Positions 1 to 64,000 of a stretch of DNA of 64,000 nucleotides are shown in pieces. Each line of letters starts with the position of its first letter. Positions within the stretch are counted from its first letter, which is position 1. The stretch comes from an uncultured Actinomycetes bacterium (GTDB lineage Bacteria > Actinomycetota > Thermoleophilia > Gaiellales > JAICJC01). The stretch spans positions 192,895 to 256,894 of the forward strand of contig CAWGSU010000003.1 of NCBI GenBank assembly GCA_963825325.1, given 5' to 3'. The position numbers and the translations under genes were made by a program. The notes beneath the pieces were generated by a model, which searched no databases, had not been told where the DNA came from, and saw nothing but the letters and a program-made list of their open reading frames with translations.

Positions 1-222
1 ATGTCTGTCCGCGAGATCGCGGAGAGACTCTGCCTGTCGACCAACACCGTCCACACGCACGTTCGACGGATCTACTCCAAGCTCGGGGTGCACACCCGCG
101 AAGAAGCGGTCGCGTGCGCGCGCCGAGAGGGGCTGATCGATGCAAACCCCGCCTCAGACGCGGCCGGCGACCGGCGACGGATTACCCGGGCCGCCCCCGC
201 CAGCCCTCCGGCGTCACGCTGA
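1..222 (+). CDS. LuxR-family regulator, C-terminal HTH fragment (5' end lies outside the window)
   Basis: Frame open from base 1. LuxR/FixJ HTH signature REIAERLCLSTNTVHTHVRRIYSKLGV. Stop at 220-222. Confidence 0.85.
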   Translation: MSVREIAERLCLSTNTVHTHVRRIYSKLGVHTREEAVACARREGLIDANPASDAAGDRRRITRAAPASPPASR

Positions 223-403
223 CCAGTGACAGGCCGAGCGACGAGATCGCGTCGATCAACCCTGCGAGTTCGGCTTGGTCGCGGACTGTGCCGGTGATGA
301 TCGTGTTGCCGTCATGGCAGTCGAGCTCGAACGGTCGGAACACCGCGGCATAGCTGGGGCCGAGTTCGCCTTCGACGGTGACCTGGTATCGACAGGGTTG
401 CAT
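182..403 (-). CDS. small conserved hypothetical protein (~73 aa)
   Basis: ORF 182..460. The internal ATG at 403 gives MQPCRYQVTVEGELGP...DQAELAGLIDAISSLGLSLVSV, a pattern I recognise from small actinobacterial proteins. Its 3' end overlaps the convergent LuxR gene. Confidence 0.55.
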   Translation of the reverse strand: MQPCRYQVTVEGELGPSYAAVFRPFELDCHDGNTIITGTVRDQAELAGLIDAISSLGLSLVSVTPEGWRGRPG

Positions 404-622
404 CCCTATGCGCCGCCGAACACGCCGGTGTGCTTCATCGCAGCGTCCGAGACCGGACACGCCGCGAGGGCCGGCCAGACTGATGTAGCCGCTCGCTCCG
501 AGTCAAGCTGAGATGGCACAAGCCCCCTGGCCGTATCGGCGACCGGCACAACCGCCCCGAATCACCTGAATGTCGCTGGCAGTATGTCGGGATCGACGAG
601 CAACGAGGGCGCGGATCCACGC

Positions 623-697
623 AATCACCTAGGTGATTCCACCGCCGCGTCGGTGGCGCGTTGTTCCACGGCGGGTACCGGCGAATCACCTAGGTGA
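623..697. promoter_or_regulatory. two copies of a palindromic operator-like motif upstream of the DUF1269-like gene
   Basis: Perfect 16-bp palindrome AATCACCTAGGTGATT at 623-638. A 15/16 second copy follows, with perfect 12-bp palindrome TCACCTAGGTGA at 686-697; centres are 61 bp apart. The hairpin CCACCG..CGGTGG lies between them. Confidence 0.45.
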
Positions 698-786
698 ACC
701 TTGCCGCACTCGGACATCCGTGAGCGGTCGCGGCGTACGGTGCAACGGCGACGCCGTGGTGGCCTCGCAAAAGGACGGAAGGAGAT

Positions 787-1302
787 GTGATGGCATCGAA
801 CGATGACAATCCTGTTGATCTGTACATCGCTGCGTATTCCGACGCGAGCGCTGCCCAGGCTGACTGGGATGCGATCAAGCAGCTCGCCAACGAGAAGGTG
901 ATCATGGTTGACGGCTTGGTGCTTGTCAGTCGCGACGCGGACGGCAAGATCGACGTCAAGGACGATTTTCATGCCGTCGGCGGCGCGGCGACGTTGGGCG
1001 CGGCCGGTGGCCTGTTGGTGGGCTTGATCTTCCCGCCGGCGTTCCTGGCGTCGGGGGTCGTTGGGGCCGGTATTGGTGCTGGCGTCGGCGGGCTCGTCTC
1101 GCATAAGGAGAAGAAGGAGATCAAGGCTGAGGTGGCCGATGATCTTCCGCCGAACAGCTCCGGGATCGTGGCGTTGTTCGAGGAGCAGTGGACGACTGCG
1201 GTCGACCAGGCCCTGAAGGGCGCGGACGATGTCTCGAAGCACCAGGTCGACAAGAACGGCGTCGAGCAGGCAAAGGACGCCACGGCCGGCGCCACCGCCT
1301 AA
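787..1302 (+). CDS. DUF1269-like membrane protein
   Basis: 171-aa ORF. N-terminal LYIAAYSDASAAQADWDAIKQL, then a glycine-zipper TM region GLLVGLIFPP...GAGIGAGVGGLV, typical of DUF1269. Confidence 0.8.
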   Translation: MMASNDDNPVDLYIAAYSDASAAQADWDAIKQLANEKVIMVDGLVLVSRDADGKIDVKDDFHAVGGAATLGAAGGLLVGLIFPPAFLASGVVGAGIGAGVGGLVSHKEKKEIKAEVADDLPPNSSGIVALFEEQWTTAVDQALKGADDVSKHQVDKNGVEQAKDATAGATA

Positions 1303-1347
1303 ACCCACGGCGCCGGTCCCCGAGCGCCCACGAGAGGGAGATCCGAA

Positions 1348-1680
1348 ATGGCAGACCAGACACACGACACCCCCGTGCTCGATCTTCTCGCAAGCATGAC
1401 CGCGGACTCGGTCGAGGCATCCAACCTCGACGCCGAGACACTGCTGCAGGTGCGGATCGCCGCGCTCGTGGCGGTCGATGCACCGGTGGCCTCCTACCTG
1501 ATGAACCTCGGCGTGGCACGCGACCTCGACATCGGCGCCGACGAAGTCGCAGGCATTCTCGCCGCTGTCGCCCCGATCGTCGGCACCGCCCGCGTCGTTG
1601 CTGCGGCGGGCAACATCATGCAGGCGATCGGCATCGAGATCGAGATCGCCGAACTCGAAGCAGAGGCCGACCAGGAGTAA
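1348..1680 (+). CDS. carboxymuconolactone decarboxylase / AhpD-like family protein
   Basis: 110-aa ORF with RBS GAGGGAG upstream. Helical pattern LDAETLLQVRIAALVAVDAP...ILAAVAPIVGTARVV resembles the CMD/AhpD-like family. Confidence 0.65.
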   Translation: MADQTHDTPVLDLLASMTADSVEASNLDAETLLQVRIAALVAVDAPVASYLMNLGVARDLDIGADEVAGILAAVAPIVGTARVVAAAGNIMQAIGIEIEIAELEAEADQE

Positions 1681-1687
1681 TCACACA

Positions 1688-1734
1688 GGGTTTCGCCGCC
1701 CTTCGCCGAGCAGGACATGAGGGGCGGCGAACCC
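1688..1734 (+). terminator. GC-rich hairpin after the AhpD-like gene
   Basis: GGGTTTCGCCGCCC...GGGGCGGCGAACCC gives a ~13-bp stem with one bulge, starting 8 nt after the stop. There is no U-tract. Confidence 0.4.
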
Positions 1735-1780
1735 GACGTGTCTGACCCTGAGTCCGCTCTTACGTCGCGTCGTTCGATGG

Positions 1781-3466
1781 TTGGGGAGCGGCGGCGAAAC
1801 GCGGGATGGTGCACGGTCGAGAGAAGAGGACGCGGTGGCTGGTGTAGGAGAGAAAGGTGTGGTTGCGGGCGCCGGTCTGGTGTTGTTGACGCTGGCGGCC
1901 GGCCAGTTCGTGATGGCCCTGGACACGACCGTCATGAACACCGCGATCGCGACCGTCGCCAAGGACGTCGGGACGGACGTGACGGGGATCCAGACGGCGA
2001 TCACGCTCTACACGCTGGTGATGGCGTCGTTGATGATCACCGGCGGAAAGGTCGGTGAGATCCTCGGCCGCAAGCGCGCGTTTTCGATCGGGTGCGTGAT
2101 CTATGCGTGCGGGTCGCTGACCACCGCGCTGGCCCACAGCCTCACAGTGTTGATCATCGGCTGGTCATTCCTCGAAGGCTTTGGTGCGGTGTTGATCATG
2201 CCCGCGATCGTGGCGCTGGTGGCCACGAACTTCGGCAAGGCGCAGCGGCCGCGCGCGTACGGCTTGGTCGCGGCCGCGGCTGCAATCGCCGCGGCGCTCG
2301 GCCCGGTGATCGGCGGCGCATTCACCACCTATGCCTCGTGGCGGTGGGTGTTCGTTGGCGAGGTGCTGATGGTGCTCGTGATCCTGGCTCTGGCGCGGCG
2401 CGTGAACGACAGCCCCGCCCAGCCGGGAGTCAAGCTCGACCTCGTGGGCACGGGACTGTCAGCGCTGGGCCTTGGCCTGATCGTGATCGGCGTCCTCAAG
2501 TCCGGGTCGTGGGGCCTTGTCCAACCCAAGCCCGAGGCTCCCCACTGGCTGGGTCTCTCACCCGTGATCTGGCTCATCCTCGGCGGCTGTGTGGTGATGG
2601 CCCTGTTTGTGATGTGGGAGAGCCAGCGGATCAAGCGCGGCAAGAGCGCGCTGGTCGACCCCACAATGCTGCGCAATATCCAGTTGCGCGACGGGGTGGT
2701 CTCGTTCTTCTTCATGTTCCTGGTTCAGGGCGGGACGTTCTTCGTCGTACCGCTGTTCCTGTCGGTCGCGCTTGGCCTTTCGGCGATCCAGACCGGCGTC
2801 AGGTTGCTGCCACTGTCGCTGACGCTGCTGCTGTTCGCGATCGGCATCCCCAAGCTGCGACCCGACGCCTCGCCGCGACGGGTCGTCCGGCTCGGGTTCG
2901 TGGCGCTGTTCGCCGGCCTGGTGCTGCTGGTCGCGCTGCTGGACATCGGCGCCGGCCCGCAGATCGTGACCTGGCCCCTGCTGATCGCCGGCTCCGGCCT
3001 CGGCGCAATGGCGTCACAGCTCGGCAGCGTCACCGTCTCGGCGGTACCCGACGAGCAGAGCGGCGAGGTGGGCGGCCTGCAGAACACCGGCACCCAGCTG
3101 GGCGCCTCGATCGGCACCGCGCTCGCCGGCGCAATCCTCATCTCCGCGCTGACCGCGTCCTTCCTGAGCGGCATCGAGAACAACCCAGACGTCCCCAAAA
3201 GCGTCGTCTCCAAGGCACAGACCAACCTCGCCGGCGGCATCCCGTTCATGTCAAACAGCGACCTGAAAGCCGCGTTGGCGGATGCTCACGTTCCACAGGC
3301 GACCGCGGACGCGGTGGTCAAGACGGATGCGCAGAGCCGGATCGACGGCCTCCGCGCCGCGCTCTCGATCCTCGCGCTGATCGCGCTCATCGCACAACTA
3401 TTCACCCGAGGCATTCCCACGGTGCAACCCGGCGCTCAAATCGCCAGCACCTCAAAACCCACGTAG
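1781..3466 (+). CDS. MFS transporter, DHA2 (EmrB/QacA-like, 14-TMS) family
   Basis: 561-aa ORF with FVMALDTTVMNTAI and LGRKRAF motifs and many TM segments. The start is uncertain; GTG at 1859 has RBS GGAGAG. Confidence 0.9.
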   Translation: MGSGGETRDGARSREEDAVAGVGEKGVVAGAGLVLLTLAAGQFVMALDTTVMNTAIATVAKDVGTDVTGIQTAITLYTLVMASLMITGGKVGEILGRKRAFSIGCVIYACGSLTTALAHSLTVLIIGWSFLEGFGAVLIMPAIVALVATNFGKAQRPRAYGLVAAAAAIAAALGPVIGGAFTTYASWRWVFVGEVLMVLVILALARRVNDSPAQPGVKLDLVGTGLSALGLGLIVIGVLKSGSWGLVQPKPEAPHWLGLSPVIWLILGGCVVMALFVMWESQRIKRGKSALVDPTMLRNIQLRDGVVSFFFMFLVQGGTFFVVPLFLSVALGLSAIQTGVRLLPLSLTLLLFAIGIPKLRPDASPRRVVRLGFVALFAGLVLLVALLDIGAGPQIVTWPLLIAGSGLGAMASQLGSVTVSAVPDEQSGEVGGLQNTGTQLGASIGTALAGAILISALTASFLSGIENNPDVPKSVVSKAQTNLAGGIPFMSNSDLKAALADAHVPQATADAVVKTDAQSRIDGLRAALSILALIALIAQLFTRGIPTVQPGAQIASTSKPT

Positions 3467-3573
3467 TCTGCGCCTGCGAGTGCCTCCACACGCACGACCC
3501 GGCGCTGCGTTGACAATCAGGATGACCTCCCACCGAGTGGCGTAACGTTGGTGACCGCGGGCGCGGCGAGGTA

Positions 3574-4560
3574 GTGATGAGTGATGAGCGCAGAGATCGG
3601 GAGAGAGCATCATCGAGTCCGGGCGCTGCGTGGCGTTGGGGTGTGCGCCGGTACCACGCCGCAGAGGAGCGGTTCCGGCAGGAACGAGACCGGCTCGAGC
3701 AGAAGCCGTTTTTCGGGTTCGTGCTCGCGTCGGTGCGGCGGTTCGGTGAGATCGAGGGCAAGCACCTCGCGATCGTGATCGCGATGAACCTATTCGTCGC
3801 GGGCATCCCCCTCCTGATCGTTGGCTACGCCGTGTTGGAGGCGTTCAACCCGAATCACAACTTTGGCCAGGTTCTCGTGACCATGTTCCACCTGGACGGA
3901 GGCACTGCGCACACCGTCGACAACACGTTCACAAACGCGCGATCCGGCAAAAGTGTAGCCCTTAGCATCGGCGTGATCTCCCTGCTCATCACCGGCTTTG
4001 ATATCAGCGCAACTGTCCAGGTTGCCTACGCTCGGGCCTTCAAGATGACGCCGCTCCGAGGTGTTCAGAAGTACGTGCGCGGGGCTGTGTGGTTGCTCGT
4101 GCTGCTAGTCCTCACCGGGCTCTTGCTGACCCTGCGCTACTGGGTAGCCCAGCACTCGAAGTGGGTTCTGCTCGGTGCTCTGCCGCTGTCGCTCGCGATC
4201 GAGTTTGGATTCTTCGTGCTCACGCCCCGCCTGCTCCTCGACCTGCCGTTCGCTTGGCGCGATCTCGTCCCCGGCGCCGCGGTCTGCGCTGGCGTCTCTG
4301 TTTTCGTGCACGCGTTCGTCGCGTACTCGCTGCGCAACTGGTTTGCGGAATACAGCCACGCCTACGGAGCATTCGGCATCGCGCTGGCGATCCTGGCGGC
4401 CGTGGGGATCATCGCCGCCTTCTGGGTGTGGATCGCGGCCACAATGGGCGTCTTCTGGGAACGAAAGGCTGGCTCAACAACGGTGATTGCGATGGAACAG
4501 GTATCCGCCGCACTCGGCGCACCACATGATGGCTCTCACCGGGTGACCCCAGATGAATAG
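3574..4560 (+). CDS. YihY/BrkB-family membrane protein
   Basis: 328-aa ORF. FGEIEGKHLAIVIAMNLFVAGIPLLIV followed by about 6 TM segments is typical of YihY/virulence factor BrkB. Confidence 0.7.
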   Translation: MMSDERRDRERASSSPGAAWRWGVRRYHAAEERFRQERDRLEQKPFFGFVLASVRRFGEIEGKHLAIVIAMNLFVAGIPLLIVGYAVLEAFNPNHNFGQVLVTMFHLDGGTAHTVDNTFTNARSGKSVALSIGVISLLITGFDISATVQVAYARAFKMTPLRGVQKYVRGAVWLLVLLVLTGLLLTLRYWVAQHSKWVLLGALPLSLAIEFGFFVLTPRLLLDLPFAWRDLVPGAAVCAGVSVFVHAFVAYSLRNWFAEYSHAYGAFGIALAILAAVGIIAAFWVWIAATMGVFWERKAGSTTVIAMEQVSAALGAPHDGSHRVTPDE

Positions 4561-4745
4561 GCGGCGCGCGATTGAGGCCTCGGGAACTGGGAGCTCCAGT
4601 CGGTGGATCTGAATCCGTGACGACGGCAGCGGCGATCCGCCAACGGCCACGACCCGTCCCATTAGTCACACCTACGGTGCACCCGCGAAGCCGGCCTCAA
4701 GCGCGAGACCGGCCTAGCGGGCTCCGTTTCAAACCATCGTCGCCG

Positions 4746-4955
4746 TCATGCGTGCGCTGCCGGCGCGTGCCGATCCTGGACGACATACGCGAGGATCAGC
4801 GCGAGCGGGAAGAACAGCAGGCTGAGTAGGAAGTAGCCGAGGAAGCTATGACCCTTGCGGCCGGCGACACGCGCGGGCCAGAATGCGATCGCGATCCAGA
4901 TGATGAGTCCGAGAACCCCGAACGCAAATCCAAGCACGGATGCGAGGACGAGCAT
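4746..4955 (-). CDS. small two-TM membrane protein
   Basis: 69-aa ORF MLVLASVLGFAFGVLGLIIWIAIAFWPARVAGRKGHSFLGYFLLSLLFFPLALILAYVV, with two clear hydrophobic helices. Confidence 0.6.
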   Translation of the reverse strand: MLVLASVLGFAFGVLGLIIWIAIAFWPARVAGRKGHSFLGYFLLSLLFFPLALILAYVVQDRHAPAAHA

Positions 4956-5094
4956 GGTAACCCTCCTTTGTCGCTCGCGACACTACGGCTGACTCGGGGG
5001 TGGGGCATCGGCGGATCCACCGATCCGGGTTGCGGGTTTCCCGCTTGCGGTGCCCATTCTCCTGTCGCCTAAGGATCCAGCGCCGGGCTTTCGA

Positions 5095-5637
5095 CTAACA
5101 GTCGCGGCGCGGCGAGGAGGGGTATGCCAGGAATGGAGAGCCCCCTCGGATCGCGGCGTTCAACGGCTGGATGCAGATTGCAGGGTCGCCGTCGTCGTGG
5201 GCAAAACCTGTCAGGTCGCCGACAGCGAAGGCCCTCGCTGCTGCGCGTTTGGCCGCCAGCGCCACTCCGACGGCGGGCACAAACCGGCCGTACAGGACTG
5301 GTGCGAGCGTCGTCCCGCGAACCGGTTGGGAGAGAACATCCTCAACCAGGCGCCGCAGCACCCGAATCTGCTCGTGGATCGCGCCGGCGCAGACCACGAC
5401 TGGCCTCCGTCCCTCGAAGCACTTGTCGATCCACTGCTGGTCGGCGGTTCGCACACGCGACCAGTCGGCCGCGATCGCCGAGCGAAGACCGATCACCTGC
5501 GCCACGCTCGGCGAGCGCAAACTCGGCGCCACCGAAGGAGGCATCGACGGCGAAGGCGACAGGTATCCATACGCCGTTACGACGACGATCGCCTCGACGA
5601 TGGCCCCGAACACTGCCGTTCGGATCCGCGACGGCAA
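5095..5637 (-). CDS. hypothetical protein
   Basis: 180-aa ORF. Wobble-position GC was about 85% in a 60-nt sample. Composition is more balanced than the S/T/R-rich same-phase plus ORF 5171..5746. No family recognised. Confidence 0.4.
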   Translation of the reverse strand: MPSRIRTAVFGAIVEAIVVVTAYGYLSPSPSMPPSVAPSLRSPSVAQVIGLRSAIAADWSRVRTADQQWIDKCFEGRRPVVVCAGAIHEQIRVLRRLVEDVLSQPVRGTTLAPVLYGRFVPAVGVALAAKRAAARAFAVGDLTGFAHDDGDPAICIQPLNAAIRGGSPFLAYPSSPRRDC

Positions 5638-5742
5638 ATGGGTTTTCGTCGCGGCCTACGGCTTTGTGCTCGGGGTGGTAGCCGCGGTTGCCCGCCACGT
5701 CATCGGGGTCAGGTCTGGTTGGGCGCGTCCCGGTGCGAACCG

Positions 5743-6207
5743 CTAGTCCTCGTCCTCCCAATATTCGAGCTCGGGCCCCGGGCGAGCGAAGATGATCCGC
5801 TCGCCGGCGATGCTCCGCGCGGCGATCTTGCCGGTGTCGAGGTACTCGACGATGTCCGGCGCGATCAGTGTGGAGAGCATGAGGACGCGGACGGGCGTGT
5901 CCGTGTCGTTGCGGATCTGGTGCGCGCCCTCCTTGCCGCGCGGGAACGCGACGACGTCGCCCTGGCGCAGCTGGTGCTCGCCCTCGTGCGTCCGCAGCGT
6001 CGGCTCGCCGCGGAGGACGATCGCCCATTCCTCGTTCGCGTGGTGAGTGTGGAACGGCCCCTGTTTGTTACCCGGATCGACCTCGTACATGCTCGCGCCG
6101 ATCAGCTCGGCGTCGGTGTGCGCGCCGACCCAGGCGTCCTTGAAGCGCCAGCCCTCGCGCTCTTCCGTGCGATCCCACTCGTCGGCGTTGAGATTGAAGA
6201 TCTTCAT
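5743..6207 (-). CDS. cupin domain protein
   Basis: 154 aa with cupin motifs GPFHTHHANEEWAIVLRG and GDVVAFPRGKEGAHQIRN. Confidence 0.9.
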   Translation of the reverse strand: MKIFNLNADEWDRTEEREGWRFKDAWVGAHTDAELIGASMYEVDPGNKQGPFHTHHANEEWAIVLRGEPTLRTHEGEHQLRQGDVVAFPRGKEGAHQIRNDTDTPVRVLMLSTLIAPDIVEYLDTGKIAARSIAGERIIFARPGPELEYWEDED

Positions 6208-6323
6208 GCCGCCAGCCTAGTAGCTTCGAAGCCCGGGCCGCTCGGCGGGATAGATGGCCCAAGCGCGACGACCGTGAACGGCCGCCGATCCTGGCCTTCC
6301 GCGGTCAGCGCTATGGTCGCCCC

Positions 6324-7016
6324 ATGCGGGTCGCTGCGCTCTATGACATCCACGGCAATGTGCCGGCCCTTCAGTCAGCGCTGGCCGATGTTGCCTCCGC
6401 GGGCGTTGGTGCGATCCTGGTCGGTGGCGATGTCGTCGAGGGCCCCCAGCCCGTGGAGACGCTCGACCTGCTGGAGTCGGTTGACATCCCGCTGCGATGG
6501 CTCAGAGGCAACTGTGACCGAGAACCGAGCGAGTGGGTGGCCGAGCGCCTGGGCGAGCGGCGTGTTGCATGGCTGGCCGCGCTGCCGCCGACCGACCGGA
6601 TCGACGTCCGCGGCCTGGGGCCGGTGCTCTTCTGCCACGGCTCGCCGCGCAACGACGAGGATATCGTCACGGCCGTCTCGGACCCCGACCGGGTGGCTCC
6701 GATGCTGGCCGGTGTCGAGGAGGCGATCGTCGTCTCTGGACACACCCACGTCCAGTTCGACCGGTCGGTGGCCGGCCACCGGCTGATCAACGCAGGCAGC
6801 ATCGGGATGCCCTATCAGGGCGTCGCCGGCCGCGCGTTCTGGACACTCCTCGGGCCGGGCGTCGAGCCGCGCACCAGCGCCTTCGACGCCGACGCGTTCA
6901 CGTCGATCCTGCGCTCGACCGGCTATCCCCACCCGGAGTGGTTCGAGGTCGAGACGGCCGAGGCCGCTGCGGAGGAGTACGAGCAGATGGCGCGCGAGCA
7001 AGCCGCCGGCTCGTGA
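6324..7016 (+). CDS. metallophosphoesterase
   Basis: 230 aa with MPP motifs DIHGN, GGDVV, CHGSP and SGHTH. Confidence 0.9.
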   Translation: MRVAALYDIHGNVPALQSALADVASAGVGAILVGGDVVEGPQPVETLDLLESVDIPLRWLRGNCDREPSEWVAERLGERRVAWLAALPPTDRIDVRGLGPVLFCHGSPRNDEDIVTAVSDPDRVAPMLAGVEEAIVVSGHTHVQFDRSVAGHRLINAGSIGMPYQGVAGRAFWTLLGPGVEPRTSAFDADAFTSILRSTGYPHPEWFEVETAEAAAEEYEQMAREQAAGS

Positions 7017-7038
7017 GACGTTCGACGATGTAGACCGA

Positions 7039-7120
7039 GTGTTACGCTTTGCGCCTCGCGGGGACTCCCCAAACAGCCTTCCCGGGAGCCATTTGACGGG
7101 AAGGTAGATACTGGAGTTCC
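7039..7120 (+). repeat. mosaic repeat copy 1: arm A - core - arm D
   Basis: Core CCCGGGAGCCATTTGACGGG at 7081-7100. The left arm GTGTTACGCTTTGCGCCTCGCGGGGACTCCCCAAACAGCCTT is homologous to the other A arms. The right arm AAGGTAGATACTGGAGTTCC is unique. Confidence 0.9.
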
Positions 7121-7286
7121 TCGTCGGACTAGCCGTGACGCAGATCGTCTCGGTGGGCTGTGCTGACCGTAGTTCGCATTCGACGGGCGGCGCGTGGAGT
7201 CGCTGAGGCGGGAGCGAACTGGCGTCGTGGGTGGATGGGTAACGGCCCAATCGGGGTGCCGCGGAGTGGTGTGTGAGAATGCGCCG

Positions 7287-8634
7287 ATGAAGCCTGAGAC
7301 TCGGTACGCGCTGAGCGGCGACGTCCACATCGCCTACCAGATTTCTGGTGACGGCCCGTTCGACCTCGTCTTCGTTCCCGGCTTTGTGACGCACATGGAG
7401 CTCCAGTGGAAGCTGCCGGGGTTTCGAGGAGTTTCTGGCCGACTTGGGCTCGTTCTCGCGCTTGATCCGGTTCGACAAGCGTGGAACGGGCATGTCCGAC
7501 CCGGTGGCCGGCGCGCCCAGTCTGGAGACGCGCATGGATGATGTCCGCGCGGTGATGGACACGGTGGGTTCGCGGCGCGCCGCCTTCTACGGCCTGTCGG
7601 AGGGTGCCGCGTTGAGCATCCTGTTCGCGGCGACCTACCCCGAGCGGACTGCGGCATTGGTCGTCCGCAGTTGCTCGCCCCGCACGATGTGGGCGCCGGA
7701 TTACCCATGGGGACGAAGCGAGGACGCATATCAGCGCGAGGTCGACCAGGGTCTCCAGGTCTACGGCTCAAGGTCGGAGGCTCGCGCCGCGATGCGCGAG
7801 CTTGGAATGCACGACGGGGACGAGATCGAGGCGTTCATCGACTATGTCCGCCTGGCGACAAGCCCGGGCATGCTGGAGGGTCTGTACCGCATGAACAAGG
7901 AGATCGATGTCCGCGATGTGCTTCCCGCCGTCCGCGTGCCGGCACTGGTCATGCACGGAAGCGAGGATGCCGTCGTCCCGGTCGGTGCGGGGGCATACAC
8001 CGCCCAGCGTCTCAGCTCTGCCCGGTTCGTGGAGATCGAGGGAATGGGGCACCTGGCGCTCCGGGCCGGGGGCGATCGCATCCAGCGCGAACTCGAGCAG
8101 TTCCTCACCGGCGTGTGGGAGACCGGCGGGTGGGAGGAGTCGGAATCTGACCGGATGCTCGCGACCGTCCTGTTCACCGACATCGTCGATGCCACATCGA
8201 AGGCGATCGAGCTCGGGGATCGGCGCTGGAGCGAGCTGCTCGAGCGCCATCACACCTTCATACGACGGGAACTGATTCGGTTTCGCGGGCGCGAGGTGGA
8301 CACCGCCGGAGACGGGTTCTTCGCCACCTTCGACGGTCCGGCGCGCGCAATTCGCTGCGCCCGCTCGATCGTCGACGGAATGCACCATCTCGGTCTCACC
8401 GTCCGCGCGGGCCTGCACACCGGAGAATGCGAAGTGGCAAACGGGAAGGTCTCGGGAATCGCCGTTCACACCGGCGCACGAGTGGCGGCGCAGGCACTCT
8501 CTGACGAGGTGCTCGTTTCGAGCACCGTCAAGGACCTCGTCGCCGGGTCAGGAATCACGTTCACCGAGCGGGGACTGCGTGAGCTCAAAGGCATCCCGGG
8601 CGAGTGGCGACTGTTCGCCGTCGACAACACCTGA
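7287..8634 (+). pseudogene. alpha/beta-hydrolase plus class III adenylate/guanylate cyclase fusion, interrupted by a 1-nt frameshift
   Basis: The N-terminus MKPETRYALSGDVHIAYQISGDGPFDLVFVPGFVTHMELQWKLPG is in frame 3. The continuation FEEFLADLGSFSRLIRFDKRGTGMSD is in frame 1. The switch is at CCGGGGTTT, about 7416-7424. Length 1348 = 3n+1. Cyclase motifs LFTDIVDAT and DTAGDGFFATF are present. Confidence 0.8.
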
Positions 8635-8761
8635 ATCTCTGTGTTGCAGCCTCCTTGATCGGTGGAAGCAGCCCGACCACTAGGCGAGTCCGGGCTCCGA
8701 GGTGTCGCCGCTGACGTGAACCACCGCCACGCCGGCGACTTGTTCCCAAAGGCGCCTGCGT

Positions 8762-8861
8762 CGCGGATGACGTGTCCGCGTTCCTGCAATCCCTATAACC
8801 TGGGAGCCATTTGACGGGAAGGCTGTTGGGGAGGCTCAGCGAGGTGCGAGCCGTAACGCGG
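8762..8861 (+). repeat. mosaic repeat copy 2: arm C(rc) - core - arm A(rc)
   Basis: Core variant CCTGGGAGCCATTTGACGGG at 8799-8818. The left arm ...TTCCTGCAATCCCTATAA is the reverse complement of the arm right of copy 4. The right arm AAGGCTGTTGGGG...CGTAACGCGG is the reverse complement of A. Confidence 0.9.
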
Positions 8862-9080
8862 TGGTCAGTCCGATCCCACGAGGCGTCCTTCGGGCCGGCT
8901 CGGAAGGCCGGTCCCGGCTGGAGTCACCGCCCGCGCGGCGGGTTGGCAAGCACATCGAGTCGGAGATTGCCCTGTGCGTCGCCATAGATCGCGCCCCGGA
9001 CACGTGCCTCGAAACGCCGTTAGAGTCGCGTGTTACGAGTGGGTGCCTTCGTGCCAAGCGGGCTCTCAAGGAGTGGGTGA

Positions 9081-10565
9081 ATGGCGCGGATTGTGGTGGT
9101 TGGAGGTGGAATCGGCGGCCTCAGCGTGGCGCTGCTGCTCGGTCGTGGGGGTCACCAGGTGACGGTGTGTGAGCGCGACCCGGCGCCTGCGCCGTTGAGC
9201 GCGGATGATGCGTGGACGGGGTGGCGGCGGCCGGGTACCCCGCAGGCACGGCTGGGGCATTCGTTCCTAGCGGGCTTTCGGCGGGCGTTGCGCCAGCGCC
9301 TGCCCGACGTGCTCGACGCGGTGCTGGCCGCCGGCGTGCCCGAGCTTGACATGACGATGTGGATGGCCGACGGCGTGGAGCGAGTGCCGCAGGACGCCGA
9401 GCTCTTCATCGTGCGAGCGCGGCGACCGGTTGTGGAGGCCGTGCTTCGACGGGCAGCGGAGGCGGAGCCGACCGTGCAGGTACGAGCTGGATGCCGTGTG
9501 CAAGGCCTGCTGGCCGATCCGCCACGGCCACGCGACGTTCCTCGGGTTACCGGCGTCGCCACCTCGCGTGGGGCGATCACCGCCGATGTCGTGGTTGTGT
9601 CCGGCGGCCGCTCGGTGCCGGTCGCGCGCTGGTTCCAAGCGATCGGAGCGACCACTCCAAACGAGCAGTCGGAAAGCTGTGGATCGGCGTGCTACACCCG
9701 CTACTTCCGGACGCTTGCCGCAGACGATGACGACGCGCGGATCGATACCGGTCCGACAATCCACCGCGACCCCGGCTACCTCCTCTACGAGGTATGGGGT
9801 GCCGACAATCACACCTTCGCATGCGAGATTGCAGTCCCCGTCTCCGACCAACCGCTGAAACAACTGCGCGACGAGGCAACCTGGATGGCGGCCGCAGCGG
9901 CGATGCCCGAGTGGCAGGAATGGATCGACCCGGAGCGTTCCCAGCCGATCACTCCCGGGGTGGACGTGATGGGCAACGAGCGCAACACCCTGCGACGATT
10001 CGTCGAGGACGATCGGCCATTGGCGCTGGGAGTGCACGTGATCGGCGATGCCCGCTGCCAGACCGACTCGCTGTACGCGTGGGGGTGCGGCAACGCGCTG
10101 ATGGCAGCGGCGGCAGTGTCCGACGCGATCACCGAGCACGCCACCGATGCCGAGGCTCAGGCGCTCTCCCTCGCCGCTGCCGTGGACGAGGAACTGGAAG
10201 GACGCTACGCGTACTCAGTCGCAAGGAATCGCGCCCGCGACCGTGTCCTTCGAGCCGAACCGCGCTGGGACACGATGAACACGGGCATCGGACTCATCGA
10301 CGGCGTGCTCCTCCCCGCCGCAGACCACGACGCGGAGGTCTACCGCGCCGTTTACCGGTGGGACTTACAGCTCGACCCAGCCGCCAACCTCGAACTGAAC
10401 GCGGCGGTGATCGAACGGGCACGAAAAACCGTTGGAGACCCCACCGAGCCCCCGCTCGACACCGAGGGCATACCCACCCGCGACCAATTACTGGAAGCGA
10501 TCGTCGGGAGCCCGGGATCCCGCCGGCGAACAGTGAGTCTGGGCCCTTTGTCGAGCGGCAACTGA
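9081..10565 (+). CDS. FAD-dependent oxidoreductase
   Basis: 494 aa with N-terminal dinucleotide-binding motif IVVVGGGIGGLSVALLLGRGGHQVTVCE. Confidence 0.85.
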   Translation: MARIVVVGGGIGGLSVALLLGRGGHQVTVCERDPAPAPLSADDAWTGWRRPGTPQARLGHSFLAGFRRALRQRLPDVLDAVLAAGVPELDMTMWMADGVERVPQDAELFIVRARRPVVEAVLRRAAEAEPTVQVRAGCRVQGLLADPPRPRDVPRVTGVATSRGAITADVVVVSGGRSVPVARWFQAIGATTPNEQSESCGSACYTRYFRTLAADDDDARIDTGPTIHRDPGYLLYEVWGADNHTFACEIAVPVSDQPLKQLRDEATWMAAAAAMPEWQEWIDPERSQPITPGVDVMGNERNTLRRFVEDDRPLALGVHVIGDARCQTDSLYAWGCGNALMAAAAVSDAITEHATDAEAQALSLAAAVDEELEGRYAYSVARNRARDRVLRAEPRWDTMNTGIGLIDGVLLPAADHDAEVYRAVYRWDLQLDPAANLELNAAVIERARKTVGDPTEPPLDTEGIPTRDQLLEAIVGSPGSRRRTVSLGPLSSGN

Positions 10566-10582
10566 CCGAGTCGCCGGTGGCG

Positions 10583-10630
10583 CCCGGGAAGGCTGTTGGG
10601 ACATCCCGCGAGGTGCGGGTCGTAACGCGG
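10583..10630 (+). repeat. mosaic repeat copy 3 (partial): CCCGGG + arm A(rc)
   Basis: CCCGGG is joined directly to AAGGCTGTTGGGACATCCCGCGAGGTGCGGGTCGTAACGCGG. The core segment AGCCATTTGACGGG is missing. Confidence 0.8.
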
Positions 10631-10744
10631 CCCTGCGGTAGCGAGATGTTGGGCACCTGAAACGTTCCGCGCCGCTGAAGCACCGTAGAGAGGGCGAACA
10701 CGAGGGCGGCGAGAGTGCGAGGACGCCGGCTATGTCCGCTCACA

Positions 10745-11031
10745 GCCGACGGCCCGCCGATGCCCTGCCGGTCGGCGGTGTCGGCGTGGTCGAGGTCCGG
10801 CGAGTCGCGGAAGATCTCGTCGACGGTCGCGTCTGGGCGGGCGAGTTCGTCGGCGACGGCGGCCTGGTGCTGCGGGAGCACCTCGTCGTTGAGCTCTTCG
10901 AGCATCGCGCGCAGTCGGCGGTTGACCTGGATGGCGGTCGCGCCGTACTCGCGGATCTTGGTTACGCCGAGTGCGAGGGAGTCGGCCCAGCGACGAGTGT
11001 GGATGACGACGTGTCCGGCCTGCGAGAGCCG
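10745..11031 (-). pseudogene. 3' remnant of a DUF2254-family gene
   Basis: Minus frame reads RLSQAGHVVIHTRRWADSLALGVTKIREYGATAIQVNRRLRAMLEELNDEV...ADRQGIGG, resembling a DUF2254 C-terminus. An in-frame TGA at 11032-11034 cuts off everything upstream, and there is no N-terminal part. Confidence 0.5.
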
Positions 11032-11036
11032 TCAGC

Positions 11037-11055
11037 CCTGGGAGCATCTCATAGG
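11037..11055 (+). repeat. possible degenerate core copy
   Basis: CCTGGGAGCATCTCATAGG against CCTGGGAGCCATTTGACGG: the first 9 nt are identical and about 15/19 match overall with one gap. It sits exactly at the truncation point of the DUF2254 remnant. Confidence 0.3.
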
Positions 11056-11115
11056 CGAGCCGCAGTCCGGTAGCTGGGTCAACTCCAGACTGTCGCCCAG
11101 GCGGGCGGTACCGGT

Positions 11116-11152
11116 GCGGGGCGCCACGGGTTGGGTACCGATGGCGCCCCGC
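11116..11152 (-). terminator. hairpin downstream of the alkaline-phosphatase-family gene
   Basis: 11-bp perfect stem GCGGGGCGCCA / TGGCGCCCCGC with a 15-nt loop, 15 nt beyond the stop at 11167. Confidence 0.45.
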
Positions 11153-11166
11153 GTTGGAGTGGGCCG

Positions 11167-13032
11167 TCAGCGCAGGCCTGGAAGGACTCGCGTTCCCTCC
11201 TGCTGGACGGCCTGTAGCGAGCCCGGATCGAGGCCGAGGAGCTGCAGGATTGTCGGCGCGACTTGGGTCGTAGTTACCCATTGGTCCGAGGCGCCACGGT
11301 GCACGGTCCCGGGCGCGTAGACGAGGATCGGCACGTCGCGGTCGCCTGGGTTGTCGCCGCCGTGCTCGGCGATCTTCGTGCCGGTGGTGTAGACGACGCC
11401 GACCTGGACACGGCCGAACACGTCCGGATGGCGCGGATCCGAGTACGGAACGCCGAAGAAGTGAGCGGCCTCCTCACCGGCGTAGATCCGCGCCAGGCCG
11501 GAGTGCGCGACCTGCTCGGTGCCGCGGTTCACGCCGTCGTTGTTGTAGAGCACCGCCGTCGCGCTGTGGTGCCACAGGTAGTGCTTGACGAAGTCGGCCG
11601 CGCGCTGCGTCTTGACGGACAGGTAGCTCTGCCACAGGTCGTCGTCGGTGCCGGCAACGATCAGCGGCGTGATCGTGCCTCCGCTCAGCCCGTTCGTGCA
11701 ATAGGTCGTCGGGTCGGGCATCGCTTTCGGGTTCTGCTGCTCGCACCAGGCCTCGTTGATCGCGCTGATGATCGGCCCGTCGTCGATCCGCTTCAGCAGC
11801 AACGGATTCTGCGGCGACTGACCATGCTTGGCCGTCACGATGATCGCCGTGGAGGACGCGAGGCCGTTTCGGCGGATCGTGTCGACCATCCGCCGAAGTT
11901 GCGCGTTGACGTAGTGCAGCGCGCCGGCCAGCAGCGGACGCGGGGTCGTCGTTCCGGGGTAGTAGCCGGCGAGCTCAGTCGGCCCCACCGTGTACGTGCC
12001 ATCCGCGTTCCTGGTGATGGTGCCAGGTGAGTCGACCTTCTCGGCGACCGACACGGCCTGGAAGTTCATCCCCAGGATCGCCGGCACACCAACCTTATGG
12101 CGGCCGCTGTGGTCGTAGCCGTCAATCTCGTTGATGACCGCCTGCACCTTGTAGCGGTCGTACTGCTTGGTAGCAGCGTCGATATGGGCCCAGTCGTCGT
12201 CCTGCGGATACGGAACGCCATTGGGCTCGACCGCCTGTGAGTCGATCTCCGGGGCGAACAGGTCGTCGATGCTGTAGCCACCCGACCCCGGACCGTTGAA
12301 CGACGAGTAGACCGCGTGCTTGTCAGACCAGGCCGTCCGCATGCCGGCGTGGTGGATGACCTGGAAGATCGTGTTCACCTTCAGGTAGTCCCACGGCATG
12401 ATCGGCTGACAGGTCGCCGGATCGACCGGGTAGGTCGCCGGGTTCAGGCCCGACTGCGGATGTGGGGTCAGGTTCATGATCGCGCCCGGGTTCGTGTCAA
12501 GGCCGTTCGGGTAGAGCGAGCCGCCCTCGTCGAAGGACGGGAACGTGTTGCCGCTACCGTTGTTGAGCAGGTCAGGTACGGCGTTGAGAATGTCGTCCGG
12601 CGAGTCGTAGATCACGTTGCCGCCCGGGACCGGACCCGAACAGCCGGTGGTGCCAGGCGGAAAGACTCTGTGGCTGTACTCCACGTCGTAGTAGACGCCG
12701 GTCGCGCGCGGATCACCGCCGGTCATCAACGCGGTGCCACCCGGGTCCGAGTCGGAGGGATCGGACGTGTGCGCGTTACTGAACTCCGTCCCACCGTGGA
12801 CCAGCTTGGCCAGTTCCGAGTTCGGGTGGTGTGCCACGTACCACTCGAGGTCGGACTGGTGCATCCCATCCACGGAGATCAACAGGACGTGCTTGACCCC
12901 ATGCTCGGCCCGCCCTTCGTGTTTTGCGGACGGCCGCACACCGGCGGAGGCCGATCCCGCCGCCAGAATCCCGAGCACGGCGACGCAGGCAACCGCGCCC
13001 GCACTACGACGCAACCTCAACATTTCGCGCAC
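11167..13032 (-). CDS. secreted alkaline phosphatase superfamily protein (nucleotide pyrophosphatase/phosphodiesterase-like)
   Basis: 621 aa. Signal peptide ...VAVLGILAAGSASA. Metal and nucleophile region HVLLISVDGMHQSD and SDPSDSDPGGTALMTGG. Confidence 0.88.
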   Translation of the reverse strand: MREMLRLRRSAGAVACVAVLGILAAGSASAGVRPSAKHEGRAEHGVKHVLLISVDGMHQSDLEWYVAHHPNSELAKLVHGGTEFSNAHTSDPSDSDPGGTALMTGGDPRATGVYYDVEYSHRVFPPGTTGCSGPVPGGNVIYDSPDDILNAVPDLLNNGSGNTFPSFDEGGSLYPNGLDTNPGAIMNLTPHPQSGLNPATYPVDPATCQPIMPWDYLKVNTIFQVIHHAGMRTAWSDKHAVYSSFNGPGSGGYSIDDLFAPEIDSQAVEPNGVPYPQDDDWAHIDAATKQYDRYKVQAVINEIDGYDHSGRHKVGVPAILGMNFQAVSVAEKVDSPGTITRNADGTYTVGPTELAGYYPGTTTPRPLLAGALHYVNAQLRRMVDTIRRNGLASSTAIIVTAKHGQSPQNPLLLKRIDDGPIISAINEAWCEQQNPKAMPDPTTYCTNGLSGGTITPLIVAGTDDDLWQSYLSVKTQRAADFVKHYLWHHSATAVLYNNDGVNRGTEQVAHSGLARIYAGEEAAHFFGVPYSDPRHPDVFGRVQVGVVYTTGTKIAEHGGDNPGDRDVPILVYAPGTVHRGASDQWVTTTQVAPTILQLLGLDPGSLQAVQQEGTRVLPGLR

Positions 13033-13583
13033 CCCTCCCGACGAAGACCCTGCCGCGCCGCATCCTCATTGCTCCACCGCGGCGCAGGGGTGAAAGAACG
13101 GTGAGCAGGCGGTGAGAATTCGGAAAAGCGGGGGCGGACCGCTGCCTGGGCGCCATGGCCGTCGTGTGCCGCTTGCTGGGCGGCGAGGAGGTGGCTGTCG
13201 GCGGCGAGCGGTTGGCTGCCGATGTCCTCGTAGACTCGCGCGGCGTCCGGGTAGTTCGCCTCGGCGGTGAGGAGTAGCGCGTCGCGCCAGCGGCACGCCG
13301 GAGGCAGGAGCAGCGCCGCCTGGCGGATGTCGTCGTGTCGGTCTGTCTGGGCGAGGATGAGGCTGAGCTCACAGAGTTCGGGAGCGTTGCTCGTTTGGCC
13401 ACCAGTCTGGCGCCGACGGGTGAGAAAGCGCGTGTCTTACTCGGCGCTCAGCCGAGCGTCGGGACTCAGTCGGCGGTACTGCAAGCTGAATCGCGACCGA
13501 GTGCGTGCCGCATCCGGTCCACGGGCCCAGGTTCACGTAGTCAGGGCACTCTATTGGTAATGCAGTGGCACGTCGCCGCGCCT

Positions 13584-14666
13584 TCATCGAACGTCGACGT
13601 AGATGACCTCGATGGCGTTATTCCCGTAGCCCAGCCTGTTCCAGATCGGGACTTCGGGTTGGACATTCCCGGCGGCATCGGTGGCGCGGGCGCGGAGGCT
13701 CTTTCGCCCGGGCTCCGTGGGTTCCCATTCGAACGACCAGTTCTGCCACTGGTACGGGCCTTTCGGTGTCTCCACGTGTGCCGGCAGCCATTCTGACTCG
13801 CCGGTGAGGCTGATGTCCACGTTCGTGACCGGACCGGTGCCCGACCATGCCTTGCCGCGAACCACGTATTTCCCCCCGCCGCCGATCACGGCGCCTTCGC
13901 GGGGGTCGGTAATGCGCGCGCGGGGCCGCATCACTGTCACGCGCTCGGCTGGGCGGTCTGCCCACTGGTACATGTAGTGCCCGGTTTCGAACTCGCCGAT
14001 GAACGGTTTGGTGACCACCTCGATGTGCTTGAGCCACTTGACGGAGGCGACGCCGTACCAGTGCGGCACGACCAGCCGAAACGGAGCTCCGTGGTCGGGG
14101 TTGAGCGGTTCGCCGTTCATCTCGTAGGCGATCATGATCTCGGCCGAAGGGTCGGCTGCGTGCACGAGGGTCAATGACCGCTCGAACGAGAGGTCTGAGG
14201 CATCGATGTCTTTGAGCACGGGGTTCAGGATGTATGACCCGTGGTCGACGCCGGCGAAAAGCACTTCGACGCCGGTGTCGAGCGGCGCCGCCCGTTCGAG
14301 CACCTCGTGGAGCAGCGCTCCCTTCCAACGTGCGGTGGAGACGGCGTAGTCGCCCCACGGCTCGCCGGCGGGGAGTGGGCGCATCGCGAGTCGTCCGTTA
14401 CCCGCGCATTCGAGGGTGACGACCCGCTCGATCGAGCGAATCGCTTTTAACTCGTCGAGACTGAGTGCGTAGGGATGGCCGACCGCTCCGCCGATCTCGA
14501 GCAGGCCGTCGTGGTCGGGGACTGGGAAGTTGCTGCGAACGTAGTGCAGCTCAGTCGGGGTGATGTCGGTCTCGAGCGCCTCGGGCGGCGCCTCGGCGTT
14601 GAACGGCTGGCCGTGGATCATCGTCAGTGCCGCGCGTTCGCGTTCCAGATCGTCTGCTAGAGCCAC
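13584..14666 (-). CDS. molybdopterin-dependent oxidoreductase, sulfite-oxidase family
   Basis: 360 aa with HYVRSNFPVP, TLECAGNGR and APFRLVVPHWYGVASVKWL, typical of the sulfite oxidase Moco and dimerisation domains. Confidence 0.9.
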   Translation of the reverse strand: MALADDLERERAALTMIHGQPFNAEAPPEALETDITPTELHYVRSNFPVPDHDGLLEIGGAVGHPYALSLDELKAIRSIERVVTLECAGNGRLAMRPLPAGEPWGDYAVSTARWKGALLHEVLERAAPLDTGVEVLFAGVDHGSYILNPVLKDIDASDLSFERSLTLVHAADPSAEIMIAYEMNGEPLNPDHGAPFRLVVPHWYGVASVKWLKHIEVVTKPFIGEFETGHYMYQWADRPAERVTVMRPRARITDPREGAVIGGGGKYVVRGKAWSGTGPVTNVDISLTGESEWLPAHVETPKGPYQWQNWSFEWEPTEPGRKSLRARATDAAGNVQPEVPIWNRLGYGNNAIEVIYVDVR

Positions 14667-14698
14667 AATAGGTCTCCTCGGTTCAAGCGGTGTGCGGG

Positions 14699-15562
14699 TT
14701 AGAAGTCAGGGTCTTGGAAGGTCGGGTCTCTGTCCTCGTTGAATGCACCGATGCCTTCGACCCGGTCGGGGTGTACGGCCGAGCGCCAGTGGGCTTCCAT
14801 CATGATCGAGATCGCCTGCTCGGTGGGCTGGCCTTGGCCCAGGTGAACTGCTCGTTTCACTGCCTGTGCTGCGGTTGGCGAGTTGCTGGCGATCTTCTCG
14901 GCGATCCGCTGCGCCGCCGTCGCGAGTTCGGCCTGCGGGTGGAGCTCGTTCACCATGCCCAGGCGATGGGCTTCCTCGGCAGTGATCGGATCACCCGTCA
15001 AGAGCATCTGCATCGCCTTCCCCGGCGGAAGCACCCGGGGCAGGAACACCGGGGAGCCGCCTCCCGCCGAGAGGCCGATCATGGCTTCCGGCTGGCCAAA
15101 CGTTGCGTTGTCCGAGGCGATGATGAAGTCGGTGCTCTGTGCGATCTCCGACCCGCCGCCGTAGGCGATGCCGTTGACGGCGGCAAAGATCGGCGTTCGC
15201 AGCTCACGCAGCGTGTACAGGGTGCGGTCGAAGGCCTGACGTTGCCGAAGCCAGTCCTCCTTGGTCATGCTGTGGCGCTCGCGGAGATCGCTCCCGACGG
15301 AGAAGGCGCGATCGCCCGCACCGGTGATCACCGCCACCCGCACGGCGGTCTGTACCCCGATGGTCTCCAGTACCTCAGTCAGACGAGCACCCATCGCGGT
15401 TGTGATGGCGTTGTCGGGCGGTCGGTTCAGAGTGATCAGAGCGATTGCCCCGTCGGCGAGGTAGGTGAGCAGGACAGGGTCCTCGGGTTCATCTCCGCTG
15501 GCGAGTGGGGGGCTGAAGTCCAGACTCTTCCAGCGGTCGGTATGTGGTGATCTTGGTGCCAC
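14699..15562 (-). CDS. enoyl-CoA hydratase/isomerase (crotonase) family protein
   Basis: Crotonase pattern ITGAGDRAFSVGSDL...FAAVNGIAYGGGSEIA. GTG start at 15562 follows RBS AGGAGA, 9 nt after the stop of the upstream gene. The longer ORF to 15778 would overlap that gene. Confidence 0.88.
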   Translation of the reverse strand: MAPRSPHTDRWKSLDFSPPLASGDEPEDPVLLTYLADGAIALITLNRPPDNAITTAMGARLTEVLETIGVQTAVRVAVITGAGDRAFSVGSDLRERHSMTKEDWLRQRQAFDRTLYTLRELRTPIFAAVNGIAYGGGSEIAQSTDFIIASDNATFGQPEAMIGLSAGGGSPVFLPRVLPPGKAMQMLLTGDPITAEEAHRLGMVNELHPQAELATAAQRIAEKIASNSPTAAQAVKRAVHLGQGQPTEQAISIMMEAHWRSAVHPDRVEGIGAFNEDRDPTFQDPDF

Positions 15563-15570
15563 GCGGTCTC

Positions 15571-16911
15571 CTAAGTCTCGAGTTCGCCGAGCCAGCGCAG
15601 GGCGCGCAGGCCGGGTGCAAAGCAGTACTCGCCGCCCCGCGTGACGACGAATGGCGGAACGTCCTGAAGCCGACGTCTGATCGGCCGTCTCGGTATCGTG
15701 AAGGCCGTACTGGAGGTCTGGCCGACGAGCGGATCGGCCTCTTTTGGCGCGCCGATGAAGATCCCGTCGTTCAGCCACTGGGTCTTCACGAACTCGAACT
15801 GGCGCTTCAGGTGCGACCCGGCAAACACGAAGATGATGCCTCGATCCTGGCCGTCGTCTTCGAGTACGCCGTCGGGCAGCATCGGGCCGTAGCTCGTGCC
15901 CCGTCGGATCATGTGGTGCAGACGAACGTCCACGCCGCCGTCGTCATCGAAGGAGTCTCGCGGGTTGGCCCGACGTGCGTGGGATCCGGCCGGGCATTTG
16001 AACCCGCGTGGATCATCGCCGTAAAGGAACGCATTGTTTCGAGTGCCATCTGCGCCAAGCTCGGGATCATCGCGATCGGGAGAGACCGTCAGCGGTGCAC
16101 CGCTTTGCCAGCGCCCCACCATCTTCGCGCCGAGCAGGGCCTCGTCCTCACGCGATGCGGCCTTTTCACGAAGGTAGCGGCGATATGCCGCGACGCGAGT
16201 ATGGAGCTTTCGAAAAACGATGTAGGTGCCGTTTTGTCCCAGCACCGCGGGAGTGGGCATCGGCGGCGGCGAGCCGGACTCGTCCGGATAACCGAGGATG
16301 AACTCGCCGGGCTTGATCGGCCGCTGCAGCGGATTCGTCGACGGGATGCCGCTGCCCTCAATCGCTGGCTGGCCGATCCCGTCCTTGAAGCCGAACGACG
16401 TTCGCCCCGTCGGCAGTTGGTAGCACTCCTGCCGCCAGATCACCTCGACGCCCGGCAACTGTTCCTGGGCACTGCGGGCACGCTCAGCCATCGTCTCAAG
16501 GCGCTCCGCGCTGGCGGAGAGCACCGCGACTGCCACGTGCACGTCCGGCGTTCCCAACGGTGGCTCCCAGTGCTCCGGCGCACTCCGACCGACGTCGCCC
16601 AGCTCGGCTGCTCGCGCTGCCATGCCTTGGCGGAACTCAGGTACGAAGCTCTCGAGCGAGTCTCGGGGGACACCGAGCGCTTTGAGGCCGTTATAGGTGA
16701 AGGCGACCGTGATCCATGCCTCGGCAGCCGGATCGGGGGTCGCTCGGGCCGAGCCGATAAGTGGTAGTAGCCGCCGCACCAGTTCGCGCCCCGCCGCGCG
16801 GTCATCGATCCGGAGCAATAGGTGGGTGCCGACGTAAGGTGAGGGGCGTGGATGAAGCGCACCGCCCTGGATGTCGTCCAACTCGAGCTGGATCGCGGCT
16901 GCGGTGCTCAT
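15571..16911 (-). CDS. Dyp-type peroxidase
   Basis: 446 aa with LDDIQG, FGFKDGIGQP, GTYIVFRKL and SHARRANPRD...MIRRGTSYGP, characteristic of DyP. Confidence 0.9.
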   Translation of the reverse strand: MSTAAAIQLELDDIQGGALHPRPSPYVGTHLLLRIDDRAAGRELVRRLLPLIGSARATPDPAAEAWITVAFTYNGLKALGVPRDSLESFVPEFRQGMAARAAELGDVGRSAPEHWEPPLGTPDVHVAVAVLSASAERLETMAERARSAQEQLPGVEVIWRQECYQLPTGRTSFGFKDGIGQPAIEGSGIPSTNPLQRPIKPGEFILGYPDESGSPPPMPTPAVLGQNGTYIVFRKLHTRVAAYRRYLREKAASREDEALLGAKMVGRWQSGAPLTVSPDRDDPELGADGTRNNAFLYGDDPRGFKCPAGSHARRANPRDSFDDDGGVDVRLHHMIRRGTSYGPMLPDGVLEDDGQDRGIIFVFAGSHLKRQFEFVKTQWLNDGIFIGAPKEADPLVGQTSSTAFTIPRRPIRRRLQDVPPFVVTRGGEYCFAPGLRALRWLGELET

Positions 16912-16926
16912 CCTCGCAGGCCCACG

Positions 16927-18051
16927 TTAGTGGTGCTCCGGCTTATCCGGAGGATTCGGGTTTGGCCGGGCTACGTACGGGAACGTCTCGGTCGCCGGCC
17001 TAGACGCCGTATCGACCCCATCGCGGATGACAGGACCGTTCCCAGCATTGATCAGCAGCGTGAAAATCGTGTCCATCACGTCATCGTTCAATGCCCGTCC
17101 GCCGCACGTCGAATGAGGCCGGCCGGCGATCAATGCTTGCTCGATCTCAAGGTAGGAACCTTGCGCGGCATACGGCTTGGTCACATCAGTAACGAGGTAG
17201 TCAGCCAAGGCGAGCTCGGTCAGTGGATGCGTATCGTCGTGATATGTCCAGTCCGCCTTGCCATCGAGGCCATCCCAGAAACGCAGATTCGCGTTCAACC
17301 GAGCTCGATAAGCACCGACGTAGCCATCCGCGAGGTGAAAGCCGTCCTCCATGTTGTAGATGTCGCGGATCTCGAGGTCGCGGTTGACCTGGTCGAACTG
17401 CTTCGGCGCGAGCAGCAGGTTCTTCACCTCGGGCCGACCGACGCGCTCGATGCGGACGTTCAACCTGCCGCGCGTTAGCGTCTCCGAGACGTGCCCGACG
17501 AGCTCGACTCCCGGCAGGTACCTTGCGCAGTCGATCTCGAGCACGATGCTCAGCACGTTCTTGCCATCCATGTAGATCGACCCGGGGTCGGTGAACGCGA
17601 TCTTCCCAGTGGCGATCGTTTTCAGCGCGGCCGGGGCGTCCATGATGAACGGATCCCACCGCACCCCGGCGAAGGCCCGAATACCGTGGGCGGTGCCGCC
17701 GTGCTCATCGCCGGCGACAAAGTCAACGGTGTCCCCGCTCGGCGTATGGCACGTGCCCTCCTGCGGCTCGGTGCCCCCCGGGTCGGAGAAAACGACGTCA
17801 AACACCAGCTCAGGGGAGTCGTGGACGTCGTACGGCGACTGGCCGCTCGCGGCCTCGACCACGTGTACCTCACGCAGCCGGAAGCGGTAGATCAGCCCGT
17901 CGGAGAGTCGCGCAGTCGCCGGCGCGAAGGGAAGGGTGTTTTGCACCAGCACCAGATGACCAGGCCGCTCCGGACTAGGGAACGCGTACACATCGGTGAT
18001 GTCCGCGATCGGATCGGCGAGCGCGCGTGGCCCCGAAATGTGATCAGACAT
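16927..18051 (-). CDS. DUF4331 domain protein
   Basis: 374 aa. N-terminal SDHISGPRALADPIADITDVYAFPSP matches the DUF4331 signature. Confidence 0.85.
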   Translation of the reverse strand: MSDHISGPRALADPIADITDVYAFPSPERPGHLVLVQNTLPFAPATARLSDGLIYRFRLREVHVVEAASGQSPYDVHDSPELVFDVVFSDPGGTEPQEGTCHTPSGDTVDFVAGDEHGGTAHGIRAFAGVRWDPFIMDAPAALKTIATGKIAFTDPGSIYMDGKNVLSIVLEIDCARYLPGVELVGHVSETLTRGRLNVRIERVGRPEVKNLLLAPKQFDQVNRDLEIRDIYNMEDGFHLADGYVGAYRARLNANLRFWDGLDGKADWTYHDDTHPLTELALADYLVTDVTKPYAAQGSYLEIEQALIAGRPHSTCGGRALNDDVMDTIFTLLINAGNGPVIRDGVDTASRPATETFPYVARPNPNPPDKPEHH

Positions 18052-18071
18052 ATGCCTTTTCCCTCTGCCGG

Positions 18072-18623
18072 TTAGTCGGCCGCCTCGTCGAGCAGTGGTG
18101 CCAGCACAGGGCTCTGAAGCGCGGCCTCGGCGCCCGGATCGTCCAGCACCTGCTGGAACGCCTCGCTGACGCGTTGGGCCTTGCGAATCTCCTTGACGGT
18201 GCCGCCGTAGTTTCGCGCATAGGCCGCGGCAGTAACCTGCGCGCCCAGCACGAAGTTCTTCACTGCCTGGAGATCGGGAAGCCCACCGTAGCCCTCGACG
18301 TGCTGGAAGACCTCGTCGAACAGCCTAAGCGTCGGGCCCGACGTGAAGAAGTCGTCCATATACGCGTCCCACGGGCCGTCGAAGCTCGTCGCGAACAACA
18401 AGCGGGTGTCATCGTCGAAGAGCACGAACCTGGCCTCGTGGATCGTCGCGACAGCCATATGGTGCTCGCCGGGTCGGTATCCAGGCTCGTCTTGCAGCGA
18501 CCGCAGCGCCGCTCGAATCTGCTTGCCGTGTCCGGGCCTCACAACAAAAAACAGGCTGAACTCGCTGGTCAGACCCGAACTCACACCGGGCCGCGATTCT
18601 CCACCTTCCACTGAACCTGACAT
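18072..18623 (-). CDS. conserved hypothetical protein co-clustered with DUF4331 and DyP
   Basis: ATG at 18623 after RBS GGGGAGGGTGG. Motif ATIHEARFVLFDDDTRLLFATSFDGPWDAYMDDF. The stop lies 20 nt before the DUF4331 start. Confidence 0.7.
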   Translation of the reverse strand: MSGSVEGGESRPGVSSGLTSEFSLFFVVRPGHGKQIRAALRSLQDEPGYRPGEHHMAVATIHEARFVLFDDDTRLLFATSFDGPWDAYMDDFFTSGPTLRLFDEVFQHVEGYGGLPDLQAVKNFVLGAQVTAAAYARNYGGTVKEIRKAQRVSEAFQQVLDDPGAEAALQSPVLAPLLDEAAD

Positions 18624-18893
18624 CCACCCTCCCCAATCGGTTCGGCACAAACGGTCGCGTTCCGCGCTGCGATCTTAGAGGGTTGCCACTAGCCAAGCGC
18701 CGTCCGCGCCGGTGGCACTGTGACGACCCAGACCCGATCGACACCACGGTTGACTCGCAAGAGCTGCTCGCGCGGATCGGGCGGTGCTCGGGCGCGTCTC
18801 CGGCAGCCGCGATCGCGGGGTGATCCGCCGCGGCGAGTTGCGGTGAACCTGCCCTCCTGCTAGGTGACGGGCGGCGGGAATGGGTCGAGGCTG

Positions 18894-19235
18894 TTAGGTC
18901 CTGGCGCTGTGGCCGGGCCTGGCGGCGTGCCTGACTGCTAGCTGGGCTACGAGTTCTTCTCGCTCGTGGCGGAGGGACTGCAGCATTCGCCGAGCGGCGG
19001 TGAGCCGAGTCGCGATCTCTTCAGTCTCGTGCCGGTGGGGTGCGAGAAGCGCGCGCTTGTCCATCGACCGACGGTACACCTCGCTCGAGGCTGATCGTTC
19101 ACCTGGCTCGTCGAACGTGTCGGGTTCACCGCTTGTTTTCTGAATCGTGTCCACCCATTCACTGTCCGGGAAAGGCCCGCCCCTTAGAGTGCCCCTCGGT
19201 AAGGCTCCTGGGAGCAGACGAGGAGGTCCAAGCAT
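18894..19235 (-). CDS. hypothetical small protein (start uncertain)
   Basis: 113-aa ORF. The C-terminal half MDKRALLAPHRHETEEIATRLTAARRMLQSLRHEREELVAQL looks helical or coiled. An alternative ATG is at 19064. It lies in a degraded accessory patch. Confidence 0.3.
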   Translation of the reverse strand: MLGPPRLLPGALPRGTLRGGPFPDSEWVDTIQKTSGEPDTFDEPGERSASSEVYRRSMDKRALLAPHRHETEEIATRLTAARRMLQSLRHEREELVAQLAVRHAARPGHSART

Positions 19236-19476
19236 GGATCGCGGTCATCTTCAGCGAACCGAGGATGCGAAGCGGCGGGCGAATGAGTGGATGTGGGAGG
19301 GCGTGTCCGCGGGTGGCGGCGAGCATTCGGTGCCATTTCTGTGTGAATGCGGAGGTATTGAGTGCCATGCGACGGTGTGGCTCACGCCGCGCGAGTACGT
19401 GGCGTGTCGAGCTGCGGCCGAGGAGGGCTCGGTCGCGGCGCCCGAGCACAGTCGCCGGCTGATGGTGGTCAGTTGA
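19234..19476 (+). CDS. small cysteine-motif protein
   Basis: ATG at 19234 after RBS GAGGAGG. Product MDRGHLQRTEDAKRRANEW...FLCECGGIECHATVWLTPREY, a CxC-x4-C pattern seen in small actinobacterial hypotheticals. Confidence 0.6.
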   Translation: MDRGHLQRTEDAKRRANEWMWEGVSAGGGEHSVPFLCECGGIECHATVWLTPREYVACRAAAEEGSVAAPEHSRRLMVVS

Positions 19477-19800
19477 CGCGCCTGGTTCCACGCAGCGTGC
19501 TCTTGCGGTTAACTGTGAGCGAGTCCGGCGGGGCGGCAGGCCGGCATAGAGAACCGGCTGATCGTAAGGGGCGAGTATACGATGACGCACCGCCGCAGAT
19601 CGTTGTCGTTCGTGCTCGTACGACCGGACGTTCACCAAGCGACGAACGGCATAGATCATGTCACCTGCGGTTCCCTTCATGATCTCGCGGCGCCGCCACG
19701 GGATGCAGAGTTGGCCGCGGACGCGCTGGTGGTGCGCGAGGTGACTTGGTGTGTCGGAGCCGGCTGACGCGGCCCGGGCGCCGCTCGACATGCTGCGCGT

Positions 19801-20400
19801 GTGATGAGCCGGATCCGGAGCCGCCGGGCACGTAGTCGTCGGGTCAACCCGACCAGAGCGCCAGCAGGTAGCCGAAACCGCGCGCACCAGGCTCCCAAGC
19901 CGCCGGCACTGGCTCACAAATGCGGCGACTGCGGACGAGAGATTCTGGCTGGTCAGCGACGCTGCGCGGACTGCCACGCCACCGCGAACACCGCCAGACT
20001 TCGGGAGCACCAAGCCGCCACCACCCTCCGGCGAAGGAATACTGGGGAGCACCCCTCCGCACGCGTCGAGGTCCGAGCGCGCGTCGCCAGCGCGCAACGC
20101 GCCCACGGGGAGGCTCGTCGCGAAGAGAGTGCTTCGGGATTCACCGGTCGGCCATCCGAATTCCGCCGTCTGATCCTCCCGAAACTCCAAGCCGTCACCC
20201 CTTCGCGTCTCGCCCGAGCGACCGGACTCTCCCCCGGCTACGCAGCCCAGATCAGGAACGGTACTCGCACCCCACACCCGCGCCACTGGGCAGCACTCCA
20301 CCTCGCAGGACTGCAGGCCAACGAAGAGGCACCGGGCAGGGGTAGCGCCGGATCACGACCACCTCGCCTGCCACGCGAAGGTCCCCATCCGTCCGGTTAG
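19801..20400 (+). CDS. hypothetical protein with zinc-ribbon and HTH-like regions
   Basis: 199 aa with CGDCGREILAGQRRCADC and FRRLILPKLQAVTPSRLARATGLSPGYAAQIRNGTRTPHPRHW. I recall this motif pair from actinobacterial hypothetical proteins. Confidence 0.55.
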   Translation: MMSRIRSRRARSRRVNPTRAPAGSRNRAHQAPKPPALAHKCGDCGREILAGQRRCADCHATANTARLREHQAATTLRRRNTGEHPSARVEVRARVASAQRAHGEARREESASGFTGRPSEFRRLILPKLQAVTPSRLARATGLSPGYAAQIRNGTRTPHPRHWAALHLAGLQANEEAPGRGSAGSRPPRLPREGPHPSG

Positions 20401-20426
20401 GGAGAGAAGGAATTAGACCGGCCGTC

Positions 20427-21347
20427 TCAGGAAAGGAAGCGGTGGATGGCTTCGTTGGCGTTGTCCTGAAACGACGGGTTGGCCAGATCGGGGAAGATGT
20501 CCGCTTGGTTGACCAGGGGACCCTTGAGCGTGTTGGCCGCGCTGGCGTAGAACTCGCCGCTGGACAGGGTCGGGTCGGTGACGCCGTCGACGAGCCGCTT
20601 CGCTCCCACGTCGAGTTTGTGGGCGAGACCTAGGGCGGGCATGACGTACTTGGCGGCTACCCGCATCGGTAGGGGAAGGTCGTTGGGGGCTTGGGTGCCG
20701 GTGGTGTTGCCGGGGCTCACGGTGATGAATCGGCGGTCGGGGTGTTGGCGGGCCAGGTAGGCCATCCAGAGGGCCCCGATGTACTTGGTCTGGCCGAACG
20801 CGAGGTTGAAGTCAGCTTTTCTGCTGGCGAAGTAGCTGCCGTCGATGACGGTGGCGAGTTCATCGGCTGAGGTTGAGACGAAGGATGGCCCTTTCATCCG
20901 CAACTTCGGAACTCCGCGGACTGCTTCACTTCCGGCGAGGACCGCAACCTCGCCAAGCCGGTCATGGGCCAGGAGCCCTTCGAGGAGGACGACGTGGCCA
21001 AGGACGTTCGTCGCGAACACGGTGGTGACCCCGTCAGCGGTCAAGTCCATCGTCTTCGGGCCAATGACGCCGGCGTTCATGACCAGCGCGTCGAGGGATC
21101 CGTCGATGGCCGCCAGGCCGGCGCGGACGGAACCCAGATCGGCAACGTCCATGAGAACGATGTCGAAGATCTTCCGGCCGGTCTCCGCTTCGAGGTCGGC
21201 CTTCGCCGTTCTCGCCCGCTCTTGGTTCCGGCACGCCAGGTAGATGCGGGCGATCTCGGGACGTGATGCCAGTTGCCGGGCCACCTCCTTGCCGATCCCG
21301 ACGTTGGCGCCCGTGATCAACACGGTCTTTCCTGGGAGTGTGCTCAT
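20427..21347 (-). CDS. short-chain dehydrogenase/reductase (SDR)
   Basis: ATG at 21347 after RBS GAGGGA. Product MSTLPGKTVLITGANVGIGKEVARQL...NAGV. The upstream part of ORF 20427..21650 is R-rich noise. Confidence 0.9.
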   Translation of the reverse strand: MSTLPGKTVLITGANVGIGKEVARQLASRPEIARIYLACRNQERARTAKADLEAETGRKIFDIVLMDVADLGSVRAGLAAIDGSLDALVMNAGVIGPKTMDLTADGVTTVFATNVLGHVVLLEGLLAHDRLGEVAVLAGSEAVRGVPKLRMKGPSFVSTSADELATVIDGSYFASRKADFNLAFGQTKYIGALWMAYLARQHPDRRFITVSPGNTTGTQAPNDLPLPMRVAAKYVMPALGLAHKLDVGAKRLVDGVTDPTLSSGEFYASAANTLKGPLVNQADIFPDLANPSFQDNANEAIHRFLS

Positions 21348-21508
21348 CAGACTTTCCCTCTCATCTTTCTTGGGCCTGGCCCGCACAGCGGCCTTTTGCT
21401 TTCCCGGCCGTTGCAGCCACAAGGCTGTTCTTGACTGGAATGATTGATCCACTATGCCAAATATCATATGGTATGTCAAAGCCATTTTCAGCGGTATACT
21501 TTCCGCGG
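21348..21508. promoter_or_regulatory. divergent SDR/TetR intergenic region with an AT-rich imperfect palindrome
   Basis: Local AT-rich patch CCAAATATCATATGGTATGTCAAAGCCATTTTCAGCGGTATACT, including TATCATATGGTA (10/12 palindromic), between divergent starts at 21347 and 21509. Confidence 0.4.
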
Positions 21509-22147
21509 ATGTCCTCAAGCAGCTCTGGTCGGCCGCGGTTGACGCGCAAGGGCGCCGCCACGCGCGCGCGGATCGTCGACGCCGCGGCAGAGCTGATCTT
21601 TCAGCAGGGCGTTGCCCACACGACGATCGAGGAAGTGCGCGACGGCGCACACGTGAGCAGCTCGCAGCTCTACCACTACTTCGAGGACAAGCCGGCGCTC
21701 GTCCGGGCAGTCATCGAGCGCCAGGCCGACACGATGATCGCCACGCAGGAGCGGTTTGACCTCAGCAGCCTCGACGGCCTGCGGGAGTGGCGCGATTTCG
21801 TTGTCGATCACGCCCGCACCATGGGCGGCCGCTTCGGTTGCCCGATCGGCTCTCTCGGTGCCGCGCTGGCCGAGACGGAGCCCGAAGGTAGGGCAGTGGT
21901 TGCGGCGTCCTTCAAACGCTGGGAGGCCAGCATCATGGCTGGTTTTCTGCGGATGCACGCGCTTGGCCGACTCGAGCCGGAGGCCGACCCGCGCCAGCTC
22001 GCGCTGGCCACGCTTGCCGCACTTGAGGGCGGCCTCTTGCTCGCTCAGATCCAGCGCGACTCCGAACCGCTCGCGGCCGCGCTCGACGCGATGCTCACGC
22101 TCATCGCCACCCTCAGGAGCACCACGAGCACGTCGCTCAACCGCTGA
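21509..22147 (+). CDS. TetR-family transcriptional regulator
   Basis: ATG at 21509. Product MSSSSSGRPRLTRKGAATRARIVDAAAELIFQQGVAHTTIEEVRDGAHVSSSQLYHYF, a TetR HTH. Confidence 0.9.
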   Translation: MSSSSSGRPRLTRKGAATRARIVDAAAELIFQQGVAHTTIEEVRDGAHVSSSQLYHYFEDKPALVRAVIERQADTMIATQERFDLSSLDGLREWRDFVVDHARTMGGRFGCPIGSLGAALAETEPEGRAVVAASFKRWEASIMAGFLRMHALGRLEPEADPRQLALATLAALEGGLLLAQIQRDSEPLAAALDAMLTLIATLRSTTSTSLNR

Positions 22148-22279
22148 GCGGCACCGATGCCCTAGGGGAAGCCGTCGCTGAGCGCGTGGTGCGAGATCCT
22201 CTGTGTAATGGATTACTTACGCCATTTCTGTTACAGTCTGCCCTGGAATAATGGATTGTGTTTTCCAACTGTGAAGGGG

Positions 22280-22920
22280 ATGTCGACAATGGATCTGCAG
22301 GACAAACGGGTTTGATCACCGGTGGCACGTCCGGGATGGGGATTGCCACCGCGCAGGCGCAGTTCATCGCCGCGGATTTCTCGGAGTTCTCCGAGGTGGG
22401 GCGTGTCGCCGAGGCGGCAGGCGAAATCGATGTCCTTCTCAACCTTGCCGGCGTTGCCGTCATGGGAGCGACGACTGACACCGACGAGACGGCGTTCGAC
22501 GGTCTGTTCCAGATCAACGTCAAGGCGCCGTTCTTCCTCGTTGCCGCGCTCGCCCCGAAGATCGCTGCCCGCGGTGGCGGGTCGATCATCAACGTCTCAA
22601 CGATGGTCGCGAGCTACGGCCAGCCAGGCTTGGCTGCCTACGGAGCCTCGCGCGTGGCGATCGAGCTGCTGACAAAGGCGTGGGCCGCCGAATACGGGCC
22701 GCAGAACGTCCGGGTTAACGCGGTCGCTCCCGGTCCGACGTTGACCCCGACACTGGAGCCGCGGTTGGCGATGGCCCAGGAGTTTGCCAAGCAGATTCCA
22801 CTCGGCCGGGTCGCTGACGTGCGCGAGCTGTCTGACGTCATCACGTTCCTCGCGACCCCGGCGGCCGGCGACATCACCGGCGCGATCATCCACGTCGACG
22901 GCGGCCGCACCGCGGTCTGA
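22280..22920 (+). pseudogene. SDR-family gene with a 5' frameshift and an internal deletion of the cofactor-binding region
   Basis: RBS AAGGGGA plus ATG 22280/22289 encodes (MST)MDLQDKRV then a stop. The SDR body TGLITGGTSGMG... continues in the +1 frame from about 22306 (GACAAACGG). GIATAQAQFIAADFSE lacks the roughly 35 aa normally between the glycine motif and the D-x-S/T strand. Length 632 = 3n-1. Confidence 0.6.
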
Positions 22921-22976
22921 GAGAGACGCGATGGTCCTGGTCACCACTCCCCGCGAGCGGACTTCCCAGGGGCGGA

Positions 22977-23174
22977 TTAGAGGATCTTGAAGAGCATCTT
23001 GACGCCCGTGCGGAGGTTCCGTTGGCGAGCCAGAACCGCGACCGTGATTAGCCCTCCCAAGACGATGGGCACGAAAGAGCGTGCTTCGTCTTTGAGCGCA
23101 TCGAGGTCTGTCGCCAGCGCTTGCCGCTCAGCCGCGATCTCCAACCGGATCTCCTCGACCGGGCGCTCAGGCAT
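22977..23174 (-). CDS. small membrane-anchored protein (DUF3618-like)
   Basis: 65 aa with helical N-terminus EEIRLEIAAERQALATDLDALKDEA and a C-terminal TM segment. It overlaps the upstream gene stop by 8 nt. Confidence 0.6.
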   Translation of the reverse strand: MPERPVEEIRLEIAAERQALATDLDALKDEARSFVPIVLGGLITVAVLARQRNLRTGVKMLFKIL

Positions 23175-23535
23175 GGTCCTGAAGCGTCTTCACGGTTCGC
23201 TGCGCCTCGTCGGCGACGGCCCACGGCACCGTGGCCTTCTTCGCGAAACGCTTCGCCAGTAGTCCTGCGATCGCAGCCACCAAGAGCACTCCGCCCGCAA
23301 CGATCAGCAACGAGAGCCACACCGAGAAGGTGGTGCTCAGCGCCGCTGCCGCGGCGCCGAGGGCGAACAGCACCGCGTAGGCGATGAGCACGACCGCCGC
23401 CAGTCCGAGCGCGCCGGCGACTCCGACCGCGCCGGCTTTCCGCTTCGCCTCGAGCTGAGCAAGCTCGACGTTGAGTTGGGCTAACGACCTCAGCCGAGTC
23501 TGCACCCGCCTCGCTTGGGAGACGATCCCGAACAT
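23167..23535 (-). CDS. phage-holin-family / Holin-X-like membrane protein
   Basis: ATG at 23535. Product MFGIVSQARRVQTRLRSLAQLNVELAQLEAKRK followed by two TM segments. An earlier GTG is possible. Confidence 0.65.
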   Translation of the reverse strand: MFGIVSQARRVQTRLRSLAQLNVELAQLEAKRKAGAVGVAGALGLAAVVLIAYAVLFALGAAAAALSTTFSVWLSLLIVAGGVLLVAAIAGLLAKRFAKKATVPWAVADEAQRTVKTLQDHA

Positions 23536-23653
23536 CTCGGCAGCGAGCGTAGCAGGCTGGCCGACGCTCAGCCGTTTCGGGCAGCGCCCGTCCCGAACCT
23601 GACGTTCGGTACCATTGACGGCTCTGCGGTTGACGAGAACTGAGGAGGCAGTC

Positions 23654-23971
23654 ATGAAGACGTTGCTCGCTGTGCTTGTCGGGGTGCTTGCGGCGATCGG
23701 TGCCGCCGTCGTCGCTCTCGTGTTCTTGCGGAAGAAGCCGGACTCGTGGGGCCCGGCGGTGAGTTCCGCTCGAGACACGGCCACCTCGTGGGGGAAGTCC
23801 GCGGCCGACGGGGCGAGCCAGGCCGCCGACAAGGTTGCGGCCACCGCTGCTGATGCCACCGATGCGGCGAGCAAAGCCGCCGACAAGGTTGCGGCCACCG
23901 CCGAGGGTGCGACCGATGCGGCATCCACAGTCGCCGATCAGGCGAAGAGCATGGTGCGCAAGGGCACCTGA
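23654..23971 (+). CDS. membrane-anchored alanine-rich repeat protein (YtxH-like)
   Basis: RBS GAGGAGG plus ATG 23654. Product has an MKTLLAVLVGVLAAIGAAVVALVFL anchor, then two 18-aa repeats AADKVAATA(A/E)(D/G)ATDAAS. Confidence 0.7.
   Translation: MKTLLAVLVGVLAAIGAAVVALVFLRKKPDSWGPAVSSARDTATSWGKSAADGASQAADKVAATAADATDAASKAADKVAATAEGATDAASTVADQAKSMVRKGT
23822..23901 (+). repeat. in-frame 54-bp tandem duplication inside the YtxH-like gene
   Basis: GCCGCCGACAAGGTTGCGGCCACCGC occurs at 23822-23847 and again at 23876-23901. Confidence 0.7.
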
Positions 23972-24070
23972 CCGAGTCGGTCTGCACGGGCGCCGTGGCG
24001 GCCTGCGTGGAAAACGATAGGGACCTGCTGCCGTTACCCTCAGCCTGCTCGACAGCCAGACAATCCGGTC

Positions 24071-24162
24071 GTGCGGCGTTTCGCCCTCTCTATCTACTCT
24101 CCCGGGAGCCATTTGACGGGTTATAGGGATTGCAGGAAGTCGGACACGGGGGGCATCCCGAC
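24071..24162 (+). repeat. mosaic repeat copy 4: arm B(rc) - core - arm C
   Basis: Core at 24101-24120. The left arm GTGCGGCGTTTCGCCCTCTCTATCTACTCT is a 30/30 reverse complement of 27676-27705. The right arm is TTATAGGGATTGCAGGAA plus hairpin GTCGG..CCGAC. Confidence 0.9.
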
Positions 24163-24314
24163 GTGGCGACGCGGCTAGGGTACGCCTCCGGTTCCACGCC
24201 GTCGAGGGCGGCGGCGACGACGATGGCGTCGCCCGCTTCCACCCGATCGGCAGCCCGCCACGTTCCGAGCAGCCGCTCGGGATCCCCGCCCGCAGGGCCA
24301 GCGGGTTAGCGACC

Positions 24315-25520
24315 TCAGTCGTGCGGCGGCGATTGTTCGACGGCGTCCTCGCGTCGGGGGAGGCGGACGCTGATATCGAGGCCACCCGTGGGCATGGCGG
24401 TTGCTTCTACCGTGCCGCCGTGTACCGCGGCGATTGATGAGACGAGGGTGAGACCGAGTCCGAAGCCGTCGTGGCGAGTGCGGTCATCGAGGCGGGTGAA
24501 CGGCAGGAACAGCCGGTCGACTTGATCGGGTGGTACGAGCGGGCCGGTGTTGGCGACTCGCACCACGGACGCGCCGTTGTCGGTTCCGGTCGAAATCGTG
24601 ACAGTGCCGCCCGCGATGTTGTAGCGCTCGGCGTTCGAGAGGAGGTTGGCGACGAGCCGTTCGAGCAGGACTCCGTCGCCGGTCACGGGAGCTTCATGGA
24701 GTGCAGTGGTCGTCGTGATCCCGTTTGCGGTACGTCCCTCGAGTGCGTCTTCGGAAACCGCGGCGAGATCCAGCGGTTCGGTGAGGGTACGCGCCTGGTC
24801 GTTGCGTGCGAGTACCAGCAGTGCCTCGATGAGCCGCTCGGAGTGACCGACCGCCTGGCGGACCTCGGCGGCCATCGACACCAGTTCGTCGCGCGCTGGC
24901 TCGGGCTTGGCGAGGACGACGTCGATGGCCGTGCGCATCACGGTCAGTGGCGTTCGGAGCTCGTGGCTCGCGTTGGCGATGAACTGCCGCTGGCTGGTGA
25001 AGGCGCGGTCGAGGCGTTCGAGCATCGTGTCGAAGGTGTCGGCGAGCTCACGCAGCTCGTCGCGCGGTCCCTCGAGAGCGATGCGCTGGGACAGATCTTG
25101 CTCGCTTGCCGCGCGAGCAGCTGCTGTCAGCTGGTGGACCGGGCGAAGGATGCGTCCGGCCACGATCCAGCCCACAACCACGGCGAGCGCGATGACTCCG
25201 GTCAGGGTGAGGAGCGAGTACGTCAGGAGGTGGGTGAGCGTCGTGCTGCGCTGAGCGGCGGCGCCGGCCCGGACACCGTTCGCGTACACGTCGCCGCACT
25301 TCTGCAGAACGCTGGAGCTGACACCACCACGGTGCGACGCGGCTTGCAGGCACCTCTCAAGCGCTGGTCGGATCGCGGTCGGGATCGTCGTCGGAGTCGC
25401 CCGGTTCAAAGTGTGCGCGACCAGCAGGTAGGTGATCAGTACCAGCGCGGCGCCGCCCACCGCGAACAGCGACGTATAGACCAGCGTCAGTCGCGACCGG
25501 GCGCTGAGCGGGCGACTCAC
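24315..25520 (-). CDS. sensor histidine kinase
   Basis: 401 aa with two N-terminal TM segments, H-box FIANASHELRTPLTV, and ATPase boxes NLLSNAERYN and GFGLGLTLV. Confidence 0.9.
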   Translation of the reverse strand: MSRPLSARSRLTLVYTSLFAVGGAALVLITYLLVAHTLNRATPTTIPTAIRPALERCLQAASHRGGVSSSVLQKCGDVYANGVRAGAAAQRSTTLTHLLTYSLLTLTGVIALAVVVGWIVAGRILRPVHQLTAAARAASEQDLSQRIALEGPRDELRELADTFDTMLERLDRAFTSQRQFIANASHELRTPLTVMRTAIDVVLAKPEPARDELVSMAAEVRQAVGHSERLIEALLVLARNDQARTLTEPLDLAAVSEDALEGRTANGITTTTALHEAPVTGDGVLLERLVANLLSNAERYNIAGGTVTISTGTDNGASVVRVANTGPLVPPDQVDRLFLPFTRLDDRTRHDGFGLGLTLVSSIAAVHGGTVEATAMPTGGLDISVRLPRREDAVEQSPPHD

Positions 25521-26182
25521 AGCCGGTAGCCGACACCGACGACGGTCTCGATCAGCGGCGGCTCCCCGAGCTTCCGCCGCAAACGTGCAATCGTGACGGC
25601 GACCGTATTGCTAAATGGATCGGCGTTCTCGTCCCACACGTGTTCCAGTAGATGCTCGGCGCTGACCGGTGCGCCGTCCGCGTCGGCCAGACACTCCAGC
25701 ACGCCGAACTCCTTGCGGGTCAGGGTCAGCGGGATGCCGGCGCGGCTGGCACGGTGCCGCGCACGATCGACCACCAAGTCGCCTCTGTGCACGACCGCGG
25801 GTGAGCCGGGCCCGCGGCGCCCAAGCGCGCGGATCCGCGCGATCAACTCGTGGAAGGCGAATGGCTTGCCGAGGTAGTCGTCTGCGCCCAACTCCAATCC
25901 GTCGACCCGATCCTCGACGTCTGCGGCAGCAGTCAGCATCAGGATGCGGCTCGACAAGCCGTCGCGCACTAGACGCCGGCAGACCTGGTCGCCGTGGACG
26001 GACGGCAGGTCGCGGTCGAGCACAACCACGTCGTATTCCGTAGCCGTGGTTCTCTGCAGCGCTGCCGAGCCGTCGTAGACCACATCGACGGCGAATCCGG
26101 CGTCGCGCAGACCCTCGCCGATTCGGTTGGCCAGCGCGACGTGATCCTCCACAACGAGCACGCGCACATCCACATTCTGCAC
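25517..26182 (-). CDS. OmpR-family response regulator
   Basis: 221 aa with receiver motifs VLVVEDH and VVVLDRDLP and a winged-helix C-terminus LTRKEFGVLECLA...VGVGYRL. There is a 4-nt overlap with the kinase gene. Confidence 0.9.
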   Translation of the reverse strand: MQNVDVRVLVVEDHVALANRIGEGLRDAGFAVDVVYDGSAALQRTTATEYDVVVLDRDLPSVHGDQVCRRLVRDGLSSRILMLTAAADVEDRVDGLELGADDYLGKPFAFHELIARIRALGRRGPGSPAVVHRGDLVVDRARHRASRAGIPLTLTRKEFGVLECLADADGAPVSAEHLLEHVWDENADPFSNTVAVTIARLRRKLGEPPLIETVVGVGYRL

Positions 26183-26287
26183 TGACCCAGGTGACAGCCG
26201 CCTAACAATCGCTGTTCGGCTCCTGTCATCGTCTGGGTGCTAAACCGGACAGGCAACGCCCCGCGATGTCCATGAACGGAGCAGCCG

Positions 26288-27601
26288 ATGAATGTCAGAG
26301 CAGCGAGTTGCAACGCACGCCGATCACAGGGCGCGGAACGCGACATCCGCTTAGTGTGGGTGGAAGCGGCGCTCGCCATTGCCGCGTTGGCTGCGCTGTG
26401 CGCCGCGGTCCTGTCGGTGCCGCCTCAGGCCGCAGAGCCCGATGACGGCGCCTATCACGCATCGATCGTGGCCACAACCGAAGGGCACTTCCTGACCTTG
26501 TCGACCGCTCAGGCGGAAACCCTGGCGGGGAAGCTACGAGACAACCCGGCCGCGCCCCCGAACCAGTGGGTTGAGGTGACCAGTGGGCGGTGGATCAGCG
26601 AGAAAGACCCCGGTTACCCGTTTGTTGCGGCGCCGTTCCAGAAGTTGGGCCTTGTTCGGTTGGCGCCGCTGTTCTATGGGGCGCTGGCGTGCCTCGGGTT
26701 GTTCTTCGGCGCCCGGCGCTGGCTAGGGCGCTTCGGCGGGCCTGCAGCCGTAGGCCTGTACTGCTCCTCCGGAGCGGCGCTCGCGTTCGCCTGGCGCGAC
26801 TACATGCCGACCTTCACCGATGCATCGCTAATCGCGGCGGGTTCGGGCGCCCTGCTGTGGGCGGTGCTGGCGACCGAGGCCAGCTCTCGGCGGCGCACCT
26901 GGGTCGGCCTCGCCGGATTCCTGGCGATCGAGATCGCAACATTCGTCCGCTACACCAACATCGTGATCCTCGGCTGCGCAGTCGTGGCCGTCATCGTGGC
27001 GTGGCGGCTGCAGTCCACGAGACTGCCCCTCCGCGCGCTGTGCTGGTGGCTTGCCTCGGTGGCCGCCTTCGGCGCCGGCGTGGCCATCTTCAACGACCAG
27101 GTCTACGGCGGCCCGCTGACAAGCGGGTACCCGCCCGGAGAGGTCACGTTCAGCGCCAGCGCGATCGTGCCGAATCTGCGGATCATGCCCGCGCATCTCA
27201 TGCAGGCCATGCCGATGCTGGTGTTGGGACTGATCTCACTGGCCTGGATCATCGTGCGGTGGCTAGTGCTGCGCCGCGTCGGCGGAGAAGTCGGCGCCAC
27301 GGCTCGTCGCGATCTCTGCGTCGCCCTCCCCCTCGCAGCGTCATGGTTCGCGATCTGGGGTCTGTACTCGGCGTACACCTGGACAACCGATCCGACCAGC
27401 GTCACAGTGCAGGTCGTCAGGTTCTACCTCCCGGCGATCGGTGCGATCGCGCTGCTCGGTGCCTGGCTCGTGACCAGGATTCCCGGCCGCCCACGGCGCG
27501 TCGGCCTAACCTCAACCGCCGTCATCGCTGTGCTGTTCGGCCTCGGCGTCTGGGCGTTTCACGCCATGTACGCAGCGTTTGGCGTCCCACTGGGCGGCTA
27601 G
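26288..27601 (+). CDS. polytopic membrane protein, GT-C / family-39-like glycosyltransferase
   Basis: 437 aa with about 10 TM segments. The N-terminal loop SEKDPGYPFVAAPFQKLG resembles ArnT/PMT-type enzymes. The start is uncertain. Confidence 0.6.
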   Translation: MNVRAASCNARRSQGAERDIRLVWVEAALAIAALAALCAAVLSVPPQAAEPDDGAYHASIVATTEGHFLTLSTAQAETLAGKLRDNPAAPPNQWVEVTSGRWISEKDPGYPFVAAPFQKLGLVRLAPLFYGALACLGLFFGARRWLGRFGGPAAVGLYCSSGAALAFAWRDYMPTFTDASLIAAGSGALLWAVLATEASSRRRTWVGLAGFLAIEIATFVRYTNIVILGCAVVAVIVAWRLQSTRLPLRALCWWLASVAAFGAGVAIFNDQVYGGPLTSGYPPGEVTFSASAIVPNLRIMPAHLMQAMPMLVLGLISLAWIIVRWLVLRRVGGEVGATARRDLCVALPLAASWFAIWGLYSAYTWTTDPTSVTVQVVRFYLPAIGAIALLGAWLVTRIPGRPRRVGLTSTAVIAVLFGLGVWAFHAMYAAFGVPLGG

Positions 27602-27614
27602 GCAAGCCGGAGCT

Positions 27615-27705
27615 GCGTTACGGTCCACACCTCTTCCAAGCCTCCCAACAGCCTTCCCGGGAGCCATTTGACGGGAGAGTAGATAGAGAGGGCGAAACGC
27701 CGCAC
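27615..27705 (+). repeat. mosaic repeat copy 5: arm A - core - arm B
   Basis: Core at 27656-27675. The left arm is GCGTTACGG...CCTCCCAACAGCCTT. The right arm is AGAGTAGATAGAGAGGGCGAAACGCCGCAC. Confidence 0.9.
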
Positions 27706-27766
27706 GTCTCGCGGGGCGCGGGTTACACGTACGGCGAGTGATCGACGAGGCCGAGCCCGTCGGGCA

Positions 27767-28873
27767 CTAGCCGCAGAAGTCGGCGATGACGCATTCGAGG
27801 GCGCCCACGCAGCGGTCGAGCTGATCGAGGTCGACCCACTCCACCGCTGCGTGGGCGCCCTCGCCGCCGGGCCCGAAGATGACGGTGGGAATGCCGGCAG
27901 CGGAGAAGATGGCGCTGTCGGCCCAGCCGATACCGCCGGTCACGGGCGCCTCCTGGCCGAGCGCTCGGCGAGCAGCCGCCACGATCGGAGCGTCCGCGGC
28001 AACCTCGAACGGCTCGCGCACGAGCGTGGTGTGCAGCGTGGCGTCGGCGTCGCCAAGCAGGGCGGTCAGCTCCGCTTCGACGATCTCGATCGTCTCGCCG
28101 GGGAGAGTGCGCCGCTCGAGTTGGAGGCGGCACGACTCGGGATAGGTCGAGAGCTCGCGGCCGCCGTCGATGATGGACGCGTGGATCGAGCCCGGGCCGA
28201 GCAGCGGATGGCCCGAGCGCCCGATCAGCTCGGCCGCGAAGCGGTCGAGCTCGACCAGGACCGGGCCCATGCGAGCAATGGCATCGACGCCGTCCTCGGG
28301 CCGCGACCCGTGCGCGGCTCGGCCGCGGACGACGATCTCGTGCCAGGTGAAGCCCTTGTGCGCGATCGCGACGGTTATCTCGGCGCCGGTGGGCTCGGTG
28401 ACGATCGCGGCGTCGGCCCGCACCGACTCGGCGACGGCCTGGGCGCCGACCGAGGCGAACTCCTCGTCGCAGACGGCGGCAACGATGACGTCGCCCGCAA
28501 CGCCCCGCTCGGCGGCGTTGGCGGCAGCCACCATGATGGCGGCCAGGCCGGCCTTCATGTCGTACGCGCCGCGGCCGTAGAGGCGGTTTCCCTTGACCCG
28601 CGGCGAGAAGGGGTCGGCCATTCCGTCGACGCCAACGACATCCATGTGAGCGTACAGGAGCAGCGGGCGGCCGCCGCCCTTCCCCCGCGTCCGGGCGACG
28701 ACGTTGGGCCGGCCAGGCTCGACGTCGGCAATGTCGACATCGAGGCCGCGCTCGGACAGCCAGCCGCCGACGAACCGGGCGATCTCGCCTTCCCCCGCGC
28801 CGCCCGGGACGAGGCTGGGGTTGATCGAGTCGATGGCGACGAGGTCGGCCAGTAGCGCCCGGGCATCCTCCAC
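27767..28873 (-). CDS. M20-family metallopeptidase (ArgE/DapE/acetylornithine deacetylase-like)
   Basis: 368 aa with LLLYAHMDVVGV, CDEEFASVG, and a dimerisation-domain insertion. Confidence 0.9.
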   Translation of the reverse strand: MEDARALLADLVAIDSINPSLVPGGAGEGEIARFVGGWLSERGLDVDIADVEPGRPNVVARTRGKGGGRPLLLYAHMDVVGVDGMADPFSPRVKGNRLYGRGAYDMKAGLAAIMVAAANAAERGVAGDVIVAAVCDEEFASVGAQAVAESVRADAAIVTEPTGAEITVAIAHKGFTWHEIVVRGRAAHGSRPEDGVDAIARMGPVLVELDRFAAELIGRSGHPLLGPGSIHASIIDGGRELSTYPESCRLQLERRTLPGETIEIVEAELTALLGDADATLHTTLVREPFEVAADAPIVAAARRALGQEAPVTGGIGWADSAIFSAAGIPTVIFGPGGEGAHAAVEWVDLDQLDRCVGALECVIADFCG

Positions 28874-29206
28874 GCGGTCACCCTACCAACTGGGCTTCGG
28901 CCGCGGAATGAGCGAAACGCACACAACCGAGGCGAGGATTGGAGTCAAACACCATCCGGTCCACCGTGCGACAGGCGTGACGGGGGTGTGACGTCTAGCC
29001 CGCGTTCGCGGCGGCGAGACACCATACGGGGGCAGACTGACGCCGCACCCCGCACGGATGGGATATCCACCCCGCGCCGCCCGCTCTGCAGGCAGGCCGA
29101 AACCGCCGGTAGGCGGCTTCCGCTTGCCGCTCGGTCAGTGAGGCGACGTGATCGGCACAAGCTCTCAGAATGATGGGCGGGGTGCCCGAGGGTTCGTGCG
29201 TGGCGC

Positions 29207-29253
29207 AGTGCGGCGTTTCGCCCTCTCTATCTACTCTCCCGGGAGCCATTTGA
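29207..29253 (+). repeat. mosaic repeat copy 6: arm B(rc) - core (first 17 nt only)
   Basis: GTGCGGCGTTTCGCCCTCTCTATCTACTCT plus CCCGGGAGCCATTTGAC, then unique sequence TCCGTCCGACCC leading into the lexA promoter. Confidence 0.9.
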
Positions 29254-29284
29254 CTCCGTCCGACCCACCTGGCACACTGTGACC

Positions 29285-29298
29285 CGAACACATGTTCG
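29285..29298. promoter_or_regulatory. LexA operator (SOS box)
   Basis: CGAACACATGTTCG is a perfect palindrome matching the Gram-positive/actinobacterial CGAAC-N4-GTTCG consensus, 18 nt upstream of the lexA ATG. Confidence 0.8.
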
Positions 29299-29315
29299 AC
29301 CCCAGGAGGGTGGCG

Positions 29316-29951
29316 ATGGATCTGTCCCAGCGGCAGAAGGAGATTCTCGAGTTCGTGAACACCCACGTCGATGCCCACGGGTATCCACCGACGGTGCGTG
29401 AGATCGGCCAGGCGGTCGGGCTCACCTCGCCGTCAACGGTGCACGCGCACCTCGCGAAGCTTGAGGCGGCGGGCCTGATCCGGCGCGACGCCACCAAGCC
29501 ACGCGCGCTCGAGGTGATCGAGGGCGGCCGTTCCCGGCGCGGCCCTGCGCCCGCACCTGTCCCCGCCGCCCCCGTCGGCGCGACCGTCCTGCCGCTCATC
29601 GGCCAGGTCGCCGCCGGCTCTCCGGTCGTCGCCGAGGATCAGATCGAGGAGTACCTGCCGCTGCCCGACCAGTTCTGCGGCAACGCCGACTACGTGCTCG
29701 CCGTGCGTGGCGACAGCATGATCAACGCTGGCATCCTCGACGGCGACTACGTCGTCGTGCGCAAGCAATCCGAGGCCAGGAACGGCGAGATCGTCGTCGC
29801 CCTCGTCGGCGACGAGGACGCGACGGTGAAGCGCTTCTTCCGCGAGAACGGGCGCGTGCGCCTGCAGCCGGAGAACGATGCGCTCGAGCCGATGTACCCC
29901 GACCAGGTGGCCATCCTGGGCAGCGTCCAGGCGGTGTTCCGCAGGCTATGA
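29316..29951 (+). CDS. lexA: LexA repressor
   Basis: RBS AGGAGGG plus ATG 29316. Product MDLSQRQKEILEFV...GYPPTVREIGQAVGLTSPSTVHAHLAKLE. Cleavage and peptidase region VRGDSMINAGI...VKRF. The earlier ATG at 29292 lies inside the SOS box. Confidence 0.95.
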   Translation: MDLSQRQKEILEFVNTHVDAHGYPPTVREIGQAVGLTSPSTVHAHLAKLEAAGLIRRDATKPRALEVIEGGRSRRGPAPAPVPAAPVGATVLPLIGQVAAGSPVVAEDQIEEYLPLPDQFCGNADYVLAVRGDSMINAGILDGDYVVVRKQSEARNGEIVVALVGDEDATVKRFFRENGRVRLQPENDALEPMYPDQVAILGSVQAVFRRL

Positions 29952-30190
29952 CCACGGCGCTGACTCGCTCCGGCCCCGGCGGCCAGATGCTCGAGGACGT
30001 CATCCTGGCGGCGCTGGCCGCAGGGCGCGTCCGCCAGGCGGGCCGGCGCCCGGCCTGCCCGGTCTGCGGCGAGGCCATGTGGGCGTTCGACCGCGGGGCC
30101 GACGCTGCCGAGCTCTGCTGCAGCGGCTGCGGGTCGAGGCTGTGGGACGAGTCTGCGGTGGACGAGCGGGAGCTGCGCCTCACCGCCTGA
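29948..30190 (+). CDS. small zinc-ribbon protein downstream of lexA
   Basis: 80 aa with an ATGA overlap with the lexA stop. Two CxxC pairs: CPVCGEAMW...CCSGCGSRLW. Confidence 0.55.
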   Translation: MTTALTRSGPGGQMLEDVILAALAAGRVRQAGRRPACPVCGEAMWAFDRGADAAELCCSGCGSRLWDESAVDERELRLTA

Positions 30191-30250
30191 CGCGGCGCCC
30201 GGTCGCCGGTACCACCCGGCCCGGCGCCGGCCGGCTGCGACAATCGTTGT

Positions 30251-31342
30251 GTGCGCCTCACCCGCCGCCAGATGCTCCTGTCGGGGTCGATGCTGCTCGC
30301 CGGGGCCTGTACCCGGCCCGGGAGCGAGACGGCTCCACAGCGATTCGGCTCGCGGCTGTCCGGGCCGAACGTGCAGGTGCTCGACCGCCGCCTCGTGCTC
30401 GCGTTGCCGCCGGGCGACGTGGCGCCCACCACGATCTCGTCGTTCACGAGCGAGCTCGGTGTCAAGGTCACCGTCGTCCCCGGCCGGCTCGACACGGTCA
30501 CCGACGTCGGCCGGTCGGACGTCGCGCTGATCGACGACGTGACGCTCGCCGGCCTCATCCAGGCCAACCTCGTCGAGAAAATCGACCGCAGCCTGGTCTC
30601 GAACGCGAAGCTCCTCCTGCCGCCGTTCGACAACCCGTCCTACGACCACGGCGGCCGCCACAGCGTGCCGAAGGATTACGTCACCGTCGGCTTCGCCGTC
30701 TCGACGCTCGACGTCCCCGTGCCACCGTCGACCTGGAGCGGGTTCTTCCACCTCTCCGCGACCTTCCCCGGGCGCGTCTCGGTCCCGCCCGACCGCGACG
30801 TGGTGATCGGTGCCGCGCTGACCGCAGCGGGTCACGACTGGAACTCGTCCTCGAGCTCCGACATGGCCGACGCCGCCGACATCCTGCTCCCGTTGCGCGA
30901 GGATCTCGTGATCGGCGGGTCGATGGTGCGCCGCAGGCTCGGGCCGCCCATCGTGGCGGCGCTCTGCTACGGCGTGGGCTTCGTGACTCCGCCGCCCGGC
31001 GTCCGCTTCGTGGTGCCGCGCGACGGCACCCTGGCCCGCGCGCGCTGCTACTGCATCCCGCCGTTTGCACCCGACCCTGTCTCGGCCCACGCCTGGCTGA
31101 ACCACACGCTCGACCCCGCCGTCGCCGCCGCCGAGACGCGCTACACCCACCGGGCGACGCCGGTCGGGCCCGCCCTGTATCAGCTGCCAACCTCACTGCT
31201 CGCCAACGAGGCCGTCTTCCCGCCGGCGCTTCCCCCCGTGCCACTCTCGTTCACCGCCGTCAGCCCGGCAGGCGCCCAGCTGCGCGCCGACCTGTGGCAG
31301 GAGCTCACCTCCACCAGGCGGCGTCGGCTCGCGCCACGGTAG
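30251..31342 (+). CDS. ABC-transporter substrate-binding lipoprotein (polyamine/PotD-like)
   Basis: 363 aa. Signal MRLTRRQMLLSGSMLLAGAC. Pattern DVALIDDVTLAGLIQANLVEKID...SVPKDYVTVGFAV. Confidence 0.7.
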   Translation: MRLTRRQMLLSGSMLLAGACTRPGSETAPQRFGSRLSGPNVQVLDRRLVLALPPGDVAPTTISSFTSELGVKVTVVPGRLDTVTDVGRSDVALIDDVTLAGLIQANLVEKIDRSLVSNAKLLLPPFDNPSYDHGGRHSVPKDYVTVGFAVSTLDVPVPPSTWSGFFHLSATFPGRVSVPPDRDVVIGAALTAAGHDWNSSSSSDMADAADILLPLREDLVIGGSMVRRRLGPPIVAALCYGVGFVTPPPGVRFVVPRDGTLARARCYCIPPFAPDPVSAHAWLNHTLDPAVAAAETRYTHRATPVGPALYQLPTSLLANEAVFPPALPPVPLSFTAVSPAGAQLRADLWQELTSTRRRRLAPR

Positions 31343-31349
31343 ACTCATA

Positions 31350-31698
31350 TCGCCGATCGGACAGTCGCGACGCCCTCGGGCGCCGAGGAAAGTCGGGACA
31401 CCGCAGGGCAAGGGTGCCGGGTAACGCCCGGACGGGGAAACCCGATGGAAAGCGCAACAGAGAGCAGACCGCCGACCGGCGTCCCTCGCGGACGTCGCGG
31501 CAAGGGTGAAACGGTGGTGCAAGAGACCACCAGCGCCCGCGGAGACGCGGGCGGCTAGGCAAGCCCCACCCGGTGCAACGCCAAACGGAGCGATGACGCG
31601 GCCCGCCGAGCTCCAGGTAGGCGGCACGAGCCGGCCGGCAACGGCAGGCGTAGATGGATGACTGTCCCCGACAGAATCCCGCTTAGAGATCGGCTAAA
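31350..31698 (+). ncRNA. rnpB: RNase P RNA, bacterial type A
   Basis: Universal blocks GAGGAAAGTC, AGGGTGCCGGGTAACGCCCGG, GCAACAGAGAGCAGACCGCC, AAGGGTGAAACGGTGGTGCAAGAGACCACC and TAGATGGATGACTGTCCCCGACAGAATCCCGCTTA. P1 pairing GCCGATC/GATCGGC. Confidence 0.95.
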
Positions 31699-31699
31699 G

Positions 31700-31727
31700 G
31701 AAAGCCCTGCAAATGCGGGGCTTTCCC
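31700..31727 (+). terminator. hairpin immediately after rnpB
   Basis: GGAAAGCCCTGC-AAAT-GCGGGGCTTTCC gives a 12-bp stem with one G-U pair. There is no U-tract. Confidence 0.45.
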
Positions 31728-31822
31728 ATTCAAGGAGTGGGGCTGGCGCCGACCGTCACGGCCGTGTCGGCGCGGAAGCCTGGCGAACTTGTTCGTAACG
31801 AACGTGTTCGTTAGCATGCAGT

Positions 31823-32539
31823 ATGGACGCGCCGCCGCCGACCCGCCCCTTGAGCCGTCGCGAGCGGCCGGCGAAGCCCGCGCTGACGCGCGGGGGCATC
31901 GTTGACGCGGCGTTGCGGCTGATGGAGAGCGAGGGCCTGGGGCGCGTGACAATGCGCCGGCTCGCGGAGGAGCTCGATACGGGGCCCGCGTCGCTGTATG
32001 TGTACGTGCGTGACGCCGCCGAGCTGCACGGCGCGATCCTGGACCGACTGCTGGGTGAGGCCGTCCGTCCGGCGAGAGCGCGGAGCTGGGCGACGAGGAT
32101 CGAGCGGACGCTGCTCGCCTATGGCGCGATCCTGTTTGCGCATCCCGGTCTTGCGCGTTCGATGTTCGCTCGCAGACCGAGCGGCCCTCACTACCTCGAC
32201 CTCGTCGAGAGCCTGCTTGCCGACATGGCTGCCGGCGGAGTTGCGCCGGAGCGCGCTGCCTGGGGCGTCGACGTTCTCCTGCAGCTGATCTCGGCAACCG
32301 CGGCGGAGCAGGTGACTCGAAACGACTCGCTGGAGGCTCCGGCCGAGGAGCAACGCGAGCGCGACGCCCTCCAGGCGGCGCCGGAGCGCTTCCCTCACGT
32401 TCACGCCGTGGCCGACGAGCTCGTGTCCGGGAGCGGCCGGGAACGCCTGAGCTGGGCGATCCAGGCGCTCCTGGCCGGCATCGCCGCCACTCCGCGGGCC
32501 GGCTCGTCGAGCAGCAGCACGAGTCCAGGACGAGCGTGA
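31823..32539 (+). CDS. TetR-family transcriptional regulator
   Basis: 238 aa with HTH IVDAALRLMESEGLGRVTMRRLAEELDTGPASLYVYV. Confidence 0.9.
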   Translation: MDAPPPTRPLSRRERPAKPALTRGGIVDAALRLMESEGLGRVTMRRLAEELDTGPASLYVYVRDAAELHGAILDRLLGEAVRPARARSWATRIERTLLAYGAILFAHPGLARSMFARRPSGPHYLDLVESLLADMAAGGVAPERAAWGVDVLLQLISATAAEQVTRNDSLEAPAEEQRERDALQAAPERFPHVHAVADELVSGSGRERLSWAIQALLAGIAATPRAGSSSSSTSPGRA

Positions 32540-34005
32540 GCGCCACAGCTGCGCCGCGCACGTACGGATCTTTACGGGCGGCGTGGATTCCGCTGGCTGC
32601 GCTCTGCATGGCGTTTTTCGTCGAGATGGTCGATAACTCGCTGCTGTCGATTGCACTACCCACCATCGGCCGCGATCTCGGCGCCGGGACGACCGCGCTG
32701 CAGTGGGTCACCGGGGCGTACTCGCTGACCTTCGGCGGCCTCTTGCTCACCGCTGGATCGATTGCCGACCGGTTCGGGCGCCGCCGCGTACTGCTGGCCG
32801 GACTCGCGGTGTTCGGACTGCTCAGCCTCAGCGTCATCGCCGTCACCACCGCAGGCGAGCTGATAGCCCTACGGGCCGCGCTCGGCATGGCCGCTGCGGC
32901 GACGGCGCCCATCACCAACTCGCTGGTGTTCCGACTCTTCGATGATGACGAGCCACGCATGCGCGCCATCACCGTGATGATCGTCGTCGGCATGTCCGGC
33001 TTCATCCTCGGGCCGCTGCTCGGCGGCACCGCGCTGGCCCACGTGCAATGGCAGTGGCTGCTGGTCGTGAATGCCCCGATCGCCCTGGTCGCGTGTGTCG
33101 GCGTCCGCCTCGGAGTGTCGGCCGACCGGCCCGAGGACCTGACCCGCGACGTGCTCGACCTGCGGGGCGCCGTGTTGAGCATCGCCACGATCGGCCTCGC
33201 CTGCTGGTCGTTGACCAGCGGCGTGCTGTACGGCTGGGCCTCCGTGCTCACGTTGGGGTCGATCGTCGGCGCCGTCCTGGCCGGCGTCGCGTTCGTCGGT
33301 CACGAGCGCAGCAGCGCGGCCCCGATGCTGGACCTCGGCGTCTTCTCCAACGGCACCATCCGTGGCGCGGCCGTCGCCCAGGTAGGGACGTCCATCGCCA
33401 TGGCCAGCGTCATGTTCGGGCTGATCCTCCACTTCCAGTACGCCTATGGATGGAGCCCGTTGAAGGCCGGGCTGGCCAATCTGCCGATCATCGTCACGAT
33501 GCTCGCCGCCTCGCCGTTCTCCGAGTGGCTCGTGCGCCGGTTCGGCCACCGCATCGCCTGCCTGGTGGGAGCGATCTTCCTGGCCGGCGCTCTCGCCGGG
33601 CTCTCGTGGGCCGTCTATCACGGGTACGCCGCCATCGCCGTCTGCATGGTGCTGCTGTCCGTCGGACTGCGCACCGTCATGACGATCTGCGCAGTCGCAC
33701 TCATCGGCGCGATGCCGGGCAACCGCACCTCCATCGGCGCCGCGCTCAACGACACCGCCCAGGAGGTCGGAACCAGCGTCGGCACCGCCGTGATCGGGAC
33801 CGCGATCGCCGCGCTCGTGACGACCCGGCTCCCTGCGGGCACCTGGAGCAACGACCTTGTCGAGTCGTTCTTTCACGGCGAACGCATCACCTACGGTGTG
33901 CTCGCGATCGTGGTTGGCCTCATCGCCGGGTGGGGTGCTCTGACACTGACCGACTCGCGCTCCACCGAGGAAGCCCCCTCCATCGACGTGGCGATCGCCG
34001 CCTAG
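32536..34005 (+). CDS. MFS transporter, DHA2 family
   Basis: 489 aa with a GTGA overlap with the TetR stop. Motifs FFVEMVDNSLLSIALPTI and DRFGRRRVL, about 14 TM segments. Confidence 0.9.
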   Translation: MSATAAPRTYGSLRAAWIPLAALCMAFFVEMVDNSLLSIALPTIGRDLGAGTTALQWVTGAYSLTFGGLLLTAGSIADRFGRRRVLLAGLAVFGLLSLSVIAVTTAGELIALRAALGMAAAATAPITNSLVFRLFDDDEPRMRAITVMIVVGMSGFILGPLLGGTALAHVQWQWLLVVNAPIALVACVGVRLGVSADRPEDLTRDVLDLRGAVLSIATIGLACWSLTSGVLYGWASVLTLGSIVGAVLAGVAFVGHERSSAAPMLDLGVFSNGTIRGAAVAQVGTSIAMASVMFGLILHFQYAYGWSPLKAGLANLPIIVTMLAASPFSEWLVRRFGHRIACLVGAIFLAGALAGLSWAVYHGYAAIAVCMVLLSVGLRTVMTICAVALIGAMPGNRTSIGAALNDTAQEVGTSVGTAVIGTAIAALVTTRLPAGTWSNDLVESFFHGERITYGVLAIVVGLIAGWGALTLTDSRSTEEAPSIDVAIAA

Positions 34006-34655
34006 GAAGCAGCGGTTGCGTCGTTGGTCTGGAAGATTTCACGGAGAATGGAGCGTTCGATGAGGCGTGCCCATTCCTCGGATGTCCAGCCGCGTTCGAT
34101 GACGATCGTTCGGTAGAGGTCGGGGCCGAGGAGCACGAAGAGGACGTCGGCGGCGCGTTGGGGTGTGAGGTCGGGCCGAATAGGGGTCTTGCGCGAGAGC
34201 GCGCCGACGAGGTCGAGCATTCCCTGCAATCTGAGGTCCTCGCTGCGGCGCCAGAGCTGGCCGGCGGGCTCGTGGGCGACGGCGTGATAGGCCGGCACCA
34301 TCGGTGCGACTCGCGCGAGGATCGTCGCGGTGCCCGTGACGATGCCGCGAACGGCGGCGGCGATGTCGGGCTGTTCCATCGCCTGTGTGTGCCAGGTCTG
34401 CAGCGGGGGCGGGAGTGTCTCGTCGCCGAGCACTGCGCGTTCGTGGATCGCCTGCACCAGCTCGTCCTTGGTGTGGAAGGTGAAGTAGACGGTCTGCACG
34501 GCGACCCCGGCGCGCGTCGCGATGGCCGCCATCGTCGTCGCTCGGAACCCGAACTCGCAGAAGAGGTCGTAGGCGGCGTCGAGTATGCGTGCGCGCGTGC
34601 GTGCCGCCTGTTCGCGCCGCGTCGGCCGTGCCTCCGCCTTGACGTCATCCACCAT
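34002..34655 (-). CDS. TetR-family transcriptional regulator
   Basis: ATG at 34655. Product MVDDVKAEARPTRREQAARTRARILDAAYDLFCEFGFRATTMAAIATRAGVAVQTVYFTF. The longer GTG start at 34679 would lie inside the operator. Confidence 0.9.
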   Translation of the reverse strand: MVDDVKAEARPTRREQAARTRARILDAAYDLFCEFGFRATTMAAIATRAGVAVQTVYFTFHTKDELVQAIHERAVLGDETLPPPLQTWHTQAMEQPDIAAAVRGIVTGTATILARVAPMVPAYHAVAHEPAGQLWRRSEDLRLQGMLDLVGALSRKTPIRPDLTPQRAADVLFVLLGPDLYRTIVIERGWTSEEWARLIERSILREIFQTNDATAAS

Positions 34656-34674
34656 GGCGATTATATTAGCGGCT

Positions 34675-34698
34675 CTCACTAGTGAGTCTCACTAGTGA
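34675..34698. promoter_or_regulatory. tandem palindromic operator between the divergent TetR and membrane-protein genes
   Basis: Perfect 12-bp palindrome CTCACTAGTGAG at 34675-34686, followed by TCACTAGTGA at 34689-34698. TATATT lies just upstream. Confidence 0.55.
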
Positions 34699-34741
34699 AC
34701 TAGTCTAGCGAGATCCAATCCGACGCGAGGGGAGCAGTTCA

Positions 34742-35453
34742 ATGGCGCATGCCCACACCGAGTCGATCGTGCAGCGCGGCCGATCCATCCCCGCGGGCCT
34801 GGCCGACCGCATCGGAGCGGGCTGCGGGTTGGCATTCGTCGCGCTGGCGAGCGCCTCTGCGGCGCTCGCGGGAACGCCGCCCGACTTCAACGCAGGTCCG
34901 GCACACGATCAGGTCATATCTCACCAGCAACACAGATCGGCTCGGAGCAAGCACCGCGCTCTTCGGGCTCGCGACCCTCGCGATCATCGGATTCTTCGCG
35001 CTCGTCCATCGCCGGATTCGCGTCGCCGAGAAGGAAGACGGCGTGCTCAGCGCCGCATTTGAGCTCGCCTCCGCGACCGTCGTCGTGGCCGCAGTCCTTG
35101 CGACTGTCATCCAGGCCGCGCTCGTCCAGCACATCAGCGCCACCGGCGACGGCTCCACGCTGCAGGCCGCCTACGTCATCTGGATGCTGGTCTTCCACAC
35201 CGCGCCGTCGATGGGAATGGCGGTCGCGCTTGTGTGCGCGGCCATCGCCGTCGTCCGGTTCTGTGCCTTCCCACGTTGGCTGGCGGTGCTCGCCCTCGCC
35301 TCGGCTGGGCTTTCGGTGGTCGACGACGCGGCCGACCTCACGACGTCGGGATCGAGCCTCGGCCCACTCGGCCTGGTTGCCTTCGTCCTGGCCCTCACCT
35401 GGATCGTCGGCACATCCTGCGTCGTGCTCCTCCGTCGATCGGACGAGGTGTAA
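34742..35453 (+). pseudogene. DUF4386-like membrane protein gene with a 1-nt frameshift
   Basis: The N-terminus MAHAHTESIVQRGRSIPAGLADRIGAGCGLAFVALASASAALAGTPPDFNAGPAH is in frame 2. The continuation IRSYLTSNTDRLGASTALFGLATLAIIGFF... is in frame 3 and runs to 35453. The switch is near 34890-34908. Length 712 = 3n+1. Confidence 0.65.
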
Positions 35454-35501
35454 GCACCGCTTGTCCGACACGGCTCCGGGCGCCGCATAGAATCGGCCGG
35501 G

Positions 35502-37127
35502 ATGGCAGCTCGGGCCGATCACCAGCCGGTGCGCCTGGCCGAACTGGTGGCCGCCCTCTCTCTGGGCATCGATCTCGGGTTCGGCCAGCCGATGGAGCAT
35601 GTCCTGCGGCAGTGCCTGATCGCGCTGCGGGTGGCCGAGCGGATCGGGCTGGACGAGTCCGACCGGGCCGTCGTCTACTACACGGCCCTGATGGTCAGCG
35701 TCGGGTGTCACACCGACGCCCACGAGCAGGCCAAGTGGTTCGGCGACGACATCGCCTTGAAGTCGCTCAAGTACGACCCTGGCCCCGGCCCTCGGGCAGC
35801 CGCGGCCAGCATGCGCATGCTCGGCTCCGGCTCCTCGCCCCTGCACCGCTTCCGCGTCGGTCTCGAGTTTGCGCTGTCCGGCCGCCGCGAGGTGGACGGC
35901 ATGATCCGAAACCATGCTGCCCTCGCCGTCTCGATGGCCGAGCAGCTCGGGCTGGCCGACGCCGTACAGGAGGCGGTCGGGTGCGCGTACGAGCAATGGG
36001 ACGGGCGCGGCTGGCCCGGCGAGCGAGCCGGGACAGACGTCCCACTGGCGGCGCGCCTCACCGGCCTCGCCGACTTCGTCGAGGTGGCCCACCGCATGGG
36101 CGGACTCGACGCCGCGCGGCAGCTGGCGCGCCGCCGCAGCGGAGGGCAGTTCGACCCGGCGCTGGCCGCGGTGATCTGCGACGAGGGCGACATGATCCTT
36201 GCGGGGCTCGACGCCGTCGGCACATGGGACGCGGTGATCGACGCCGAGCCGGCGCTCGCGGTGGCGCTGAACTCCGACCAGTTCGAAGGGGCGCTACGGG
36301 CGGTCGCGAACTTCGTCGACCTCAAGTCGCCCTACAGCCTGGGACACGCCGGCGCGGTGGCCGACCTTGCCGCCGACGCCGGGCGGCGCCAGGGTCTCTC
36401 CGAGCACGAGGTCGCCGTGGTCCGGCGCGCGGGGCTGGTGCACGGCCTCGGCCGGCTGGGCATCTCCAACGCGATCTGGGACAAGCCCGGGGCGCTCGGC
36501 GCCGGCGAGTGGGAGCGGGTGCGCACGCACCCGTATCTCACCGAGCGGATGCTGCACCAGTCGCAGTCGCTTCAGCCGCTCGGAGCGATTGCCGTGCAGC
36601 TGCGGGAGCGGCTGGACGGCTCGGGCTACCCGCGCGGCCTCTCCGGCACCGCCATCTCGCGGCCGGCGCGGCTGCTGGGCGCCGCCGACGCCTACCAGGC
36701 GATGCGCGAGCCGCGCCCGTACCGGCCGCCGCTGCCCCCCGATCTGGCGGCTGCAGAGCTGCGCGGCGAGGTGCGAGCCGGCCGGCTCGACCCCGACGCG
36801 GTCGAGACCGTGCTGGCTGCGGCCGGCCACCGGATCGCCGGCCGTCGCAGCGGGCCGGCCGGACTCACGCCGCGCGAGATCGAGGTGCTGCGGCTGCTCG
36901 CGCGCGGCCTCTCCAACAAGCAGATCGCCGCGCAGCTCGTGGTCACACCCAAGACCGTGGGCAACCACGCCGAGCACATCTACGCCAAGATCGGCGCTCG
37001 GAACCGCGCCGCGGCGGGCCTCTATGCGATGCAGCACGGACTGCTTCCGGAGGAGCAACCCGCGCCTGACGCCGACGGCGAGAAGATGAGGCAAACGCCT
37101 CATGCCGCCCGGGTCGCCGATTCCTAG
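35502..37127 (+). CDS. HD/HD-GYP-like domain protein fused to a LuxR-type HTH
   Basis: 541 aa. The second domain aligns to HD-GYP but reads LVHGLGRLGIS and QLRERLDGSGYPRGL. C-terminal LTPREIEVLRLLARGLSNKQIAAQLVVTPKTVGNHAEHIYAKIG. Confidence 0.88.
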   Translation: MAARADHQPVRLAELVAALSLGIDLGFGQPMEHVLRQCLIALRVAERIGLDESDRAVVYYTALMVSVGCHTDAHEQAKWFGDDIALKSLKYDPGPGPRAAAASMRMLGSGSSPLHRFRVGLEFALSGRREVDGMIRNHAALAVSMAEQLGLADAVQEAVGCAYEQWDGRGWPGERAGTDVPLAARLTGLADFVEVAHRMGGLDAARQLARRRSGGQFDPALAAVICDEGDMILAGLDAVGTWDAVIDAEPALAVALNSDQFEGALRAVANFVDLKSPYSLGHAGAVADLAADAGRRQGLSEHEVAVVRRAGLVHGLGRLGISNAIWDKPGALGAGEWERVRTHPYLTERMLHQSQSLQPLGAIAVQLRERLDGSGYPRGLSGTAISRPARLLGAADAYQAMREPRPYRPPLPPDLAAAELRGEVRAGRLDPDAVETVLAAAGHRIAGRRSGPAGLTPREIEVLRLLARGLSNKQIAAQLVVTPKTVGNHAEHIYAKIGARNRAAAGLYAMQHGLLPEEQPAPDADGEKMRQTPHAARVADS

Positions 37128-37159
37128 ACTGGGTTTCAGTCCAGCCAAAGGAGAGCGAG

Positions 37160-37549
37160 ATGCTGAAGGTGTCACGGCAGAGCGCGGAACACGTCGAGGA
37201 GCACGGCCCGGTCGAGGACCGCCACCAGGACGGCGACGGCTACACCATCAACTTCCTCAGGTTCGGGGCGGACGTCGACGGGTCACCGCTGCTCAAAGGG
37301 CTACCCGGCGACCAGTGCCAGTGCCCGCACTGGGGCTACGTGATCGCGGGCAGGATGACCTACACGGCTGACGGCGCCGAGCACGTCGTCGAGGCGGGAG
37401 ACGCCTTCTACCTGCCGCCCGGGCACAGCCCGGCGGCCGAGGCCGGCACCGAGTTCGTTCAGTTCAGCCCGACCGAGCCGCTGAACGAGGTGGCGCGCCA
37501 CATGACCGCGAACGCCCAGCGCCTGATGGGCGCGAACGCCCCCGAGTAA
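37160..37549 (+). CDS. cupin domain protein
   Basis: 129 aa with CPHWGYVIAGRMTY and GDAFYLPPGH. Confidence 0.85.
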   Translation: MLKVSRQSAEHVEEHGPVEDRHQDGDGYTINFLRFGADVDGSPLLKGLPGDQCQCPHWGYVIAGRMTYTADGAEHVVEAGDAFYLPPGHSPAAEAGTEFVQFSPTEPLNEVARHMTANAQRLMGANAPE

Positions 37550-37573
37550 CCCGCGGGCCTATGTTTCCGCGGA

Positions 37574-38614
37574 GTGCCCACCTCCGCGAAGACATTCGGT
37601 CGCAAGGCCGTCGGGCCGGTGGTCGGCGTTGCGATCGTCGTCGGGATCTTCGCGGCGGTCATCCCGAGCTTCGCCGACTACCGGACGGTGTGGCACGCGA
37701 TGACGAACCTGCACCGGGGCGACTGGGCGCTCATCACCGTCTGCATCGTCCTCAATCTGGCCACGGGCGGCGTGCCGTGGATGGCGGCCGTCCCCGGGCT
37801 CTCGTTCAAGCGGGCGACGCTCCTGACGCAGACCTCGACGCTCGTGACGACGGTGCTGCCGATGGGGGAGGCGATCGGGTTCGCGACCCAGATCGCGATG
37901 CTGCGCAAGTGGCGCTTCACGCCGCATGCGGTCTCGGCCGGCTTCGTGCTCGTCGCCGTGTGGAACCAGGGGATCACGATCCTCATCCCGGTCGGCGCGA
38001 TCGCCGTGATCGGCGCCGGCCACGCGAATCCGCTGTATCTGATCGTGAGCGTGATCGCAGCCGTGGTGCTCGTCGTGGTCATCGCCACGGCCGTGGTGGC
38101 GTTTCGCCGCCCCGAGCAGGCCATGCGGATCGGCGACTGGTGCGGGCGCGTCGCATCGCGGGCGCTGGCCGTGATCCACCGGCCGCCGCGGGTCGGGTGG
38201 GGCGAGCGGCTCGTCACCATGCGGTCGGAGACGATCGACGTCGCATCGCGGCGCTGGCCGCTGCTCACCGTCGCCACGATCGCGAACCAGATCACGGTCT
38301 TCGGCGTCTTCCTGGCCTGCATCTACGCGACGGGGGTGACCGGCATCTCGTTCTTCGAGGCGCTCGCAGCCTGGGCGTTCGCGCGGCTCATCGGCTCGAC
38401 CGCGATCACCCCCGGCGGCCTCGGCCTGCAGGAGCTCGGCCTGACCGGCGCCCTCGTCGCCTTCGGCGGGAACACCGACCAGGTCGTCGCCGCTGCGCTG
38501 CTCTTCCGCGTGCTCACCTTCGTGCCCACGGTGGTCGTCGGCTCGATCTGCGCGCTGATCTGGCGGCGCGAGGAGCGCCGCGACGCGGCCGCGGCGGATG
38601 CGCAGCCGGCCTGA
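37574..38614 (+). CDS. flippase-like (lysylphosphatidylglycerol-synthase TM region, UPF0104) membrane protein
   Basis: 346 aa, polytopic, with LNLATGGVPWMAAV and GGLGLQELGLTGALV patterns. Confidence 0.8.
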   Translation: MPTSAKTFGRKAVGPVVGVAIVVGIFAAVIPSFADYRTVWHAMTNLHRGDWALITVCIVLNLATGGVPWMAAVPGLSFKRATLLTQTSTLVTTVLPMGEAIGFATQIAMLRKWRFTPHAVSAGFVLVAVWNQGITILIPVGAIAVIGAGHANPLYLIVSVIAAVVLVVVIATAVVAFRRPEQAMRIGDWCGRVASRALAVIHRPPRVGWGERLVTMRSETIDVASRRWPLLTVATIANQITVFGVFLACIYATGVTGISFFEALAAWAFARLIGSTAITPGGLGLQELGLTGALVAFGGNTDQVVAAALLFRVLTFVPTVVVGSICALIWRREERRDAAAADAQPA

Positions 38615-38659
38615 AGGAGCCGTCCGCCGTCTTTGTGATGTGCGAAACTCGGCACGCCA

Positions 38660-39586
38660 ATGATCGACTGGCTCGAGCAGCTCTGGGACACCCTCACCGC
38701 CGTCTCGGTGCCGTTGCTCATCCTCGCCCTGTCGCTGCAGACGTCGCAGACGGTGCTGGTCGGGCTGGCCTGGCGCAACATCCTGCGCTCGGCGTATCCC
38801 GAGGGCGATGTGCGCTTCCGGCCGATCCTCGGCTACTACGCGGGCGGCGTCGGCTTGAACGCGATCCTGCCCGCCTCGGCGGGAACGGTGGCGATGCTCG
38901 GCCTCTTCCGGGCCTCGATCCCCGGCTCGACGGTTGCGGGCGTCGTGGGCGCGACGGTCGTGCAGAACATCTTCTTCGGGATCATGGCGGCGTTCGTCTA
39001 CCTGTGGCTCTTCCTCAGCGCGGCCGGCTCGTTCGACGTGAAGCTGGGCTGGTTCGACGAGCACGCGGTGGCGTCGATCATCGTCGTCGTTGCGGGCACC
39101 CTCCTGATCACGATGGTCGTGAAGATCCTGTGGCGCAGGTTCAAGACGACCTGGGAGAACGCGAAGGAGGGCGGGACGATCGTCCGCCAGCCGCGCGCGT
39201 TCCTGACCCAGGTCGTGGCCGTCGAGGCGCTCTCCTACGTCGCGCGGATGGGCGTGAACGCCACCTACATGTACGCGTTCGACATCCCCGTGTCGGTCAC
39301 GAACATCTTCCTGATCGTCGCGGCGTCGTCGATCTCCTCGACGGTGGCGATCGCGCCCGGCGCCGTCGGCACCCAGACGGCGCTCGCGCAGGTCGTGCTG
39401 GCGCCGGTCGCGTCCCCGGCGGCGATCACGACCTACTCGGTCGGCCAGGCGATCGTCACGACCGCGTGGAGCGCGTTTTTCGGCCTGACGATGCTCGCCC
39501 GCACGATCGGGTGGAAGGACACACGCAAGCTGATCCACTTCCGCAAGCAGAAGGACGAGGAAGCCGCGCCGGCGACCGAGGGGTGA
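38660..39586 (+). CDS. flippase-like (UPF0104) membrane protein, second paralog
   Basis: 308 aa, polytopic, with LGYYAGGVGLNAILPASAGTV and IAPGAVGTQTAL. Confidence 0.8.
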   Translation: MIDWLEQLWDTLTAVSVPLLILALSLQTSQTVLVGLAWRNILRSAYPEGDVRFRPILGYYAGGVGLNAILPASAGTVAMLGLFRASIPGSTVAGVVGATVVQNIFFGIMAAFVYLWLFLSAAGSFDVKLGWFDEHAVASIIVVVAGTLLITMVVKILWRRFKTTWENAKEGGTIVRQPRAFLTQVVAVEALSYVARMGVNATYMYAFDIPVSVTNIFLIVAASSISSTVAIAPGAVGTQTALAQVVLAPVASPAAITTYSVGQAIVTTAWSAFFGLTMLARTIGWKDTRKLIHFRKQKDEEAAPATEG

Positions 39587-39592
39587 CCCGCC

Positions 39593-41302
39593 TCAGCGGC
39601 CCTTCGGGCAGGGCTCGAAGAGCGCCCCGTCGAGGTTGTCGCTCAGCCTCATCGCCGAGAAGCCGTTCAGGCCGGCGTAGACGCTGCGGCAGTAGGCGGC
39701 GTAGCTGTGCCGGCCGGTGCACGCCTGCCCCGGACGGCAGACGAATCCATCCTGCCGGTACTCGGTCTCGCCGACCCACTTGCCGGTCGGCTGCCTGGCG
39801 GTGCGATCGGCGCTGAAGTCGTCCCAGCCGCACGGGGTCGCCCCGGCCAGGCCGGAGCAGGTGATCCCGTAGGCGCTCGTACCGCGGAGCTGCGCCGAGA
39901 AGCATTGCGAGAAGACGTAGCACTCCTCGACCACCGCGCCGTCCGCGTAGCCGCGACCCCACCAGCTGAGCAGAGGCGAGTTCTTCCACAGCACCGTCAT
40001 CCCGTGCCGGTGGACGGCGTTGTCGGCGAAGGCGAGGAAGTTCTGCCAGTCGCCCGGCGTCAGGTGGAACCCCGAGGTCGACGGCGGGTCGAAGCTGTCG
40101 ATGTCGTCGAACTCGACGGCGTCGAAGCCCTTGGCCGCGCACATGCGGATGCGCGACTCGAGCATCGGCACGAGCGCGTGCAGCGCGCGCACGTCGATCC
40201 AGCGCTCCTGCGGGAACCCGAAGTAGACGTTGCCGAGCGTCCGCGCCGGGAAGGCGCCGCCGCCGGGACTCGCGTCGGGCCGGTAGTCCTCCCACGCCAG
40301 GTCGATGTAGCAGAACGTGCGTGGGTGGGGCAGCGTCGCCGCCTGCCACGAGGTGTGGACCGCGCGCACCTCGGCGGCCGTCGTCAGGAAGCCGTCGATG
40401 TCGTAGATGTCGACGGCGCGCGCGCCGGTGCGCTCGAGCGGCGCCACCCGGCCGATCTGCCAGTCCCACCGCATCGGGTGGCCGGTGCGGTCGAGGTGGG
40501 GCGGATACCAGCACGCCTGCCTCGGCCGGGCGATGCACGCCCGCGGCGCCGGCAGCGGCACCACCCGCCAGCGGAACGACCGCGTCGTCGCGCCGGCGGC
40601 GTTTGCGACGCGCACCTGGACACGGTGTCGTCCGAGGGCGAGCCGGCCGGTCGCAAAGACGCCGCCTGCGGGAAGCGCCGCCCACGGGCGGCCGTCGAGG
40701 CGGAAGCGGGCGACGGGCGTGCCGTCGGCCGGGTTGAAGTGCGGGGCGGCGACCTGGAACCGCTCGCTGTCGGAACCGGTGCGGCGCTCGGGCAGGCCGT
40801 TCATGAACGCCGTCGCGGGCGCGCGCCCGGCCGGATAGGCCGCGACAGCCCGCAGGGTGGTGCGGGTGCGCGACGCGCGCAGGACGTGGAACGTGAACGT
40901 CGCCGGGTCGGTCTCGATCACCTCGGCCGCCGTCTCGGTCACGCGCAGGTAGCGGCCGGTGTCGGCGTGGCCGGCGACGTAGCGGCGGGCGGCAAACGGC
41001 GTCGCCGTGGTGTCGGCCGCGCGTGTGCACGGGCCGGCCGGCGCGGTGCACGCCTGCCAGGTGGTCGCGACCTCGAAGCTCAGGAGCCGCGCGCCGCGTG
41101 GCAGCGGCGCCACCCGCCAGTGCAGGCCGCGCGCGGCGACGGTGCCGCCGTCGCGCAGGTTGCCGGTGACCCGCAGCACGCCGCTTGCGACCGGCGGCGC
41201 GATCCGCGCTGCCGCCGCATGTGCGGTCGCGGCGGCGGTGCCGCCCGCCGTCGCGGGCACCGCGGCCAGGAGCGCGAGTGCGGCAAGGCCGGCGCGCCTC
41301 AT
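39593..41302 (-). CDS. secreted GH114-family endo-alpha-1,4-polygalactosaminidase-like protein with an N-terminal beta-rich region
   Basis: ATG at 41302 (RBS GGAGGG, ATGA overlap with the upstream stop). Signal MRRAGLAALALLAAVPATAGG. GH114 pattern WDWQIG...VDIYDIDGF...FCYIDLAWEDYRPD...ERWIDVR...KGFDAVEFDDIDS...VLWKN. Confidence 0.8.
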   Translation of the reverse strand: MRRAGLAALALLAAVPATAGGTAAATAHAAAARIAPPVASGVLRVTGNLRDGGTVAARGLHWRVAPLPRGARLLSFEVATTWQACTAPAGPCTRAADTTATPFAARRYVAGHADTGRYLRVTETAAEVIETDPATFTFHVLRASRTRTTLRAVAAYPAGRAPATAFMNGLPERRTGSDSERFQVAAPHFNPADGTPVARFRLDGRPWAALPAGGVFATGRLALGRHRVQVRVANAAGATTRSFRWRVVPLPAPRACIARPRQACWYPPHLDRTGHPMRWDWQIGRVAPLERTGARAVDIYDIDGFLTTAAEVRAVHTSWQAATLPHPRTFCYIDLAWEDYRPDASPGGGAFPARTLGNVYFGFPQERWIDVRALHALVPMLESRIRMCAAKGFDAVEFDDIDSFDPPSTSGFHLTPGDWQNFLAFADNAVHRHGMTVLWKNSPLLSWWGRGYADGAVVEECYVFSQCFSAQLRGTSAYGITCSGLAGATPCGWDDFSADRTARQPTGKWVGETEYRQDGFVCRPGQACTGRHSYAAYCRSVYAGLNGFSAMRLSDNLDGALFEPCPKGR

Positions 41303-42588
41303 CGGATGCCCTCCGGCAGCGCGTCGCCGTGGGCGGCGATCATCGCGTCCACCATGACCGCGATGGCCTCGGGCGAGAGCGTGCCCGCCGCATTCGGGTC
41401 GAGCAGCGCGGCGTGGTGGACGTGCTCGCGGCTGCCCTCGAGCGCGGCCCGCACGGTCAGCTCGCACACGTTCAGGAAGGTGCGGTTGAGCGCGGCCAGC
41501 TGCGGCGGCAGCGCCCCGACGACGGTCGGCTGCACGCCGTTTCCATCGACGAGGCACGGCACCTCAACGCACGCGCCCTCGGGCAGGTTCGTGATCAGCC
41601 CGCTGTTGCGCACGTTTCCGTAGATCACGCGCGGCTCGCCCGTCACCATCGAGTGCACGATCAGCGAGGCGTACTCGAGGCTGCGCTCGATCTCGAGCTC
41701 GTCGCCCTCGGCGAGCGCCCGCCGCTGCTCCTCGTACAGCTCCAGGTTCTCCTCGCTGCGGCGCACGTACTCGTCGACCGGCACCCGGAACTGCTCGATC
41801 ATCCCGTCGTCGCGCATGAACCACGGCACGTATTCGGCCGAGTGCTCGCTCGACTCCGTCGGGAAGTACCCGAACCGGCGGTAGAGCTCGACGCGCACGC
41901 GCCGGCGCAGACCGGGATCGCGCGCGATCGCCTCGTCGAGCAGCGGATACAGGTCGGCGCCGTCGCGCTCGAAGCGCAGGATCCAGGCCTGGTGGTTCAC
42001 GCCCGCGCCGAGGTAGTCGACCTCCTCGTAGGGAACGCCGACGAGCTCGGCGAGGCCGCGGGTCGTCCACTGCACCGAGTGGCACAGCCCGACGACCTTC
42101 TGGATCGGGCTGCCGGCGTAGGTCGCCCAGCACAGCATCGCCATCGGGTTCGTGTAGTTCAGGAGCCACGCGTCGGGGCACACCTCGGCCATGTCGCGCG
42201 CGATCGCGAGCATCACCGGGATCGTGCGCAGCGAGCGGAAGATGCCGCCGATCCCGAGCGTGTCGCCGATCGTCTGGCGCAGGCCGTGCTGCTTCGGCAC
42301 CTCGAAGTCGATCAGGGTCGCGGCGTGGCCGCCGACCTGGATCATGTTGACCACGTGGTCGCAGCCTGCCAGGGCCGCGCGCCGGTCGAGGTGGGCCTCG
42401 AAGGTGGCGCGGGCGCCGACCGCGGTGTTCGTCCACCGCGCCATCGCCTCGGCGGTGGCCAGGCGCTCGGCGTCGATGTCGTGCAGGGCGATGGTGGAGT
42501 CGGCGAGCTCGGGGAAGCTGAGCAGGTCGCCGAGCAGGTTGCGGGTGAACTCGACGCTGCCGGCGCCGACGAATGCGATGCGTGTCAT
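41299..42588 (-). CDS. GH4-family NAD-dependent glycosidase (alpha-galactosidase/alpha-glucosidase-like)
   Basis: ATG at 42588. Product MTRIAFVGAGSVEFTRNLL...NYTNPMAMLCWA...CHSVQ. Confidence 0.88.
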   Translation of the reverse strand: MTRIAFVGAGSVEFTRNLLGDLLSFPELADSTIALHDIDAERLATAEAMARWTNTAVGARATFEAHLDRRAALAGCDHVVNMIQVGGHAATLIDFEVPKQHGLRQTIGDTLGIGGIFRSLRTIPVMLAIARDMAEVCPDAWLLNYTNPMAMLCWATYAGSPIQKVVGLCHSVQWTTRGLAELVGVPYEEVDYLGAGVNHQAWILRFERDGADLYPLLDEAIARDPGLRRRVRVELYRRFGYFPTESSEHSAEYVPWFMRDDGMIEQFRVPVDEYVRRSEENLELYEEQRRALAEGDELEIERSLEYASLIVHSMVTGEPRVIYGNVRNSGLITNLPEGACVEVPCLVDGNGVQPTVVGALPPQLAALNRTFLNVCELTVRAALEGSREHVHHAALLDPNAAGTLSPEAIAVMVDAMIAAHGDALPEGIR

Positions 42589-42626
42589 GAGCGAAAGTGT
42601 TTCATATCTGATAGAAACGATCAAGA

Positions 42627-43493
42627 ATGTTCACCACCGCCGAGCAACGGGCGCTCGATCAGCTCACCACTGCCGAAGGGCGTTTGGCCGTCCTCGCGGC
42701 CGATCAGCGCACCAAGCTCGTGGCCGCGCGCGAGGCTGCGGCGCTCCCCGCCGACCTGGGCGTCCTGCGCGAGTTCAAGCTCGACCTCGTGCGTGCGCTC
42801 GCCGCCGACGCGCCGGCCGTGCTGCTCGATCCCGAGATCGCGCTCCCCCACGTGCTCGACGAGCGCGCGTTCCCGGGCCGCAGCGGCCTGCTCGTCTCGC
42901 TCGAGCGAAGCGGTGCGGTGCGCACGCCGGAGGGGCTGCGCCGGGCCGTGCTGCTGCCCGACGTCGGCGCCGCAGGGGTGCGCCGTCTGGGCGGGACGGG
43001 GGCGAAGCTGCTCGTGCGCCTGCGCGCCGACCGTGAGGACGCAGACGGCGAGAACGGGCGCGTGATCCGAGCGGCGGCCGCCGACTGTGCCGCGCACGAC
43101 CTGCTGCTGGTCGTCGAGGTGCTGGTCTACCGCCTGGACGATGAGGACGAGAGCGCCTTCCGCGCCCGCCGCGCCGAGCTGATCCGCGACGGGGCGCAGC
43201 TCGCGCTCGCCTGTGGTACGCGCTACCTGAAGCTCGAGTACCCCGGCAGCGGCGCGGCCTGCGCCGGGCTGACGACGGCGCTGGACGCGCCCTGGGCGCT
43301 GCTCTCGGCGGGCGTCGACCACGAGACGTTCATCGGCCAGCTGCGCGAGGCCCTGGCCGGCGGCGCCGCCGGCTTCATCGCCGGCCGCTCGATCTGGAAG
43401 GAGTCCGTCACGATGGACGCCGAGGCGCGGCGCGCGTTCCTGGGTGGCGAGGCGAAGCGGCGGCTCGCCGAGCTGCTCGCGCTCGTAGGCTAG
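42627..43493 (+). CDS. class I tagatose-1,6-bisphosphate aldolase-like (LacD/DeoC family)
   Basis: 288 aa with LAADQRTKL, GAKLLVRLRAD, YLKLEYPGS and FIAGRSIWKE. Confidence 0.75.
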   Translation: MFTTAEQRALDQLTTAEGRLAVLAADQRTKLVAAREAAALPADLGVLREFKLDLVRALAADAPAVLLDPEIALPHVLDERAFPGRSGLLVSLERSGAVRTPEGLRRAVLLPDVGAAGVRRLGGTGAKLLVRLRADREDADGENGRVIRAAAADCAAHDLLLVVEVLVYRLDDEDESAFRARRAELIRDGAQLALACGTRYLKLEYPGSGAACAGLTTALDAPWALLSAGVDHETFIGQLREALAGGAAGFIAGRSIWKESVTMDAEARRAFLGGEAKRRLAELLALVG

Positions 43494-43497
43494 GCAG

Positions 43498-44394
43498 ATG
43501 CCTGACGGCGCCCTGTTCGACCTGCTGGTGGTGGGGGACTGCAACCCGGATCTGCTGCTCTGCGGCGGCGACGTCGTGCCGGAGTTCGGGCAGCGCGAGA
43601 AGCTCGTCGAGACGGGCGCGCTCGTGATCGGCGGCTCGGCGGCCATCGCCGCCTGCGGAGCGGCCCGCCTCGGCCTGCGCACCGCGTTCGTGGGCGTCGT
43701 CGGCGACGATCTGCTCGGCAGGTTCATGCTCGACGCGCTCGCCGCGCGCGGCGTCGACGTCTCGGGCTGCGTCACCGACCCGGCGCTCGCCACGGGCATC
43801 ACGGTGGCGCTCGTGCGCGGCGACGACCGGGCGATCCTGACCGCGCCCGGCGCGATCCCGGCCCTGACGGCCGACCAGGTCGACGCCGGCCTGCTGCGCT
43901 CGGCCCGGCACCTGCACATCGCGAGCTACCACCTGCTCGACGGCCTGCGGCCGGGCCTGCCCGGGCTCGTCGCCGCCGCCCACGCCGCCCGGGTGACGGT
44001 GTCGCTCGATCCGCAGGGCGACCCCGGCGGCGGCGACCCGGCCGCGCTCGCCCGGCTCGCCCACGAGGTCGACGTCCTGTTCGTGAACGAGCAGGAGGAC
44101 GCCGGTCTCGACACCCGTGGCTGCCCGCTGGTCGTCGTCAAGCGCGGCGCGAACGGCGCGCTGGCGCGCTGGGCCACAGGAGTCGTGGAGCAGGCGGCGA
44201 TCCCGGTGCGCGCCGTCGACGCGACCGGCGCCGGCGACAGCTTCGACGCCGGCTTCCTGTCGGCGTGGCTCGGCGGCCAGCCGCTCACCGCGGCGCTCGC
44301 GCTCGGGTGCGCGTGCGGGGCGCTCTCGACGCTCGCGCTCGGGGGCACCGCGGCGCAGCCCACGCTCGCCGCGGCCCGGGCGGCGCTTTCGTGA
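43498..44394 (+). CDS. PfkB-family carbohydrate kinase
   Basis: 298 aa with DLLVVGDCNPDL and the anion-hole motif VDATGAGDSFDAGFL. Confidence 0.85.
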   Translation: MPDGALFDLLVVGDCNPDLLLCGGDVVPEFGQREKLVETGALVIGGSAAIAACGAARLGLRTAFVGVVGDDLLGRFMLDALAARGVDVSGCVTDPALATGITVALVRGDDRAILTAPGAIPALTADQVDAGLLRSARHLHIASYHLLDGLRPGLPGLVAAAHAARVTVSLDPQGDPGGGDPAALARLAHEVDVLFVNEQEDAGLDTRGCPLVVVKRGANGALARWATGVVEQAAIPVRAVDATGAGDSFDAGFLSAWLGGQPLTAALALGCACGALSTLALGGTAAQPTLAAARAALS

Positions 44395-45293
44395 TCCTGT
44401 GCGTCGCCGCGAACCCCTCGATCGACCGCCTGTTCACAGTCGACCGACTCGTGCTGGGCGAGATCCACCGGCCGGCCGAGTTCGTGCAGCTCGCGGGCGG
44501 CAAGGGCCTGAACGTGGCTCGGGCCGCGGCCGCGCTCGGCGGCGACGCCGAGGCGGTGGCGCTGCTTGGCGGCCACGCCGGCCGCTGGATCGCCGAGGAG
44601 CTCGCGGCCGAGGGCATCCGCCTGCACGTCGCCTGGGCGGCCGCCGAGACGCGCTCGTCGCTGTCGGTCGCGGGCGCGCTCGAGGGGTTGACCGAATTCT
44701 ACGAGCACGGCTTCCCGGTCGAGCCCGACGACTGGGCCGGCTTCGCCCGGCTCGTGGCCGACCTCGCGCCGCGGGCGCGGTGGATGACGCTCTCCGGGTC
44801 GCTTCCGTCCGGTGCGCCCGATGACGGCTACGTCGGACTCGTCGGGCTCGCGCGGGCCGCCTTCGACAGCCGCGCCGACGGACTCGAGGCGGGGGCCGCG
44901 GTCGTCAAGCTGAACGAGCACGAGGCGGCCGAGGTGACCGGCCTCGCGACGGCCGATACGGCGGCGGCGCTCGCCGCCGCCCGGGCGCTGCGCGAGCGGT
45001 CGGGGGCGACGGCGGTGGTGACCCGCGGCACAGAGGGGGCGATCATGGTGACGGCCGCCGGCGAGCAACTCGAGGGCCGCCTCGCCGCCCGCGGCTCCTA
45101 CCCCGTGGGGAGCGGCGACGCGTTCCTGGCCGGTCTGGTCGTCGCGCTCGACCGCGGCGCCGGCTGGGCCGATGCCCTGCGCGCGGCGCTCGGCGCCGGG
45201 GCGGCGAACGCCGAGCAGCCGGGGGCGGGGAGGCTCGAGCGTGCCCGTGCCGAGCGGCTCGCCGAGCTCGCGACGGTGCGCCAACTGCCCTGA
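44391..45293 (+). CDS. PfkB-family kinase of the 1-phosphofructokinase / tagatose-6-phosphate kinase type
   Basis: GTG at 44391 (GTGA overlap). Product VILCVAANPSIDRLFTV...AGGKGLNVARA...PVGSGDAFLAGL. Confidence 0.8.
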   Translation: MILCVAANPSIDRLFTVDRLVLGEIHRPAEFVQLAGGKGLNVARAAAALGGDAEAVALLGGHAGRWIAEELAAEGIRLHVAWAAAETRSSLSVAGALEGLTEFYEHGFPVEPDDWAGFARLVADLAPRARWMTLSGSLPSGAPDDGYVGLVGLARAAFDSRADGLEAGAAVVKLNEHEAAEVTGLATADTAAALAAARALRERSGATAVVTRGTEGAIMVTAAGEQLEGRLAARGSYPVGSGDAFLAGLVVALDRGAGWADALRAALGAGAANAEQPGAGRLERARAERLAELATVRQLP

Positions 45294-45300
45294 GCCGGCC

Positions 45301-46317
<1,017 letters not shown>

Positions 46318-46325
46318 GGTCCCCT

Positions 46326-47147
46326 TTATCCCTTGACGCCCGTGGCTGCGAGCGACTGCACGAACCAGCGCTGGGCGACGATGAACACGATCAGCATCGG
46401 TGCGAGCGCCATCACGTTGCCGGCCATGAGCAGGTTCCACTTGGTGATGTGGGCGCCCTGGAACGAGGCCAGGCCGAGCTGCACGGTGCTCTGATCGGTG
46501 GACGTGATCACGATCAGCGGCCACAGGAAGTCGTTCCACGTCCACAGGAACGTGACGATCCCGAGCGTCGCAAGCGCCGGCAGCGAGAGCGGAATCACGA
46601 TCCGGAAGAGCACGCCCAGACGCGAGCAGCCGTCGATGCGGGCCGCCTCCTCGAGCTCGATCGGAAGCGTGCGGAAGAACTGGCGCAGCAGGAAGATGCC
46701 AAATGGCGTGACCAGGTTCGGCGCGATCAGCGCTCCCAGCGAGTCGACGAGCCCGAGCTTCTGCACGATCAGGAACGTCGGGATCATGATCACCTGGAAC
46801 GGCACCATGAGCGTCGCGAGCAGCGCGATGAACAGAAGCTCGCGCCCGAAGAAGCGCAGCCGCGCGAAGGCGTAGCCGGCCAGGCTGCAGAACAGCAGGT
46901 TCCCGGCGACGGCCGACCCGGTCACGATCAGGCTGTTCACGAAGAAGCGGCCGAAGGGCGCCGCGTTCCACGCGTCCGGGTAGTTGTGCCAGTCGAGCGC
47001 CGATGGGATGAGGGTCGGCGGGAAGTGGCGCGTCTGGTCGAGCGTCTGCAGCGACGTCACGAGCATCCACGCGAGCGGCAGGAGCATCAGCGCCGACAGG
47101 GGCACGAGAGCCAGGTGGCGGGGGCTGAAGGGGAGCCGCAGCCTCAC
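46326..47147 (-). CDS. carbohydrate ABC transporter permease (MalG-like)
   Basis: GTG at 47147 (GTGA overlap). EAA loop EEAARIDGCSRLGVLFRIVIPL, 6 TM segments. Confidence 0.88.
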   Translation of the reverse strand: MRLRLPFSPRHLALVPLSALMLLPLAWMLVTSLQTLDQTRHFPPTLIPSALDWHNYPDAWNAAPFGRFFVNSLIVTGSAVAGNLLFCSLAGYAFARLRFFGRELLFIALLATLMVPFQVIMIPTFLIVQKLGLVDSLGALIAPNLVTPFGIFLLRQFFRTLPIELEEAARIDGCSRLGVLFRIVIPLSLPALATLGIVTFLWTWNDFLWPLIVITSTDQSTVQLGLASFQGAHITKWNLLMAGNVMALAPMLIVFIVAQRWFVQSLAATGVKG

Positions 47148-48034
47148 GAGGAGTAGTGCACCCGGCGGTTGCCGATCCAGAGCTGGATGATCGCGAACAC
47201 GAGCGTGGCCAGGAAGAGCACGTAGGCGATCGCTGCGGCGTAGCCGGCGTGGAAGAGCTCGAACGCCTGGCTGTAGATCTCGTACACGATCACCGTCGTC
47301 GCCTGCAGCGGCCCTCCGCGAGTGGTCACGTAGATCTCGTCGAACACCTGCAGCGCGTTGATCGTCGACCAGACGATCAGAAAGAGCGTCGCCGGCGAGA
47401 GCAGCGGCAGCGTCACGCAGCGGAACGTCGCGAAGCGGCCGGCGCCGTCGAGCTGCGCCGCCTCGATCACGTCGCGCGGGATGCCCTGCAGGGCGGCCAG
47501 GTAGATGATCACGTCGAAGCCGAGCCAGCCCCACACGGTCATCGCGACGATCGCGTACAGGGCCTGGTCGGGATCGGTGAAGAAGCCGTACGGGCCCATC
47601 CCGACCTTGCCGAGCAGGTAGTTGGCGATGCCGTAGGTAGGCTCGAGCAGCCAGTTGAAGATGATCCCCGTCGCCACCGTCGAGGTCGCCACCGGCACGA
47701 ACACCGAGGTGCGGTAGAAGCGCGAGAAGCGGATCGGGGCGTGCAGCAGCAGTGCAACGCCGAGCGCACCTCCGACCGAGAGCGGCACGAACAGCGCCGT
47801 GTAGACGAGCGTCCGCCGCACCGAGGCACGGAACACCGGGTCGTGGGCGAGCTCGCGGTAGTTCGCGAGGCCAACCCACGACGGTGCCGAGAGCAGGTCG
47901 TTGTGCTGGAACGAGAGCACGAGCGACCACCCGATCGGCACGAGGCCGAAGGCGGCGATCAGGACCGTGGCCGGCAGCACGAACAGCCAGCCGGCCACGT
48001 GGTCGGAGTGCAGGATGCGGCGGCCGCGCCTCAC
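47144..48034 (-). CDS. carbohydrate ABC transporter permease (MalF-like)
   Basis: GTG at 48034 (GTGA overlap with the binding-protein stop). EAA loop IEAAQLDGAGRFATFRCVTLPLL. Confidence 0.88.
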   Translation of the reverse strand: MRRGRRILHSDHVAGWLFVLPATVLIAAFGLVPIGWSLVLSFQHNDLLSAPSWVGLANYRELAHDPVFRASVRRTLVYTALFVPLSVGGALGVALLLHAPIRFSRFYRTSVFVPVATSTVATGIIFNWLLEPTYGIANYLLGKVGMGPYGFFTDPDQALYAIVAMTVWGWLGFDVIIYLAALQGIPRDVIEAAQLDGAGRFATFRCVTLPLLSPATLFLIVWSTINALQVFDEIYVTTRGGPLQATTVIVYEIYSQAFELFHAGYAAAIAYVLFLATLVFAIIQLWIGNRRVHYSS

Positions 48035-49305
48035 CCGCCGGTGGCCAGCACCTGGTTCACCTGGGCCGCCGCCTGGTCGAGCGCCTGTTGCGGCTGGGCC
48101 TTGCCGAGCAGCACCGCCTGGATCGCCTGCCCCATCGCCTGCGAGATCTCGCTGTAGGAGCCGAGCACCGGCCGCGCCTGCACGGCGTTGTGCAGGTTCT
48201 GGACGAACGTGGCGATGCCCTTGTACTTCTTCACGTAGGCCTGGAAGGACGGCTGCTTCACCTGCGATGCGCGGATCGGCAGGTCGCCGGTGGCAAGCGA
48301 CCACTGCGCCGCCTGGGCGGGCGACGTGAACCATTTCAGGAACGTCCACGACGCCTGGGTGCGGGCGGAGCCGTTGTCGAGCATGACCCACTGGTCGGGG
48401 CCGGAGATCGTCTGGTGGTTCAGATCGCCGGGCAGGATCTGCACGCCGTAGTCGACGTTCGGGAACTGGGACAGGTCCCACGGCCCCGTGAAGAGCATGC
48501 CGATCTTGCCGGAGTTGAACAGGTTGGCGTAGTTCTGGTTGCCGCTGTCGAGGTACACCGAGTGGTCGACGGTCGCCATCTGCTGGAGCAGCGTCGCCGC
48601 CTTCACTCCCGCCGGCGAGTTGAACGCCGCATGCTTCTGGTCGGGCGTGAGGATCGATCCGCCCGCCTGCCACAGGAGCGCGTCGAAACGCCACACCGTG
48701 TCCTCGCTCGCGTCGTTCACGTACGCCCACCCGAACTGCTTGGCGGCGGGGTTCGTGAGCTTCTTCGCGGCGGCGCGGAGGTCGTCCCACGTCCAGTTCG
48801 CAGTCGGATAGGGGATGTGCGCCTGGTTGAAGAGCTTCTTGTTGTAGACCAGGGCCAGGTTGTCGACGAGGGCGGGGACGCCGATGATCTTGTCGCCGAC
48901 GGTGACCGCCTTGCGCTCGGCCGGCCAGAAATCGTTCCAGTGGATCGACGGATCCGACTTGATGAGCGGCGCCAGGTTGACCGCCTTCGGCGTGCGGGCC
49001 ACGTTCGCGGCCCACGAGCCGTACAGGTAGACGATGTCGGGGTAGTGGCCGCCGCGCAGCGCCGTCAGCACCTTCTCGAGCGCGTAGTCGGAGTTGCCGT
49101 AGTTCTGGACGGTGATGTGGATCTTGGAGTGCGTGGCGTTGAACCGCGCGGCCGCGGCCGTCATCGCCTTGCCCTCGGTGTCGACGTAGCCGTGCCAGAG
49201 GGTGATGTTCACGACGCCGCCGCTCGACGACGAGCCGGATCCGCCGCAGCCGGTTACGGCGAGCGTGGCGGCGAATGCCGTGGCAATGAGGAGCAGGCGT
49301 CTCAT
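48031..49305 (-). CDS. sugar ABC transporter substrate-binding lipoprotein
   Basis: 424 aa. Lipobox LAVTGCGG. Family-1 solute-binding pattern ITLWHGY...GVPALVDNLALVYNKKLF. Confidence 0.9.
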   Translation of the reverse strand: MRRLLLIATAFAATLAVTGCGGSGSSSSGGVVNITLWHGYVDTEGKAMTAAAARFNATHSKIHITVQNYGNSDYALEKVLTALRGGHYPDIVYLYGSWAANVARTPKAVNLAPLIKSDPSIHWNDFWPAERKAVTVGDKIIGVPALVDNLALVYNKKLFNQAHIPYPTANWTWDDLRAAAKKLTNPAAKQFGWAYVNDASEDTVWRFDALLWQAGGSILTPDQKHAAFNSPAGVKAATLLQQMATVDHSVYLDSGNQNYANLFNSGKIGMLFTGPWDLSQFPNVDYGVQILPGDLNHQTISGPDQWVMLDNGSARTQASWTFLKWFTSPAQAAQWSLATGDLPIRASQVKQPSFQAYVKKYKGIATFVQNLHNAVQARPVLGSYSEISQAMGQAIQAVLLGKAQPQQALDQAAAQVNQVLATGG

Positions 49306-50186
49306 GTGAGCACCACCGATCGTGTGAGGTTGCGGGGAGTGTCGGGGTCGAAGCCGCGCGCGACGGCAAGCGCAAGCGCGAGGCGGTGGCAGAGCACGAG
49401 CGTGGCCAGCGGCTCCGCGTCAGGCTCGTGCAGGTGGGCGCCGGTCGCGCCGATATCGGCGGCGAGCGCCGGGTCGATCGGGCCGAACGGGACGACGAGC
49501 GTGCGCGCATCGGCGGTCGCGATCGGGCCGTGGCGGTACTCCATGGCCGGGTAGGACTCGGTCCATGCACGGGCCGCCTCGCGCAGCTTGAGCGCGCCCT
49601 CGGCGGCGAGCCCGACCGTCCAGCCGCTGCCGAGGAAGTGGAAGCGCTCGAACGCGGCCGGGTCGAGCGGCAGTGGGCCGGCCAGCACGCGCTCGGCGGC
49701 GGCGGCGGCCGGCGCCGTGTCGATGCCGAGCGCCGCGAGCAGCACGACCAGGGCCGTCGTTGCAAAGCGGGTCTGGACGACCGAGTGCTCGTCGGCGAAG
49801 GGCAGCGCCACCGTGTGCTTGGCGGCGCGGGCCAGCGGGCTCTCGGGGACAGCGGTCAGGAGCGTCGTGCGGGTGTGCCCGTCGAGCGCCGTGACCGCCT
49901 GCAGCACCTCGGTCGTCGTGCCCGAGCGCGAGATCGCAAGCACGGCGTCGTAGCGGCGGCCGGATGGGAACTCCGACGCCGGGAAGGCGTCGGTCTCGCC
50001 GTGCCCCGCCGCCTCGCGCGACCGCGCATAGGCCTGGGCGATGTAGAGCGACGTGCCGCAGCCGAGCACGGCGATGCGGCCGCCGTTCTGGGGCAGGGCG
50101 TCGAGCCCCGGAAGCTGCGCCGCCCGCCTCCACAGCGCCGGCTGGCTGGTCAGCTCCTGCTCGATTGCGCTCATATCGGGCGACAT
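49302..50186 (-). CDS. SIS-domain sugar-phosphate isomerase/deaminase (AgaS-like)
   Basis: 294 aa with IAVLGCGTSLYIAQAYA and AISRSGTTTEV. There is a 4-nt overlap with the binding-protein gene. Confidence 0.8.
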   Translation of the reverse strand: MSPDMSAIEQELTSQPALWRRAAQLPGLDALPQNGGRIAVLGCGTSLYIAQAYARSREAAGHGETDAFPASEFPSGRRYDAVLAISRSGTTTEVLQAVTALDGHTRTTLLTAVPESPLARAAKHTVALPFADEHSVVQTRFATTALVVLLAALGIDTAPAAAAAERVLAGPLPLDPAAFERFHFLGSGWTVGLAAEGALKLREAARAWTESYPAMEYRHGPIATADARTLVVPFGPIDPALAADIGATGAHLHEPDAEPLATLVLCHRLALALAVARGFDPDTPRNLTRSVVLT

Positions 50187-50248
50187 TACGCCACAAACGC
50201 ACAGAAATCAACGGTTTGCGGACGTTTGCTGCCGGTAGGATGGGCGCG

Positions 50249-51007
50249 ATGCGCCAGTCCGACCGCTTCAACCACATCATCAAGCAGCTCTCGGTGCAGG
50301 GATCGGTCGCCGTCGGCGACCTCGTCGACGACATGGACGTGTCGGCGGCCACCATCCGCCGCGACCTCGCCCTGCTCGAGCAGCAGCGCCTGCTCGCGCG
50401 CACCCACGGCGGCGCGGTGGCGCACGGCGTGCTCTACGAGCTGCCGCTGCGCTATCGCAGCGCCGACCGCCGCGACCAGAAGACGCGCATCGCCCGCGCC
50501 GCCGCCGCGCGCGTCCCCGACGGCGCCGCGATCGGCATGACGGGCGGCACGACCACCACCGAGGTGGCCCGTGTGCTCTCGGAGCGGCGGCGTTTGACCG
50601 TGGTGACGAACTCGCTCAGCATCGCCTCCGAGCTCGCGGTGCGCCCGAACCTGAAGCTGGTCGTCACGGGCGGGGTCGCCCGCCCGGAGTCCTACGAGCT
50701 GGTCGGACCGCTGGCCGAGAGCGCGCTCGCCTCGCTCAACCTCGACCTGGTGCTCGTCGGCGTCGACGGGATCTCGGTGGACGAGGGCTTCACGACCCAC
50801 CACGAGGTTGAGGCGCACACGAACTACGCCCTGATCGAGCGGGCGCGGCGCGTGATCGTCGTCGCCGACAGCTCCAAGCTCGGCCAGGTCGCGTTCGCGC
50901 GCATCTGCCGCGTCGATCAGGTCCACGAGCTGATCTCCGACACGGGCGCCGCGCCCGCCGAGGCCGAGGCGATCCGCGCCGCGGGAGTAGAGGTCACGCT
51001 GGTCTGA
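50249..51007 (+). CDS. DeoR-family transcriptional regulator
   Basis: ATG at 50249. Product MRQSDRFNHIIKQLSVQGSVAVGDLVDDMDVSAATIRRDLALLEQQRLLARTHGGA, plus a DeoR C-terminal sensor domain. Confidence 0.9.
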   Translation: MRQSDRFNHIIKQLSVQGSVAVGDLVDDMDVSAATIRRDLALLEQQRLLARTHGGAVAHGVLYELPLRYRSADRRDQKTRIARAAAARVPDGAAIGMTGGTTTTEVARVLSERRRLTVVTNSLSIASELAVRPNLKLVVTGGVARPESYELVGPLAESALASLNLDLVLVGVDGISVDEGFTTHHEVEAHTNYALIERARRVIVVADSSKLGQVAFARICRVDQVHELISDTGAAPAEAEAIRAAGVEVTLV

Positions 51008-51687
51008 CGCCGCCGCCCGCGAGAAGTTGGGCGCAGGCCGCCTCGCCGAACCACTCCTCGTAGGCCGCGGGCGTCCAGCCACGGTCGCGCACGAGCAGCA
51101 GCCAGACATCGGGGTGGTTGAGCGTCCACAAGATGTCCGCCGCTCGGGCGACGTCGAGGCCGGGCCGGAGCGCGCCCTTCGCGTCGAGCCGGCGCACGAT
51201 CTCGGCCTGGTTTTCGTGGAACTGCGACTGGATGCGGCCCCACAGCGCCGCGATCTCGGGCTCGAGCGGCGCGGCGCTTCGGATCACGCCCATCACGGCG
51301 CCGGCGCGCTCCTTGACCGCGCGCGAGTTGCGGGCGTTCAGGCGCAGCTGCCGCATCGGGTCGGGCTCGGCGAGCACCTCGCGGTACCAGTCGCGGTCGT
51401 GCACGGCGACGCCGTCGTCGGCGCCGCGCAGGAGCTGGTTCCAAAGGGCGGTCAGCAGGCCGCTCTTGGTTGCGAAGGCGACGTAGACCGTCTTCAGCGC
51501 GACGCCTGCATCGGCGGCGATCGTCGCCATCGTCGTTGCCGCATACCCGTCGCGTTCGAGCAGCCGCTGGGCCGATGCCAGGATCAGCCGCCGGGTCGCG
51601 GCCGCCTGCTGACGCCGCCGCGGCGACTCGTACCGGCGACTGGATTTGACGGGCTCGGCGATTTTGGTAGTCTAGTCGAGACTTCAT
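50994..51687 (-). pseudogene. TetR-family regulator gene with a 1-nt frameshift near its 5' end
   Basis: The HTH RRLILASAQRLLERDGYAATTMATIAADAGVALKTVYVAF has no in-frame start after the TAG at 51672-51674. ATG 51687 (MKSRLDYQ) is in the adjacent frame. Removing one base of the TTTT run at 51662-51665 joins them. Length 694 = 3n+1. Confidence 0.6.
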
Positions 51688-51729
51688 TACTCGTAACGAG
51701 CAATGAATATGACGAAAGGGAGTCTCAGG

Positions 51730-52602
51730 ATGAGCACCAGCAGCATCATCGAGCGGTCGGACGACGATCTCCGCGCCCATCTGCACGGCATGTGGTCGGG
51801 CGTGGCGTGGGCGTGGGCGGCGAACGCCGCGTTCGTCGACGCCCGCGGCGAGCGGGTCACCGAGCGGATGCTCGCGCTCGCGCAGCCCCGGACGGGCGAG
51901 CGGGTGCTCGAGCTCGCGTGCGGCGCCGGCGGACCGGGCCTTCAGGCCGCGGCGATGGTCGGCCTGGAGGGCGAGGTGGTGCTCTCCGACGTGTCCATCG
52001 AGATGACGTCCATCGCCTCGGCGAGAGCGGCTGCGCTCGGCCTGCACAACGCGACCGGCCGTGCGCTCGACCTCGAGGACATCGACGAGCCCGACGCGGC
52101 CTACGACGTCGTGCTCTGCCGGGAGGGACTCATGCTCGTGCCCGATCCGGCCCGCGCCGCCCGCGAGATCCACCGCGTCGTTCGGCCCGGTGGGCGCGTC
52201 GTCGCGACCGTCTGGGGCCCGCGGGCCGCAAACCCGTGGCTCGGCATCGTCTTCGACGTCGTCAGCGAGCAGCTCGGCACGCCGACGCCGCCGCCCGGCA
52301 TCCCGCATCCGTTCTCGCTCGCCGATGCCGGCGAGCTCGCAGGCGTGCTCCGCGGTGCGGGGTGGGCCGATGTCGGGGTCAGCGAGCTCGAGACGCCCTA
52401 CCACGCCGACACGGTCGACGAGTGGTGGCAGCGCACGGCGGCCCTCGCCGGGCCACTCGCGCAGCGGCTTGCGGCACTGCCCGCGCCGGCGGCCAGCGCA
52501 CTTCGGGCCCGCGCGGCCGCGGCGATCGCCGCCTATGAGACGCCGGCGGGCCTCGACATCCCCGGCATGAGCCTGGTGGCTTCGGCCCGGCGGCCCGGCT
52601 GA
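51730..52602 (+). CDS. class I SAM-dependent methyltransferase
   Basis: Motif I VLELACGAGG and post-I VVLSDVS. ATG 51730 follows RBS AAAGGGAG. An alternative ATG is at 51703. Confidence 0.88.
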   Translation: MSTSSIIERSDDDLRAHLHGMWSGVAWAWAANAAFVDARGERVTERMLALAQPRTGERVLELACGAGGPGLQAAAMVGLEGEVVLSDVSIEMTSIASARAAALGLHNATGRALDLEDIDEPDAAYDVVLCREGLMLVPDPARAAREIHRVVRPGGRVVATVWGPRAANPWLGIVFDVVSEQLGTPTPPPGIPHPFSLADAGELAGVLRGAGWADVGVSELETPYHADTVDEWWQRTAALAGPLAQRLAALPAPAASALRARAAAAIAAYETPAGLDIPGMSLVASARRPG

Positions 52603-52639
52603 CGGCGCCGTTCGGCGAGAGGCTGATCGTGAACGCGCT

Positions 52640-53344
52640 CTACCGCGTTCTGGCCTGACCGCCCCGGGCGCGCGCGAGGGCCACTCCGACGCCCGTCACC
52701 CACACGAGCAGGAGCGGGAGCGAGACCCACGCGGCGAGGGCGGGGCCGCTCAGCAGGAGCAGGTAGCCGACGCCTGAAATCGCGATCGCGACGGCGAGGG
52801 CCAGCGACTCGTAGGCGAGCCAGCGGGGCAGCGGCGGGTGCCCGGCCCGCAGGAGCGCGAACGCCGCGAGGGCGACCGCGGCGAGCAGGAGCATCTTGAC
52901 GCCGTCGAGGCGGTTGATCGCGTCGAACACAGTCACCGCCGGGCCGGTGCGGCGGTCGGGAATGAGGCGGCCGGCCAGGTACAGGCCGAGCACGCACTGC
53001 ACGATCGAGATCGCTGCGGCGGCGAGGCCGCATGCGAGCAGCGCCTGGCTGGGCCGGTGGCCGCCGGCCGCCCGGGCAAGCGCCCACACGACCACCAGAA
53101 GCGCGATCGCGGGCACGCCCTCGGTGAGCACGTACTGGGCTGTCGCGACGCCGCGGTGCCCGGCGTAGGTGGACACGAGGTCGGCTCCCGACGAGTGCAC
53201 GTCGGCCGACGACGAGAAGATCGCGAGGCCGACGGCCCACGAGATCGAGTAGAGGATGCCGGCCAGGGCCGGGGTGGCCAGAATCCAGTGATGTCCCGAC
53301 CGTGCCACCCGCCCCGCCGCGGCGCTGTCCCCCCGCGTGGCCAT
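52640..53344 (-). CDS. DUF4386-like polytopic membrane protein
   Basis: 234 aa with about 6 TM segments. Its organisation is similar to 34742..35453. Confidence 0.75.
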   Translation of the reverse strand: MATRGDSAAAGRVARSGHHWILATPALAGILYSISWAVGLAIFSSSADVHSSGADLVSTYAGHRGVATAQYVLTEGVPAIALLVVVWALARAAGGHRPSQALLACGLAAAAISIVQCVLGLYLAGRLIPDRRTGPAVTVFDAINRLDGVKMLLLAAVALAAFALLRAGHPPLPRWLAYESLALAVAIAISGVGYLLLLSGPALAAWVSLPLLLVWVTGVGVALARARGGQARTR

Positions 53345-53353
53345 GGGGTGCGT

Positions 53354-53761
53354 CTACCCGGGATGATCCGGGCGGAAACCTGCTGCCACAAGCGCGGCCG
53401 CCGCCTGGTCGGCATCGGCCCGCGTGGGCGCGCGGCGGGTGGCCAGCGGCCGGCCGAGCGGGTCGAGCAGCTCCACGTCGTAGCCGCGGCCGATGCGGCG
53501 GCGCACGCGCGCCCACGGCCGCGGCCCGTCCGCCGCGAGGTGCTCGAGGCCACCCGATCGCGCCAGCTTGAGCAGCGGATTGACCCCGCCCAGGAGCTCG
53601 TCGCCGATCGTGATCTGGGGCATCGAGCGCACGCGCCCGTACCTGCCCGGAAGCTCCGCGAGCGGCCGCGTCGCGTAGTCGATCCCGAAGCGGTCGAGGA
53701 TGGCCCTGGCCTGGGTGCAGGCGGGGCAGGTCGAGCCGTAGATGACGACCGCGTGGGCCAT
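53354..53761 (-). CDS. glutaredoxin-like protein with a C-terminal extension
   Basis: ATG at 53761. Product MAHAVVIYGSTCPACTQARAILDRFGIDY...MPQITIGDELLGG, with a CPAC active site. Confidence 0.8.
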   Translation of the reverse strand: MAHAVVIYGSTCPACTQARAILDRFGIDYATRPLAELPGRYGRVRSMPQITIGDELLGGVNPLLKLARSGGLEHLAADGPRPWARVRRRIGRGYDVELLDPLGRPLATRRAPTRADADQAAAALVAAGFRPDHPG

Positions 53762-53800
53762 GGCGTCCTCCCCCGGAGCGTACCTGTACGCTGGCCCATC

Positions 53801-54676
53801 ATGATCACCGAGCACCTGCGCACCCTGCGCCTCACCGAGCACCTGATCGGGTTCTACGACGGCCGCATCTCCGGGCAGGTGTTCGCGGACGGGCCGAACT
53901 GGGTGGACGACGGCGCGCTCGAGCTCGGCGTCTGCAGCTACGCCCTCGTCGACGGCTCCGAGGCGCTCATCTACGACACGCACATCTCGGTGCCGCACGC
54001 CGCGGCCGTGCGGGCCGAGGTCGAGCGGCTCGGCGCCACGCGCATCACGGTCGTCCTGAGCCACTCGCACCTCGACCACATCGCCGGCACCGAGGCGTTC
54101 GCCGGCTGCGAGATCGTCGCGAACGCCCTGACCGCCGAGCGGCTGCAGCGCGACCGGGCCGCGATCGAGGCGGGCACGCACAGCGGGCCGCCTGCGATCG
54201 CCCCGCTCGTCATGCCCACGAGGACGTTCGAGGGCCGCACGCACCTCGAGGTCGGCGTGATCGGCGTCGACCTCGTCCAGTTCGACATTCACAGCGCCGA
54301 CGGGACGGTGCTTCACATCCCGGACGAGGGGCTGCTCCTCGCCGGCGACACGCTCGAGGACACGGTCACCTACGTCTCCGAGCCCGAGGGGCTCGCGGCG
54401 CACCTGGCCGAGCTCGAGCGGATGCGCGGCCTTGCGATCGACCGCATCTACCCCAACCACGGGAGCGCCGAGATCATCGCGGCCGGCGGATACGACGGGC
54501 ACCTGATCACGGCCACCGAGCAGTACGTCGGAGAGCTCCTGCGCCACGCCCGCGAGCCGCGGCCGGGCGACGACGACCTGCGCACCTTCATCGCCGGGCC
54601 GCTCGAGGCGGGGTGGGTGAGCTACTTCGCGCCATACCAGCGCGTGCACGAGTCAAACCTCGCCGCCGTCAGCTGA
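53801..54676 (+). CDS. MBL-fold metallo-hydrolase
   Basis: ATG at 53801. Motifs VVLSHSHLDHIAG and LLLAGDTLED. Confidence 0.88.
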   Translation: MITEHLRTLRLTEHLIGFYDGRISGQVFADGPNWVDDGALELGVCSYALVDGSEALIYDTHISVPHAAAVRAEVERLGATRITVVLSHSHLDHIAGTEAFAGCEIVANALTAERLQRDRAAIEAGTHSGPPAIAPLVMPTRTFEGRTHLEVGVIGVDLVQFDIHSADGTVLHIPDEGLLLAGDTLEDTVTYVSEPEGLAAHLAELERMRGLAIDRIYPNHGSAEIIAAGGYDGHLITATEQYVGELLRHAREPRPGDDDLRTFIAGPLEAGWVSYFAPYQRVHESNLAAVS

Positions 54677-55433
54677 TGACGGTGCCGACGAGGCGGCCGA
54701 TCCCGTAGGTCACGGCGGCGGCGCCGAGTCCGAAGAGCAGCTGGCGCACGCCTGAGCGCAGCGGCGAGCGCCCGGTCAGCGTGGTCACGATCACGCCGAG
54801 CAGGAAGAGCACGAGCGCGCTCAGGATCACGCTTGCGACCAGGGCGGGTGTCCGCGCGGTCACGATGAACGGGATGATCGGCACGGCGGCGCCGATGCAG
54901 AACATCGCAAACGACGAGCCGGCCGCCTTCCACGGTGAGCCGCCCAGGTCGTCGGGGTTGATGCCGAGCTCCTCGCGCGCCATCACGCCGAGCGCCACCG
55001 ACCGGTCGGCGATCACGCTCTCGGCCAGCCGGCGGGCGCCCTCCGGCTCGAGGCCGCGCTGGGTGTAGAGCGCCGCGAGCTCGGCGGCCTCGTCGCCGGG
55101 GAAGCGCTTCAGCTCCTCCGCCTCGACCCGCAGCTCGCGCTCGTAGAGCTCCCGCGAGGTCTGCACCGAGATCCACTCGCCCATCGCCATCGCACACGAG
55201 CCCGCCGCGAGCCCGGCGAAGCCGGTGATGAGGATCGTGCGGGCCGCGAGCGAGGCGCCGGCGACCCCCGCGACCAGGCTCAGGTTCGAGACCAGCCCGT
55301 CGTTGGCGCCGAGCACCGCCGCGCGCACCGTGTTGCCTGCCACGGAGCGGTGGCTGGCCTGGAGGGCGGCCCAGGTCGGCATCGCGCCGGGCGGCTCGGC
55401 GTCGCTCACATGCGGGTCGGGGGTGGAGGTCAC
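54669..55433 (-). CDS. VIT1/CCC1-family iron/manganese transporter
   Basis: 254 aa with AAVLGANDGLVSNLSLVAGVAGA, a cytoplasmic helical insert, and C-terminal TM segments. Confidence 0.88.
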   Translation of the reverse strand: MTSTPDPHVSDAEPPGAMPTWAALQASHRSVAGNTVRAAVLGANDGLVSNLSLVAGVAGASLAARTILITGFAGLAAGSCAMAMGEWISVQTSRELYERELRVEAEELKRFPGDEAAELAALYTQRGLEPEGARRLAESVIADRSVALGVMAREELGINPDDLGGSPWKAAGSSFAMFCIGAAVPIIPFIVTARTPALVASVILSALVLFLLGVIVTTLTGRSPLRSGVRQLLFGLGAAAVTYGIGRLVGTVIS

Positions 55434-55623
55434 AGCGGTTGCTGCGAGTGTAGTCGTGGAGCGGCATTCGGCCGCCTGATGCCGTTGTGATCTCAGGGTC
55501 TACCTGACAGTGAGAGATGCGGTCGGGGCGGCGCTCTCTTCGCGGTGCAGCACGACCTCGTGGCGGACAACGGCGAGCCCGGCTGAGAGAATACGGGCCC
55601 GTCATCGGCAAGGAGCGTCAAAT

Positions 55624-55797
55624 ATGCAGCTGCCCACCGACCGCCCCGTCACCGTTCGCTTCACCGACGGCAAGGAGCTGGCCGTGACGGTGAAGGAGTC
55701 CGACGCGCTCGGCGTGCTGGCGGCGTCGGCCGAGGGCCAGGCGCGCACGATCGTGATCCCGTGGAGCGCGATCAACCAGATCATCTGGCAGAGCTGA
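55624..55797 (+). CDS. small hypothetical protein (57 aa)
   Basis: RBS AAGGAG plus ATG 55624. Product MQLPTDRPVTVRFTDGKELAVTVKESDALGVLAASAEGQARTIVIPWSAINQIIWQS. Confidence 0.6.
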   Translation: MQLPTDRPVTVRFTDGKELAVTVKESDALGVLAASAEGQARTIVIPWSAINQIIWQS

Positions 55798-55804
55798 CGG
55801 CGCG

Positions 55805-56713
55805 TCAGCTCGTGGCGAGCGCCTCGGCAGCGCCGAGCACGGCCACGGCGTCGTCCGCGGTGGCCGCGTCTGCGGCCGTGCCCGCCGACACGCGCGCGGC
55901 GAACGCGCGCGCCTGGGCCCGCAGAGCCCGTTCGAACGCCGCGTCGCCCTCGTCGCCCCAGAGCACCGGCACGCGCTCGTAGCCGGCGGTGCCGAAGACC
56001 TCGACCCAGACGCAGTCGCCGTGGGGGAAGCTCTGGCCGAGCGAGACGAGGGCCGCGGTGCCGCCCGAGAGCGACCCGAGCAGCTGCAGCCCTTCAGGGC
56101 CGTCCCCGCGCGGCGGCTGGGCGGCGCGGGCGAACGGGCCGAGCTCCTGCCCGGTGAGCCAGCGCAGCTGGTCGAGCTCGTGCACGCCCATGTCGATCGC
56201 GATGCCACCGCTCGTACCCCGGAACCCCGGCGCGGGCGGAGCCGCGTCCCACTGGTAGCACCCGACGAGCGTGAGCTCGCCAAGCGTTCCCGCTCGGATG
56301 CGCGCGCGCAGGTCGCGCAGCTCGGGCACGAAGCGGCGCCAGTAGCCGATCTGGAGCACGCACCCGGCCGCGTCCGCCGCCGCGGCGGCCGCGCGCGCAT
56401 CGGCCGAGGTCGTGCCGCAGGGCTTCTCGCACAGCATGGACAGGCCGCGCTCGGCGCACTGCTGGACGATCTGCAGGTGCAACGTCGAGGGCGCGGCAAT
56501 GAGCGCGGCCTCGACGCCGCCGTGGCGCAGCGCGTCGTCCAGGTCGGCGAATGCCGGCGTCTGCGGGGCGCCGGCGAGCGCGGCCGAGCGGGCGGCCTCG
56601 GACGGGTCGACGATCGCGGTGACCCGCACCGCTAGCTCGTCGGCGAGCGCCCGCAGGTGGGTCGCGCCCATGCGGCCGGCACCAACGATCACGACGCCGA
56701 TCGGCGTGCTCAT
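55805..56713 (-). CDS. Gfo/Idh/MocA-family oxidoreductase
   Basis: 302 aa with N-terminal Rossmann IGVVIVGAGRMG and LCEKPC. Confidence 0.9.
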   Translation of the reverse strand: MSTPIGVVIVGAGRMGATHLRALADELAVRVTAIVDPSEAARSAALAGAPQTPAFADLDDALRHGGVEAALIAAPSTLHLQIVQQCAERGLSMLCEKPCGTTSADARAAAAAADAAGCVLQIGYWRRFVPELRDLRARIRAGTLGELTLVGCYQWDAAPPAPGFRGTSGGIAIDMGVHELDQLRWLTGQELGPFARAAQPPRGDGPEGLQLLGSLSGGTAALVSLGQSFPHGDCVWVEVFGTAGYERVPVLWGDEGDAAFERALRAQARAFAARVSAGTAADAATADDAVAVLGAAEALATS

Positions 56714-56769
56714 GCCAGGGTGGGTGTCGGCTGCGCGGCCACGACGCTGACCCTACCTGCTCACCGGTT

Positions 56770-58527
56770 ATGATCCGGGGAATGAGATTCCCGGCAGGTG
56801 GAATCGCACGGCGGAGTGTGGGGGCGGCGGCGGTGGCGGGAGCGGTGTCGCTCGTGCTGGCCGCGCTTGCCTCCGGCGCGGCGAACCTGATCGCAAATGG
56901 CACCTTCGAGGGCTCCGGGGCCGGGTCGCTGACCGGCTGGGGCGGCAGCAACGGCACGCTCTCGCTGGTAGCCGGAAACGGCGGCGGCCACGCCGCGCGC
57001 GTGAAGGCCTCGAGCACCTCGCAGGTGTACGTCTACACCACCACCAAGCCCGTGAAGTCGACCGTCAAGGGCACGCCGTACCAGGTGAACGGGGTCGTGC
57101 GCAGCGACGCGGCCGGCCAGAGCGTGTGCCTGAAGCTGAAGGAGCTGCCGTCCGGGAGCTCGACCGCGGTCGGCACGGCCCAGACCTGCGTGACGACGAC
57201 GACGGCCTGGCAGCCGTTCCCGACGGTGTCCTACACGACCGTCGGCACGGGCGACTCGCTGACCGTGAACGCCGTCGAGGCCTCCCCCCAGTCCGGCGCG
57301 ACCTACGACATCGACGACATGAGCCTGGCCACCGGCACCGGGTCGTCCGACACGGCTGCACCGAGCGTGCCGGCGGGGGTCGCCGCGGCCGCCGACGGGC
57401 CGAACTCGGTGTCAGTGCAGTGGTCGGCGTCGCAGGACAATGTGGGAGTCGCGGGCTACGACGTCTTCCGCAACGGCGCCAGGGTGGGGACCGTGACCGG
57501 CACCGCCTTCGCCGACACGAGCGCGCAGCCGGCGACGACCTACAGCTACACCGTCGACGCGTTCGACGCCGCGCACAACACCTCGGCGCAATCGTCCCCG
57601 TCACCGGCCGCGACGGTCACCACCCCCGCGGCTCCCGCCGGGGTCTGCGGCTCGCTGGCGGGGTCGTTCAACCCCGCGAATCCGCCCACCTACACCCACG
57701 TCGTCGTGATCATGGACGAGAACCTGAGCTACAACGGCTGGTTCGGCTCGGCGGCCGCGCCGTACTCGAACGGGCTGGCCTCCCAATGCGCGCTCGCGAC
57801 CAACGCGGTCGGCGCCACCCACCCGTCGCAGCCCAACTACCTCGCGCCGCTGAGCGGCGTGCTCCAGGTCTGGAACGGGGCCGCGCAGCACACCTCGGCC
57901 GACAACCTGCTGCACCAGCTCGGCGCCGCCGGCAAGTCCTGGGCCGCGCTCGAGGAGAGCATGGGGAGCGCCTGCTCGGGGACGACGTCGGGCAACTACA
58001 AGACCGGCCACAACCCGGCGGTCTGGTTCACTGACCTGGCTGCGGGCGGCGACGGCTCGTGCGCGAGAAACGACGTCGGCTTCAGCCTCGCCGGGTTCAA
58101 CCCGACCGCCCTCGCGACGTTCACCTGGATCACGCCGAACCTGTGCAACGACATGCACTGGCAGGCCGGCTGCCCCGGCTCGAACGCCACTCGCGTTCAG
58201 AGCGGCGACACGTGGCTCTCGCAGCTTCTGCCGCAGGTCTTCGCCTCGGCGGACTACCAGGCCGGCAAGACGCTCGTGCTGCTCACGTGGGACGAGGGCA
58301 ACGAGTCGTCAACGAGCGGTATCGACTGCACGACCCAGGCGAACATCGACTCGAGCGGCTGTCACGTCGGCCTGGTTGCGGCGAGCGCCTACATCACCCC
58401 CGGCACGCGCGACGCCACCCGCTACTCCCCGTACTCGGCGCTCGCAGCGATCGAGACGATGGAGGGCCTGCCGCTGCTCGGCCGCGCGCAGACGGCGACG
58501 CCGCTCGGCCCGGCGATGGGCTTCTAG
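56770..58527 (+). CDS. secreted multidomain protein: CBM-like + fibronectin type III + phosphoesterase-family domain
   Basis: Signal peptide, then NLIANGTFEGSG...YDIDDMSL, then FN3 PNSVSVQWSASQDNVGVAGYDVFRNG...YSYTVDAFDAAHN, then VVVIMDENLSY...HPSQPNYL...TGHNPAVWF...TWITPNLCNDMH...LLTWDEG. Confidence 0.85.
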   Translation: MIRGMRFPAGGIARRSVGAAAVAGAVSLVLAALASGAANLIANGTFEGSGAGSLTGWGGSNGTLSLVAGNGGGHAARVKASSTSQVYVYTTTKPVKSTVKGTPYQVNGVVRSDAAGQSVCLKLKELPSGSSTAVGTAQTCVTTTTAWQPFPTVSYTTVGTGDSLTVNAVEASPQSGATYDIDDMSLATGTGSSDTAAPSVPAGVAAAADGPNSVSVQWSASQDNVGVAGYDVFRNGARVGTVTGTAFADTSAQPATTYSYTVDAFDAAHNTSAQSSPSPAATVTTPAAPAGVCGSLAGSFNPANPPTYTHVVVIMDENLSYNGWFGSAAAPYSNGLASQCALATNAVGATHPSQPNYLAPLSGVLQVWNGAAQHTSADNLLHQLGAAGKSWAALEESMGSACSGTTSGNYKTGHNPAVWFTDLAAGGDGSCARNDVGFSLAGFNPTALATFTWITPNLCNDMHWQAGCPGSNATRVQSGDTWLSQLLPQVFASADYQAGKTLVLLTWDEGNESSTSGIDCTTQANIDSSGCHVGLVAASAYITPGTRDATRYSPYSALAAIETMEGLPLLGRAQTATPLGPAMGF

Positions 58528-58578
58528 CCCCACCGGCGGCGGGACTGTCCCCGGGTGTCAGGCAGTAGCGTCCCCTGA

Positions 58579-59364
58579 GTGTTCCTGTTCCCGTGGTATG
58601 CGGCGCTCTGCGCCGCCCAGGGCGTGCTCGTGGCGATCCCGGCCGTCGGGCGCGAGACGGGGCGCAGGCACACGCTGCTCGCGCTCGCCGGCCCGGCCGC
58701 GGCGATGGTCGTCGGCGTCGGGCTCGTGCGCGTGCTGGGCGGCTCCGGTGCGAGCTTCCTCGCCTACCTCGGCACGATCGCGACACCCGCCCTCGCCGCG
58801 GCGCTCGGACGGGTCGCCAACTGGCGCTTCCCCTACCTGACGGTCGCCGCGGCGGCCGTGCTCTACGTGATCGCCTGGCAGGCCGACGGCCACACCGCCG
58901 AGGTCGCGGAGCTGCTCCTGATCGGCGGCGCCTGCCTCGCCATCGCGGGCGTCGTCGGGCCGATCACCCCCGCCCGGTACCTCGCGCTCGGCCTCGTCGT
59001 GCTGATCGCGGTCGACGTGTACCTGGTTTGGGGCACGACCGAGGTGAGGTCGACGACGCAGGCCCTGCAGCAGACCGCCCTCCCGCATGTCGGCGTCACC
59101 TCTGCGCCCTCCAAGCCGCTGCCCGCGCTGCAACAGGTCGACCTCGGCAACTCGAGCATGGGCTGGCTCGACTTCCTCGCCCCGGCGCTGCTCGGCGCGG
59201 TCGTCGGCCGCTGCACGCGGCGGCGCGTGCTCGCCGCGGTCGTCGTGGCCGTCGCCGCGCTCGCGTGGGGGTTCCTGCTCGAGTTCACCTCCCAGCTCCC
59301 GGCCACCGTCCCGGTCCTGGCGGGCCTGGCCGTCTCCTGGCCGGCCTGGTGGCGGCGCGCGTGA
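58579..59364 (+). CDS. polytopic membrane protein with presenilin/SPP-like motif order
   Basis: 261 aa with about 8 TM segments. It has an intramembrane D (LIAVDVYLVWG), then MGWLDFLAPALLG, then QLPATVPVL. Confidence 0.75.
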   Translation: MFLFPWYAALCAAQGVLVAIPAVGRETGRRHTLLALAGPAAAMVVGVGLVRVLGGSGASFLAYLGTIATPALAAALGRVANWRFPYLTVAAAAVLYVIAWQADGHTAEVAELLLIGGACLAIAGVVGPITPARYLALGLVVLIAVDVYLVWGTTEVRSTTQALQQTALPHVGVTSAPSKPLPALQQVDLGNSSMGWLDFLAPALLGAVVGRCTRRRVLAAVVVAVAALAWGFLLEFTSQLPATVPVLAGLAVSWPAWWRRA

Positions 59365-59560
59365 GGTAGCGCTCGAGCTCGCGCATTCCGGCGCGTACGT
59401 ACCGGCGCTCGGCCCGCCTGCGCTGCCACCGCGTCCAGCGCGGCGGCACGACGGCCGAGCCGACGCACAGGATCGCGGCGACGGCCGCCGCGGCTGCCGC
59501 TGCCATCAGGCCGATGTCGAACGCCCGGCCGTACGCGTAGAGCGACTGCAGCGACTGCAT
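59285..59560 (-). CDS. possible small membrane protein (91 aa)
   Basis: ATG at 59560 just after the stop of the MBL gene. Product MQSLQSLYAYGRAFDIGLMAAAAAAAVAAILCVGSAVV...; its 3' end overlaps the convergent gene by 80 nt. Confidence 0.35.
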   Translation of the reverse strand: MQSLQSLYAYGRAFDIGLMAAAAAAAVAAILCVGSAVVPPRWTRWQRRRAERRYVRAGMRELERYLTRAATRPARRRPGPPGPGRWPGAGR

Positions 59561-59577
59561 CACCGCGCCGTCCTCGC

Positions 59578-60252
59578 TCAGCTCCCCGCCGCCGGCGGCG
59601 CCATGTGCAGCACGCCGGTCGACCCGATGCCGTCCTGCTCGATCGCATGCTCCGGGCCGGTCGGCGTGATGTGCTCGAACAGCGCGAGAAACGCGTCTGC
59701 CGGCTCGAGGAAGTCGATCGCGTCGGTGCGGTAGTGCATCGGCACGACCCAGCGCGGGTCGAGCGCCCGCGTGATCGCCGCCGCCTGGGTGGCGTCGATC
59801 GTCGGCCCTCCGCCGACCGGCACGATCAGCAGGTCGACCGCCCCGATGGCCGCGCGCTGCTCGGGCCGCAGGCCGGTCTGGCCGAAGTCGCCGAAATGGC
59901 ATACGCGCACGCCGTCGAGCGTGAACACGAAGATCGTGTTCGGGCCGCGGGCCGTGCCCGCCTGGTCGTCGTGCTCCGAGGCGATCGCGACCACCTCGCC
60001 GACGGGCGTCTCGAACCGGCCCGCCGTCGAGCGCACGATCTGCGGCGCGCCGGTGATCGCCTCGACGGCGTTGTGGTCGATGTGCTCGTGCGTGACGAGC
60101 AGCAGGTCGGCGGCGTGCACCGGCACCGGCGGGTACTCGAACCGGCGCCGGCCCTGCATCAGGGCGCCCAGGTCGCCGAACGGGTCGATGGCGACGGTCT
60201 GCTCGGCGCCGGTGAGGGTGTAGGCGGACTGGCCGTGCCAGCGGATCTTCAT
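59578..60252 (-). CDS. MBL-fold metal-dependent hydrolase (UPF0173-like)
   Basis: RBS GGAGGA plus ATG 60252. Product MKIRWHGQSAYTLTG...LLLVTHEHIDHN. Confidence 0.9.
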   Translation of the reverse strand: MKIRWHGQSAYTLTGAEQTVAIDPFGDLGALMQGRRRFEYPPVPVHAADLLLVTHEHIDHNAVEAITGAPQIVRSTAGRFETPVGEVVAIASEHDDQAGTARGPNTIFVFTLDGVRVCHFGDFGQTGLRPEQRAAIGAVDLLIVPVGGGPTIDATQAAAITRALDPRWVVPMHYRTDAIDFLEPADAFLALFEHITPTGPEHAIEQDGIGSTGVLHMAPPAAGS

Positions 60253-60373
60253 CGCGCTCCTCCCGCGGGGTTCCCCCGCCGGCCGTTTCTCACGTGCGCT
60301 AGAGATTATCACGTCTGATTGGGGGTGGGAGGGGTCTGGCAGGCATGTCCTCCCCCTGCTATCTTCCGTAAAG

Positions 60374-60850
60374 GTGAGTATGACTCCCGAAGATCAGGCT
60401 GCCCCCGCCGCCGTGGCCCCGTTTCGCATCGGCGAGCTTGCCCGGCGGGTGGGCGCGACGCCTCGCACCGTGCGCTACTACGAGGAGCTCGGCCTGCTGC
60501 CCGCCCGCGGTCGCCCCGAGGGCACGCACCGGCTGTACGACCACGAGGACGAGGCGCGCCTGGCCGACCTGATCCGGGTGCGCGACCTGCTCGGCCTCTC
60601 GCTTGCCGAGCTGGCCGACTGGATGGACGCCGAGTCGGCCCGCGCCGTCCTGCGCGAGCGCTGGCACGGCTCGCCCGCGCCGGCGGTCGACGACCGCGCG
60701 CGCATCCTGACCGAGGCGCTGCGCCACGTCGAGACCCAGGTCGCCCTGGTGCGGTCGCGGCGCGCCGCCCTGGAGCAGCTCGAGGACGAGCTGCTCGAGA
60801 AGCGCCGCCAGATCCGGGCGCTGCGCGACGAGTTCGAGGAGCAGGTGTGA
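60374..60850 (+). CDS. MerR-family transcriptional regulator
   Basis: 158 aa with FRIGELARRVGATPRTVRYYEELGLL and a C-terminal coiled coil. Confidence 0.9.
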   Translation: MSMTPEDQAAPAAVAPFRIGELARRVGATPRTVRYYEELGLLPARGRPEGTHRLYDHEDEARLADLIRVRDLLGLSLAELADWMDAESARAVLRERWHGSPAPAVDDRARILTEALRHVETQVALVRSRRAALEQLEDELLEKRRQIRALRDEFEEQV

Positions 60851-62586
60851 ACCCGCAGGCGCCGCCTTCGCCGCGGTACAAGTGGATCGCGCTCTCGAAC
60901 ACGACGCTCGGCATTCTGATGGCGACGATCAACTCCTCGATCGTGTTGATCGCCCTGCCGGACATCTTCCGCGGCATCGATCTGAACCCGCTCGGCGCCG
61001 GCAACTCGAGCTACCTGCTGTGGATGATCATGGGCTTCCTGGTGGCGACCGCGGTGCTCGTCGTCAGCTTCGGCCGGGTGGGGGACATCTACGGCCGCGT
61101 GCGCATGTTCACGCTCGGCTTCGCGATCTTCACCGTCTTCTCGGTGCTCCTGTCGGTGACGTGGATGCACGGCGGGGCGGGCGCGCTCTGGATGATCGTG
61201 ATGCGCGTCGGCCAGGGCGTCGGCGGCGCCTTCCTGTTTGCGAACTCCTCGGCCATCCTCACCGACGCCTTCCCGCACAACCAGCGCGGGCTCGCGCTCG
61301 GCGTGAACACCGTCGCCGGCATCGCCGGGTCGTTCATCGGCCTCGTGCTGGGCGGCGTGCTCGGGCCGGTGTCATGGCGGCTCGTGTTCCTCGTCTCGGT
61401 GCCGGTGGGACTCTTCGGCACGCTGTGGTCGTGGCGCAAGCTGGTCGATCTCGGAGTGCGCCAGCCGGCCAAGATCGACTGGTGGGGCAACGTGACGTTC
61501 GCCGCCGGCCTGATCGCGATCCTCGTCGGGATCACCTACGGCATCCAGCCCTACGGCGGGCACACGATGGGGTGGACCTCGCCGAAGGTGCTCGGCTGCA
61601 TGGGCGGGGGCCTGCTGCTGCTCGCCATCTTCGCCGTGATCGAGACGCGTATCGCGGATCCGATGTTCCGGCTCGGCCTGTTCCGCATCCGCGCCTTCAC
61701 GGCCGGCAACATCGCCACCCTGCTGGCCTCGCTCGGCCGCGGCGGGCTCATGTTCATGCTGATCATGTGGCTGCAGGGCATCTGGCTGCCGCTGCACGGC
61801 TACAGCTTCGCGCAGACGCCGCTCTGGGCCGGCATCTACATGCTGCCGCTGACCGTCGGCTTCCTGATCGCCGGGCCGGCGTCGGGATACCTCTCTGACC
61901 ACTTCGGCGCACGTCCGTTCGCGACCGGCGGCATGCTGGTTGCGGCGCTCTCCTTCTTCCTGCTCGAGCTCCTGCCGGTGAACTTCGACTACGTGTGGTT
62001 CAGCCTGCTGCTGCTGATGGTCGGACTGGGGATGGGGCTGTTCGCCTCGCCGAACCAGGCGGGGATCATGAACAGCCTGCCGCCGAACCGGCGCGGCGCC
62101 GGCGCCGGCATGGCCACGACGTTTCAGAACTCGGCCCTCGTGCTCTCGATCGGGATCTTCTTCTCGCTGATGATCCTCGGCCTCGCGAGCACGCTCCCCG
62201 GGACACTCGACCACGGGCTTGTCGCCCAGGGGGTGCCGCACGCCGACGCTGCGCGCATCTCACACCTGCCGCCGGTCGGGCTCCTGTTCGCCTCGTTCCT
62301 CGGCTACAACCCGATGCAGCAGCTGCTCGGGCCGGTGCTGCCGCACGTCTCGCACGCGCACGCCTCCTACCTGACGGGGCGCACGTTCTTCCCGCAGCTG
62401 ATGAGCAAGCCGTTCCAGAACGGGCTGCACGAGGCGTTCGACTTCGCGATCGCCGCGTGCCTGGTCGCGGCCGGCGCCTCGTGGCTGCGGGGCGGCAAGT
62501 ACGTGCACGGGCTCGACGAGCCGGAGACGCTGCCGGTCGTCGAGTCGATGGAGGGCGAGATGGCCCTCGCCACCGACGGTGACTAG
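60847..62586 (+). CDS. MFS transporter, DHA2 family
   Basis: GTG at 60847 (GTGA overlap with the merR-like stop). Product VNPQAPPSPRYKWIALSNTTLGILMATINSSIVLIALPDI, about 14 TM segments. Confidence 0.9.
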   Translation: MNPQAPPSPRYKWIALSNTTLGILMATINSSIVLIALPDIFRGIDLNPLGAGNSSYLLWMIMGFLVATAVLVVSFGRVGDIYGRVRMFTLGFAIFTVFSVLLSVTWMHGGAGALWMIVMRVGQGVGGAFLFANSSAILTDAFPHNQRGLALGVNTVAGIAGSFIGLVLGGVLGPVSWRLVFLVSVPVGLFGTLWSWRKLVDLGVRQPAKIDWWGNVTFAAGLIAILVGITYGIQPYGGHTMGWTSPKVLGCMGGGLLLLAIFAVIETRIADPMFRLGLFRIRAFTAGNIATLLASLGRGGLMFMLIMWLQGIWLPLHGYSFAQTPLWAGIYMLPLTVGFLIAGPASGYLSDHFGARPFATGGMLVAALSFFLLELLPVNFDYVWFSLLLLMVGLGMGLFASPNQAGIMNSLPPNRRGAGAGMATTFQNSALVLSIGIFFSLMILGLASTLPGTLDHGLVAQGVPHADAARISHLPPVGLLFASFLGYNPMQQLLGPVLPHVSHAHASYLTGRTFFPQLMSKPFQNGLHEAFDFAIAACLVAAGASWLRGGKYVHGLDEPETLPVVESMEGEMALATDGD

Positions 62587-62587
62587 A

Positions 62588-62609
62588 GGCACAGGAACAG
62601 GGCTGTGCC
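62588..62609 (+). terminator. short hairpin after the MFS gene
   Basis: GGCACAG-GAACAGGG-CTGTGCC starts 2 nt after the stop. The stem is only 7 bp. Confidence 0.35.
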
Positions 62610-62636
62610 GGGTCGATCCGGCCGTATCATGGAGGC

Positions 62637-63671
62637 GTGGACGACACGCAGCGGCGGGCAGCCGATCCCGAGTTCGCGCGCGCGGTCGCGGCGCTCGGCG
62701 CGGCTGACCGGGTCGTCGTCGCCACCCACGAGAACCCCGACGGCGACGCGATCGGATCGCTGACCGCGGCTGCGGCCGGCCTGCGCCAGCTCGGCAAGGA
62801 GGTGCGCGCGTACCTCGAGCCGTGCTCGTCGGTCCCGAGCGAGCTGCGCCTGCTCGACGTGTCCGGGCTCGAGCGGCACCTCGACCCGGGCGAGCTGGGG
62901 CAATGGACGCTGCTCGCCGTCGACTGCGCCACGATGCGCCGGCTGGGGCGCGGCCACGCGGCGGTGGTCGCAGCGGCGGGGCAGGTGATCGACGTCGACC
63001 ACCACTACGACAACACCCGCTTCGGCGACGTCAACGTGATCGACGGCTCCGCCTCGTCGACCGCCGAGATCCTGCTCGACCTGCTCGAGGCGCTCGGGGT
63101 CGCGCTCACCCCGGAGATCGCGCAGGCGCTCTACGTCGCCCTGGTCACCGACACCGGTCGGTTCCAGCAGCGCACCACCGGGCCGAACGCGTTGCGGATG
63201 GCGGCCCGCCTGGTCGACGCCGGCGTCGACATCCAGCAGGTCTACCGGCGCGTCTTCGAGACCGTCCCCCTGCGCAAGCTGCAGCTGCTCGGCCGCGTGA
63301 TCGACCACCTCGTCCTGTACGAGCACGGCAGGGTGGCGATCTCGCACGTCGAGAGGGGCGAGTTCCTCCGCCTGGGTGCGGCCGAGTCGGACACCGAGGG
63401 CCTGGTCGACCACCTGCGCGCGATCCGGGGGGTCGAGGTGGCCGCGCTGATCCGCGAGCCGCCGTTCGACGCCGATGGCGTCGCGCCGCCCAACCGCGTG
63501 TCGCTGCGCTCGCGCGGCGGCATCGACGTCTCGGAGATCGCCCGCAAGACCGGCGGCGGCGGGCACAAGCAGGCGGCCGGGTTCTCGCATGGCGGTGACC
63601 TGCGCTCGATCCACCGCTTCATCGCCGCCGAGGCGGCCGTGCGGCTGCCGCAGGTGGGGTCGGCCGCGTAG
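62637..63671 (+). CDS. DHH-family phosphoesterase (NrnA-like oligoribonuclease/pAp phosphatase)
   Basis: 344 aa with HENPDGDAIGS, DVDHH, DTGRF and GGGHKQAAG. Confidence 0.9.
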   Translation: MDDTQRRAADPEFARAVAALGAADRVVVATHENPDGDAIGSLTAAAAGLRQLGKEVRAYLEPCSSVPSELRLLDVSGLERHLDPGELGQWTLLAVDCATMRRLGRGHAAVVAAAGQVIDVDHHYDNTRFGDVNVIDGSASSTAEILLDLLEALGVALTPEIAQALYVALVTDTGRFQQRTTGPNALRMAARLVDAGVDIQQVYRRVFETVPLRKLQLLGRVIDHLVLYEHGRVAISHVERGEFLRLGAAESDTEGLVDHLRAIRGVEVAALIREPPFDADGVAPPNRVSLRSRGGIDVSEIARKTGGGGHKQAAGFSHGGDLRSIHRFIAAEAAVRLPQVGSAA

Positions 63672-63776
63672 CCGTGGAGGCCGCCGCGCCCGAGCCGGCG
63701 GCGGGCAAACGTCGCGGCCGCCGCGCTCGGCCGGTTCGCGATCCTGTGATCCACCGCCGCTGCCGCGGCACAGCCC

Positions 63777-64000
63777 TCAGTCAGACACCGATTCCGGCAG
63801 CCCGAACCGGGCGAATAGCGCCGGGCTGATGAAGCCGGTCACGTCGGCGATGCGATCGCCGCGCAGCGTGAGCACGTCGAGCACCGCGGCGACGTAGTGC
63901 CCGCGCTCGGCGTCCCACATGTAGCAGCCCACGGCGAGCTGGCCGCTCGCCCGCGCCGGGAGGTGGCGCCACCGCTGCGGGAGCACGTGCTCCGTGTGGA
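63777..64000 (-). CDS. C-terminal part of an ECF-type sigma factor with an NTF2/SnoaL-like extension (5' end outside the window)
   Basis: The frame stays open to the window edge. ...HLPARASGQLAVGCYMWDAERGHYVAAVLDVLTLRGDRIADVTGF matches the C-terminal domain of SigJ/SigG-type sigma factors. Confidence 0.6.
   Translation of the reverse strand, partial: HTEHVLPQRWRHLPARASGQLAVGCYMWDAERGHYVAAVLDVLTLRGDRIADVTGFISPALFARFGLPESVSD

Follow-up and report, generated by a model that had tools for sequence, protein, structure and literature searches.

A probable array of mobile gene cassettes bordered by a host-specific 14-nt sequence upstream of lexA in an uncultured member of the Gaiellales

Results

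Genes and repeats upstream of lexA

The window analysed here, a stretch of 64,000 nucleotides from an uncultured bacterium of the Gaiellales (Actinomycetota; Thermoleophilia), contains an array of gene blocks adjoining lexA and a zinc-ribbon gene (Table 1). The G+C content of the array is 65-68% versus 70-76% beyond lexA. Between the blocks, a 20-mer core, CCCGGGAGCCATTTGACGGG, is present in exact form at 7081-7100, 24101-24120, and 27656-27675, with one change (C>T at position 3) at 8799-8818, and with its first 17 nt only at 29238-29254. All five copies are located on the + strand, and 0.01 matches are expected in shuffled sequence. The five co-oriented cores of a preliminary description of this DNA were therefore confirmed; four of its positions were accurate and the fifth (29237-29253) was one nucleotide off. 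As had been stated there, every copy is intergenic, lying between open reading frames with coding-type G+C at the third codon position. Copies of the core or of the arms flanking it are absent from the remaining 35 kb of the window.

The core is composed of CCC, the 14-mer GGGAGCCATTTGAC, and GGG. All five copies of the 14-mer are exact (0.30 expected even if up to two mismatches are allowed), and in the copy next to lexA, TCC is found in place of GGG on the lexA side. Of the arms, B is present in three copies, 100% identical over 30-35 nt, C in two copies with 93% identity, and A in four copies with pairwise identities of 67-81%. The view of the arms as interchangeable modules was borne out, and arms A, B, and C are as described before. 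Arm D, which had been regarded as unique, is a distant A-like end (57-62% identity to A arms; 70% over 61 nt with the core included) and has GTAGATA in common with B. The search also verified the stripped copy known from the preliminary description, here called the solo A3 end, and detected an extra fragment of B.

Table 1. Features of the array and of the lexA region in the window
Feature	Position	Strand	Remarks
A1 end	7039-7083	+	ends CCC; joined to metallophosphoesterase block 6281-7083
14-mer copy T1	7084-7097	+	window copy farthest from lexA
Cassette 4	7098-8801	+	1704 bp; alpha/beta-hydrolase plus nucleotide-cyclase protein 7444-8634
Ends of cassette 4	7098-7141; 8771-8801		D; C (ends CCT)
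14-mer copy T2	8802-8815	+
Cassette 3	8816-24103	.	15,288 bp; ends A2 8816-8859 and B 24071-24103
Solo A3 end	10583-10628	+	CCCGGG + AAGGCTGTTGGG...CGTAACGC; without 14-mer; at 3' end of FAD-oxidoreductase gene
B-end fragment	10686-10698	+	13 nt, TAGAGAGGGCGAA
14-mer copy T3	24104-24117	+
Cassette 2	24118-27658	+	3541 bp; ends C 24118-24148 and A4 27615-27658
Genes of cassette 2	24315-25520; 25517-26182; 26288-27601	-; -; +	histidine kinase; response regulator; 437-aa membrane protein
14-mer copy T4	27659-27672	+
Cassette 1	27673-29240	-	1568 bp; M20 peptidase gene 27767-28873 with leader
Ends of cassette 1	27673-27705; 29208-29240		B, inverted, 33-nt perfect
14-mer copy T5	29241-29254	+	GGGAGCCATTTGAC; adjoins lexA
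lexA promoter flank	29255-29315	+	putative promoter; -10-like CACACT 29273-29278, 17 nt after TTGACT
SOS box	29285-29298		CGAACACATGTTCG; in lexA promoter flank
AGGAGG	29304-29309		in lexA promoter flank
lexA	29292-29951	+	Pfam LexA_DNA_bind and Peptidase_S24; probable start ATG 29316

The 14-mer is specific to each genome

Four lexA loci, the window and the related loci L007, L008, and L018, were compared, all from metagenome assemblies. The promoter flank of lexA is conserved in the three relatives, and beside its sequence CCGTCCGA they carry another 14-mer at the position equivalent to T5. Read from the flank, conserved sequence ends with ...TCGGACGG(A/C) and is followed by the genome-specific 14-mer, GTCAAATGGCTCCC in the window, GTCAAGGATGGCCG in L007, GTCAAACCGCGGAT in L008, and GTCAAGGAGCCCGC in L018. 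The 14-mer is host sequence, and it differs in each of the four genomes with lexA loci. Judged from the sequence, TTGAC at 29250-29254 is the putative -35 element of lexA, and the 14-mer consists of this element and the 9 nt upstream of it. On the lexA side of the 14-mer, GGA or GGC is found and CCC is absent in the compared genomes, which identifies CCC and GGG as sequences of cassette ends and leaves 14 nt as the repeated unit.

In each of the four genomes, the other joints repeat the 14-mer of the genome's own lexA site in the same orientation, with five exact copies out of five in the window, six copies in L008, and two each in L007 and L018. Four of the L008 copies are exact, the one at 17339 has one mismatch and that at 19543 two. 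The mismatched copies are located toward the lexA-distal end of the array, with an exact copy (19420) between them, a distribution that fits older copies being farther from lexA.

These comparisons change how the preliminary description is to be read. The core had been considered invariant within the family, whereas the same arms, 92-100% identical, surround a different, genome-specific 14-mer in the relatives. Dispersal of the family was not supported either: the copies found are clustered, and all four genomes with a recovered lexA have one array starting at the lexA promoter. Within the DNA examined, copies occur in arrays only, and profile searches for the ends detected none in the window from 30 to 64 kb, in L009, in L010, or in L012-L016. 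The same searches placed A, B, and C ends exclusively beside 14-mers, with the exception of two solo ends and one weak A-like match. Viral contigs contained no A or B ends.

Cassette ends and secondary structure

The arms had been thought to flank a single element; they are the ends of two adjoining cassettes. From this arrangement, the 20-bp core is resolved into CCC from the end of one cassette, the 14-mer, and GGG from the start of the next. Since the two arms of a joint belong to neighbouring cassettes, mismatched pairs are to be expected and are no anomaly. All ends turn the same C-poor side toward the 14-mer (16 C in 140 positions, P = 2e-9), reading 5'-GGG and then some 15-20 nt that contain little C. 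Types A, B, C, and D were distinguished in the window and further types in the relatives; A to D have only GGG and C-poverty in common. The two ends of one cassette often differ in type. While cassette 1 has perfect inverted ends, the others mix A, B, C, and D ends. So little likeness between the ends of an element is unusual for recognition by a transposase.

The four complete joints of the window are predicted to fold no better than shuffled sequence (z -1.15 to +1.15), consistent with the earlier observation that every complete copy in the window is chimeric. Conserved structure or covariation was not detected in the A ends, the arms were not flagged in a scan for terminators, and the units, run against Rfam as had been proposed, gave no match even at E <= 1. 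The structured RNA or single-stranded DNA element considered in the preliminary description was thus not supported. That a small RNA, terminator, or promoter module is repeated between genes is hardly credible on these grounds; TTGAC in the core, positioned like a -35 element at lexA, would suit a regulatory role, but no -10 element follows the other four 14-mer copies.

Strong folding was predicted for joints with arms of the same type, A|core|rcA, in L008 at 13041-13142 (z = -7.8) and 17295-17396 (z = -5.7). Together with the recurrence of arm types in both orientations, these hairpins speak for the picture drawn before, a dispersed palindromic family of the REP, REPIN, or MITE type with an arm-loop-arm structure, in which recombination in the loop would produce chimeric arms and rearrangements. 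We regard this explanation as very unlikely. Copies were found in arrays only, the majority of which have their anchor at lexA, and what would be the loop comes from the host promoter and varies from genome to genome at one site. By eye, the two arms of a same-type joint resemble each other no more than arms of different joints do, and arm differences show no bias to G-T pairs. Recombination between co-oriented loops is also unable to invert cassettes, and inverted cassettes were observed (see below). The conserved imperfect palindrome of REP, BIME, or REPIN elements was rejected as a candidate, given the unfolded window joints and the lack of structure in the A ends.

Cassettes are shared between genomes

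Cassettes are 94-99.5% identical across genomes in which lexA is about 76% identical. For the M20 peptidase cassette, the window and L018 show 99.45% identity versus 76% for lexA; the match in L018 (3932-5197) has the B end as its exact starting point and lies there in the reverse orientation with respect to lexA. The kinase cassette (24290-27659) is 98.2% identical between the window and L008, compared with 76% in lexA and 87% in the RNase P region. The same block shares 97.6% identity with L017, and L011 matches 24335-27659 at 94.5%; all three blocks, that of L008 included, end inside the core. Contig L011 itself starts with ...CGGATGGG|C end and stops at A4|CCCG. Breaks in homology fall at the boundary of end and 14-mer (window 27672, 27659, 7086, and 29245). 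Both cassettes were found in either orientation relative to the 14-mer and lexA, the M20 cassette in window versus L018 and the kinase cassette in window versus L008, L011, and L017. An unoccupied state is seen in L007, where window position 7086 is joined to 29245 by a single L007-type 14-mer and 22 kb are absent; the metallophosphoesterase block, 95.4% identical, is linked directly to the lexA flank by this lone 14-mer. The joints of L008 are repeated at 99.2% identity in L017, which stems from an independent metagenome.

The cargo in the window and in the relatives includes two-component systems, oxidoreductases, a peptidase, a restriction-modification system, and a streptogramin lyase. Cassette 1 includes truncated 3' ends of both neighbouring genes, which are intact in L006, and L008 contains a cargo-less element of 109 bp (19434-19542) made up of ends only. 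Cassette 3 carries genes for an FAD oxidoreductase, a sulfatase-like protein, a molybdopterin oxidoreductase, an enoyl-CoA hydratase, a DyP-like protein, a DUF4331 protein, short-chain dehydrogenases, a TetR regulator, and a holin-X-like protein. It probably represents two or more fused cassettes; in L007, L008, and L018 its pieces lie apart and in changed orientations, and homology to L008 breaks off at 10584, in the solo A3 end. This end, lacking a 14-mer at 10586, counts against an interpretation as cassettes. To the left of the A1 end and the metallophosphoesterase block, no outer end and no additional 14-mer were found. The far end of an array, that is, a last cassette end followed by a 14-mer and native flank, was not seen in any recovered array; beyond the last C end of L008 (20138-20166), the sequence is unrelated.

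Genes for a transposase, an integrase, or Cas1 were found neither in the 64-kb window nor in about 150 kb of related loci. Phage_integrase or other recombinase domains were detected neither in the open reading frames of the window nor among the genes called for L007, L008, and L018, and the genes of the cassettes encode no Cas1 or family B polymerase (PolB) domains. No HUH gene was found, the window has no gene for a RAYT (Y1 transposase), and an autonomous partner combining the same ends with a transposase was not present among the related loci.

Discussion

The region from 7084 to 29254 probably consists of four or more mobile, non-autonomous cassettes in an array, which were inserted in trans in a transposon-like manner, each with a 14-nt target duplication, upstream of lexA. 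Identical 14-mers flank all four cassettes of the window, the direct duplication of host target that is looked for in non-autonomous transposons. Since no enzyme was found, the acting enzyme is hypothetical, and we infer the mechanism: insertion by staggered cuts as in transposition, an enzyme acting in trans, and an array growing at its lexA end. The target would be the 14 nt of host sequence formed by TTGAC of the putative lexA -35 element and the 9 nt upstream. An enzyme encoded elsewhere would make cuts in it staggered by 14 nt and attach a cassette either way round; after fill-in, the cassette would have a 14-mer copy at both of its sides. Repeated insertions would produce a row of identical, co-oriented 14-mers with cassettes between them, and recombination between direct 14-mers would lead to cassette loss. 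Target duplications of 14 nt are rare among bacterial transposons.

Conservative site-specific recombination, as in integrons or tandem island accretion, would also place direct repeats at every joint. A cassette excised as a circle with one core would enter at a matching core next to lexA through a tyrosine or serine recombinase supplied from elsewhere. The precise lack of 22 kb in L007, the use of one chromosomal site for all insertions, and the short inverted symmetry of the core (CCCG...CGGG) fit such a process. We disfavour it and hold it to be unlikely: cassettes are 98-99.5% identical, yet the 14-mer depends on the host, and the copies on either side of a cassette match the host without exception. 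A core brought by the cassette should yield donor-type or hybrid cores, and none of 15 joints with a 14-mer shows one. In addition, the same cassette is present both ways round relative to the asymmetric core, and no recombinase gene is located near the arrays. A rolling-circle mechanism of the HUH type, in which a nickase would cut one strand within the core and mobilise the DNA between two co-oriented cores, agrees with cores on one strand per genome (5/5, 6/6, 2/2, and 2/2). It leaves unexplained why an imported cassette has host-specific 14-mers at either side and how cassettes are inverted, a HUH gene is absent, and most joints lack a hairpin, making this mechanism highly improbable.

The preliminary description had rightly stated that the repeats are not a described REP, BIME, MITE, or attC family, and its suggestion of recombination or mobility pointed to the right field. 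Similarities to known systems nevertheless exist. In integrons, single- to multi-gene cassettes likewise pile up in a row at a promoter-adjacent chromosomal site and are shared horizontally without mobility genes of their own. Integron integrases are LexA-regulated, and this link to the SOS response has a parallel in the array adjoining lexA itself. Sites of the attC type are imperfect palindromes with R''/L''...L'/R' boxes, are crossed over at R', and travel with the cassette. The joints described here are not attC hairpins, and their breakpoints are at the centre and not at an R' site. The repeat is specific to the host and not cassette-borne, an intI gene is absent beside the array, and the cassettes are larger (0.1-15 kb) and inserted in either orientation. 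Integron attC joints were rejected for the host-specific central 14 nt, the central breakpoints, and folding like that of shuffled sequences.

Tandem island accretion, as at tRNA genes or in tycheposon-like arrays, resembles the lexA array in having short-core direct repeats between islands at one locus and units with cargo only. There, the core is element-borne and, as part of a conserved gene, the same in all hosts, orientation is fixed, and an integrase is present at the island end; none of this applies here. An integrase-borne island was rejected: between the window and L018, the 99.45% identical cassette differs both in its flanking 14-mers and in its orientation, and no integrase is present. 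BIME, REP, and REPIN elements are also short intergenic modules in varied orders and orientations, whose same-type pairs can form long hairpins. They occur, however, in hundreds of dispersed copies of conserved palindromic units with variable linkers, whereas here the conserved linker comes from the host promoter and the modules are ends of kb-sized mobile segments.

Mobile insertion cassettes (MICs) are non-autonomous cargo elements (PMC4337579). Like other cargo transposons mobilised in trans, they have transposon-type ends around the cargo, no transposase inside, and a flanking target duplication. They differ from the lexA array, which has several unrelated end types per element, a single specific promoter-proximal target, a 14-nt duplication, and tandem stacking. 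Casposons have target duplications with a median of 15 nt and widely varying inverted terminal repeats, and one has been reported in Streptomyces (PMC4046053). As in casposon integration and CRISPR adaptation, insertion here is site-specific and reiterates host or array sequence of fixed length, and identical co-oriented repeats in a row with foreign DNA between them are CRISPR-like in form. In contrast, Cas1 and PolB are missing from every cassette and locus, and the cassettes are non-autonomous with ordinary metabolic or regulatory genes as cargo. The duplication length agrees with casposons without being specific to them, and may serve as a lead rather than a test.

The cassette-capture arrangement is matched to no described system, and its combination of features is found in no described family, which points to an integrase with strong target and loose donor specificity. 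Tentatively, the array might be the product of an undescribed capture system of the Gaiellales, an "integron" without integrase gene or attC sites, served in trans by an integrase that recognises the target and not the donor, either Cas1/casposase-like or of a new family. Heterogeneous gene cassettes would enter beside an anchor in the lexA promoter that resembles a leader, and 14 nt of host sequence would be reiterated with each insertion, as is the repeat in CRISPR adaptation. In this way, horizontally shared genes would come to be arrayed in chronological order beside the SOS regulator. Such an integrase would be of interest to evolutionary biology and genome engineering, as the anatomy of the array mixes features of integrons, site-specific transposons, and CRISPR/casposon integration. 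The analysis also teaches that insertion joints lined up in an array can look, within one genome, like a mosaic repeat with an invariant core, and that only comparison between genomes reveals their nature.

The location against the lexA -35 element suggests a possible link of cassette traffic to the SOS response. If the interpretation is correct, a dedicated landing site in the chromosome, and not plasmids or integrase-bearing islands, would be the route by which soil Actinomycetota of the poorly studied order Gaiellales exchange accessory genes between species.

Copies of the core and their location at lexA

The window is bacterial chromosome, with RNase P RNA encoded to one side of the array, and the closest homologues of its proteins are found in named Gaiellales. 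A pattern scan recovered all five copies of the 20-nt core (CCC, a 14-mer and GGG) listed in the preliminary description, the coordinate of the last copy having been off by one. All of them (5/5) are on the plus strand, against 0.01 matches expected from shuffled sequence, and the 14-mers are exact copies in 5/5 cases. Reading of the flanks and a repeat finder also reproduced the arms reported beside the core, which are regarded here as cassette ends turned towards the 14-mer. According to the repeat finder, the three B arms are 100% identical over 30-35 nt; the two C arms show 93% identity, and pairwise identity among the four A arms is 67-81%. The D arm is indeed present in a single copy, but it is not truly unique, being a distant A-like end with 57-62% identity to A; GTAGATA is common to D and B ends. 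The copies are intergenic, as had been stated: all are located between ORFs with coding-type G+C over codon positions, and the ORFs flanking the joints, i.e. the core sites between neighbouring cassettes, specify ordinary metabolic and regulatory proteins.

Copies of the core, solo ends and landmarks around lexA in the window
Feature	Position	Strand	Remark
Core 20-mer CCCGGGAGCCATTTGACGGG, exact	7081, 24101, 27656	+	Pattern match
Core 20-mer CCCGGGAGCCATTTGACGGG, one C>T	8799	+	Pattern match
Core, first 17 nt of CCCGGGAGCCATTTGACGGG	29238	+	Pattern match; last copy, adjoining lexA
Stripped copy, CCCGGG and A arm, no 14-mer	10583-10628		Solo A end
B-end fragment, 13 nt	10686-10698
TTGACT, putative -35 of lexA	29250-29255
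CACACT, putative -10 of lexA	29273-29278
SOS box CGAACACATGTTCG, Gram-positive type	29285-29298		Before lexA
RNase P RNA	31349-31701

The last core is located 38 nt upstream of the SOS box. TTGACT and CACACT, separated by a 17-nt spacer, look like the lexA promoter, in which case its -35 region would coincide with the right end of the core. The SOS box lies 6 nt past the -10-like CACACT and is kept in three related loci (contigs L007, L008, and L018), and lexA probably starts at the ATG at 29316 rather than at 29292. A sigma-70 promoter at each core was rejected, since a suitably spaced -10-like hexamer is present at the lexA copy alone. A dif/Xer site was also rejected: cumulative GC skew climbs continuously up to about 50 kb and is flat thereafter, without reversing at the array, and XerC/XerD-like arms are missing from the core.

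To the left of lexA the G+C content is 65-68%, compared with 70-76% to the right. Positions 1-7038 are as low in G+C (66-67%) as the cassettes, and have no nucleotide match in L007, L008, and L018 save a metallophosphoesterase block. This part may consist of older cassette DNA in which joints cannot be recognised, and the flexible region probably extends beyond the left end of the window.

The repeated unit is a 14-nt host sequence

Contigs of related Gaiellales, designated L004 to L018, were fetched through close homologues of three window proteins; the comparisons are between metagenome contigs throughout and include four lexA loci. In L007, sequences corresponding to 6281-7086 (95.4% identical) and 29245-31731 (81%) of the window are contiguous, the joint consisting of the lexA flank, GTCAAGGATGGCCG, and a GGG-A1 end. 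Therefore, L007 lacks the 22 kb that separate the first window core from the last, and a single "core" of different sequence remains. This state may be ancestral instead of having arisen by deletion.

Six joints are present on one strand of L008 (7070, 9573, 13085, 17339, 19420, and 19543), all carrying GTCAAACCGCGGAT with 0-2 mismatches. The mismatched 14-mers (17339 and 19543) are found towards the lexA-distal end, with the exact copy at 19420 between them, and the A, B, and C ends beside the L008 joints share 92-100% identity with their window counterparts. Two of these joints are reproduced with 99.2% identity in L017, a contig from an independent metagenome, and this agreement argues against an assembly artefact. 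The order in L018 is lexA flank, GTCAAGGAGCCCGC, GGG-B, M20 peptidase, B-CCC, GTCAAGGAGCCCGC, and GGG-A, while in L005 and L004 B and C ends adjoin two further 14-mers, GTCAAACCGGCCCG and GTCAAAACGGGCGC.

Aligned in a single orientation, the joints read cassette end-CCC, followed by GTCAA+N9 and by GGG-cassette end. In the flank towards lexA, GGA or GGC takes the place of CCC in the window, L007, L008, and L018. CCC and GGG are therefore cassette-end sequence, and the repeated unit comprises 14 nt. It is made up of TTGAC, the putative lexA -35, and the 9 nt upstream of it, a stretch that is unconstrained and varies between species as intergenic DNA does.

These facts are most simply accounted for by a row of cassettes, mobile but non-autonomous, which would have been inserted at a single host target that is duplicated with every insertion. 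This would explain why the core is the same throughout a genome yet varies from one genome to another, why the copies are co-oriented and clustered against lexA, why the arms are conserved across species and the core is not, and why cassettes are present in either orientation. As the two arms at a joint are ends of different cassettes, there is no need for them to match. Concerted evolution of the loop, by gene conversion or by repeated integration and excision, was dropped, as the comparison of lexA sites gives a simpler account in terms of host sequence.

Shared and inverted cassettes

Numbering the cassettes from lexA leftwards, cassette 1 (27673-29240) contains the M20 peptidase gene between perfect 33-nt inverted B ends. 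Positions 3932-5197 of L018 are 99.45% identical to 27672-28937 of the window, starting exactly at the B end, compared with 76% for lexA, and the cassette has the opposite orientation relative to lexA. Cassette 2, encoding a kinase, a regulator, and a 437-aa protein, is shared by four genomes, being represented beyond the window in three contigs, with 98.2% (L008) and 97.6% (L017) identity to 24290-27659 and 94.5% (L011) to 24335-27659. In all three, homology stops within the core at 27659, and the orientation relative to the 14-mer is reversed compared with the window. Contig L011, which starts with ...CGGATGGG and a C end and finishes with an A4 end and CCCG, is a single cassette cut by the assembler at both joints.

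These arrangements bear on two other mechanisms. If the core were borne by the cassette and joined by conservative site-specific recombination, donor-type or hybrid cores and a fixed orientation would be predicted; neither was seen in 15 joints with a 14-mer, and this explanation survives only with a heterology-tolerant recombinase. A rolling-circle mechanism would explain the co-orientation of the copies only, and accounts neither for host-type 14-mers on both sides nor for the inversions.

Cassette 1 includes truncated 3' ends of both genes flanking the M20 gene, which are intact in L006, indicating that cassettes are carved from ordinary chromosomal DNA. In L008, a MITE-like unit of 109 bp (19434-19542) comprises two ends and nothing else. 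As to cargo, a cassette at 7835-9840 of L018 carries a restriction-modification pair (EcoO109I-like endonuclease and N6/N4 methyltransferase), and the lexA-adjoining cassette of L008 a virginiamycin B lyase-family gene.

Several further features were observed in cassettes and related contigs. The M20 leader, about 140 nt on the minus strand (28874-29016), shows strong conservation in L004, L005, and L006 and partial conservation in L018. Nothing in Rfam matches it, and the structure proposed by RNAalifold shows almost no covariation; a regulatory leader is possible, as is a candidate riboswitch. A 33-nt inverted repeat in the 3' end of the M20 coding region (27796-27863; 88% complementary, 2-nt spacer) is kept in relatives and gave a weak, spurious Rfam miRNA match. 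L005 (3350-3420) and L006 (4750-4815) differ by the inversion of some 60 nt immediately downstream of the M20 gene; in L006, these form the 3' end of a gene for 128 aa in convergent orientation. In cassette 3, about 1.8 kb (18650-20430) are without convincing coding potential, with flat G+C over codon positions and no family matches, and may represent decayed genes or an eroded joint; a 54-nt tandem duplication (23805-23912, 83% identical) is located within a holin-X-like gene. The palindromic repeat GGTGAATAACGGTGCCAGGCACCGTTATTCACC, present in four intergenic copies in L004 (3137-3170, 6289-6322, 6588-6621, and 9631-9664), is unrelated to the cassette ends.

Cassette ends and folding of the joints

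Read inward, the ends start with GGGAAGGCTGTTGGG... (A), GGGAGAGTAGATAGAG... (B), GGGTTATAGGGATTGC... (C), and GGGAAGGTAGATAC... (D), and the same end always faces the 14-mer; more end types are present in L007 and L008. C is strongly depleted in their first 20 nt (16 of 140 positions, P = 2e-9). The ends can be described by patterns such as AAGGCTGTTGGG-N18-24-CCGTAACGC, GAGTAGATAGAGAGGGCGAAACGCC, and TTATAGGGATTGC. Conserved sequence boxes of A ends are GGGAAGGCTGTTGGG, GAGGTG, and CCGTAACGC; no conserved structure was found in these ends. A further end type in L007 (16245-16282), AAAGGAGGTAGGTGGGTGAGGGTGAAGGGGTGTGAGGG read inward, has 0 C in 38 nt and at least four G-runs, a composition that could allow a G-quadruplex.

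In profile searches, A, B, and C ends adjoined 14-mers only, except for two solo ends and one weak A-like match in L008, and none was detected elsewhere in the window or in array-free loci. The solo A end without a 14-mer (10586) and the heterogeneity of the cassette ends are weak points of a transposon-like reading. The far end of an array was not seen in any locus compared; beyond the last C end of L008, the sequence is unrelated.

Strong folding was seen for L008 joints whose ends are of the same type (z = -7.8 and -5.7), whereas those of the window fold no better than shuffles (z from -1.15 to +1.15), results that agree with hairpins being a by-product of matched arms. Rfam searches at the joints yielded nothing at gathering level or at E <= 1. 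An RNA or regulatory element has no support from Rfam, A-end structure, terminator scan, or folding, and the structured RNA considered in the preliminary description likewise gained no support from the Rfam result and the folding of the window joints. Terminators or conserved hairpins in the arms were rejected on the terminator scan, folding, and A-end structure. A dispersed palindrome family of the REP/REPIN/MITE kind, with recombination at the loop, is contradicted by the restriction of copies to arrays in the sequence examined, by the host-specific "loop", and by the inverted cassettes.

Searches for known families and for an enzyme

Among 185,579 species genomes and the JGI metagenomes, only chance-level matches to the core were obtained: one in a coding sequence of Parasphingorhabdus, recovered identically from both collections, and one at an Acidimicrobiales site that has no arms; by our arithmetic, about two chance matches are expected in 596 Gb. 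PLSDB plasmids gave no match, and viral contigs contained no A or B ends. Recombinase, transposase, Cas1, and HUH domains are absent from all ORFs of the window, and no insertion enzyme was detected in the window or within about 150 kb from related loci. Considered as enzyme candidates, cassette proteins of unknown function (437 aa, a polytopic membrane protein; 425 aa; 232 aa; 380 aa; and others) had no matches in Pfam, NCBIfam, or PDB. A 370-aa HNH_4-domain protein, which might be a nuclease partner, is encoded at 682-1794 of L005, with about 200 nt between its gene and a cassette joint. The searchable literature yielded no account of arrays of this type.

A cassette array of the proposed kind would work like an integron or the landing pad of a site-specific transposon, and it is similar in form to a CRISPR array. 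It differs from integrons (no intI and no attC here), from REP/BIME (no palindromic unit, and copies not dispersed within the sequence examined), from integrase-borne islands (core not element-borne, orientation not fixed, no integrase), and from casposons (no Cas1 or PolB here). Target duplication is shared with non-autonomous transposons; as to inverted repeats, the correspondence is partial at most. A 14-nt duplication is unusual among bacterial transposons; it matches the length of casposon target duplications, the median of which is 15 nt (PMC4046053), a likeness that serves as a lead, not as a test.

Insertion of the cassettes would involve 14-nt staggered cleavage and fill-in by an enzyme acting in trans, preferentially at the lexA-proximal copy of the 14-mer, and cassettes could be deleted through recombination between 14-mers. 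Overall, we rate these elements as probable target-specific, trans-mobilised gene cassettes forming an array. The machinery behind it may be of a new type, which we put forward as a tentative suggestion, the balance being somewhat against it.

Follow-up and report, generated by a model that had tools for sequence, protein, structure and literature searches.

Candidate arrays of gene cassettes upstream of lexA in uncultured soil Actinobacteria

In the 64-kb stretch of actinobacterial DNA analyzed here (the window), a 15.3-kb segment lies between two copies of a short repeat, which raises the question of whether it entered an intact palindromic site as a single insertion, as a preliminary description had proposed, or is part of something larger. 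The host belongs to a clade of uncultured soil Actinobacteria, whose nearest named relatives are metagenome-assembled Gaiellales genomes. We found that the segment is interval 2 of at least four in an array ending at the -35 box of lexA. The region from ~7 kb to 29.25 kb is interpreted, with moderate confidence, as an array of mobile, cargo-only gene cassettes that share one 14-bp target; its left limit probably lies before window position 1. The row looks like an integron, yet its junctions look like transposon insertions. No published description of such a cassette array upstream of lexA was found in the literature.

Core repeats, arms and intervals in the window

Exact copies of the 17-nt core GGGAGCCATTTGACGGG were found at 7084, 8802, 24104 and 27659, and a fifth copy at 29241 is truncated, its sequence stopping after TTGAC. 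Five matches compare with 0.18 expected, and none of 100 shuffles reached five. All cores are in direct orientation on the + strand, and all five sites have the same layout of arm, CCC, 14 nt (N9 plus TTGAC), GGG and inverted arm. The 14-nt cores occupy 7084-7097 (GGGAGCCAT followed by TTGAC), 8802-8815 (preceded by CCT in place of CCC), 24104-24117 and 27659-27672 (both exact matches), and 29241-29254, in which the TTGAC at 29250-29254 is the lexA -35 box. The cores reported to bound the segment are thus real repeats.

The arms belong to few families, designated A, B, C and the rare D/E. The C arm TTCCTGCAATCCCTATAA at 8781-8798 recurs at 24121-24138 as its exact reverse complement (18/18, 0 expected), as had been described, and the complementarity extends to 28/30 across 8771-8800 and 24119-24148. 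The three B arms are identical across 33-35 nt. An A-family arm of variant A' lies at 7039-7083 (- strand, profile scan E=1.4e-8); it is of the left form, with CCC as its last bases at site 1, and forms the right-hand end of the DNA preceding it. Profile scans confined the arms to 7-29 kb of the window, and no arms were detected downstream of lexA in the relatives scanned.

The cores and arms delimit four intervals. Interval 1 (7098-8801) runs from a D arm (7098-7141) to a C arm (8770-8801) and carries an alpha/beta-hydrolase/adenylate-cyclase gene (7390-8634, + strand), a 59% identical homologue of which adjoins an A/A site in a relative (L072). Interval 2 (8816-24103) is the 15.3-kb segment; its left end is an A-family arm (8816-8860) and its right end a B-family arm (24069-24103), in agreement with the preliminary description. 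Interval 3 (24118-27658), with a C arm (24118-24149) and an A arm (27614-27658), encodes a histidine kinase, a response regulator and a 441-aa protein without assigned function. Interval 4 (27673-29240) contains an M20 peptidase gene (27767-28882, - strand) between B arms at 27673-27707 and 29207-29240, which are perfect 35-nt inverted repeats (35/35). The GC content of the segment (0.661) is indistinct from that of its array neighbours (0.656-0.676); the whole array differs from the genome right of lexA (0.72), lying 5-6% below the flanking genome, with gene GC3 of 0.71-0.86 vs 0.90-0.96.

Since its two ends are mismatched (A and B), interval 2 is not one simple cassette; it is composed of several former ones. 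At 10586-10629 lies an orphan A arm (+ strand, arm profile scan) that lacks a core, and module boundaries at 10584, 20436 and 22149 recur in other contigs, in line with the accreted character suggested earlier for this region. Homology of the FAD-oxidoreductase module to one relative (L044) ends exactly at the outer end of the orphan arm (10584). The SDR/TetR module (20436-22149) is 86% identical to a locus upstream of lexA in a relative with 93% LexA identity (L087) and is partly common to another (L047), and both comparisons place its left boundary at 20436.

Joining the cores at 8802 and 24104 in silico did restore a C palindrome, with a long hairpin of -71.8 kcal/mol vs -32 to -47 kcal/mol at the real sites. 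Deletion of interval 1 (7098-8801) or interval 3 (24118-27658), however, also restored a palindrome (-76.8 and -81.4 kcal/mol), so that interval 2 has no special history in this respect, and the three histories cannot all be true. C arms are also found in at least 10 loci of relatives, beside genes that are unrelated, and the restored palindrome is not diagnostic: the 18/18 match shows the arm family, not a specific history. The segment may have entered, or moved into, a core between two C-ended neighbours, and alternative orders of events are equally compatible. The palindromes of intervals 1 and 3, the orphan A arm and the coincidence of the last core with the lexA -35 region had been overlooked earlier.

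The lexA anchor and the arrays of relatives

The promoter of lexA (29255-29298, + strand), for which we propose the term leader, contains a conserved TCCGTCCGACC that abuts the insertion point, a -10 element CACACT (29273-29278) and an SOS box CGAACACATGTTCG (29285-29298), and is followed by the coding sequence (29316-29951, + strand; likely start, ATG 29316; first in-frame ATG of the ORF, 29292). We compared ~50 metagenomic loci with LexA proteins 70-97% identical, in which the DNA upstream of lexA had the architecture described above but unrelated cassettes; gene content there varies even among strains with identical LexA. In every relative lexA is the fixed right-hand anchor of the array. 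In nearly all distinct lexA loci, the rightmost junction is TTGAC/TCCGTCCGA, within the lexA promoter, the exceptions being L065, with TTGCG, and L088-L090, with a core but no adjoining arm. Adjacent cassettes have just one copy of the core between them.

Of 40 distinct sites, 39 have arms spaced by 14 nt, irrespective of the spacer sequence. The information content is ~0.1-0.4 bit over spacer positions 1-8 and 2 bits in TTG(AC), the site filter itself having demanded a loose TTGAC-like end. Within one array, cores are identical or differ at 1-3 positions, and N9 is unrelated between close relatives, as in the window (GGGAGCCAT) vs L086 (CGCACTTCC), which are 92% identical from TTGAC onward. 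In L065 the distal and lexA-proximal cores point in opposite directions.

Individual cassettes were traced between arrays. Interval 3 has counterparts in L069, L042 and L057 that match positions 24290-27659 at 96-98% identity and have the opposite orientation relative to the core; its A arm (27614-27658) borders N9 in the window, whereas in L057 and L069 it borders TTGAC, at the other end of the core. The M20 cassette is 94% identical to its counterpart in L056, which is inverted relative to the core. Since these cassettes are found both ways round and the core is asymmetric, insertion occurs in either orientation. The interval 3 and M20 counterparts sit in contigs with ATCCGCGGT-type cores, and lexA-bearing contigs with that core type encode only LexAs ~73% identical to that of the window. 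The presence of near-identical cassettes in contigs with a foreign core type indicates that the cassette moves without the core. Homology between genomes stops exactly at arm tips (27659, 10584/10586 and 29250). As had been supposed, mobile DNA is genuinely joined at the cores, and the stretches from one core to the next act as movable units. The state presumed to precede the M20 insertion, with an A arm at the unique lexA flank, was seen in many relatives. In no relative is 7101-8798 directly followed by 24121 onward, the arrangement expected if the segment had been a single insertion; homologues of both cassettes neighbouring interval 2 sit beside other partners. Two relatives (L044 and L069) are 100% identical save for a 156-bp deletion that removes an arm and alters the first core bases, which is junction decay seen directly.

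Palindromic C/C and A/A junctions occur in L073, L043, L057, L066, L069 and L072. Chimeric, non-folding sites make up 13 of 20 in relatives and all four internal sites of the window, and a hairpin site is not required, because most sites cannot fold. Small cassettes with matched inverted arms were found in the window (M20) and in L034, L063, L065, L069 and L077, and arm families differ at the two ends in 6 of the 12 cassettes with both ends known. With arms drawn from 3-4 families, two arms match by chance in ~30% of cases; around intervals 1, 2 and 3 alike, the two outer arms are of one family (~3% by chance).

Candidate mechanism and competing explanations

A fairly probable explanation is that cassettes bounded by inverted repeats were inserted with duplication of a 14-bp target, in a casposon-like geometry. 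The arms would be terminal inverted repeats of 30-45 bp with 3' ends in CCC, which an integrase encoded elsewhere would join to staggered nicks 14 nt apart, and gap repair would duplicate the 14-mer, so that the target would be regenerated beside lexA and between cassettes and be reusable. An arm-core-arm site would then consist of two abutting cassette ends and one copy of the duplicated target. Repeated insertion would grow the arrays, with cassettes passing between species, and deletion would decay junctions, giving fused cassettes and orphan or mismatched arms; the 15.3-kb segment would be a fused interval of this kind. Deletion into the lexA-proximal copy would reset N9, and later insertions would copy the new 14-mer. 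The data show the anatomy of the arrays and its retention in relatives, horizontal cassette transfer, both insertion orientations, the constant 14-nt spacing and junction decay through deletions; we infer the staggered cut, the duplication and the trans-acting enzyme, whose geometry would be closest to a Cas1-type casposase, a DDE transposase also being possible. Neither an unoccupied target nor a clear left array end was found, so that target duplication is a step we infer. Several observations stand against it: the mismatched half of the cassettes would need fusion by deletion or interchangeable ends, full N9 turnover among close relatives would need the deletion-reset assumption, the matching outer arms at intervals 1-3 are not predicted, the distal L065 core is inverted, and neither an integrase or transposase nor Cas1 or PolB was detected in the window.

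No integrase or transposase of any kind was detected among the genes of the 64-kb window, and none of its called genes has a Phage_integrase domain. Cas_Cas1 and DNA_pol_B had no match among the window genes and were absent among the Pfam families listed (the 25 commonest of 77, and of 30) for 104 ORFs of array loci, lists in which an isolated match might have escaped notice. The arrays of relatives contained no integrase or transposase apart from two genes: a tyrosine integrase in L060, located 160 nt from a core-less A arm, and in L088/L089 an IS481-like gene that is degraded. Across ~400 kb of loci, no autonomous element had A, B or C ends. If related to casposons, the cassettes could be at most non-autonomous.

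The L060 integrase lends some weight to conservative, integron-like recombination, which we nevertheless consider doubtful. A recombinase, for example a tyrosine integrase of this type, would bind the arms and exchange strands in the core; cassettes would excise as circles, and a 15.3-kb circle with a B/A site would have entered a C/C site. The five direct repeats of the window and the palindromic A/A and C/C sites of relatives fit this: starting from the order 1-3-2-4, every junction would arise if interval 2 or 3 were excised and re-inserted once. Homologues of the L060 integrase also resemble integron integrases in their setting, a conserved locus beyond which the DNA varies. Those in L078-L085, however, have no arms downstream, no homologue is present on the 1.9-Mb or 2.1-Mb contigs with lexA arrays (judged from the longest contigs listed), and five long loci (L033, L034, L035, L076 and L077) lack an integrase within 10 kb upstream of lexA. 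Three further observations argue against such exchange: cassettes occur both ways round relative to a core that is asymmetric, transferred cassettes are flanked on each side by the core of the recipient, and arm tips are joined to non-core DNA at 10586 and in L060. The 14-nt spacer between arms, about twice the 6-8-bp overlap of known tyrosine recombinases, also speaks against it.

It is unlikely that arm-core-arm palindromes folded from single-stranded DNA are attC-like recombination sites and that one insertion split the C hairpin. The 28/30 hairpin obtained by in silico deletion and the matching arms outside intervals 1-3 would be expected from such folding, and insertion could favour a cruciform whose loop holds the core. 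Yet about two thirds of the relatives' sites are chimeric and do not fold, and the inner variable parts of the arms are non-complementary in A/A sites such as L043, indicating that compensatory change is absent. The three palindrome-restoring deletions of the window are mutually exclusive, C arms occur in many unrelated contexts, and the inserted segment would have mismatched ends and an internal orphan arm. We regard as very improbable that the repeats are passive, REP-like or terminator palindromes or local duplications with no role in mobility, in a segment of ordinary chromosome. Their intergenic position and the strong hairpins predicted for some sites would suit this, but the repeats are restricted to DNA upstream of lexA and coincide with breakpoints of synteny and of transferred cassettes, and the lower GC content of the array and the differing gene content beside identical LexAs also speak for mobility.

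Relation to known systems

Like chromosomal integrons, the lexA arrays contain promoter-less or short cassettes of unrelated functions with imperfect palindromes between them, and their content is strain-specific with cassettes common to different species. Both have a link to the SOS response, here through lexA itself and in integrons through LexA control of intI. In integrons, a tyrosine integrase gene (intI) sits next to the array and its attI site, and cassettes share one orientation relative to the recombination sites. Their attC sites can fold as imperfect palindromes built of R''/L''-L'/R' boxes, and because crossover takes place at GTT they stay intact in arrays. Membership among integrons was rejected: the array has no adjacent integrase gene (intI), its junctions are cut at the palindrome centre with most sites chimeric and non-folding, and its cassettes lie in both orientations. 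An array-specific repeated 14-mer takes the place of conserved R boxes, and the arms are conserved in sequence, unlike attC, which is conserved in structure only. To our knowledge, no integrons have been reported in this phylum.

The reuse of one chromosomal target beside a conserved gene to build a genomic island recalls Tn7-like islands at attTn7. Tn7-like elements differ in their 5-bp duplication (vs a 14-nt repeat), tnsABC and multiple TnsB sites, and were rejected, the window having no transposition genes. Mobile insertion cassettes (MICs, MITE-like) are likewise cargo-only units with transposon ends that are mobilised in trans, but the ~400 kb yielded no cognate insertion sequence whose ends were of the A, B or C type. 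IS481-type elements can make duplications of up to 15 bp, with ends that start TGT rather than GGG as here, and are represented by the one degraded copy in L088/L089. The pdif modules of XerC/D, with two 11-bp arms and a 6-bp central region (28 bp) in alternating orientation, do not match arms of 30-45 nt, a 14-nt spacer and the direct sites of the window. Dispersed REP/BIME repeats, which occur in many copies across the intergenic regions of a genome, were rejected on the confinement of the arms in the window and in the relatives scanned.

Casposons duplicate a 14-bp target, have ends in ...TATATCCC-3' and are strongly site-specific; in tandem arrays, elements are separated only by one shared duplication, and part of the duplicated sequence is conserved while the rest is free (PMC4779613, PMC6977970). 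The lexA arrays share with them terminal inverted repeats, a ~14-bp repeat flanking each interval (here a putative duplication), a 3' CCC (...TATATCCC in M. mazei, ...CTATAACCC in the C arm of the window), strict specificity for a site beside a conserved flank, and a regenerated target at which elements stack with a single shared duplication. The differences are that no cas1, polB or HNH gene was detected in any cassette and that the cassettes are small (0.35-4 kb), with a cargo limited to ordinary metabolic or regulatory genes; several arm families occur per array, the arrays are much longer (at least 5 junctions), and the target is a promoter -35 region rather than the 3' end of a tRNA or EF-2 gene. 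By analogy, it is possible, though we hold it only tentatively, that a Cas1/casposase-type or wholly new leader-anchored integrase builds the lexA array as CRISPR arrays are built, measuring off and duplicating a 14-bp 'repeat' at each insertion. The array would then be a functional analogue of integrons that arose from transposon machinery and is physically coupled to the SOS regulator. The theme of leader and duplicated repeat, earlier associated with spacers and self-synthesising transposons, would then reach ordinary gene cassettes.

If insertion with target duplication is correct, site-specific stacking of cargo-only, transposable cassettes would be a second, mechanistically distinct route to an integron-like gene store, present in abundant uncultured soil Actinobacteria. 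With the hotspot for insertion lying within the promoter of the gene that governs the SOS response, a coupling of DNA damage to gene acquisition would be worth testing. The arm profiles and CCC-N14-GGG beside TCCGTCCGA would serve as signatures for mining the cassette pool, and the arrays would account for the assembly breaks upstream of lexA in these organisms.

Cores and arms upstream of lexA

The larger finding of this analysis is an array at lexA that extends beyond the 15.3-kb segment described previously. The sites of the array consist of 30- to 45-nt terminal inverted repeats (arms of families A, B and C and the rarer D and E), the tips of which flank a 14-nt core composed of N9 and TTGAC. 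The sequence GGGAGCCATTTGACGGG was found exactly at positions 7084, 8802, 24104 and 27659, all on the + strand, and a fifth core copy at 29241 is truncated after TTGAC. Five matches were thus seen vs 0.18 expected, and no shuffle got to five. Arms were named L form when ending in ...CCC to the left of the core and R form when starting with GGG... to its right. The five arm-core-arm sites, s1 to s5, carry A' and D, C and A, B and C, A and B, and B and the lexA promoter on their left and right sides, respectively. Arm profiles derived from 47 A, 14 C and 12 B sequences were run over the 64 kb; apart from the known arms they detected a single orphan A arm (10586-10629) and nothing elsewhere. The cores delimit interval 1 (7098-8801, 1.7 kb) with a hydrolase-cyclase gene, interval 2 (8816-24103, 15.3 kb), which is the reported segment, interval 3 (24118-27658, 3.5 kb) with a histidine kinase, a response regulator and a protein of unknown kind, and interval 4 (27673-29240, 1.6 kb) with an M20 peptidase.

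Core 5 supplies lexA with its -35 box, the TTGAC at 29250-29254, which is followed on its 3' side by TCCGTCCGACC, the -10 box CACACT, the SOS box CGAACACATGTTCG and an ATG at 29316, which was taken as the lexA start; another ATG, at 29292, falls within the SOS box. TCCGTCCGACC, an 11-nt stretch (29255-29265) between the -35 and -10 boxes, borders the insertion point and is near-invariant in ~20 relatives, including lineages with LexA just 70% identical, which is unusual for a promoter spacer. Because it touches the insertion point, TCCGTCCGACC may be the "leader" recognition motif of a putative integrase. The block of lexA, a small ORF, a solute-binding protein and rnpB was kept in all relatives and constitutes the fixed side of the array. 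A class A bacterial RNase P RNA (235 bits) maps to 31349-31701 on the + strand, 1.4 kb downstream of lexA.

We compared the window with LexA-encoding relatives (70-97% identical), which all came from soil metagenomes and for which the sole names given by the sources were Gaiellales. DNA downstream of lexA is conserved in these relatives, and the upstream DNA varies even among strains with identical LexA. The lexA -35 box of the relatives is directly preceded by a C, A or D arm, CCC, nine lineage-specific bases and TTGAC. A metagenome scan with the A-arm pattern identified 34 further loci, all of which share the grammar arm-CCC-N9-TTGAC-GGG-arm or have the lexA promoter on the right, and the pairings A|A, C|C, A|B, B|A, A|C, C|A, C|B and B|C were found. 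The arm tips are 14 nt apart in 39 of 40 distinct sites and 13 nt apart in the other one; the first eight positions of these sites are almost information-free and TTGAC is near-invariant, under a filter that demanded a loose TTGAC-like end. Within each array the core is homogeneous (5/5 in the window; 0-3 differences in other arrays). These results strongly suggest that a lineage-conserved array of mobile cassettes is located at the lexA promoter, and no account of a lexA-associated cassette array came up in full-text literature searches.

Searching one genome per species with the core 17-mer returned 32 single, scattered matches in unrelated phyla. Three of these were inspected and showed unremarkable sequence with no arm next to the core; the genome-collection matches are chance. 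The plasmid collection gave gene-level matches only, and no A or C arms were found in viral contigs. In L065, a relative's contig, the distal core (6530-6543) is inverted relative to the lexA-proximal core (4246-4259), which has TTGCG instead of TTGAC, indicating that inversions also reshape arrays.

Several other roles for the sites were considered and rejected. A role of the core as a cassette promoter was ruled out, a plausible -10 box at 17 nt being present in the lexA copy only. A nicking hairpin of the IS200/IS605 or HUH type was ruled out, as the arms pair between ends and not locally and most sites are unfoldable. Rfam gave no match at the sites, with the RNase P RNA at 31349-31701 as the only match in the window, and no tRNA genes were found in the window, so an attachment site in an RNA gene was rejected as well.

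Transfer of cassettes and proposed duplication of the core

Three metagenomic loci (L069, L042 and L057) match the region 24290-27659 at 96-98% identity, and a fourth (L056) matches the M20 cassette at 94%. All four have cores of the ATCCGCGGT type, and lexA-bearing contigs with this core type encode LexA only ~73% identical to that of the window. Near-identical cassettes beside unlike cores and such diverged LexA indicate that cassettes crossed between diverged hosts without their core and have the recipient's core on both sides. One and the same A arm touches the core on its N9 side in the window and on its TTGAC side in L057 and L069, and L056 likewise has M20 inverted, indicating insertion in either orientation relative to the asymmetric core. 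Homology between genomes ends exactly at arm tips (27659, 29250 and 10584, the last beside the orphan arm), and small cassettes have matched inverted arms (M20 in the window, 35/35; L034, 0.35 kb; L063, L065, L069 and L077). The N9 is unrelated even between near kin (GGGAGCCAT in the window vs CGCACTTCC in L086), with the flank 92% identical from TTGAC on.

Transfer without the core, insertion in both orientations, arm-tip breakpoints, matched ends and the behavior of the core together fit terminal-inverted-repeat elements with a 14-bp target duplication, and fit conservative exchange inside the core poorly. We lean, with some reserve, toward a duplicative, transposon-like mechanism. Two relatives' loci, L044 and L069, differ only in a 156-bp deletion (100% identity otherwise), through which an arm was lost and the core start changed from ATCC... 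to GGGC..., and a deletion can explain N9 turnover. If such a deletion hit the lexA-proximal core copy, later insertions would copy the new 14-mer, the spread of which would resemble that of CRISPR repeats propagated from the leader-proximal repeat.

Tn3-family ends (GGGG...TAAG, 5-bp duplication) were ruled out by the duplication length, and the palindrome as an internal part of a larger unit was ruled out because the arm tips are the end of homology. Private sequence variants were only weakly informative as proof of arm pairing, since there is almost no variation among B arms anywhere and the "aacccggaca" C-arm variant is common.

History of the 15.3-kb segment

The preliminary description reported that removing the segment in silico restores a C palindrome and proposed one insertion into a hairpin site. 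The underlying observation was confirmed: the 18-mer left of the core at 8802 is the exact reverse complement of the 18-mer right of the core at 24104, and complementarity continues past the 18-mer to give 28/30 overall. As described, the segment also has an A-type arm at its start and a B-type arm at its end. The segment could have inserted or moved as a block into a core between two C-ended neighbors. The outside arms match three in a row, for which the chance probability is ~0.03. However, there are just three to four arm families and C arms stand beside unrelated genes in at least 10 loci of relatives, so that two arms match with a probability of ~0.3 (counts from loci found via LexA). A long palindrome is also restored by removing interval 1 (-76.8 kcal/mol) or interval 3 (-81.4 kcal/mol), compared with -71.8 kcal/mol for interval 2, and these three histories are mutually exclusive. 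Moreover, no relative was found with the two flanks of the segment adjacent, and homologues of interval 3 and of the gene in interval 1 adjoin other partners. The restored C palindrome thus reflects the family to which the arms belong and does not prove a single insertion; two neighbors with like ends probably give rise to the hairpin as a by-product. Were the intervals arranged 1-3-2-4, every junction would be palindromic, and one cassette move would account for the three-in-a-row match. Palindromic junctions might be preferred targets, for example if a cruciform is extruded.

The earlier interpretation is partly supported, in that the cores do mark where pieces of mobile DNA meet, and the make-up of interval 2 agrees with the remark that the region was accreted. 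Its ends are unlike (A vs B), the outer tip of its orphan A arm is the end of homology to L044, and its SDR/TetR module (20436-22149) is found again, with the same boundary, in L087, where it lies upstream of lexA, and in part in L047. Judged from these features, interval 2 is made up of several former cassettes fused together, the junctions between them having decayed.

Intervals 1-3 and the 7 kb on their left side have a GC content of 0.656-0.676, compared with 0.71 for interval 4 and 0.72 for the DNA right of lexA, and the GC3 of genes in intervals 1-3 is 0.71-0.86 vs 0.90-0.96 in the core genome. Neighboring intervals being similar in both measures, composition does not set the segment apart from its array neighbors, and it is the array as a whole that is compositionally distinct from the chromosome. 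The stretch 1-7083 is as low in GC (0.663) as the array, and the array contig L063 contains a fragment 89% identical to the metallophosphoesterase gene of this stretch (6198-7016), so the array probably extends beyond the left end of the window.

Two tandem 54-nt units (23805-23912, 83% identical) lie inside a holin-like gene (23167-23937, - strand) at the right end of the segment. Across the 3' end of the M20 peptidase CDS, ~90 nt inside the B arm, runs a 33-nt inverted repeat (27796-27863) with 88% complementarity and a gap of 2 nt; the stop codon is at 27767-27769.

Known systems and candidate enzymes

Casposons make 14-bp duplications, have ends in ...CCC-3' and are strongly site-specific, with a conserved flank at the target; tandem casposons share one duplication between elements (PMC4779613, PMC6977970); an actinobacterium with a family-3 casposon is known (PMC4046053). 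This geometry is the closest published likeness to the lexA array. However, cas1, the defining gene, was not found for the array, which therefore is not a casposon and at most works like one. Nor is it an integron, since it has no adjacent intI, no intact foldable attC sites and no uniform cassette orientation, and tests for Tn7-like islands, XerCD dif modules and REP elements each gave a negative result. We describe the array as a site-specific stacking of transposable units (compare casposon and Tn7 islands) that results in an integron-like cassette store.

Genes for a recombinase, transposase, Cas1 or PolB are absent from the 64-kb window, and none was found among the commonest Pfam families listed for 104 array-locus ORFs, with two exceptions. 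One is a tyrosine integrase in L060 (63-1559), 160 nt upstream of an A arm without a canonical core; its family is ~298 aa long and is named Gaiellales site-specific integrase by one source. Homologues of this type (L078-L085) always stand by ECF sigma/anti-sigma, HD-GGDEF and MFS genes, with strain-variable DNA downstream. None of these eight loci has arms beside the integrase, the A arm being found in L060 only, and no such homologue was found on the megabase contigs bearing lexA arrays. Long array-bearing contigs include ERZ25039539 contig_4543 (1.9 Mb), ERZ25039606 contig_5958 (2.1 Mb) and ERZ25039533 contig_26826 (1.0 Mb). The integrase locus may be another hotspot of integration or may mark the distal end of an array. 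The other exception is a frameshifted IS481-like (rve) transposase pseudogene (L088, 1060-2040; L089, 1200-2180) ~190 nt upstream of the lexA core, with the 14-mer CGCCGCGCCTTGAC and no arm at the junction. Since the window and array loci offer no other candidate, the integrase presumably is encoded elsewhere and acts in trans.

The contig L034 starts 5.5 kb upstream of lexA, and L082 ends 1.4 kb after the integrase. Such breaks of one study's long-contig assemblies in or beside variable regions suggest strain heterogeneity or repeats.

Follow-up and report, generated by a model that had tools for sequence, protein, structure and literature searches.

A lexA-linked array of inverted-repeat gene cassettes in a Gaiellales-like actinobacterium, with a segment that may well be its erosion debris

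RESULTS

Repeat junctions, arms and genes upstream of lexA

The window, that is, the whole 64-kb stretch of DNA analysed here, carries upstream of lexA a series of repeat junctions, between which lie a hydrolase-cyclase gene, a FAD-dependent oxidoreductase gene, a 13-kb block, a two-component system and a peptidase M20 gene (pepM20) (Table 1). These repeats appear to form a lexA-linked cassette array, occupying 22 kb just upstream of lexA, rather than a dispersed family; the array was missed by the earlier note on this DNA. At its heart is a 14-nt core, GGGAGCCATTTGAC, with five identical copies, all on the plus strand, between 7084 and 29254. Counted as a 13-mer, the core has five exact copies, again all on the plus strand (7085-29254), against 0.97 expected for matches with at most two mismatches. 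No copy was found in the window's remaining 35 kb to the right or in the 9 kb left of the window; over 73 kb of this genome, and in three relatives, every copy lies clustered within 22 kb of lexA. Searches for the core in GTDB species genomes, JGI metagenomes and IMG/VR returned only one or two chance-like hits.

In its 20-nt form, the core marks junctions at 7081, 8799, 24101, 27656 and 29238. The order of elements is A1/core/unclassified arm at 7081, rcC/core/rcA2 at 8799 and rcB/core/C at 24101, followed by A4/core/B at 27656 and rcB/core/lexA upstream sequence at 29238. The copies of all three arm families score in the range of E = 1e-10 to 1e-14. Inverted pairs of the four A arms are ~75% complementary; the three B arms are identical, and the two C arms are 93% identical. 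Arm A4 spans 27610-27658, and the pepM20 cassette is flanked by direct 14-mers of the sequence GGGAGCCATTTGAC. At the junctions at 8799, 24101 and 27656, three inverted-repeat pairs are distributed over the six half-arms in a cyclically permuted order. G+C content is 64-69% on the array side, compared with 70-77% beyond lexA.

We take the CGAACACATGTTCG palindrome before lexA to be of the actinobacterial SOS-box type. A scan for the sigma-70 consensus at the lexA site detected no promoter, and the assignment of TTGAC as the lexA -35 box is therefore conjecture only. A role of the repeats as structured RNA was considered and rejected, since an Rfam search of the window reported only RNase P and nothing at the repeats, either at the gathering threshold or at E ≤ 5.

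Table 1 Coordinates of array features and of the DUF2254 segment in the window
Feature	Position	Strand	Remarks
Arm A1, left arm of S1	7034..7083	+	Downstream of metallophosphoesterase gene; nhmmer arm-A E = 7.9e-12
Core copy 1, GGGAGCCATTTGAC	7084..7097	+	Left boundary of array (22 kb)
Unclassified right arm of S1	7098..7141	+	First 13 nt, GGGAAGGTAGATA, resemble A/B arms, remainder diverges; arm models blank
Arm rcC, left arm of S2	8752..8801	+	nhmmer arm-C E = 2.5e-11; 93% complementary to 24119-24148
Core copy 2	8802..8815	+	
Arm rcA2, right arm of S2	8816..8861	+	Upstream of FAD gene; E = 8.7e-14
FAD-dependent oxidoreductase gene	9081..10565	+	In L014, L015 and L016 at other positions, in opposite orientation relative to lexA
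Solo A-type arm rcA3	10586..10632	+	nhmmer E = 6.2e-12; fused to FAD 3' flank, no 14-mer
Possible B-arm fragment, TAGAGAGGGCGAA (B positions 12-24)	10686..10698	+	Top sub-threshold arm-B hit in window, E = 2.6; suggestive only
DUF2254 remnant	10745..11031	-	Last ~95 codons of a ~430-codon gene; stop codon lost
Decayed rcC-like arm (probable)	10998..11039	+	Overlaps first recognisable DUF2254 codons (AGHVVIHT)
Decayed core (probable)	11040..11053	+	First 6 nt (GGGAGC) kept, remainder diverged
Arm rcB, left arm of S4	24068..24103	+	E = 1.1e-10; 100% complementary to 27672-27706
Core copy 3	24104..24117	+	
Arm C, right arm of S4	24118..24165	+	E = 8.3e-11
Histidine kinase/response regulator/437-aa unknown-protein block	24290..27658	.	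Ends in arm A4; 98.2% identical to L015, flipped there
Core copy 4	27659..27672	+	
B-type cassette with arms B and rcB around the peptidase M20 gene (27767-28873, minus strand)	27673..29240	.	Perfect 34-nt inverted repeats
Core copy 5	29241..29254	+	Right edge of array, then lexA upstream region
CGAACACATGTTCG palindrome before lexA	29283..29296	+	lexA at 29316-29951 by Pfam

Occupied and unoccupied sites in related genomes

Three genomes of the same sample series (L014, L015 and L016) were found through homologues of the FAD oxidoreductase, which is 97% identical at the protein level in L014 and 87% in L015. Two intervals of the window align to L014, namely 6281-7086 to its positions 5082-4278 (95%) and 29245-31731 to its positions 4278-1796 (81%). 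These two blocks meet in L014, and the metallophosphoesterase gene and its A arm therefore directly adjoin lexA there. The resulting unoccupied site reads ...CAACAGCCTTCCC/CGGCCATCCTTGAC/TCCGTCCGACC... (A arm, 14-mer, lexA upstream sequence); arm A1 is thus also found at this site, and the 95% identical block ends at 7086. Relative to L014, window 7087-29244 is a 22.2-kb insertion with both ends inside the cores at 7081 and 29238.

L015 has six junctions on the lexA strand, all with ATCCGCGGTTTGAC (two of the copies with one or two substitutions). Its positions 13969-17339 match window 24290-27659 at 98.2%, and the match stops at the tip of A4. Across the L015 core, A4 faces a homologue of rcA2 (L015 17350-17409, 88% identical), so that two arms lying 19 kb apart in the window are the halves of one junction. 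The whole kinase block is inverted in L015 relative to the core and lexA. In L016, the layout is A/GCGGGCTCCTTGAC/B ... rcB/GCGGGCTCCTTGAC/lexA upstream sequence. Here, window 27672-28937, comprising the B arm and the peptidase gene, is 99.4% identical, and lexA is 76% identical. The pepM20 block starts at the tip of the B arm (27672/3) and has the opposite orientation in L016, with each host's own 14-mer flanking it.

The four genomes thus have four different 14-mers, namely GGGAGCCATTTGAC (five copies, window), CGGCCATCCTTGAC (two, L014), ATCCGCGGTTTGAC (six, L015) and GCGGGCTCCTTGAC (two, L016), and within each genome the 14-mer is identical or nearly so at all junctions and beside lexA. 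In all four, ..CC(C) closes the left flanks and GGG.. opens the right arms. The empty L014 site contains one 14-mer, and filled sites contain n + 1 14-mers for n cassettes. The earlier proposal that core sites are breakpoints of rearrangement is borne out by the 22.2-kb insertion relative to L014, by the A4/rcA2 split relative to L015 and by the cyclic half-arms; the end of the DUF2254 homology described below is a probable decayed junction of the same kind.

Our preferred reading, to which we assign a probability of about 55%, is that inverted-repeat cassettes insert into a single 14-nt target adjoining lexA and duplicate these 14 bp. From the empty site in L014 we infer that each direct 14-mer would be a duplication made at insertion. 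Several observations are counted against this target-duplication model. Only two of the four cassettes in the window have matching arms at both ends, and block boundaries at 24290, at 10511 and at L016 10755 do not lie at arms. Palindromic junctions in L015 (A/rcA twice and rcC'/C) are commoner than expected and fit a site-centred model equally well. Moreover, the 14-mer differs between the window and L014 by several substitutions and indels, compared with 4/45 and 5/55 in the flanks (hand counts); divergence of the 14-mer faster than its flanks is not predicted by simple target duplication.

A site-centred model would be an integron-like site-specific recombination, in which circular cassettes bear a palindromic arm/14-nt/arm site and a recombinase encoded elsewhere exchanges strands in its centre. 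The cyclic half-pairs at 27656 (A4/B), 24101 (rcB/C) and 8799 (rcC/rcA2) would then result from one excision and one reinsertion, and the parental A4/rcA2 junction that such a history predicts is seen in L015, together with other palindromic junctions. The uniform direction of the cores also agrees with this model, and their identity within a genome could reflect repeated exchange. However, near-identical cassettes in two genomes carry only the host 14-mers, with no donor or chimeric cores, and the same cassettes occur in both orientations although the core is asymmetric, which a circle with its own core could not give. In addition, no integrase was found in the large ORFs of the window, and no present site folds into a hairpin or cruciform better than shuffled sequence (z between -1.2 and +0.6). 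We therefore regard this recombination model, which would make the junctions of the DUF2254 segment secondary-site products, as unlikely. Under the target-duplication model, the cyclic permutation of half-arms can be explained by secondary exchange between 14-mers or between 47-nt rcB-plus-core repeats.

Quite improbable, in our view, is that the repeats are passive intergenic palindromes of the REP, Correia or MITE kind, with the differences between genomes arising from ordinary homologous or illegitimate recombination in a variable region. Perfect identity over 47-55 nt, covering rcB plus the core at 24071-24117 and 29208-29254, would be enough for RecA-type exchange; several block boundaries lie away from arms, solo or partial arms are common, and no enzyme was found in the large ORFs of the window or at the related loci. 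Against such passive repeats, the units cluster beside lexA, with no sign of dispersal, in the sequence covered from four genomes, and the 98-99% identical blocks end at arm tips. The core is identical within a genome while the A-arm pairs are only about 75% complementary, which is the reverse of a recently amplified repeat. The count of exactly one 14-mer at the empty site and n + 1 at filled sites likewise speaks for insertion with target duplication.

A solo A-type arm beside the FAD gene

The segment at 10583-11055 lies inside the array. Three independent assemblies, from strains that are 99% identical, agree over it except at two SNPs, and it is thus no assembly artefact. Positions 10583-10632 read CCCGGG followed by GGAAGGCTGTTGGG...CGAGGTGCG...CGTAACGCGG, which is the arm that also follows the 20-nt core at 8799-8861. 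Both earlier descriptions, CCCGGG with a complete A-type arm at 10583-10632 and core plus rcA arm at 8799-8861, hold; the latter was read directly from the sequence, and the former is recovered at E = 6.2e-12 by an A-arm profile built from 11 A-type copies from three genomes (the window and two related genomes).

The view that 10583 is a core stripped of AGCCATTTGACGGG fared differently, as simple juxtaposition accounts for all but one of the six CCCGGG bases. Homology between the window and L015 in the 3' flank of the FAD gene reaches GGTGGC[G/T]CC and stops at 10584-10586, and all right-hand arms start with GGG. CCCGGG is thus the mere meeting of CC from the FAD flank with GGG from the arm start. 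The loss of exactly one 14-bp core at this position is probably a wrong reading, nothing in the sequence requiring it. A 23/24 match had also pointed to a core half-site joined to an inverted A arm at 10583; we discarded this interpretation because the extra bases TGGC.CC belong to the FAD 3' flank and are conserved in L015. Solo or partial arms are found in L015 as well, at 12474-12530 and 20135-20167.

The DUF2254 remnant

The open frame at 10745-11031 on the minus strand had been named a 3' fragment of a DUF2254-type gene, and 93 homologues confirm this (best E = 1.5e-33, 71% identity). Read on the minus strand from 11031 to about 10745, it gives RLSQAGHVVIHTRRWADSLALGVTKIREYGATAIQVNRRLRAMLEEL...DRQGIGGPS. 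Most of the 93 homologues are annotated with PF10011, and the remnant is 54-71% identical to homologues. Pfam PF10011 itself matches the remnant at E = 5.4e-5 and 22.6 bits, under the gathering score of 28.8; residues 6-45 align to the last 40 model positions (328-367 of 368), as expected of a fragment. An exhaustive representative search placed the match at residues ~335-427 in full-length members, which measure 415-446 aa. The short length of the first 93 homologues was considered as a sign of recurrent truncation, but reflects short contigs and frameshifted long-read assemblies instead.

Alignment to full-length DUF2254 proteins, which the earlier note had proposed as a check, shows ~335 N-terminal residues missing and a natural 3' end. 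Homologues terminate 0-12 residues past ...DRQGIGGP, so only the stop codon has been lost and the gene is not truncated at the 3' side. As had been described, the frame lacks its own stop codon, and it reads through the arm as far as 10294. At the other end, the entire window was searched in six frames with a profile of the upstream conserved block ERTIEQDPAF...NDPTTAVQV, and nothing scored above 2 bits; some 335 codons are accordingly absent. The remnant has no start codon and no stop codon, and an in-frame stop lies upstream at 11032-11034. It is a pseudogene remnant and not a complete gene with an N-terminal membrane region. Continuation of the remnant upstream past this stop was rejected: tblastn reaches 11100 (LGDSLEL), but the profile of the upstream conserved block was blank. 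The 5' limit of DUF2254 homology can accordingly be placed only to about 11019-11100.

It had also been proposed to check relatives for an intact DUF2254 gene at this position; none was found within 10 kb on either side of the FAD gene in L014 or L015. The closest homologues (L008 and L009) lie in an unrelated copper-oxidase context and are split by frameshifts. The left flank of the 8799 junction was examined as a second DUF2254 remnant and dismissed, since an unconstrained local alignment was not significant.

Some 45 nt from the natural 3' end of DUF2254 lies the 13-nt TAGAGAGGGCGAA, and an intact B arm lies 57 nt from the stop codon of pepM20. This spacing mirrors that of the B arm and pepM20 (27673-27767) and suggests that DUF2254 may once have been the first gene of a B-type cassette.

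A probable decayed junction at 11037

The truncation of DUF2254 had been placed exactly at a core-like sequence (11037-11055) with a claimed match of 15/19. We count 12/19 without gaps (12/20 against the 20-mer), or about 14/20 by a hand count with gaps, for the sequence CCTGGGAGCATCTCATAGG. In the window, 294 positions match the core at 12/20 or better, and the exact 9-mer CCYGGGAGC occurs also at 19207 and 30317. Background level was the yardstick that the earlier note had itself set, and by it the degenerate core at 11037, taken alone, is background.

The left flank adds to this picture. Over the whole window (both strands, 128 kb), the best match to the C-arm model that stays below threshold falls at 11021-10998 on the minus strand with E = 2.1; it has the expected strand, lies directly left of the 9-mer CCTGGGAGC and is within 1 nt of the spacing at 8799. 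An anchored alignment of rcC at 11037 gave p = 0.007, the best of eight arms (about 0.05 after correction). CCTGGGAGC also shares the CCT (T) variant with the junction at 8799. Among true junctions, 8799 alone has an rcC arm, and it alone carries CCT. Two independent weak signals thus coincide, the probability of a chance coincidence of the 9-mer and the C-arm hit being estimated at about 2e-4 to 5e-3, and we consider it likely that 11037 is a decayed rcC-core junction. Of the earlier claim of truncation at a core-like site, a probable decayed junction remains once the left flank is included; the core by itself does not distinguish the site, and the 5' limit spans some tens of bases. A degenerate B arm at 11037 was not retained, since 26% of other GGGAG-anchored sites score as well.

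One point counts against a decayed junction, namely that the bases resembling the arm are also the codons for AGHVVIHT, a stretch in keeping with DUF2254 homologues. This overlap may be a coincidence, or the C arm may have its outer half from a DUF2254-type gene. It can also be taken, along with the 294 positions of equal match, the two further non-family occurrences of the 9-mer and the non-significant unconstrained alignment of the 8799 left flank with the remnant, to mean that 11037 is a chance resemblance, that DUF2254 was cut by an unrelated deletion and that the solo arm at 10586 is unconnected; in L016, a truncated FAD gene indeed ends without an arm nearby. This account, which concerns the segment only, seems rather unlikely to us. 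The 9-mer and the best C-arm hit match each other in place and strand and keep the expected spacing to within 1 nt, the CCT variant is common to 11037 and the sole true rcC junction, and the best sub-threshold B-arm hit falls within the same 470 nt. For the B- and the C-arm model alike, the best hit below threshold anywhere in the 64-kb window lies in this segment. On balance, then, the ~470 bases are probably erosion debris of old gene-cassette ends inside the lexA-linked array.

DISCUSSION

Based on these comparisons, we propose a plausible course of events for the array. The unoccupied site would consist of an A-type arm ending in CCC, the 14-nt target and the lexA upstream sequence. Gene blocks with inverted-repeat arms of 30-50 nt, belonging to families A, B and C that all start with 5'-GGG, would enter the target in either orientation. 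Each insertion would duplicate the target and yield arm/14-mer/arm junctions in which all 14-mers run in the same direction; as every duplication supplies further targets, the array would grow. The cassettes would bring no 14-mer of their own, so that every genome would show its own version. Recombination between identical 14-mers, excision and reinsertion, and deletions would then shuffle and erode the array.

In the DUF2254 segment, this erosion would have left (i) a solo A arm abutting the 3' flank of the FAD gene and (ii) a 13-nt B-arm fragment beside the natural 3' end of DUF2254, once the first gene of a cassette. In addition, (iii) the first ~335 codons of DUF2254 would have been lost at a junction of which a decayed rcC arm and half a 14-mer remain. 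The order of these events is conjectural, and the 14-mers would presumably have arisen as target-site duplications through a transposase-like enzyme whose gene lies elsewhere. Searches of the large ORFs in the 64-kb window and of the genes called at the L014, L015 and L016 loci brought up no transposase, recombinase or Cas1, and the insertion enzyme is therefore hypothetical.

The proposed array is reminiscent of casposons. In Methanosarcina mazei, the casposon target duplication is 14 bp, tandem elements share a single duplication, and duplication sequences are element- and host-specific (PMC4779613). The array likewise combines terminal inverted repeats, one preferred target, a presumed 14-nt duplication and tandem elements with shared duplications: perfect 34-nt B...rcB arms are flanked by direct GGGAGCCATTTGAC in the window and by direct GCGGGCTCCTTGAC in L016, and arrays of two to six junctions occupy the lexA site in four genomes. 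However, casposons encode a Cas1 casposase, usually together with PolB, and there is no cas1 or polB in or near the array (Cas1 and PolB gave no hit among the window ORFs). The cassettes consist of 1.5-15 kb of ordinary accessory genes, three unrelated arm families are present, and the host is probably a Gaiellales-like actinobacterium, as judged from the name attached to a 69% identical homologue.

With integrons, the array shares a fixed-site arrangement of accessory cassettes of one to a few genes, imperfectly palindromic sites that all point one way, a cassette order that varies between close relatives, and eroded cassettes with gene remnants. In integrons, attC is conserved at its outer boxes (RYYYAAC ... 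GTTRRRY) and is borne by the cassette, whereas here the conserved part is the central, host-specific 14-mer, which the cassettes do not bear. Neither the large ORFs of the 64-kb window nor the gene calls of L014, L015 and L016 include an intI tyrosine recombinase gene beside the array. Furthermore, array cassettes occur in both orientations, and the link to lexA is positional, the array abutting the lexA gene, rather than a matter of LexA control of an integrase. CRISPR arrays resemble it in having identical, genome-specific direct repeats that stem from repeated insertion beside a fixed flank, with duplication of the leader-proximal repeat; in contrast, the 'spacers' of the present array are gene blocks of kilobase size that end in inverted repeats, its repeat measures 14 nt, and no cas genes were seen.

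Islands at Tn7-type attachment sites and elements of the IS1202 group are also built at a single locus by site-specific transposition, and some IS1202-group elements make 15-17-bp duplications. The array differs in that no tnsABCD-like or DDE transposase genes were found and in that its arms are unlike the 5'-TGT ends of Tn7. Our literature search found no description of such an array, and the system is without an exact described counterpart there, although the DUF2254 segment itself is read as ordinary erosion debris. We tentatively extend the argument to a possibility that we hold to be doubtful, namely that Gaiellales-like actinobacteria carry an undescribed gene-capture system. This would comprise non-autonomous GGG-arm cassettes of at least three arm families, an unlinked enzyme that might be Cas1-like or entirely new, and a 14-nt target abutting lexA that is duplicated at each insertion, giving a CRISPR/casposon-like array of kilobase accessory-gene blocks that move between species.

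For annotation, small remnants and solo arms such as those at 10583-11055 would be erosion products of the array and not functional genes. If the target-duplication reading is true, this poorly known soil actinobacterial lineage has a cassette-accumulating locus outside the integron paradigm, and one that exchanges blocks of 98-99% identity between genomes that share only about 76% identity in their lexA regions. It would also represent a natural case of site-specific insertion with a 14-bp duplication and no recognisable casposase, and would bear on the origin of CRISPR-like repeat arrays. With the array abutting the lexA promoter region, one may ask whether the SOS response is linked to insertion or to the expression of cassettes.

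Cassette array and its unoccupied site

A 22-kb cassette array lies in the window just to the left of lexA. Within it, five identical copies of the 14-mer GGGAGCCATTTGAC, all on the plus strand, alternate with gene blocks whose ends are A, B or C inverted-repeat arms. The related genome L014 lacks the entire interval: there, only one unoccupied site separates lexA from the metallophosphoesterase gene. G+C content is 64–69% left of lexA (1–29000) versus 70–77% right of it (30000–64000), and the low-G+C stretch reaches at least 9 kb past the window's left edge, as seen in contig L011.

Each of the four genomes has its own 14-mer, and TTGAC is the sole portion conserved in all four. This pentamer lies 17 nt upstream of CACACT and a short way before the palindrome CGAACACATGTTCG, which itself precedes lexA. 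TTGAC may be the lexA −35 box, but a consensus scan called no promoter in this interval.

Coordinates of features in the window and in related contigs
Sequence	Position	Feature
Window	7084–29254	Cassette array
Window	7288–8634	Alpha/beta-hydrolase–adenylate cyclase gene, frameshifted (interval 7194–7560)
Window	23805–23912	Two 54-nt units in tandem, 83% identical
Window	24290–27659	Gene block, 98.2% identical to L015 13969–17339
Window	27672–28937	Gene block, 99.4% identical to L016 3932–5197
Window	29241–29296	TTGAC, CACACT and palindrome before lexA
Window	31349–31701	Gene for a bacterial class A RNase P RNA (score 235 bits)
L008	9045–10327	Closest DUF2254 homologue
L009	9261–10426	Closest DUF2254 homologue
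L014	20608–21040	3′ remnant of cyclase gene
L015	7570–9060	Cassette with virginiamycin B lyase-like gene
L015	12474–12530	A arm with degenerate core TATTCAGTTTGACGGG, inverted
L015	20135–20167	Solo C arm without core
L016	7835–9840	Restriction-modification pair (RE_EcoO109I, N6/N4 methyltransferase)
L016	10001–10915	FAD oxidoreductase gene, cut after 304 codons

Solo arms and broken genes

Two arms in L015, a relative with its own array, resemble the solo A-type arm at window position 10586: the inverted A arm with the degenerate core comes just after the FAD–TctC block, and the coreless C arm lies elsewhere. The tandem units of the window fall in a region for which small genes are called in contig L004, including a holin-like one (PF07332).

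The cyclase gene that is frameshifted in the window is intact (448 aa) in L005, a 99.9% identical contig, with a single indel over 20.5 kb; either a genuine pseudogene or a mistake in the assembly could account for the window copy. Relatives also have truncated cassette genes, and no arm is present at the break of either the L014 cyclase remnant or the L016 FAD oxidoreductase gene. The closest homologues of the DUF2254 remnant (window 10745–11031, minus strand) are each split by frameshifts into 2–3 ORFs; in L009, much of the surrounding gene content is broken up as well. The ENA long-read assemblies of L008 and L009 contain indel errors, and short "genes" there are therefore not readable as truncations.

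Cargo and probable transfer of cassettes

The restriction-modification pair of L016, which adjoins an array junction, and the virginiamycin B lyase-like gene of L015 are typical accessory or defence cargo. Because two gene blocks of the window are nearly identical to their counterparts in L015 and L016, while the lexA regions of the genomes sharing them are just ~76% identical, sequence comparison implies that cassettes were transferred recently between species of one sample series.
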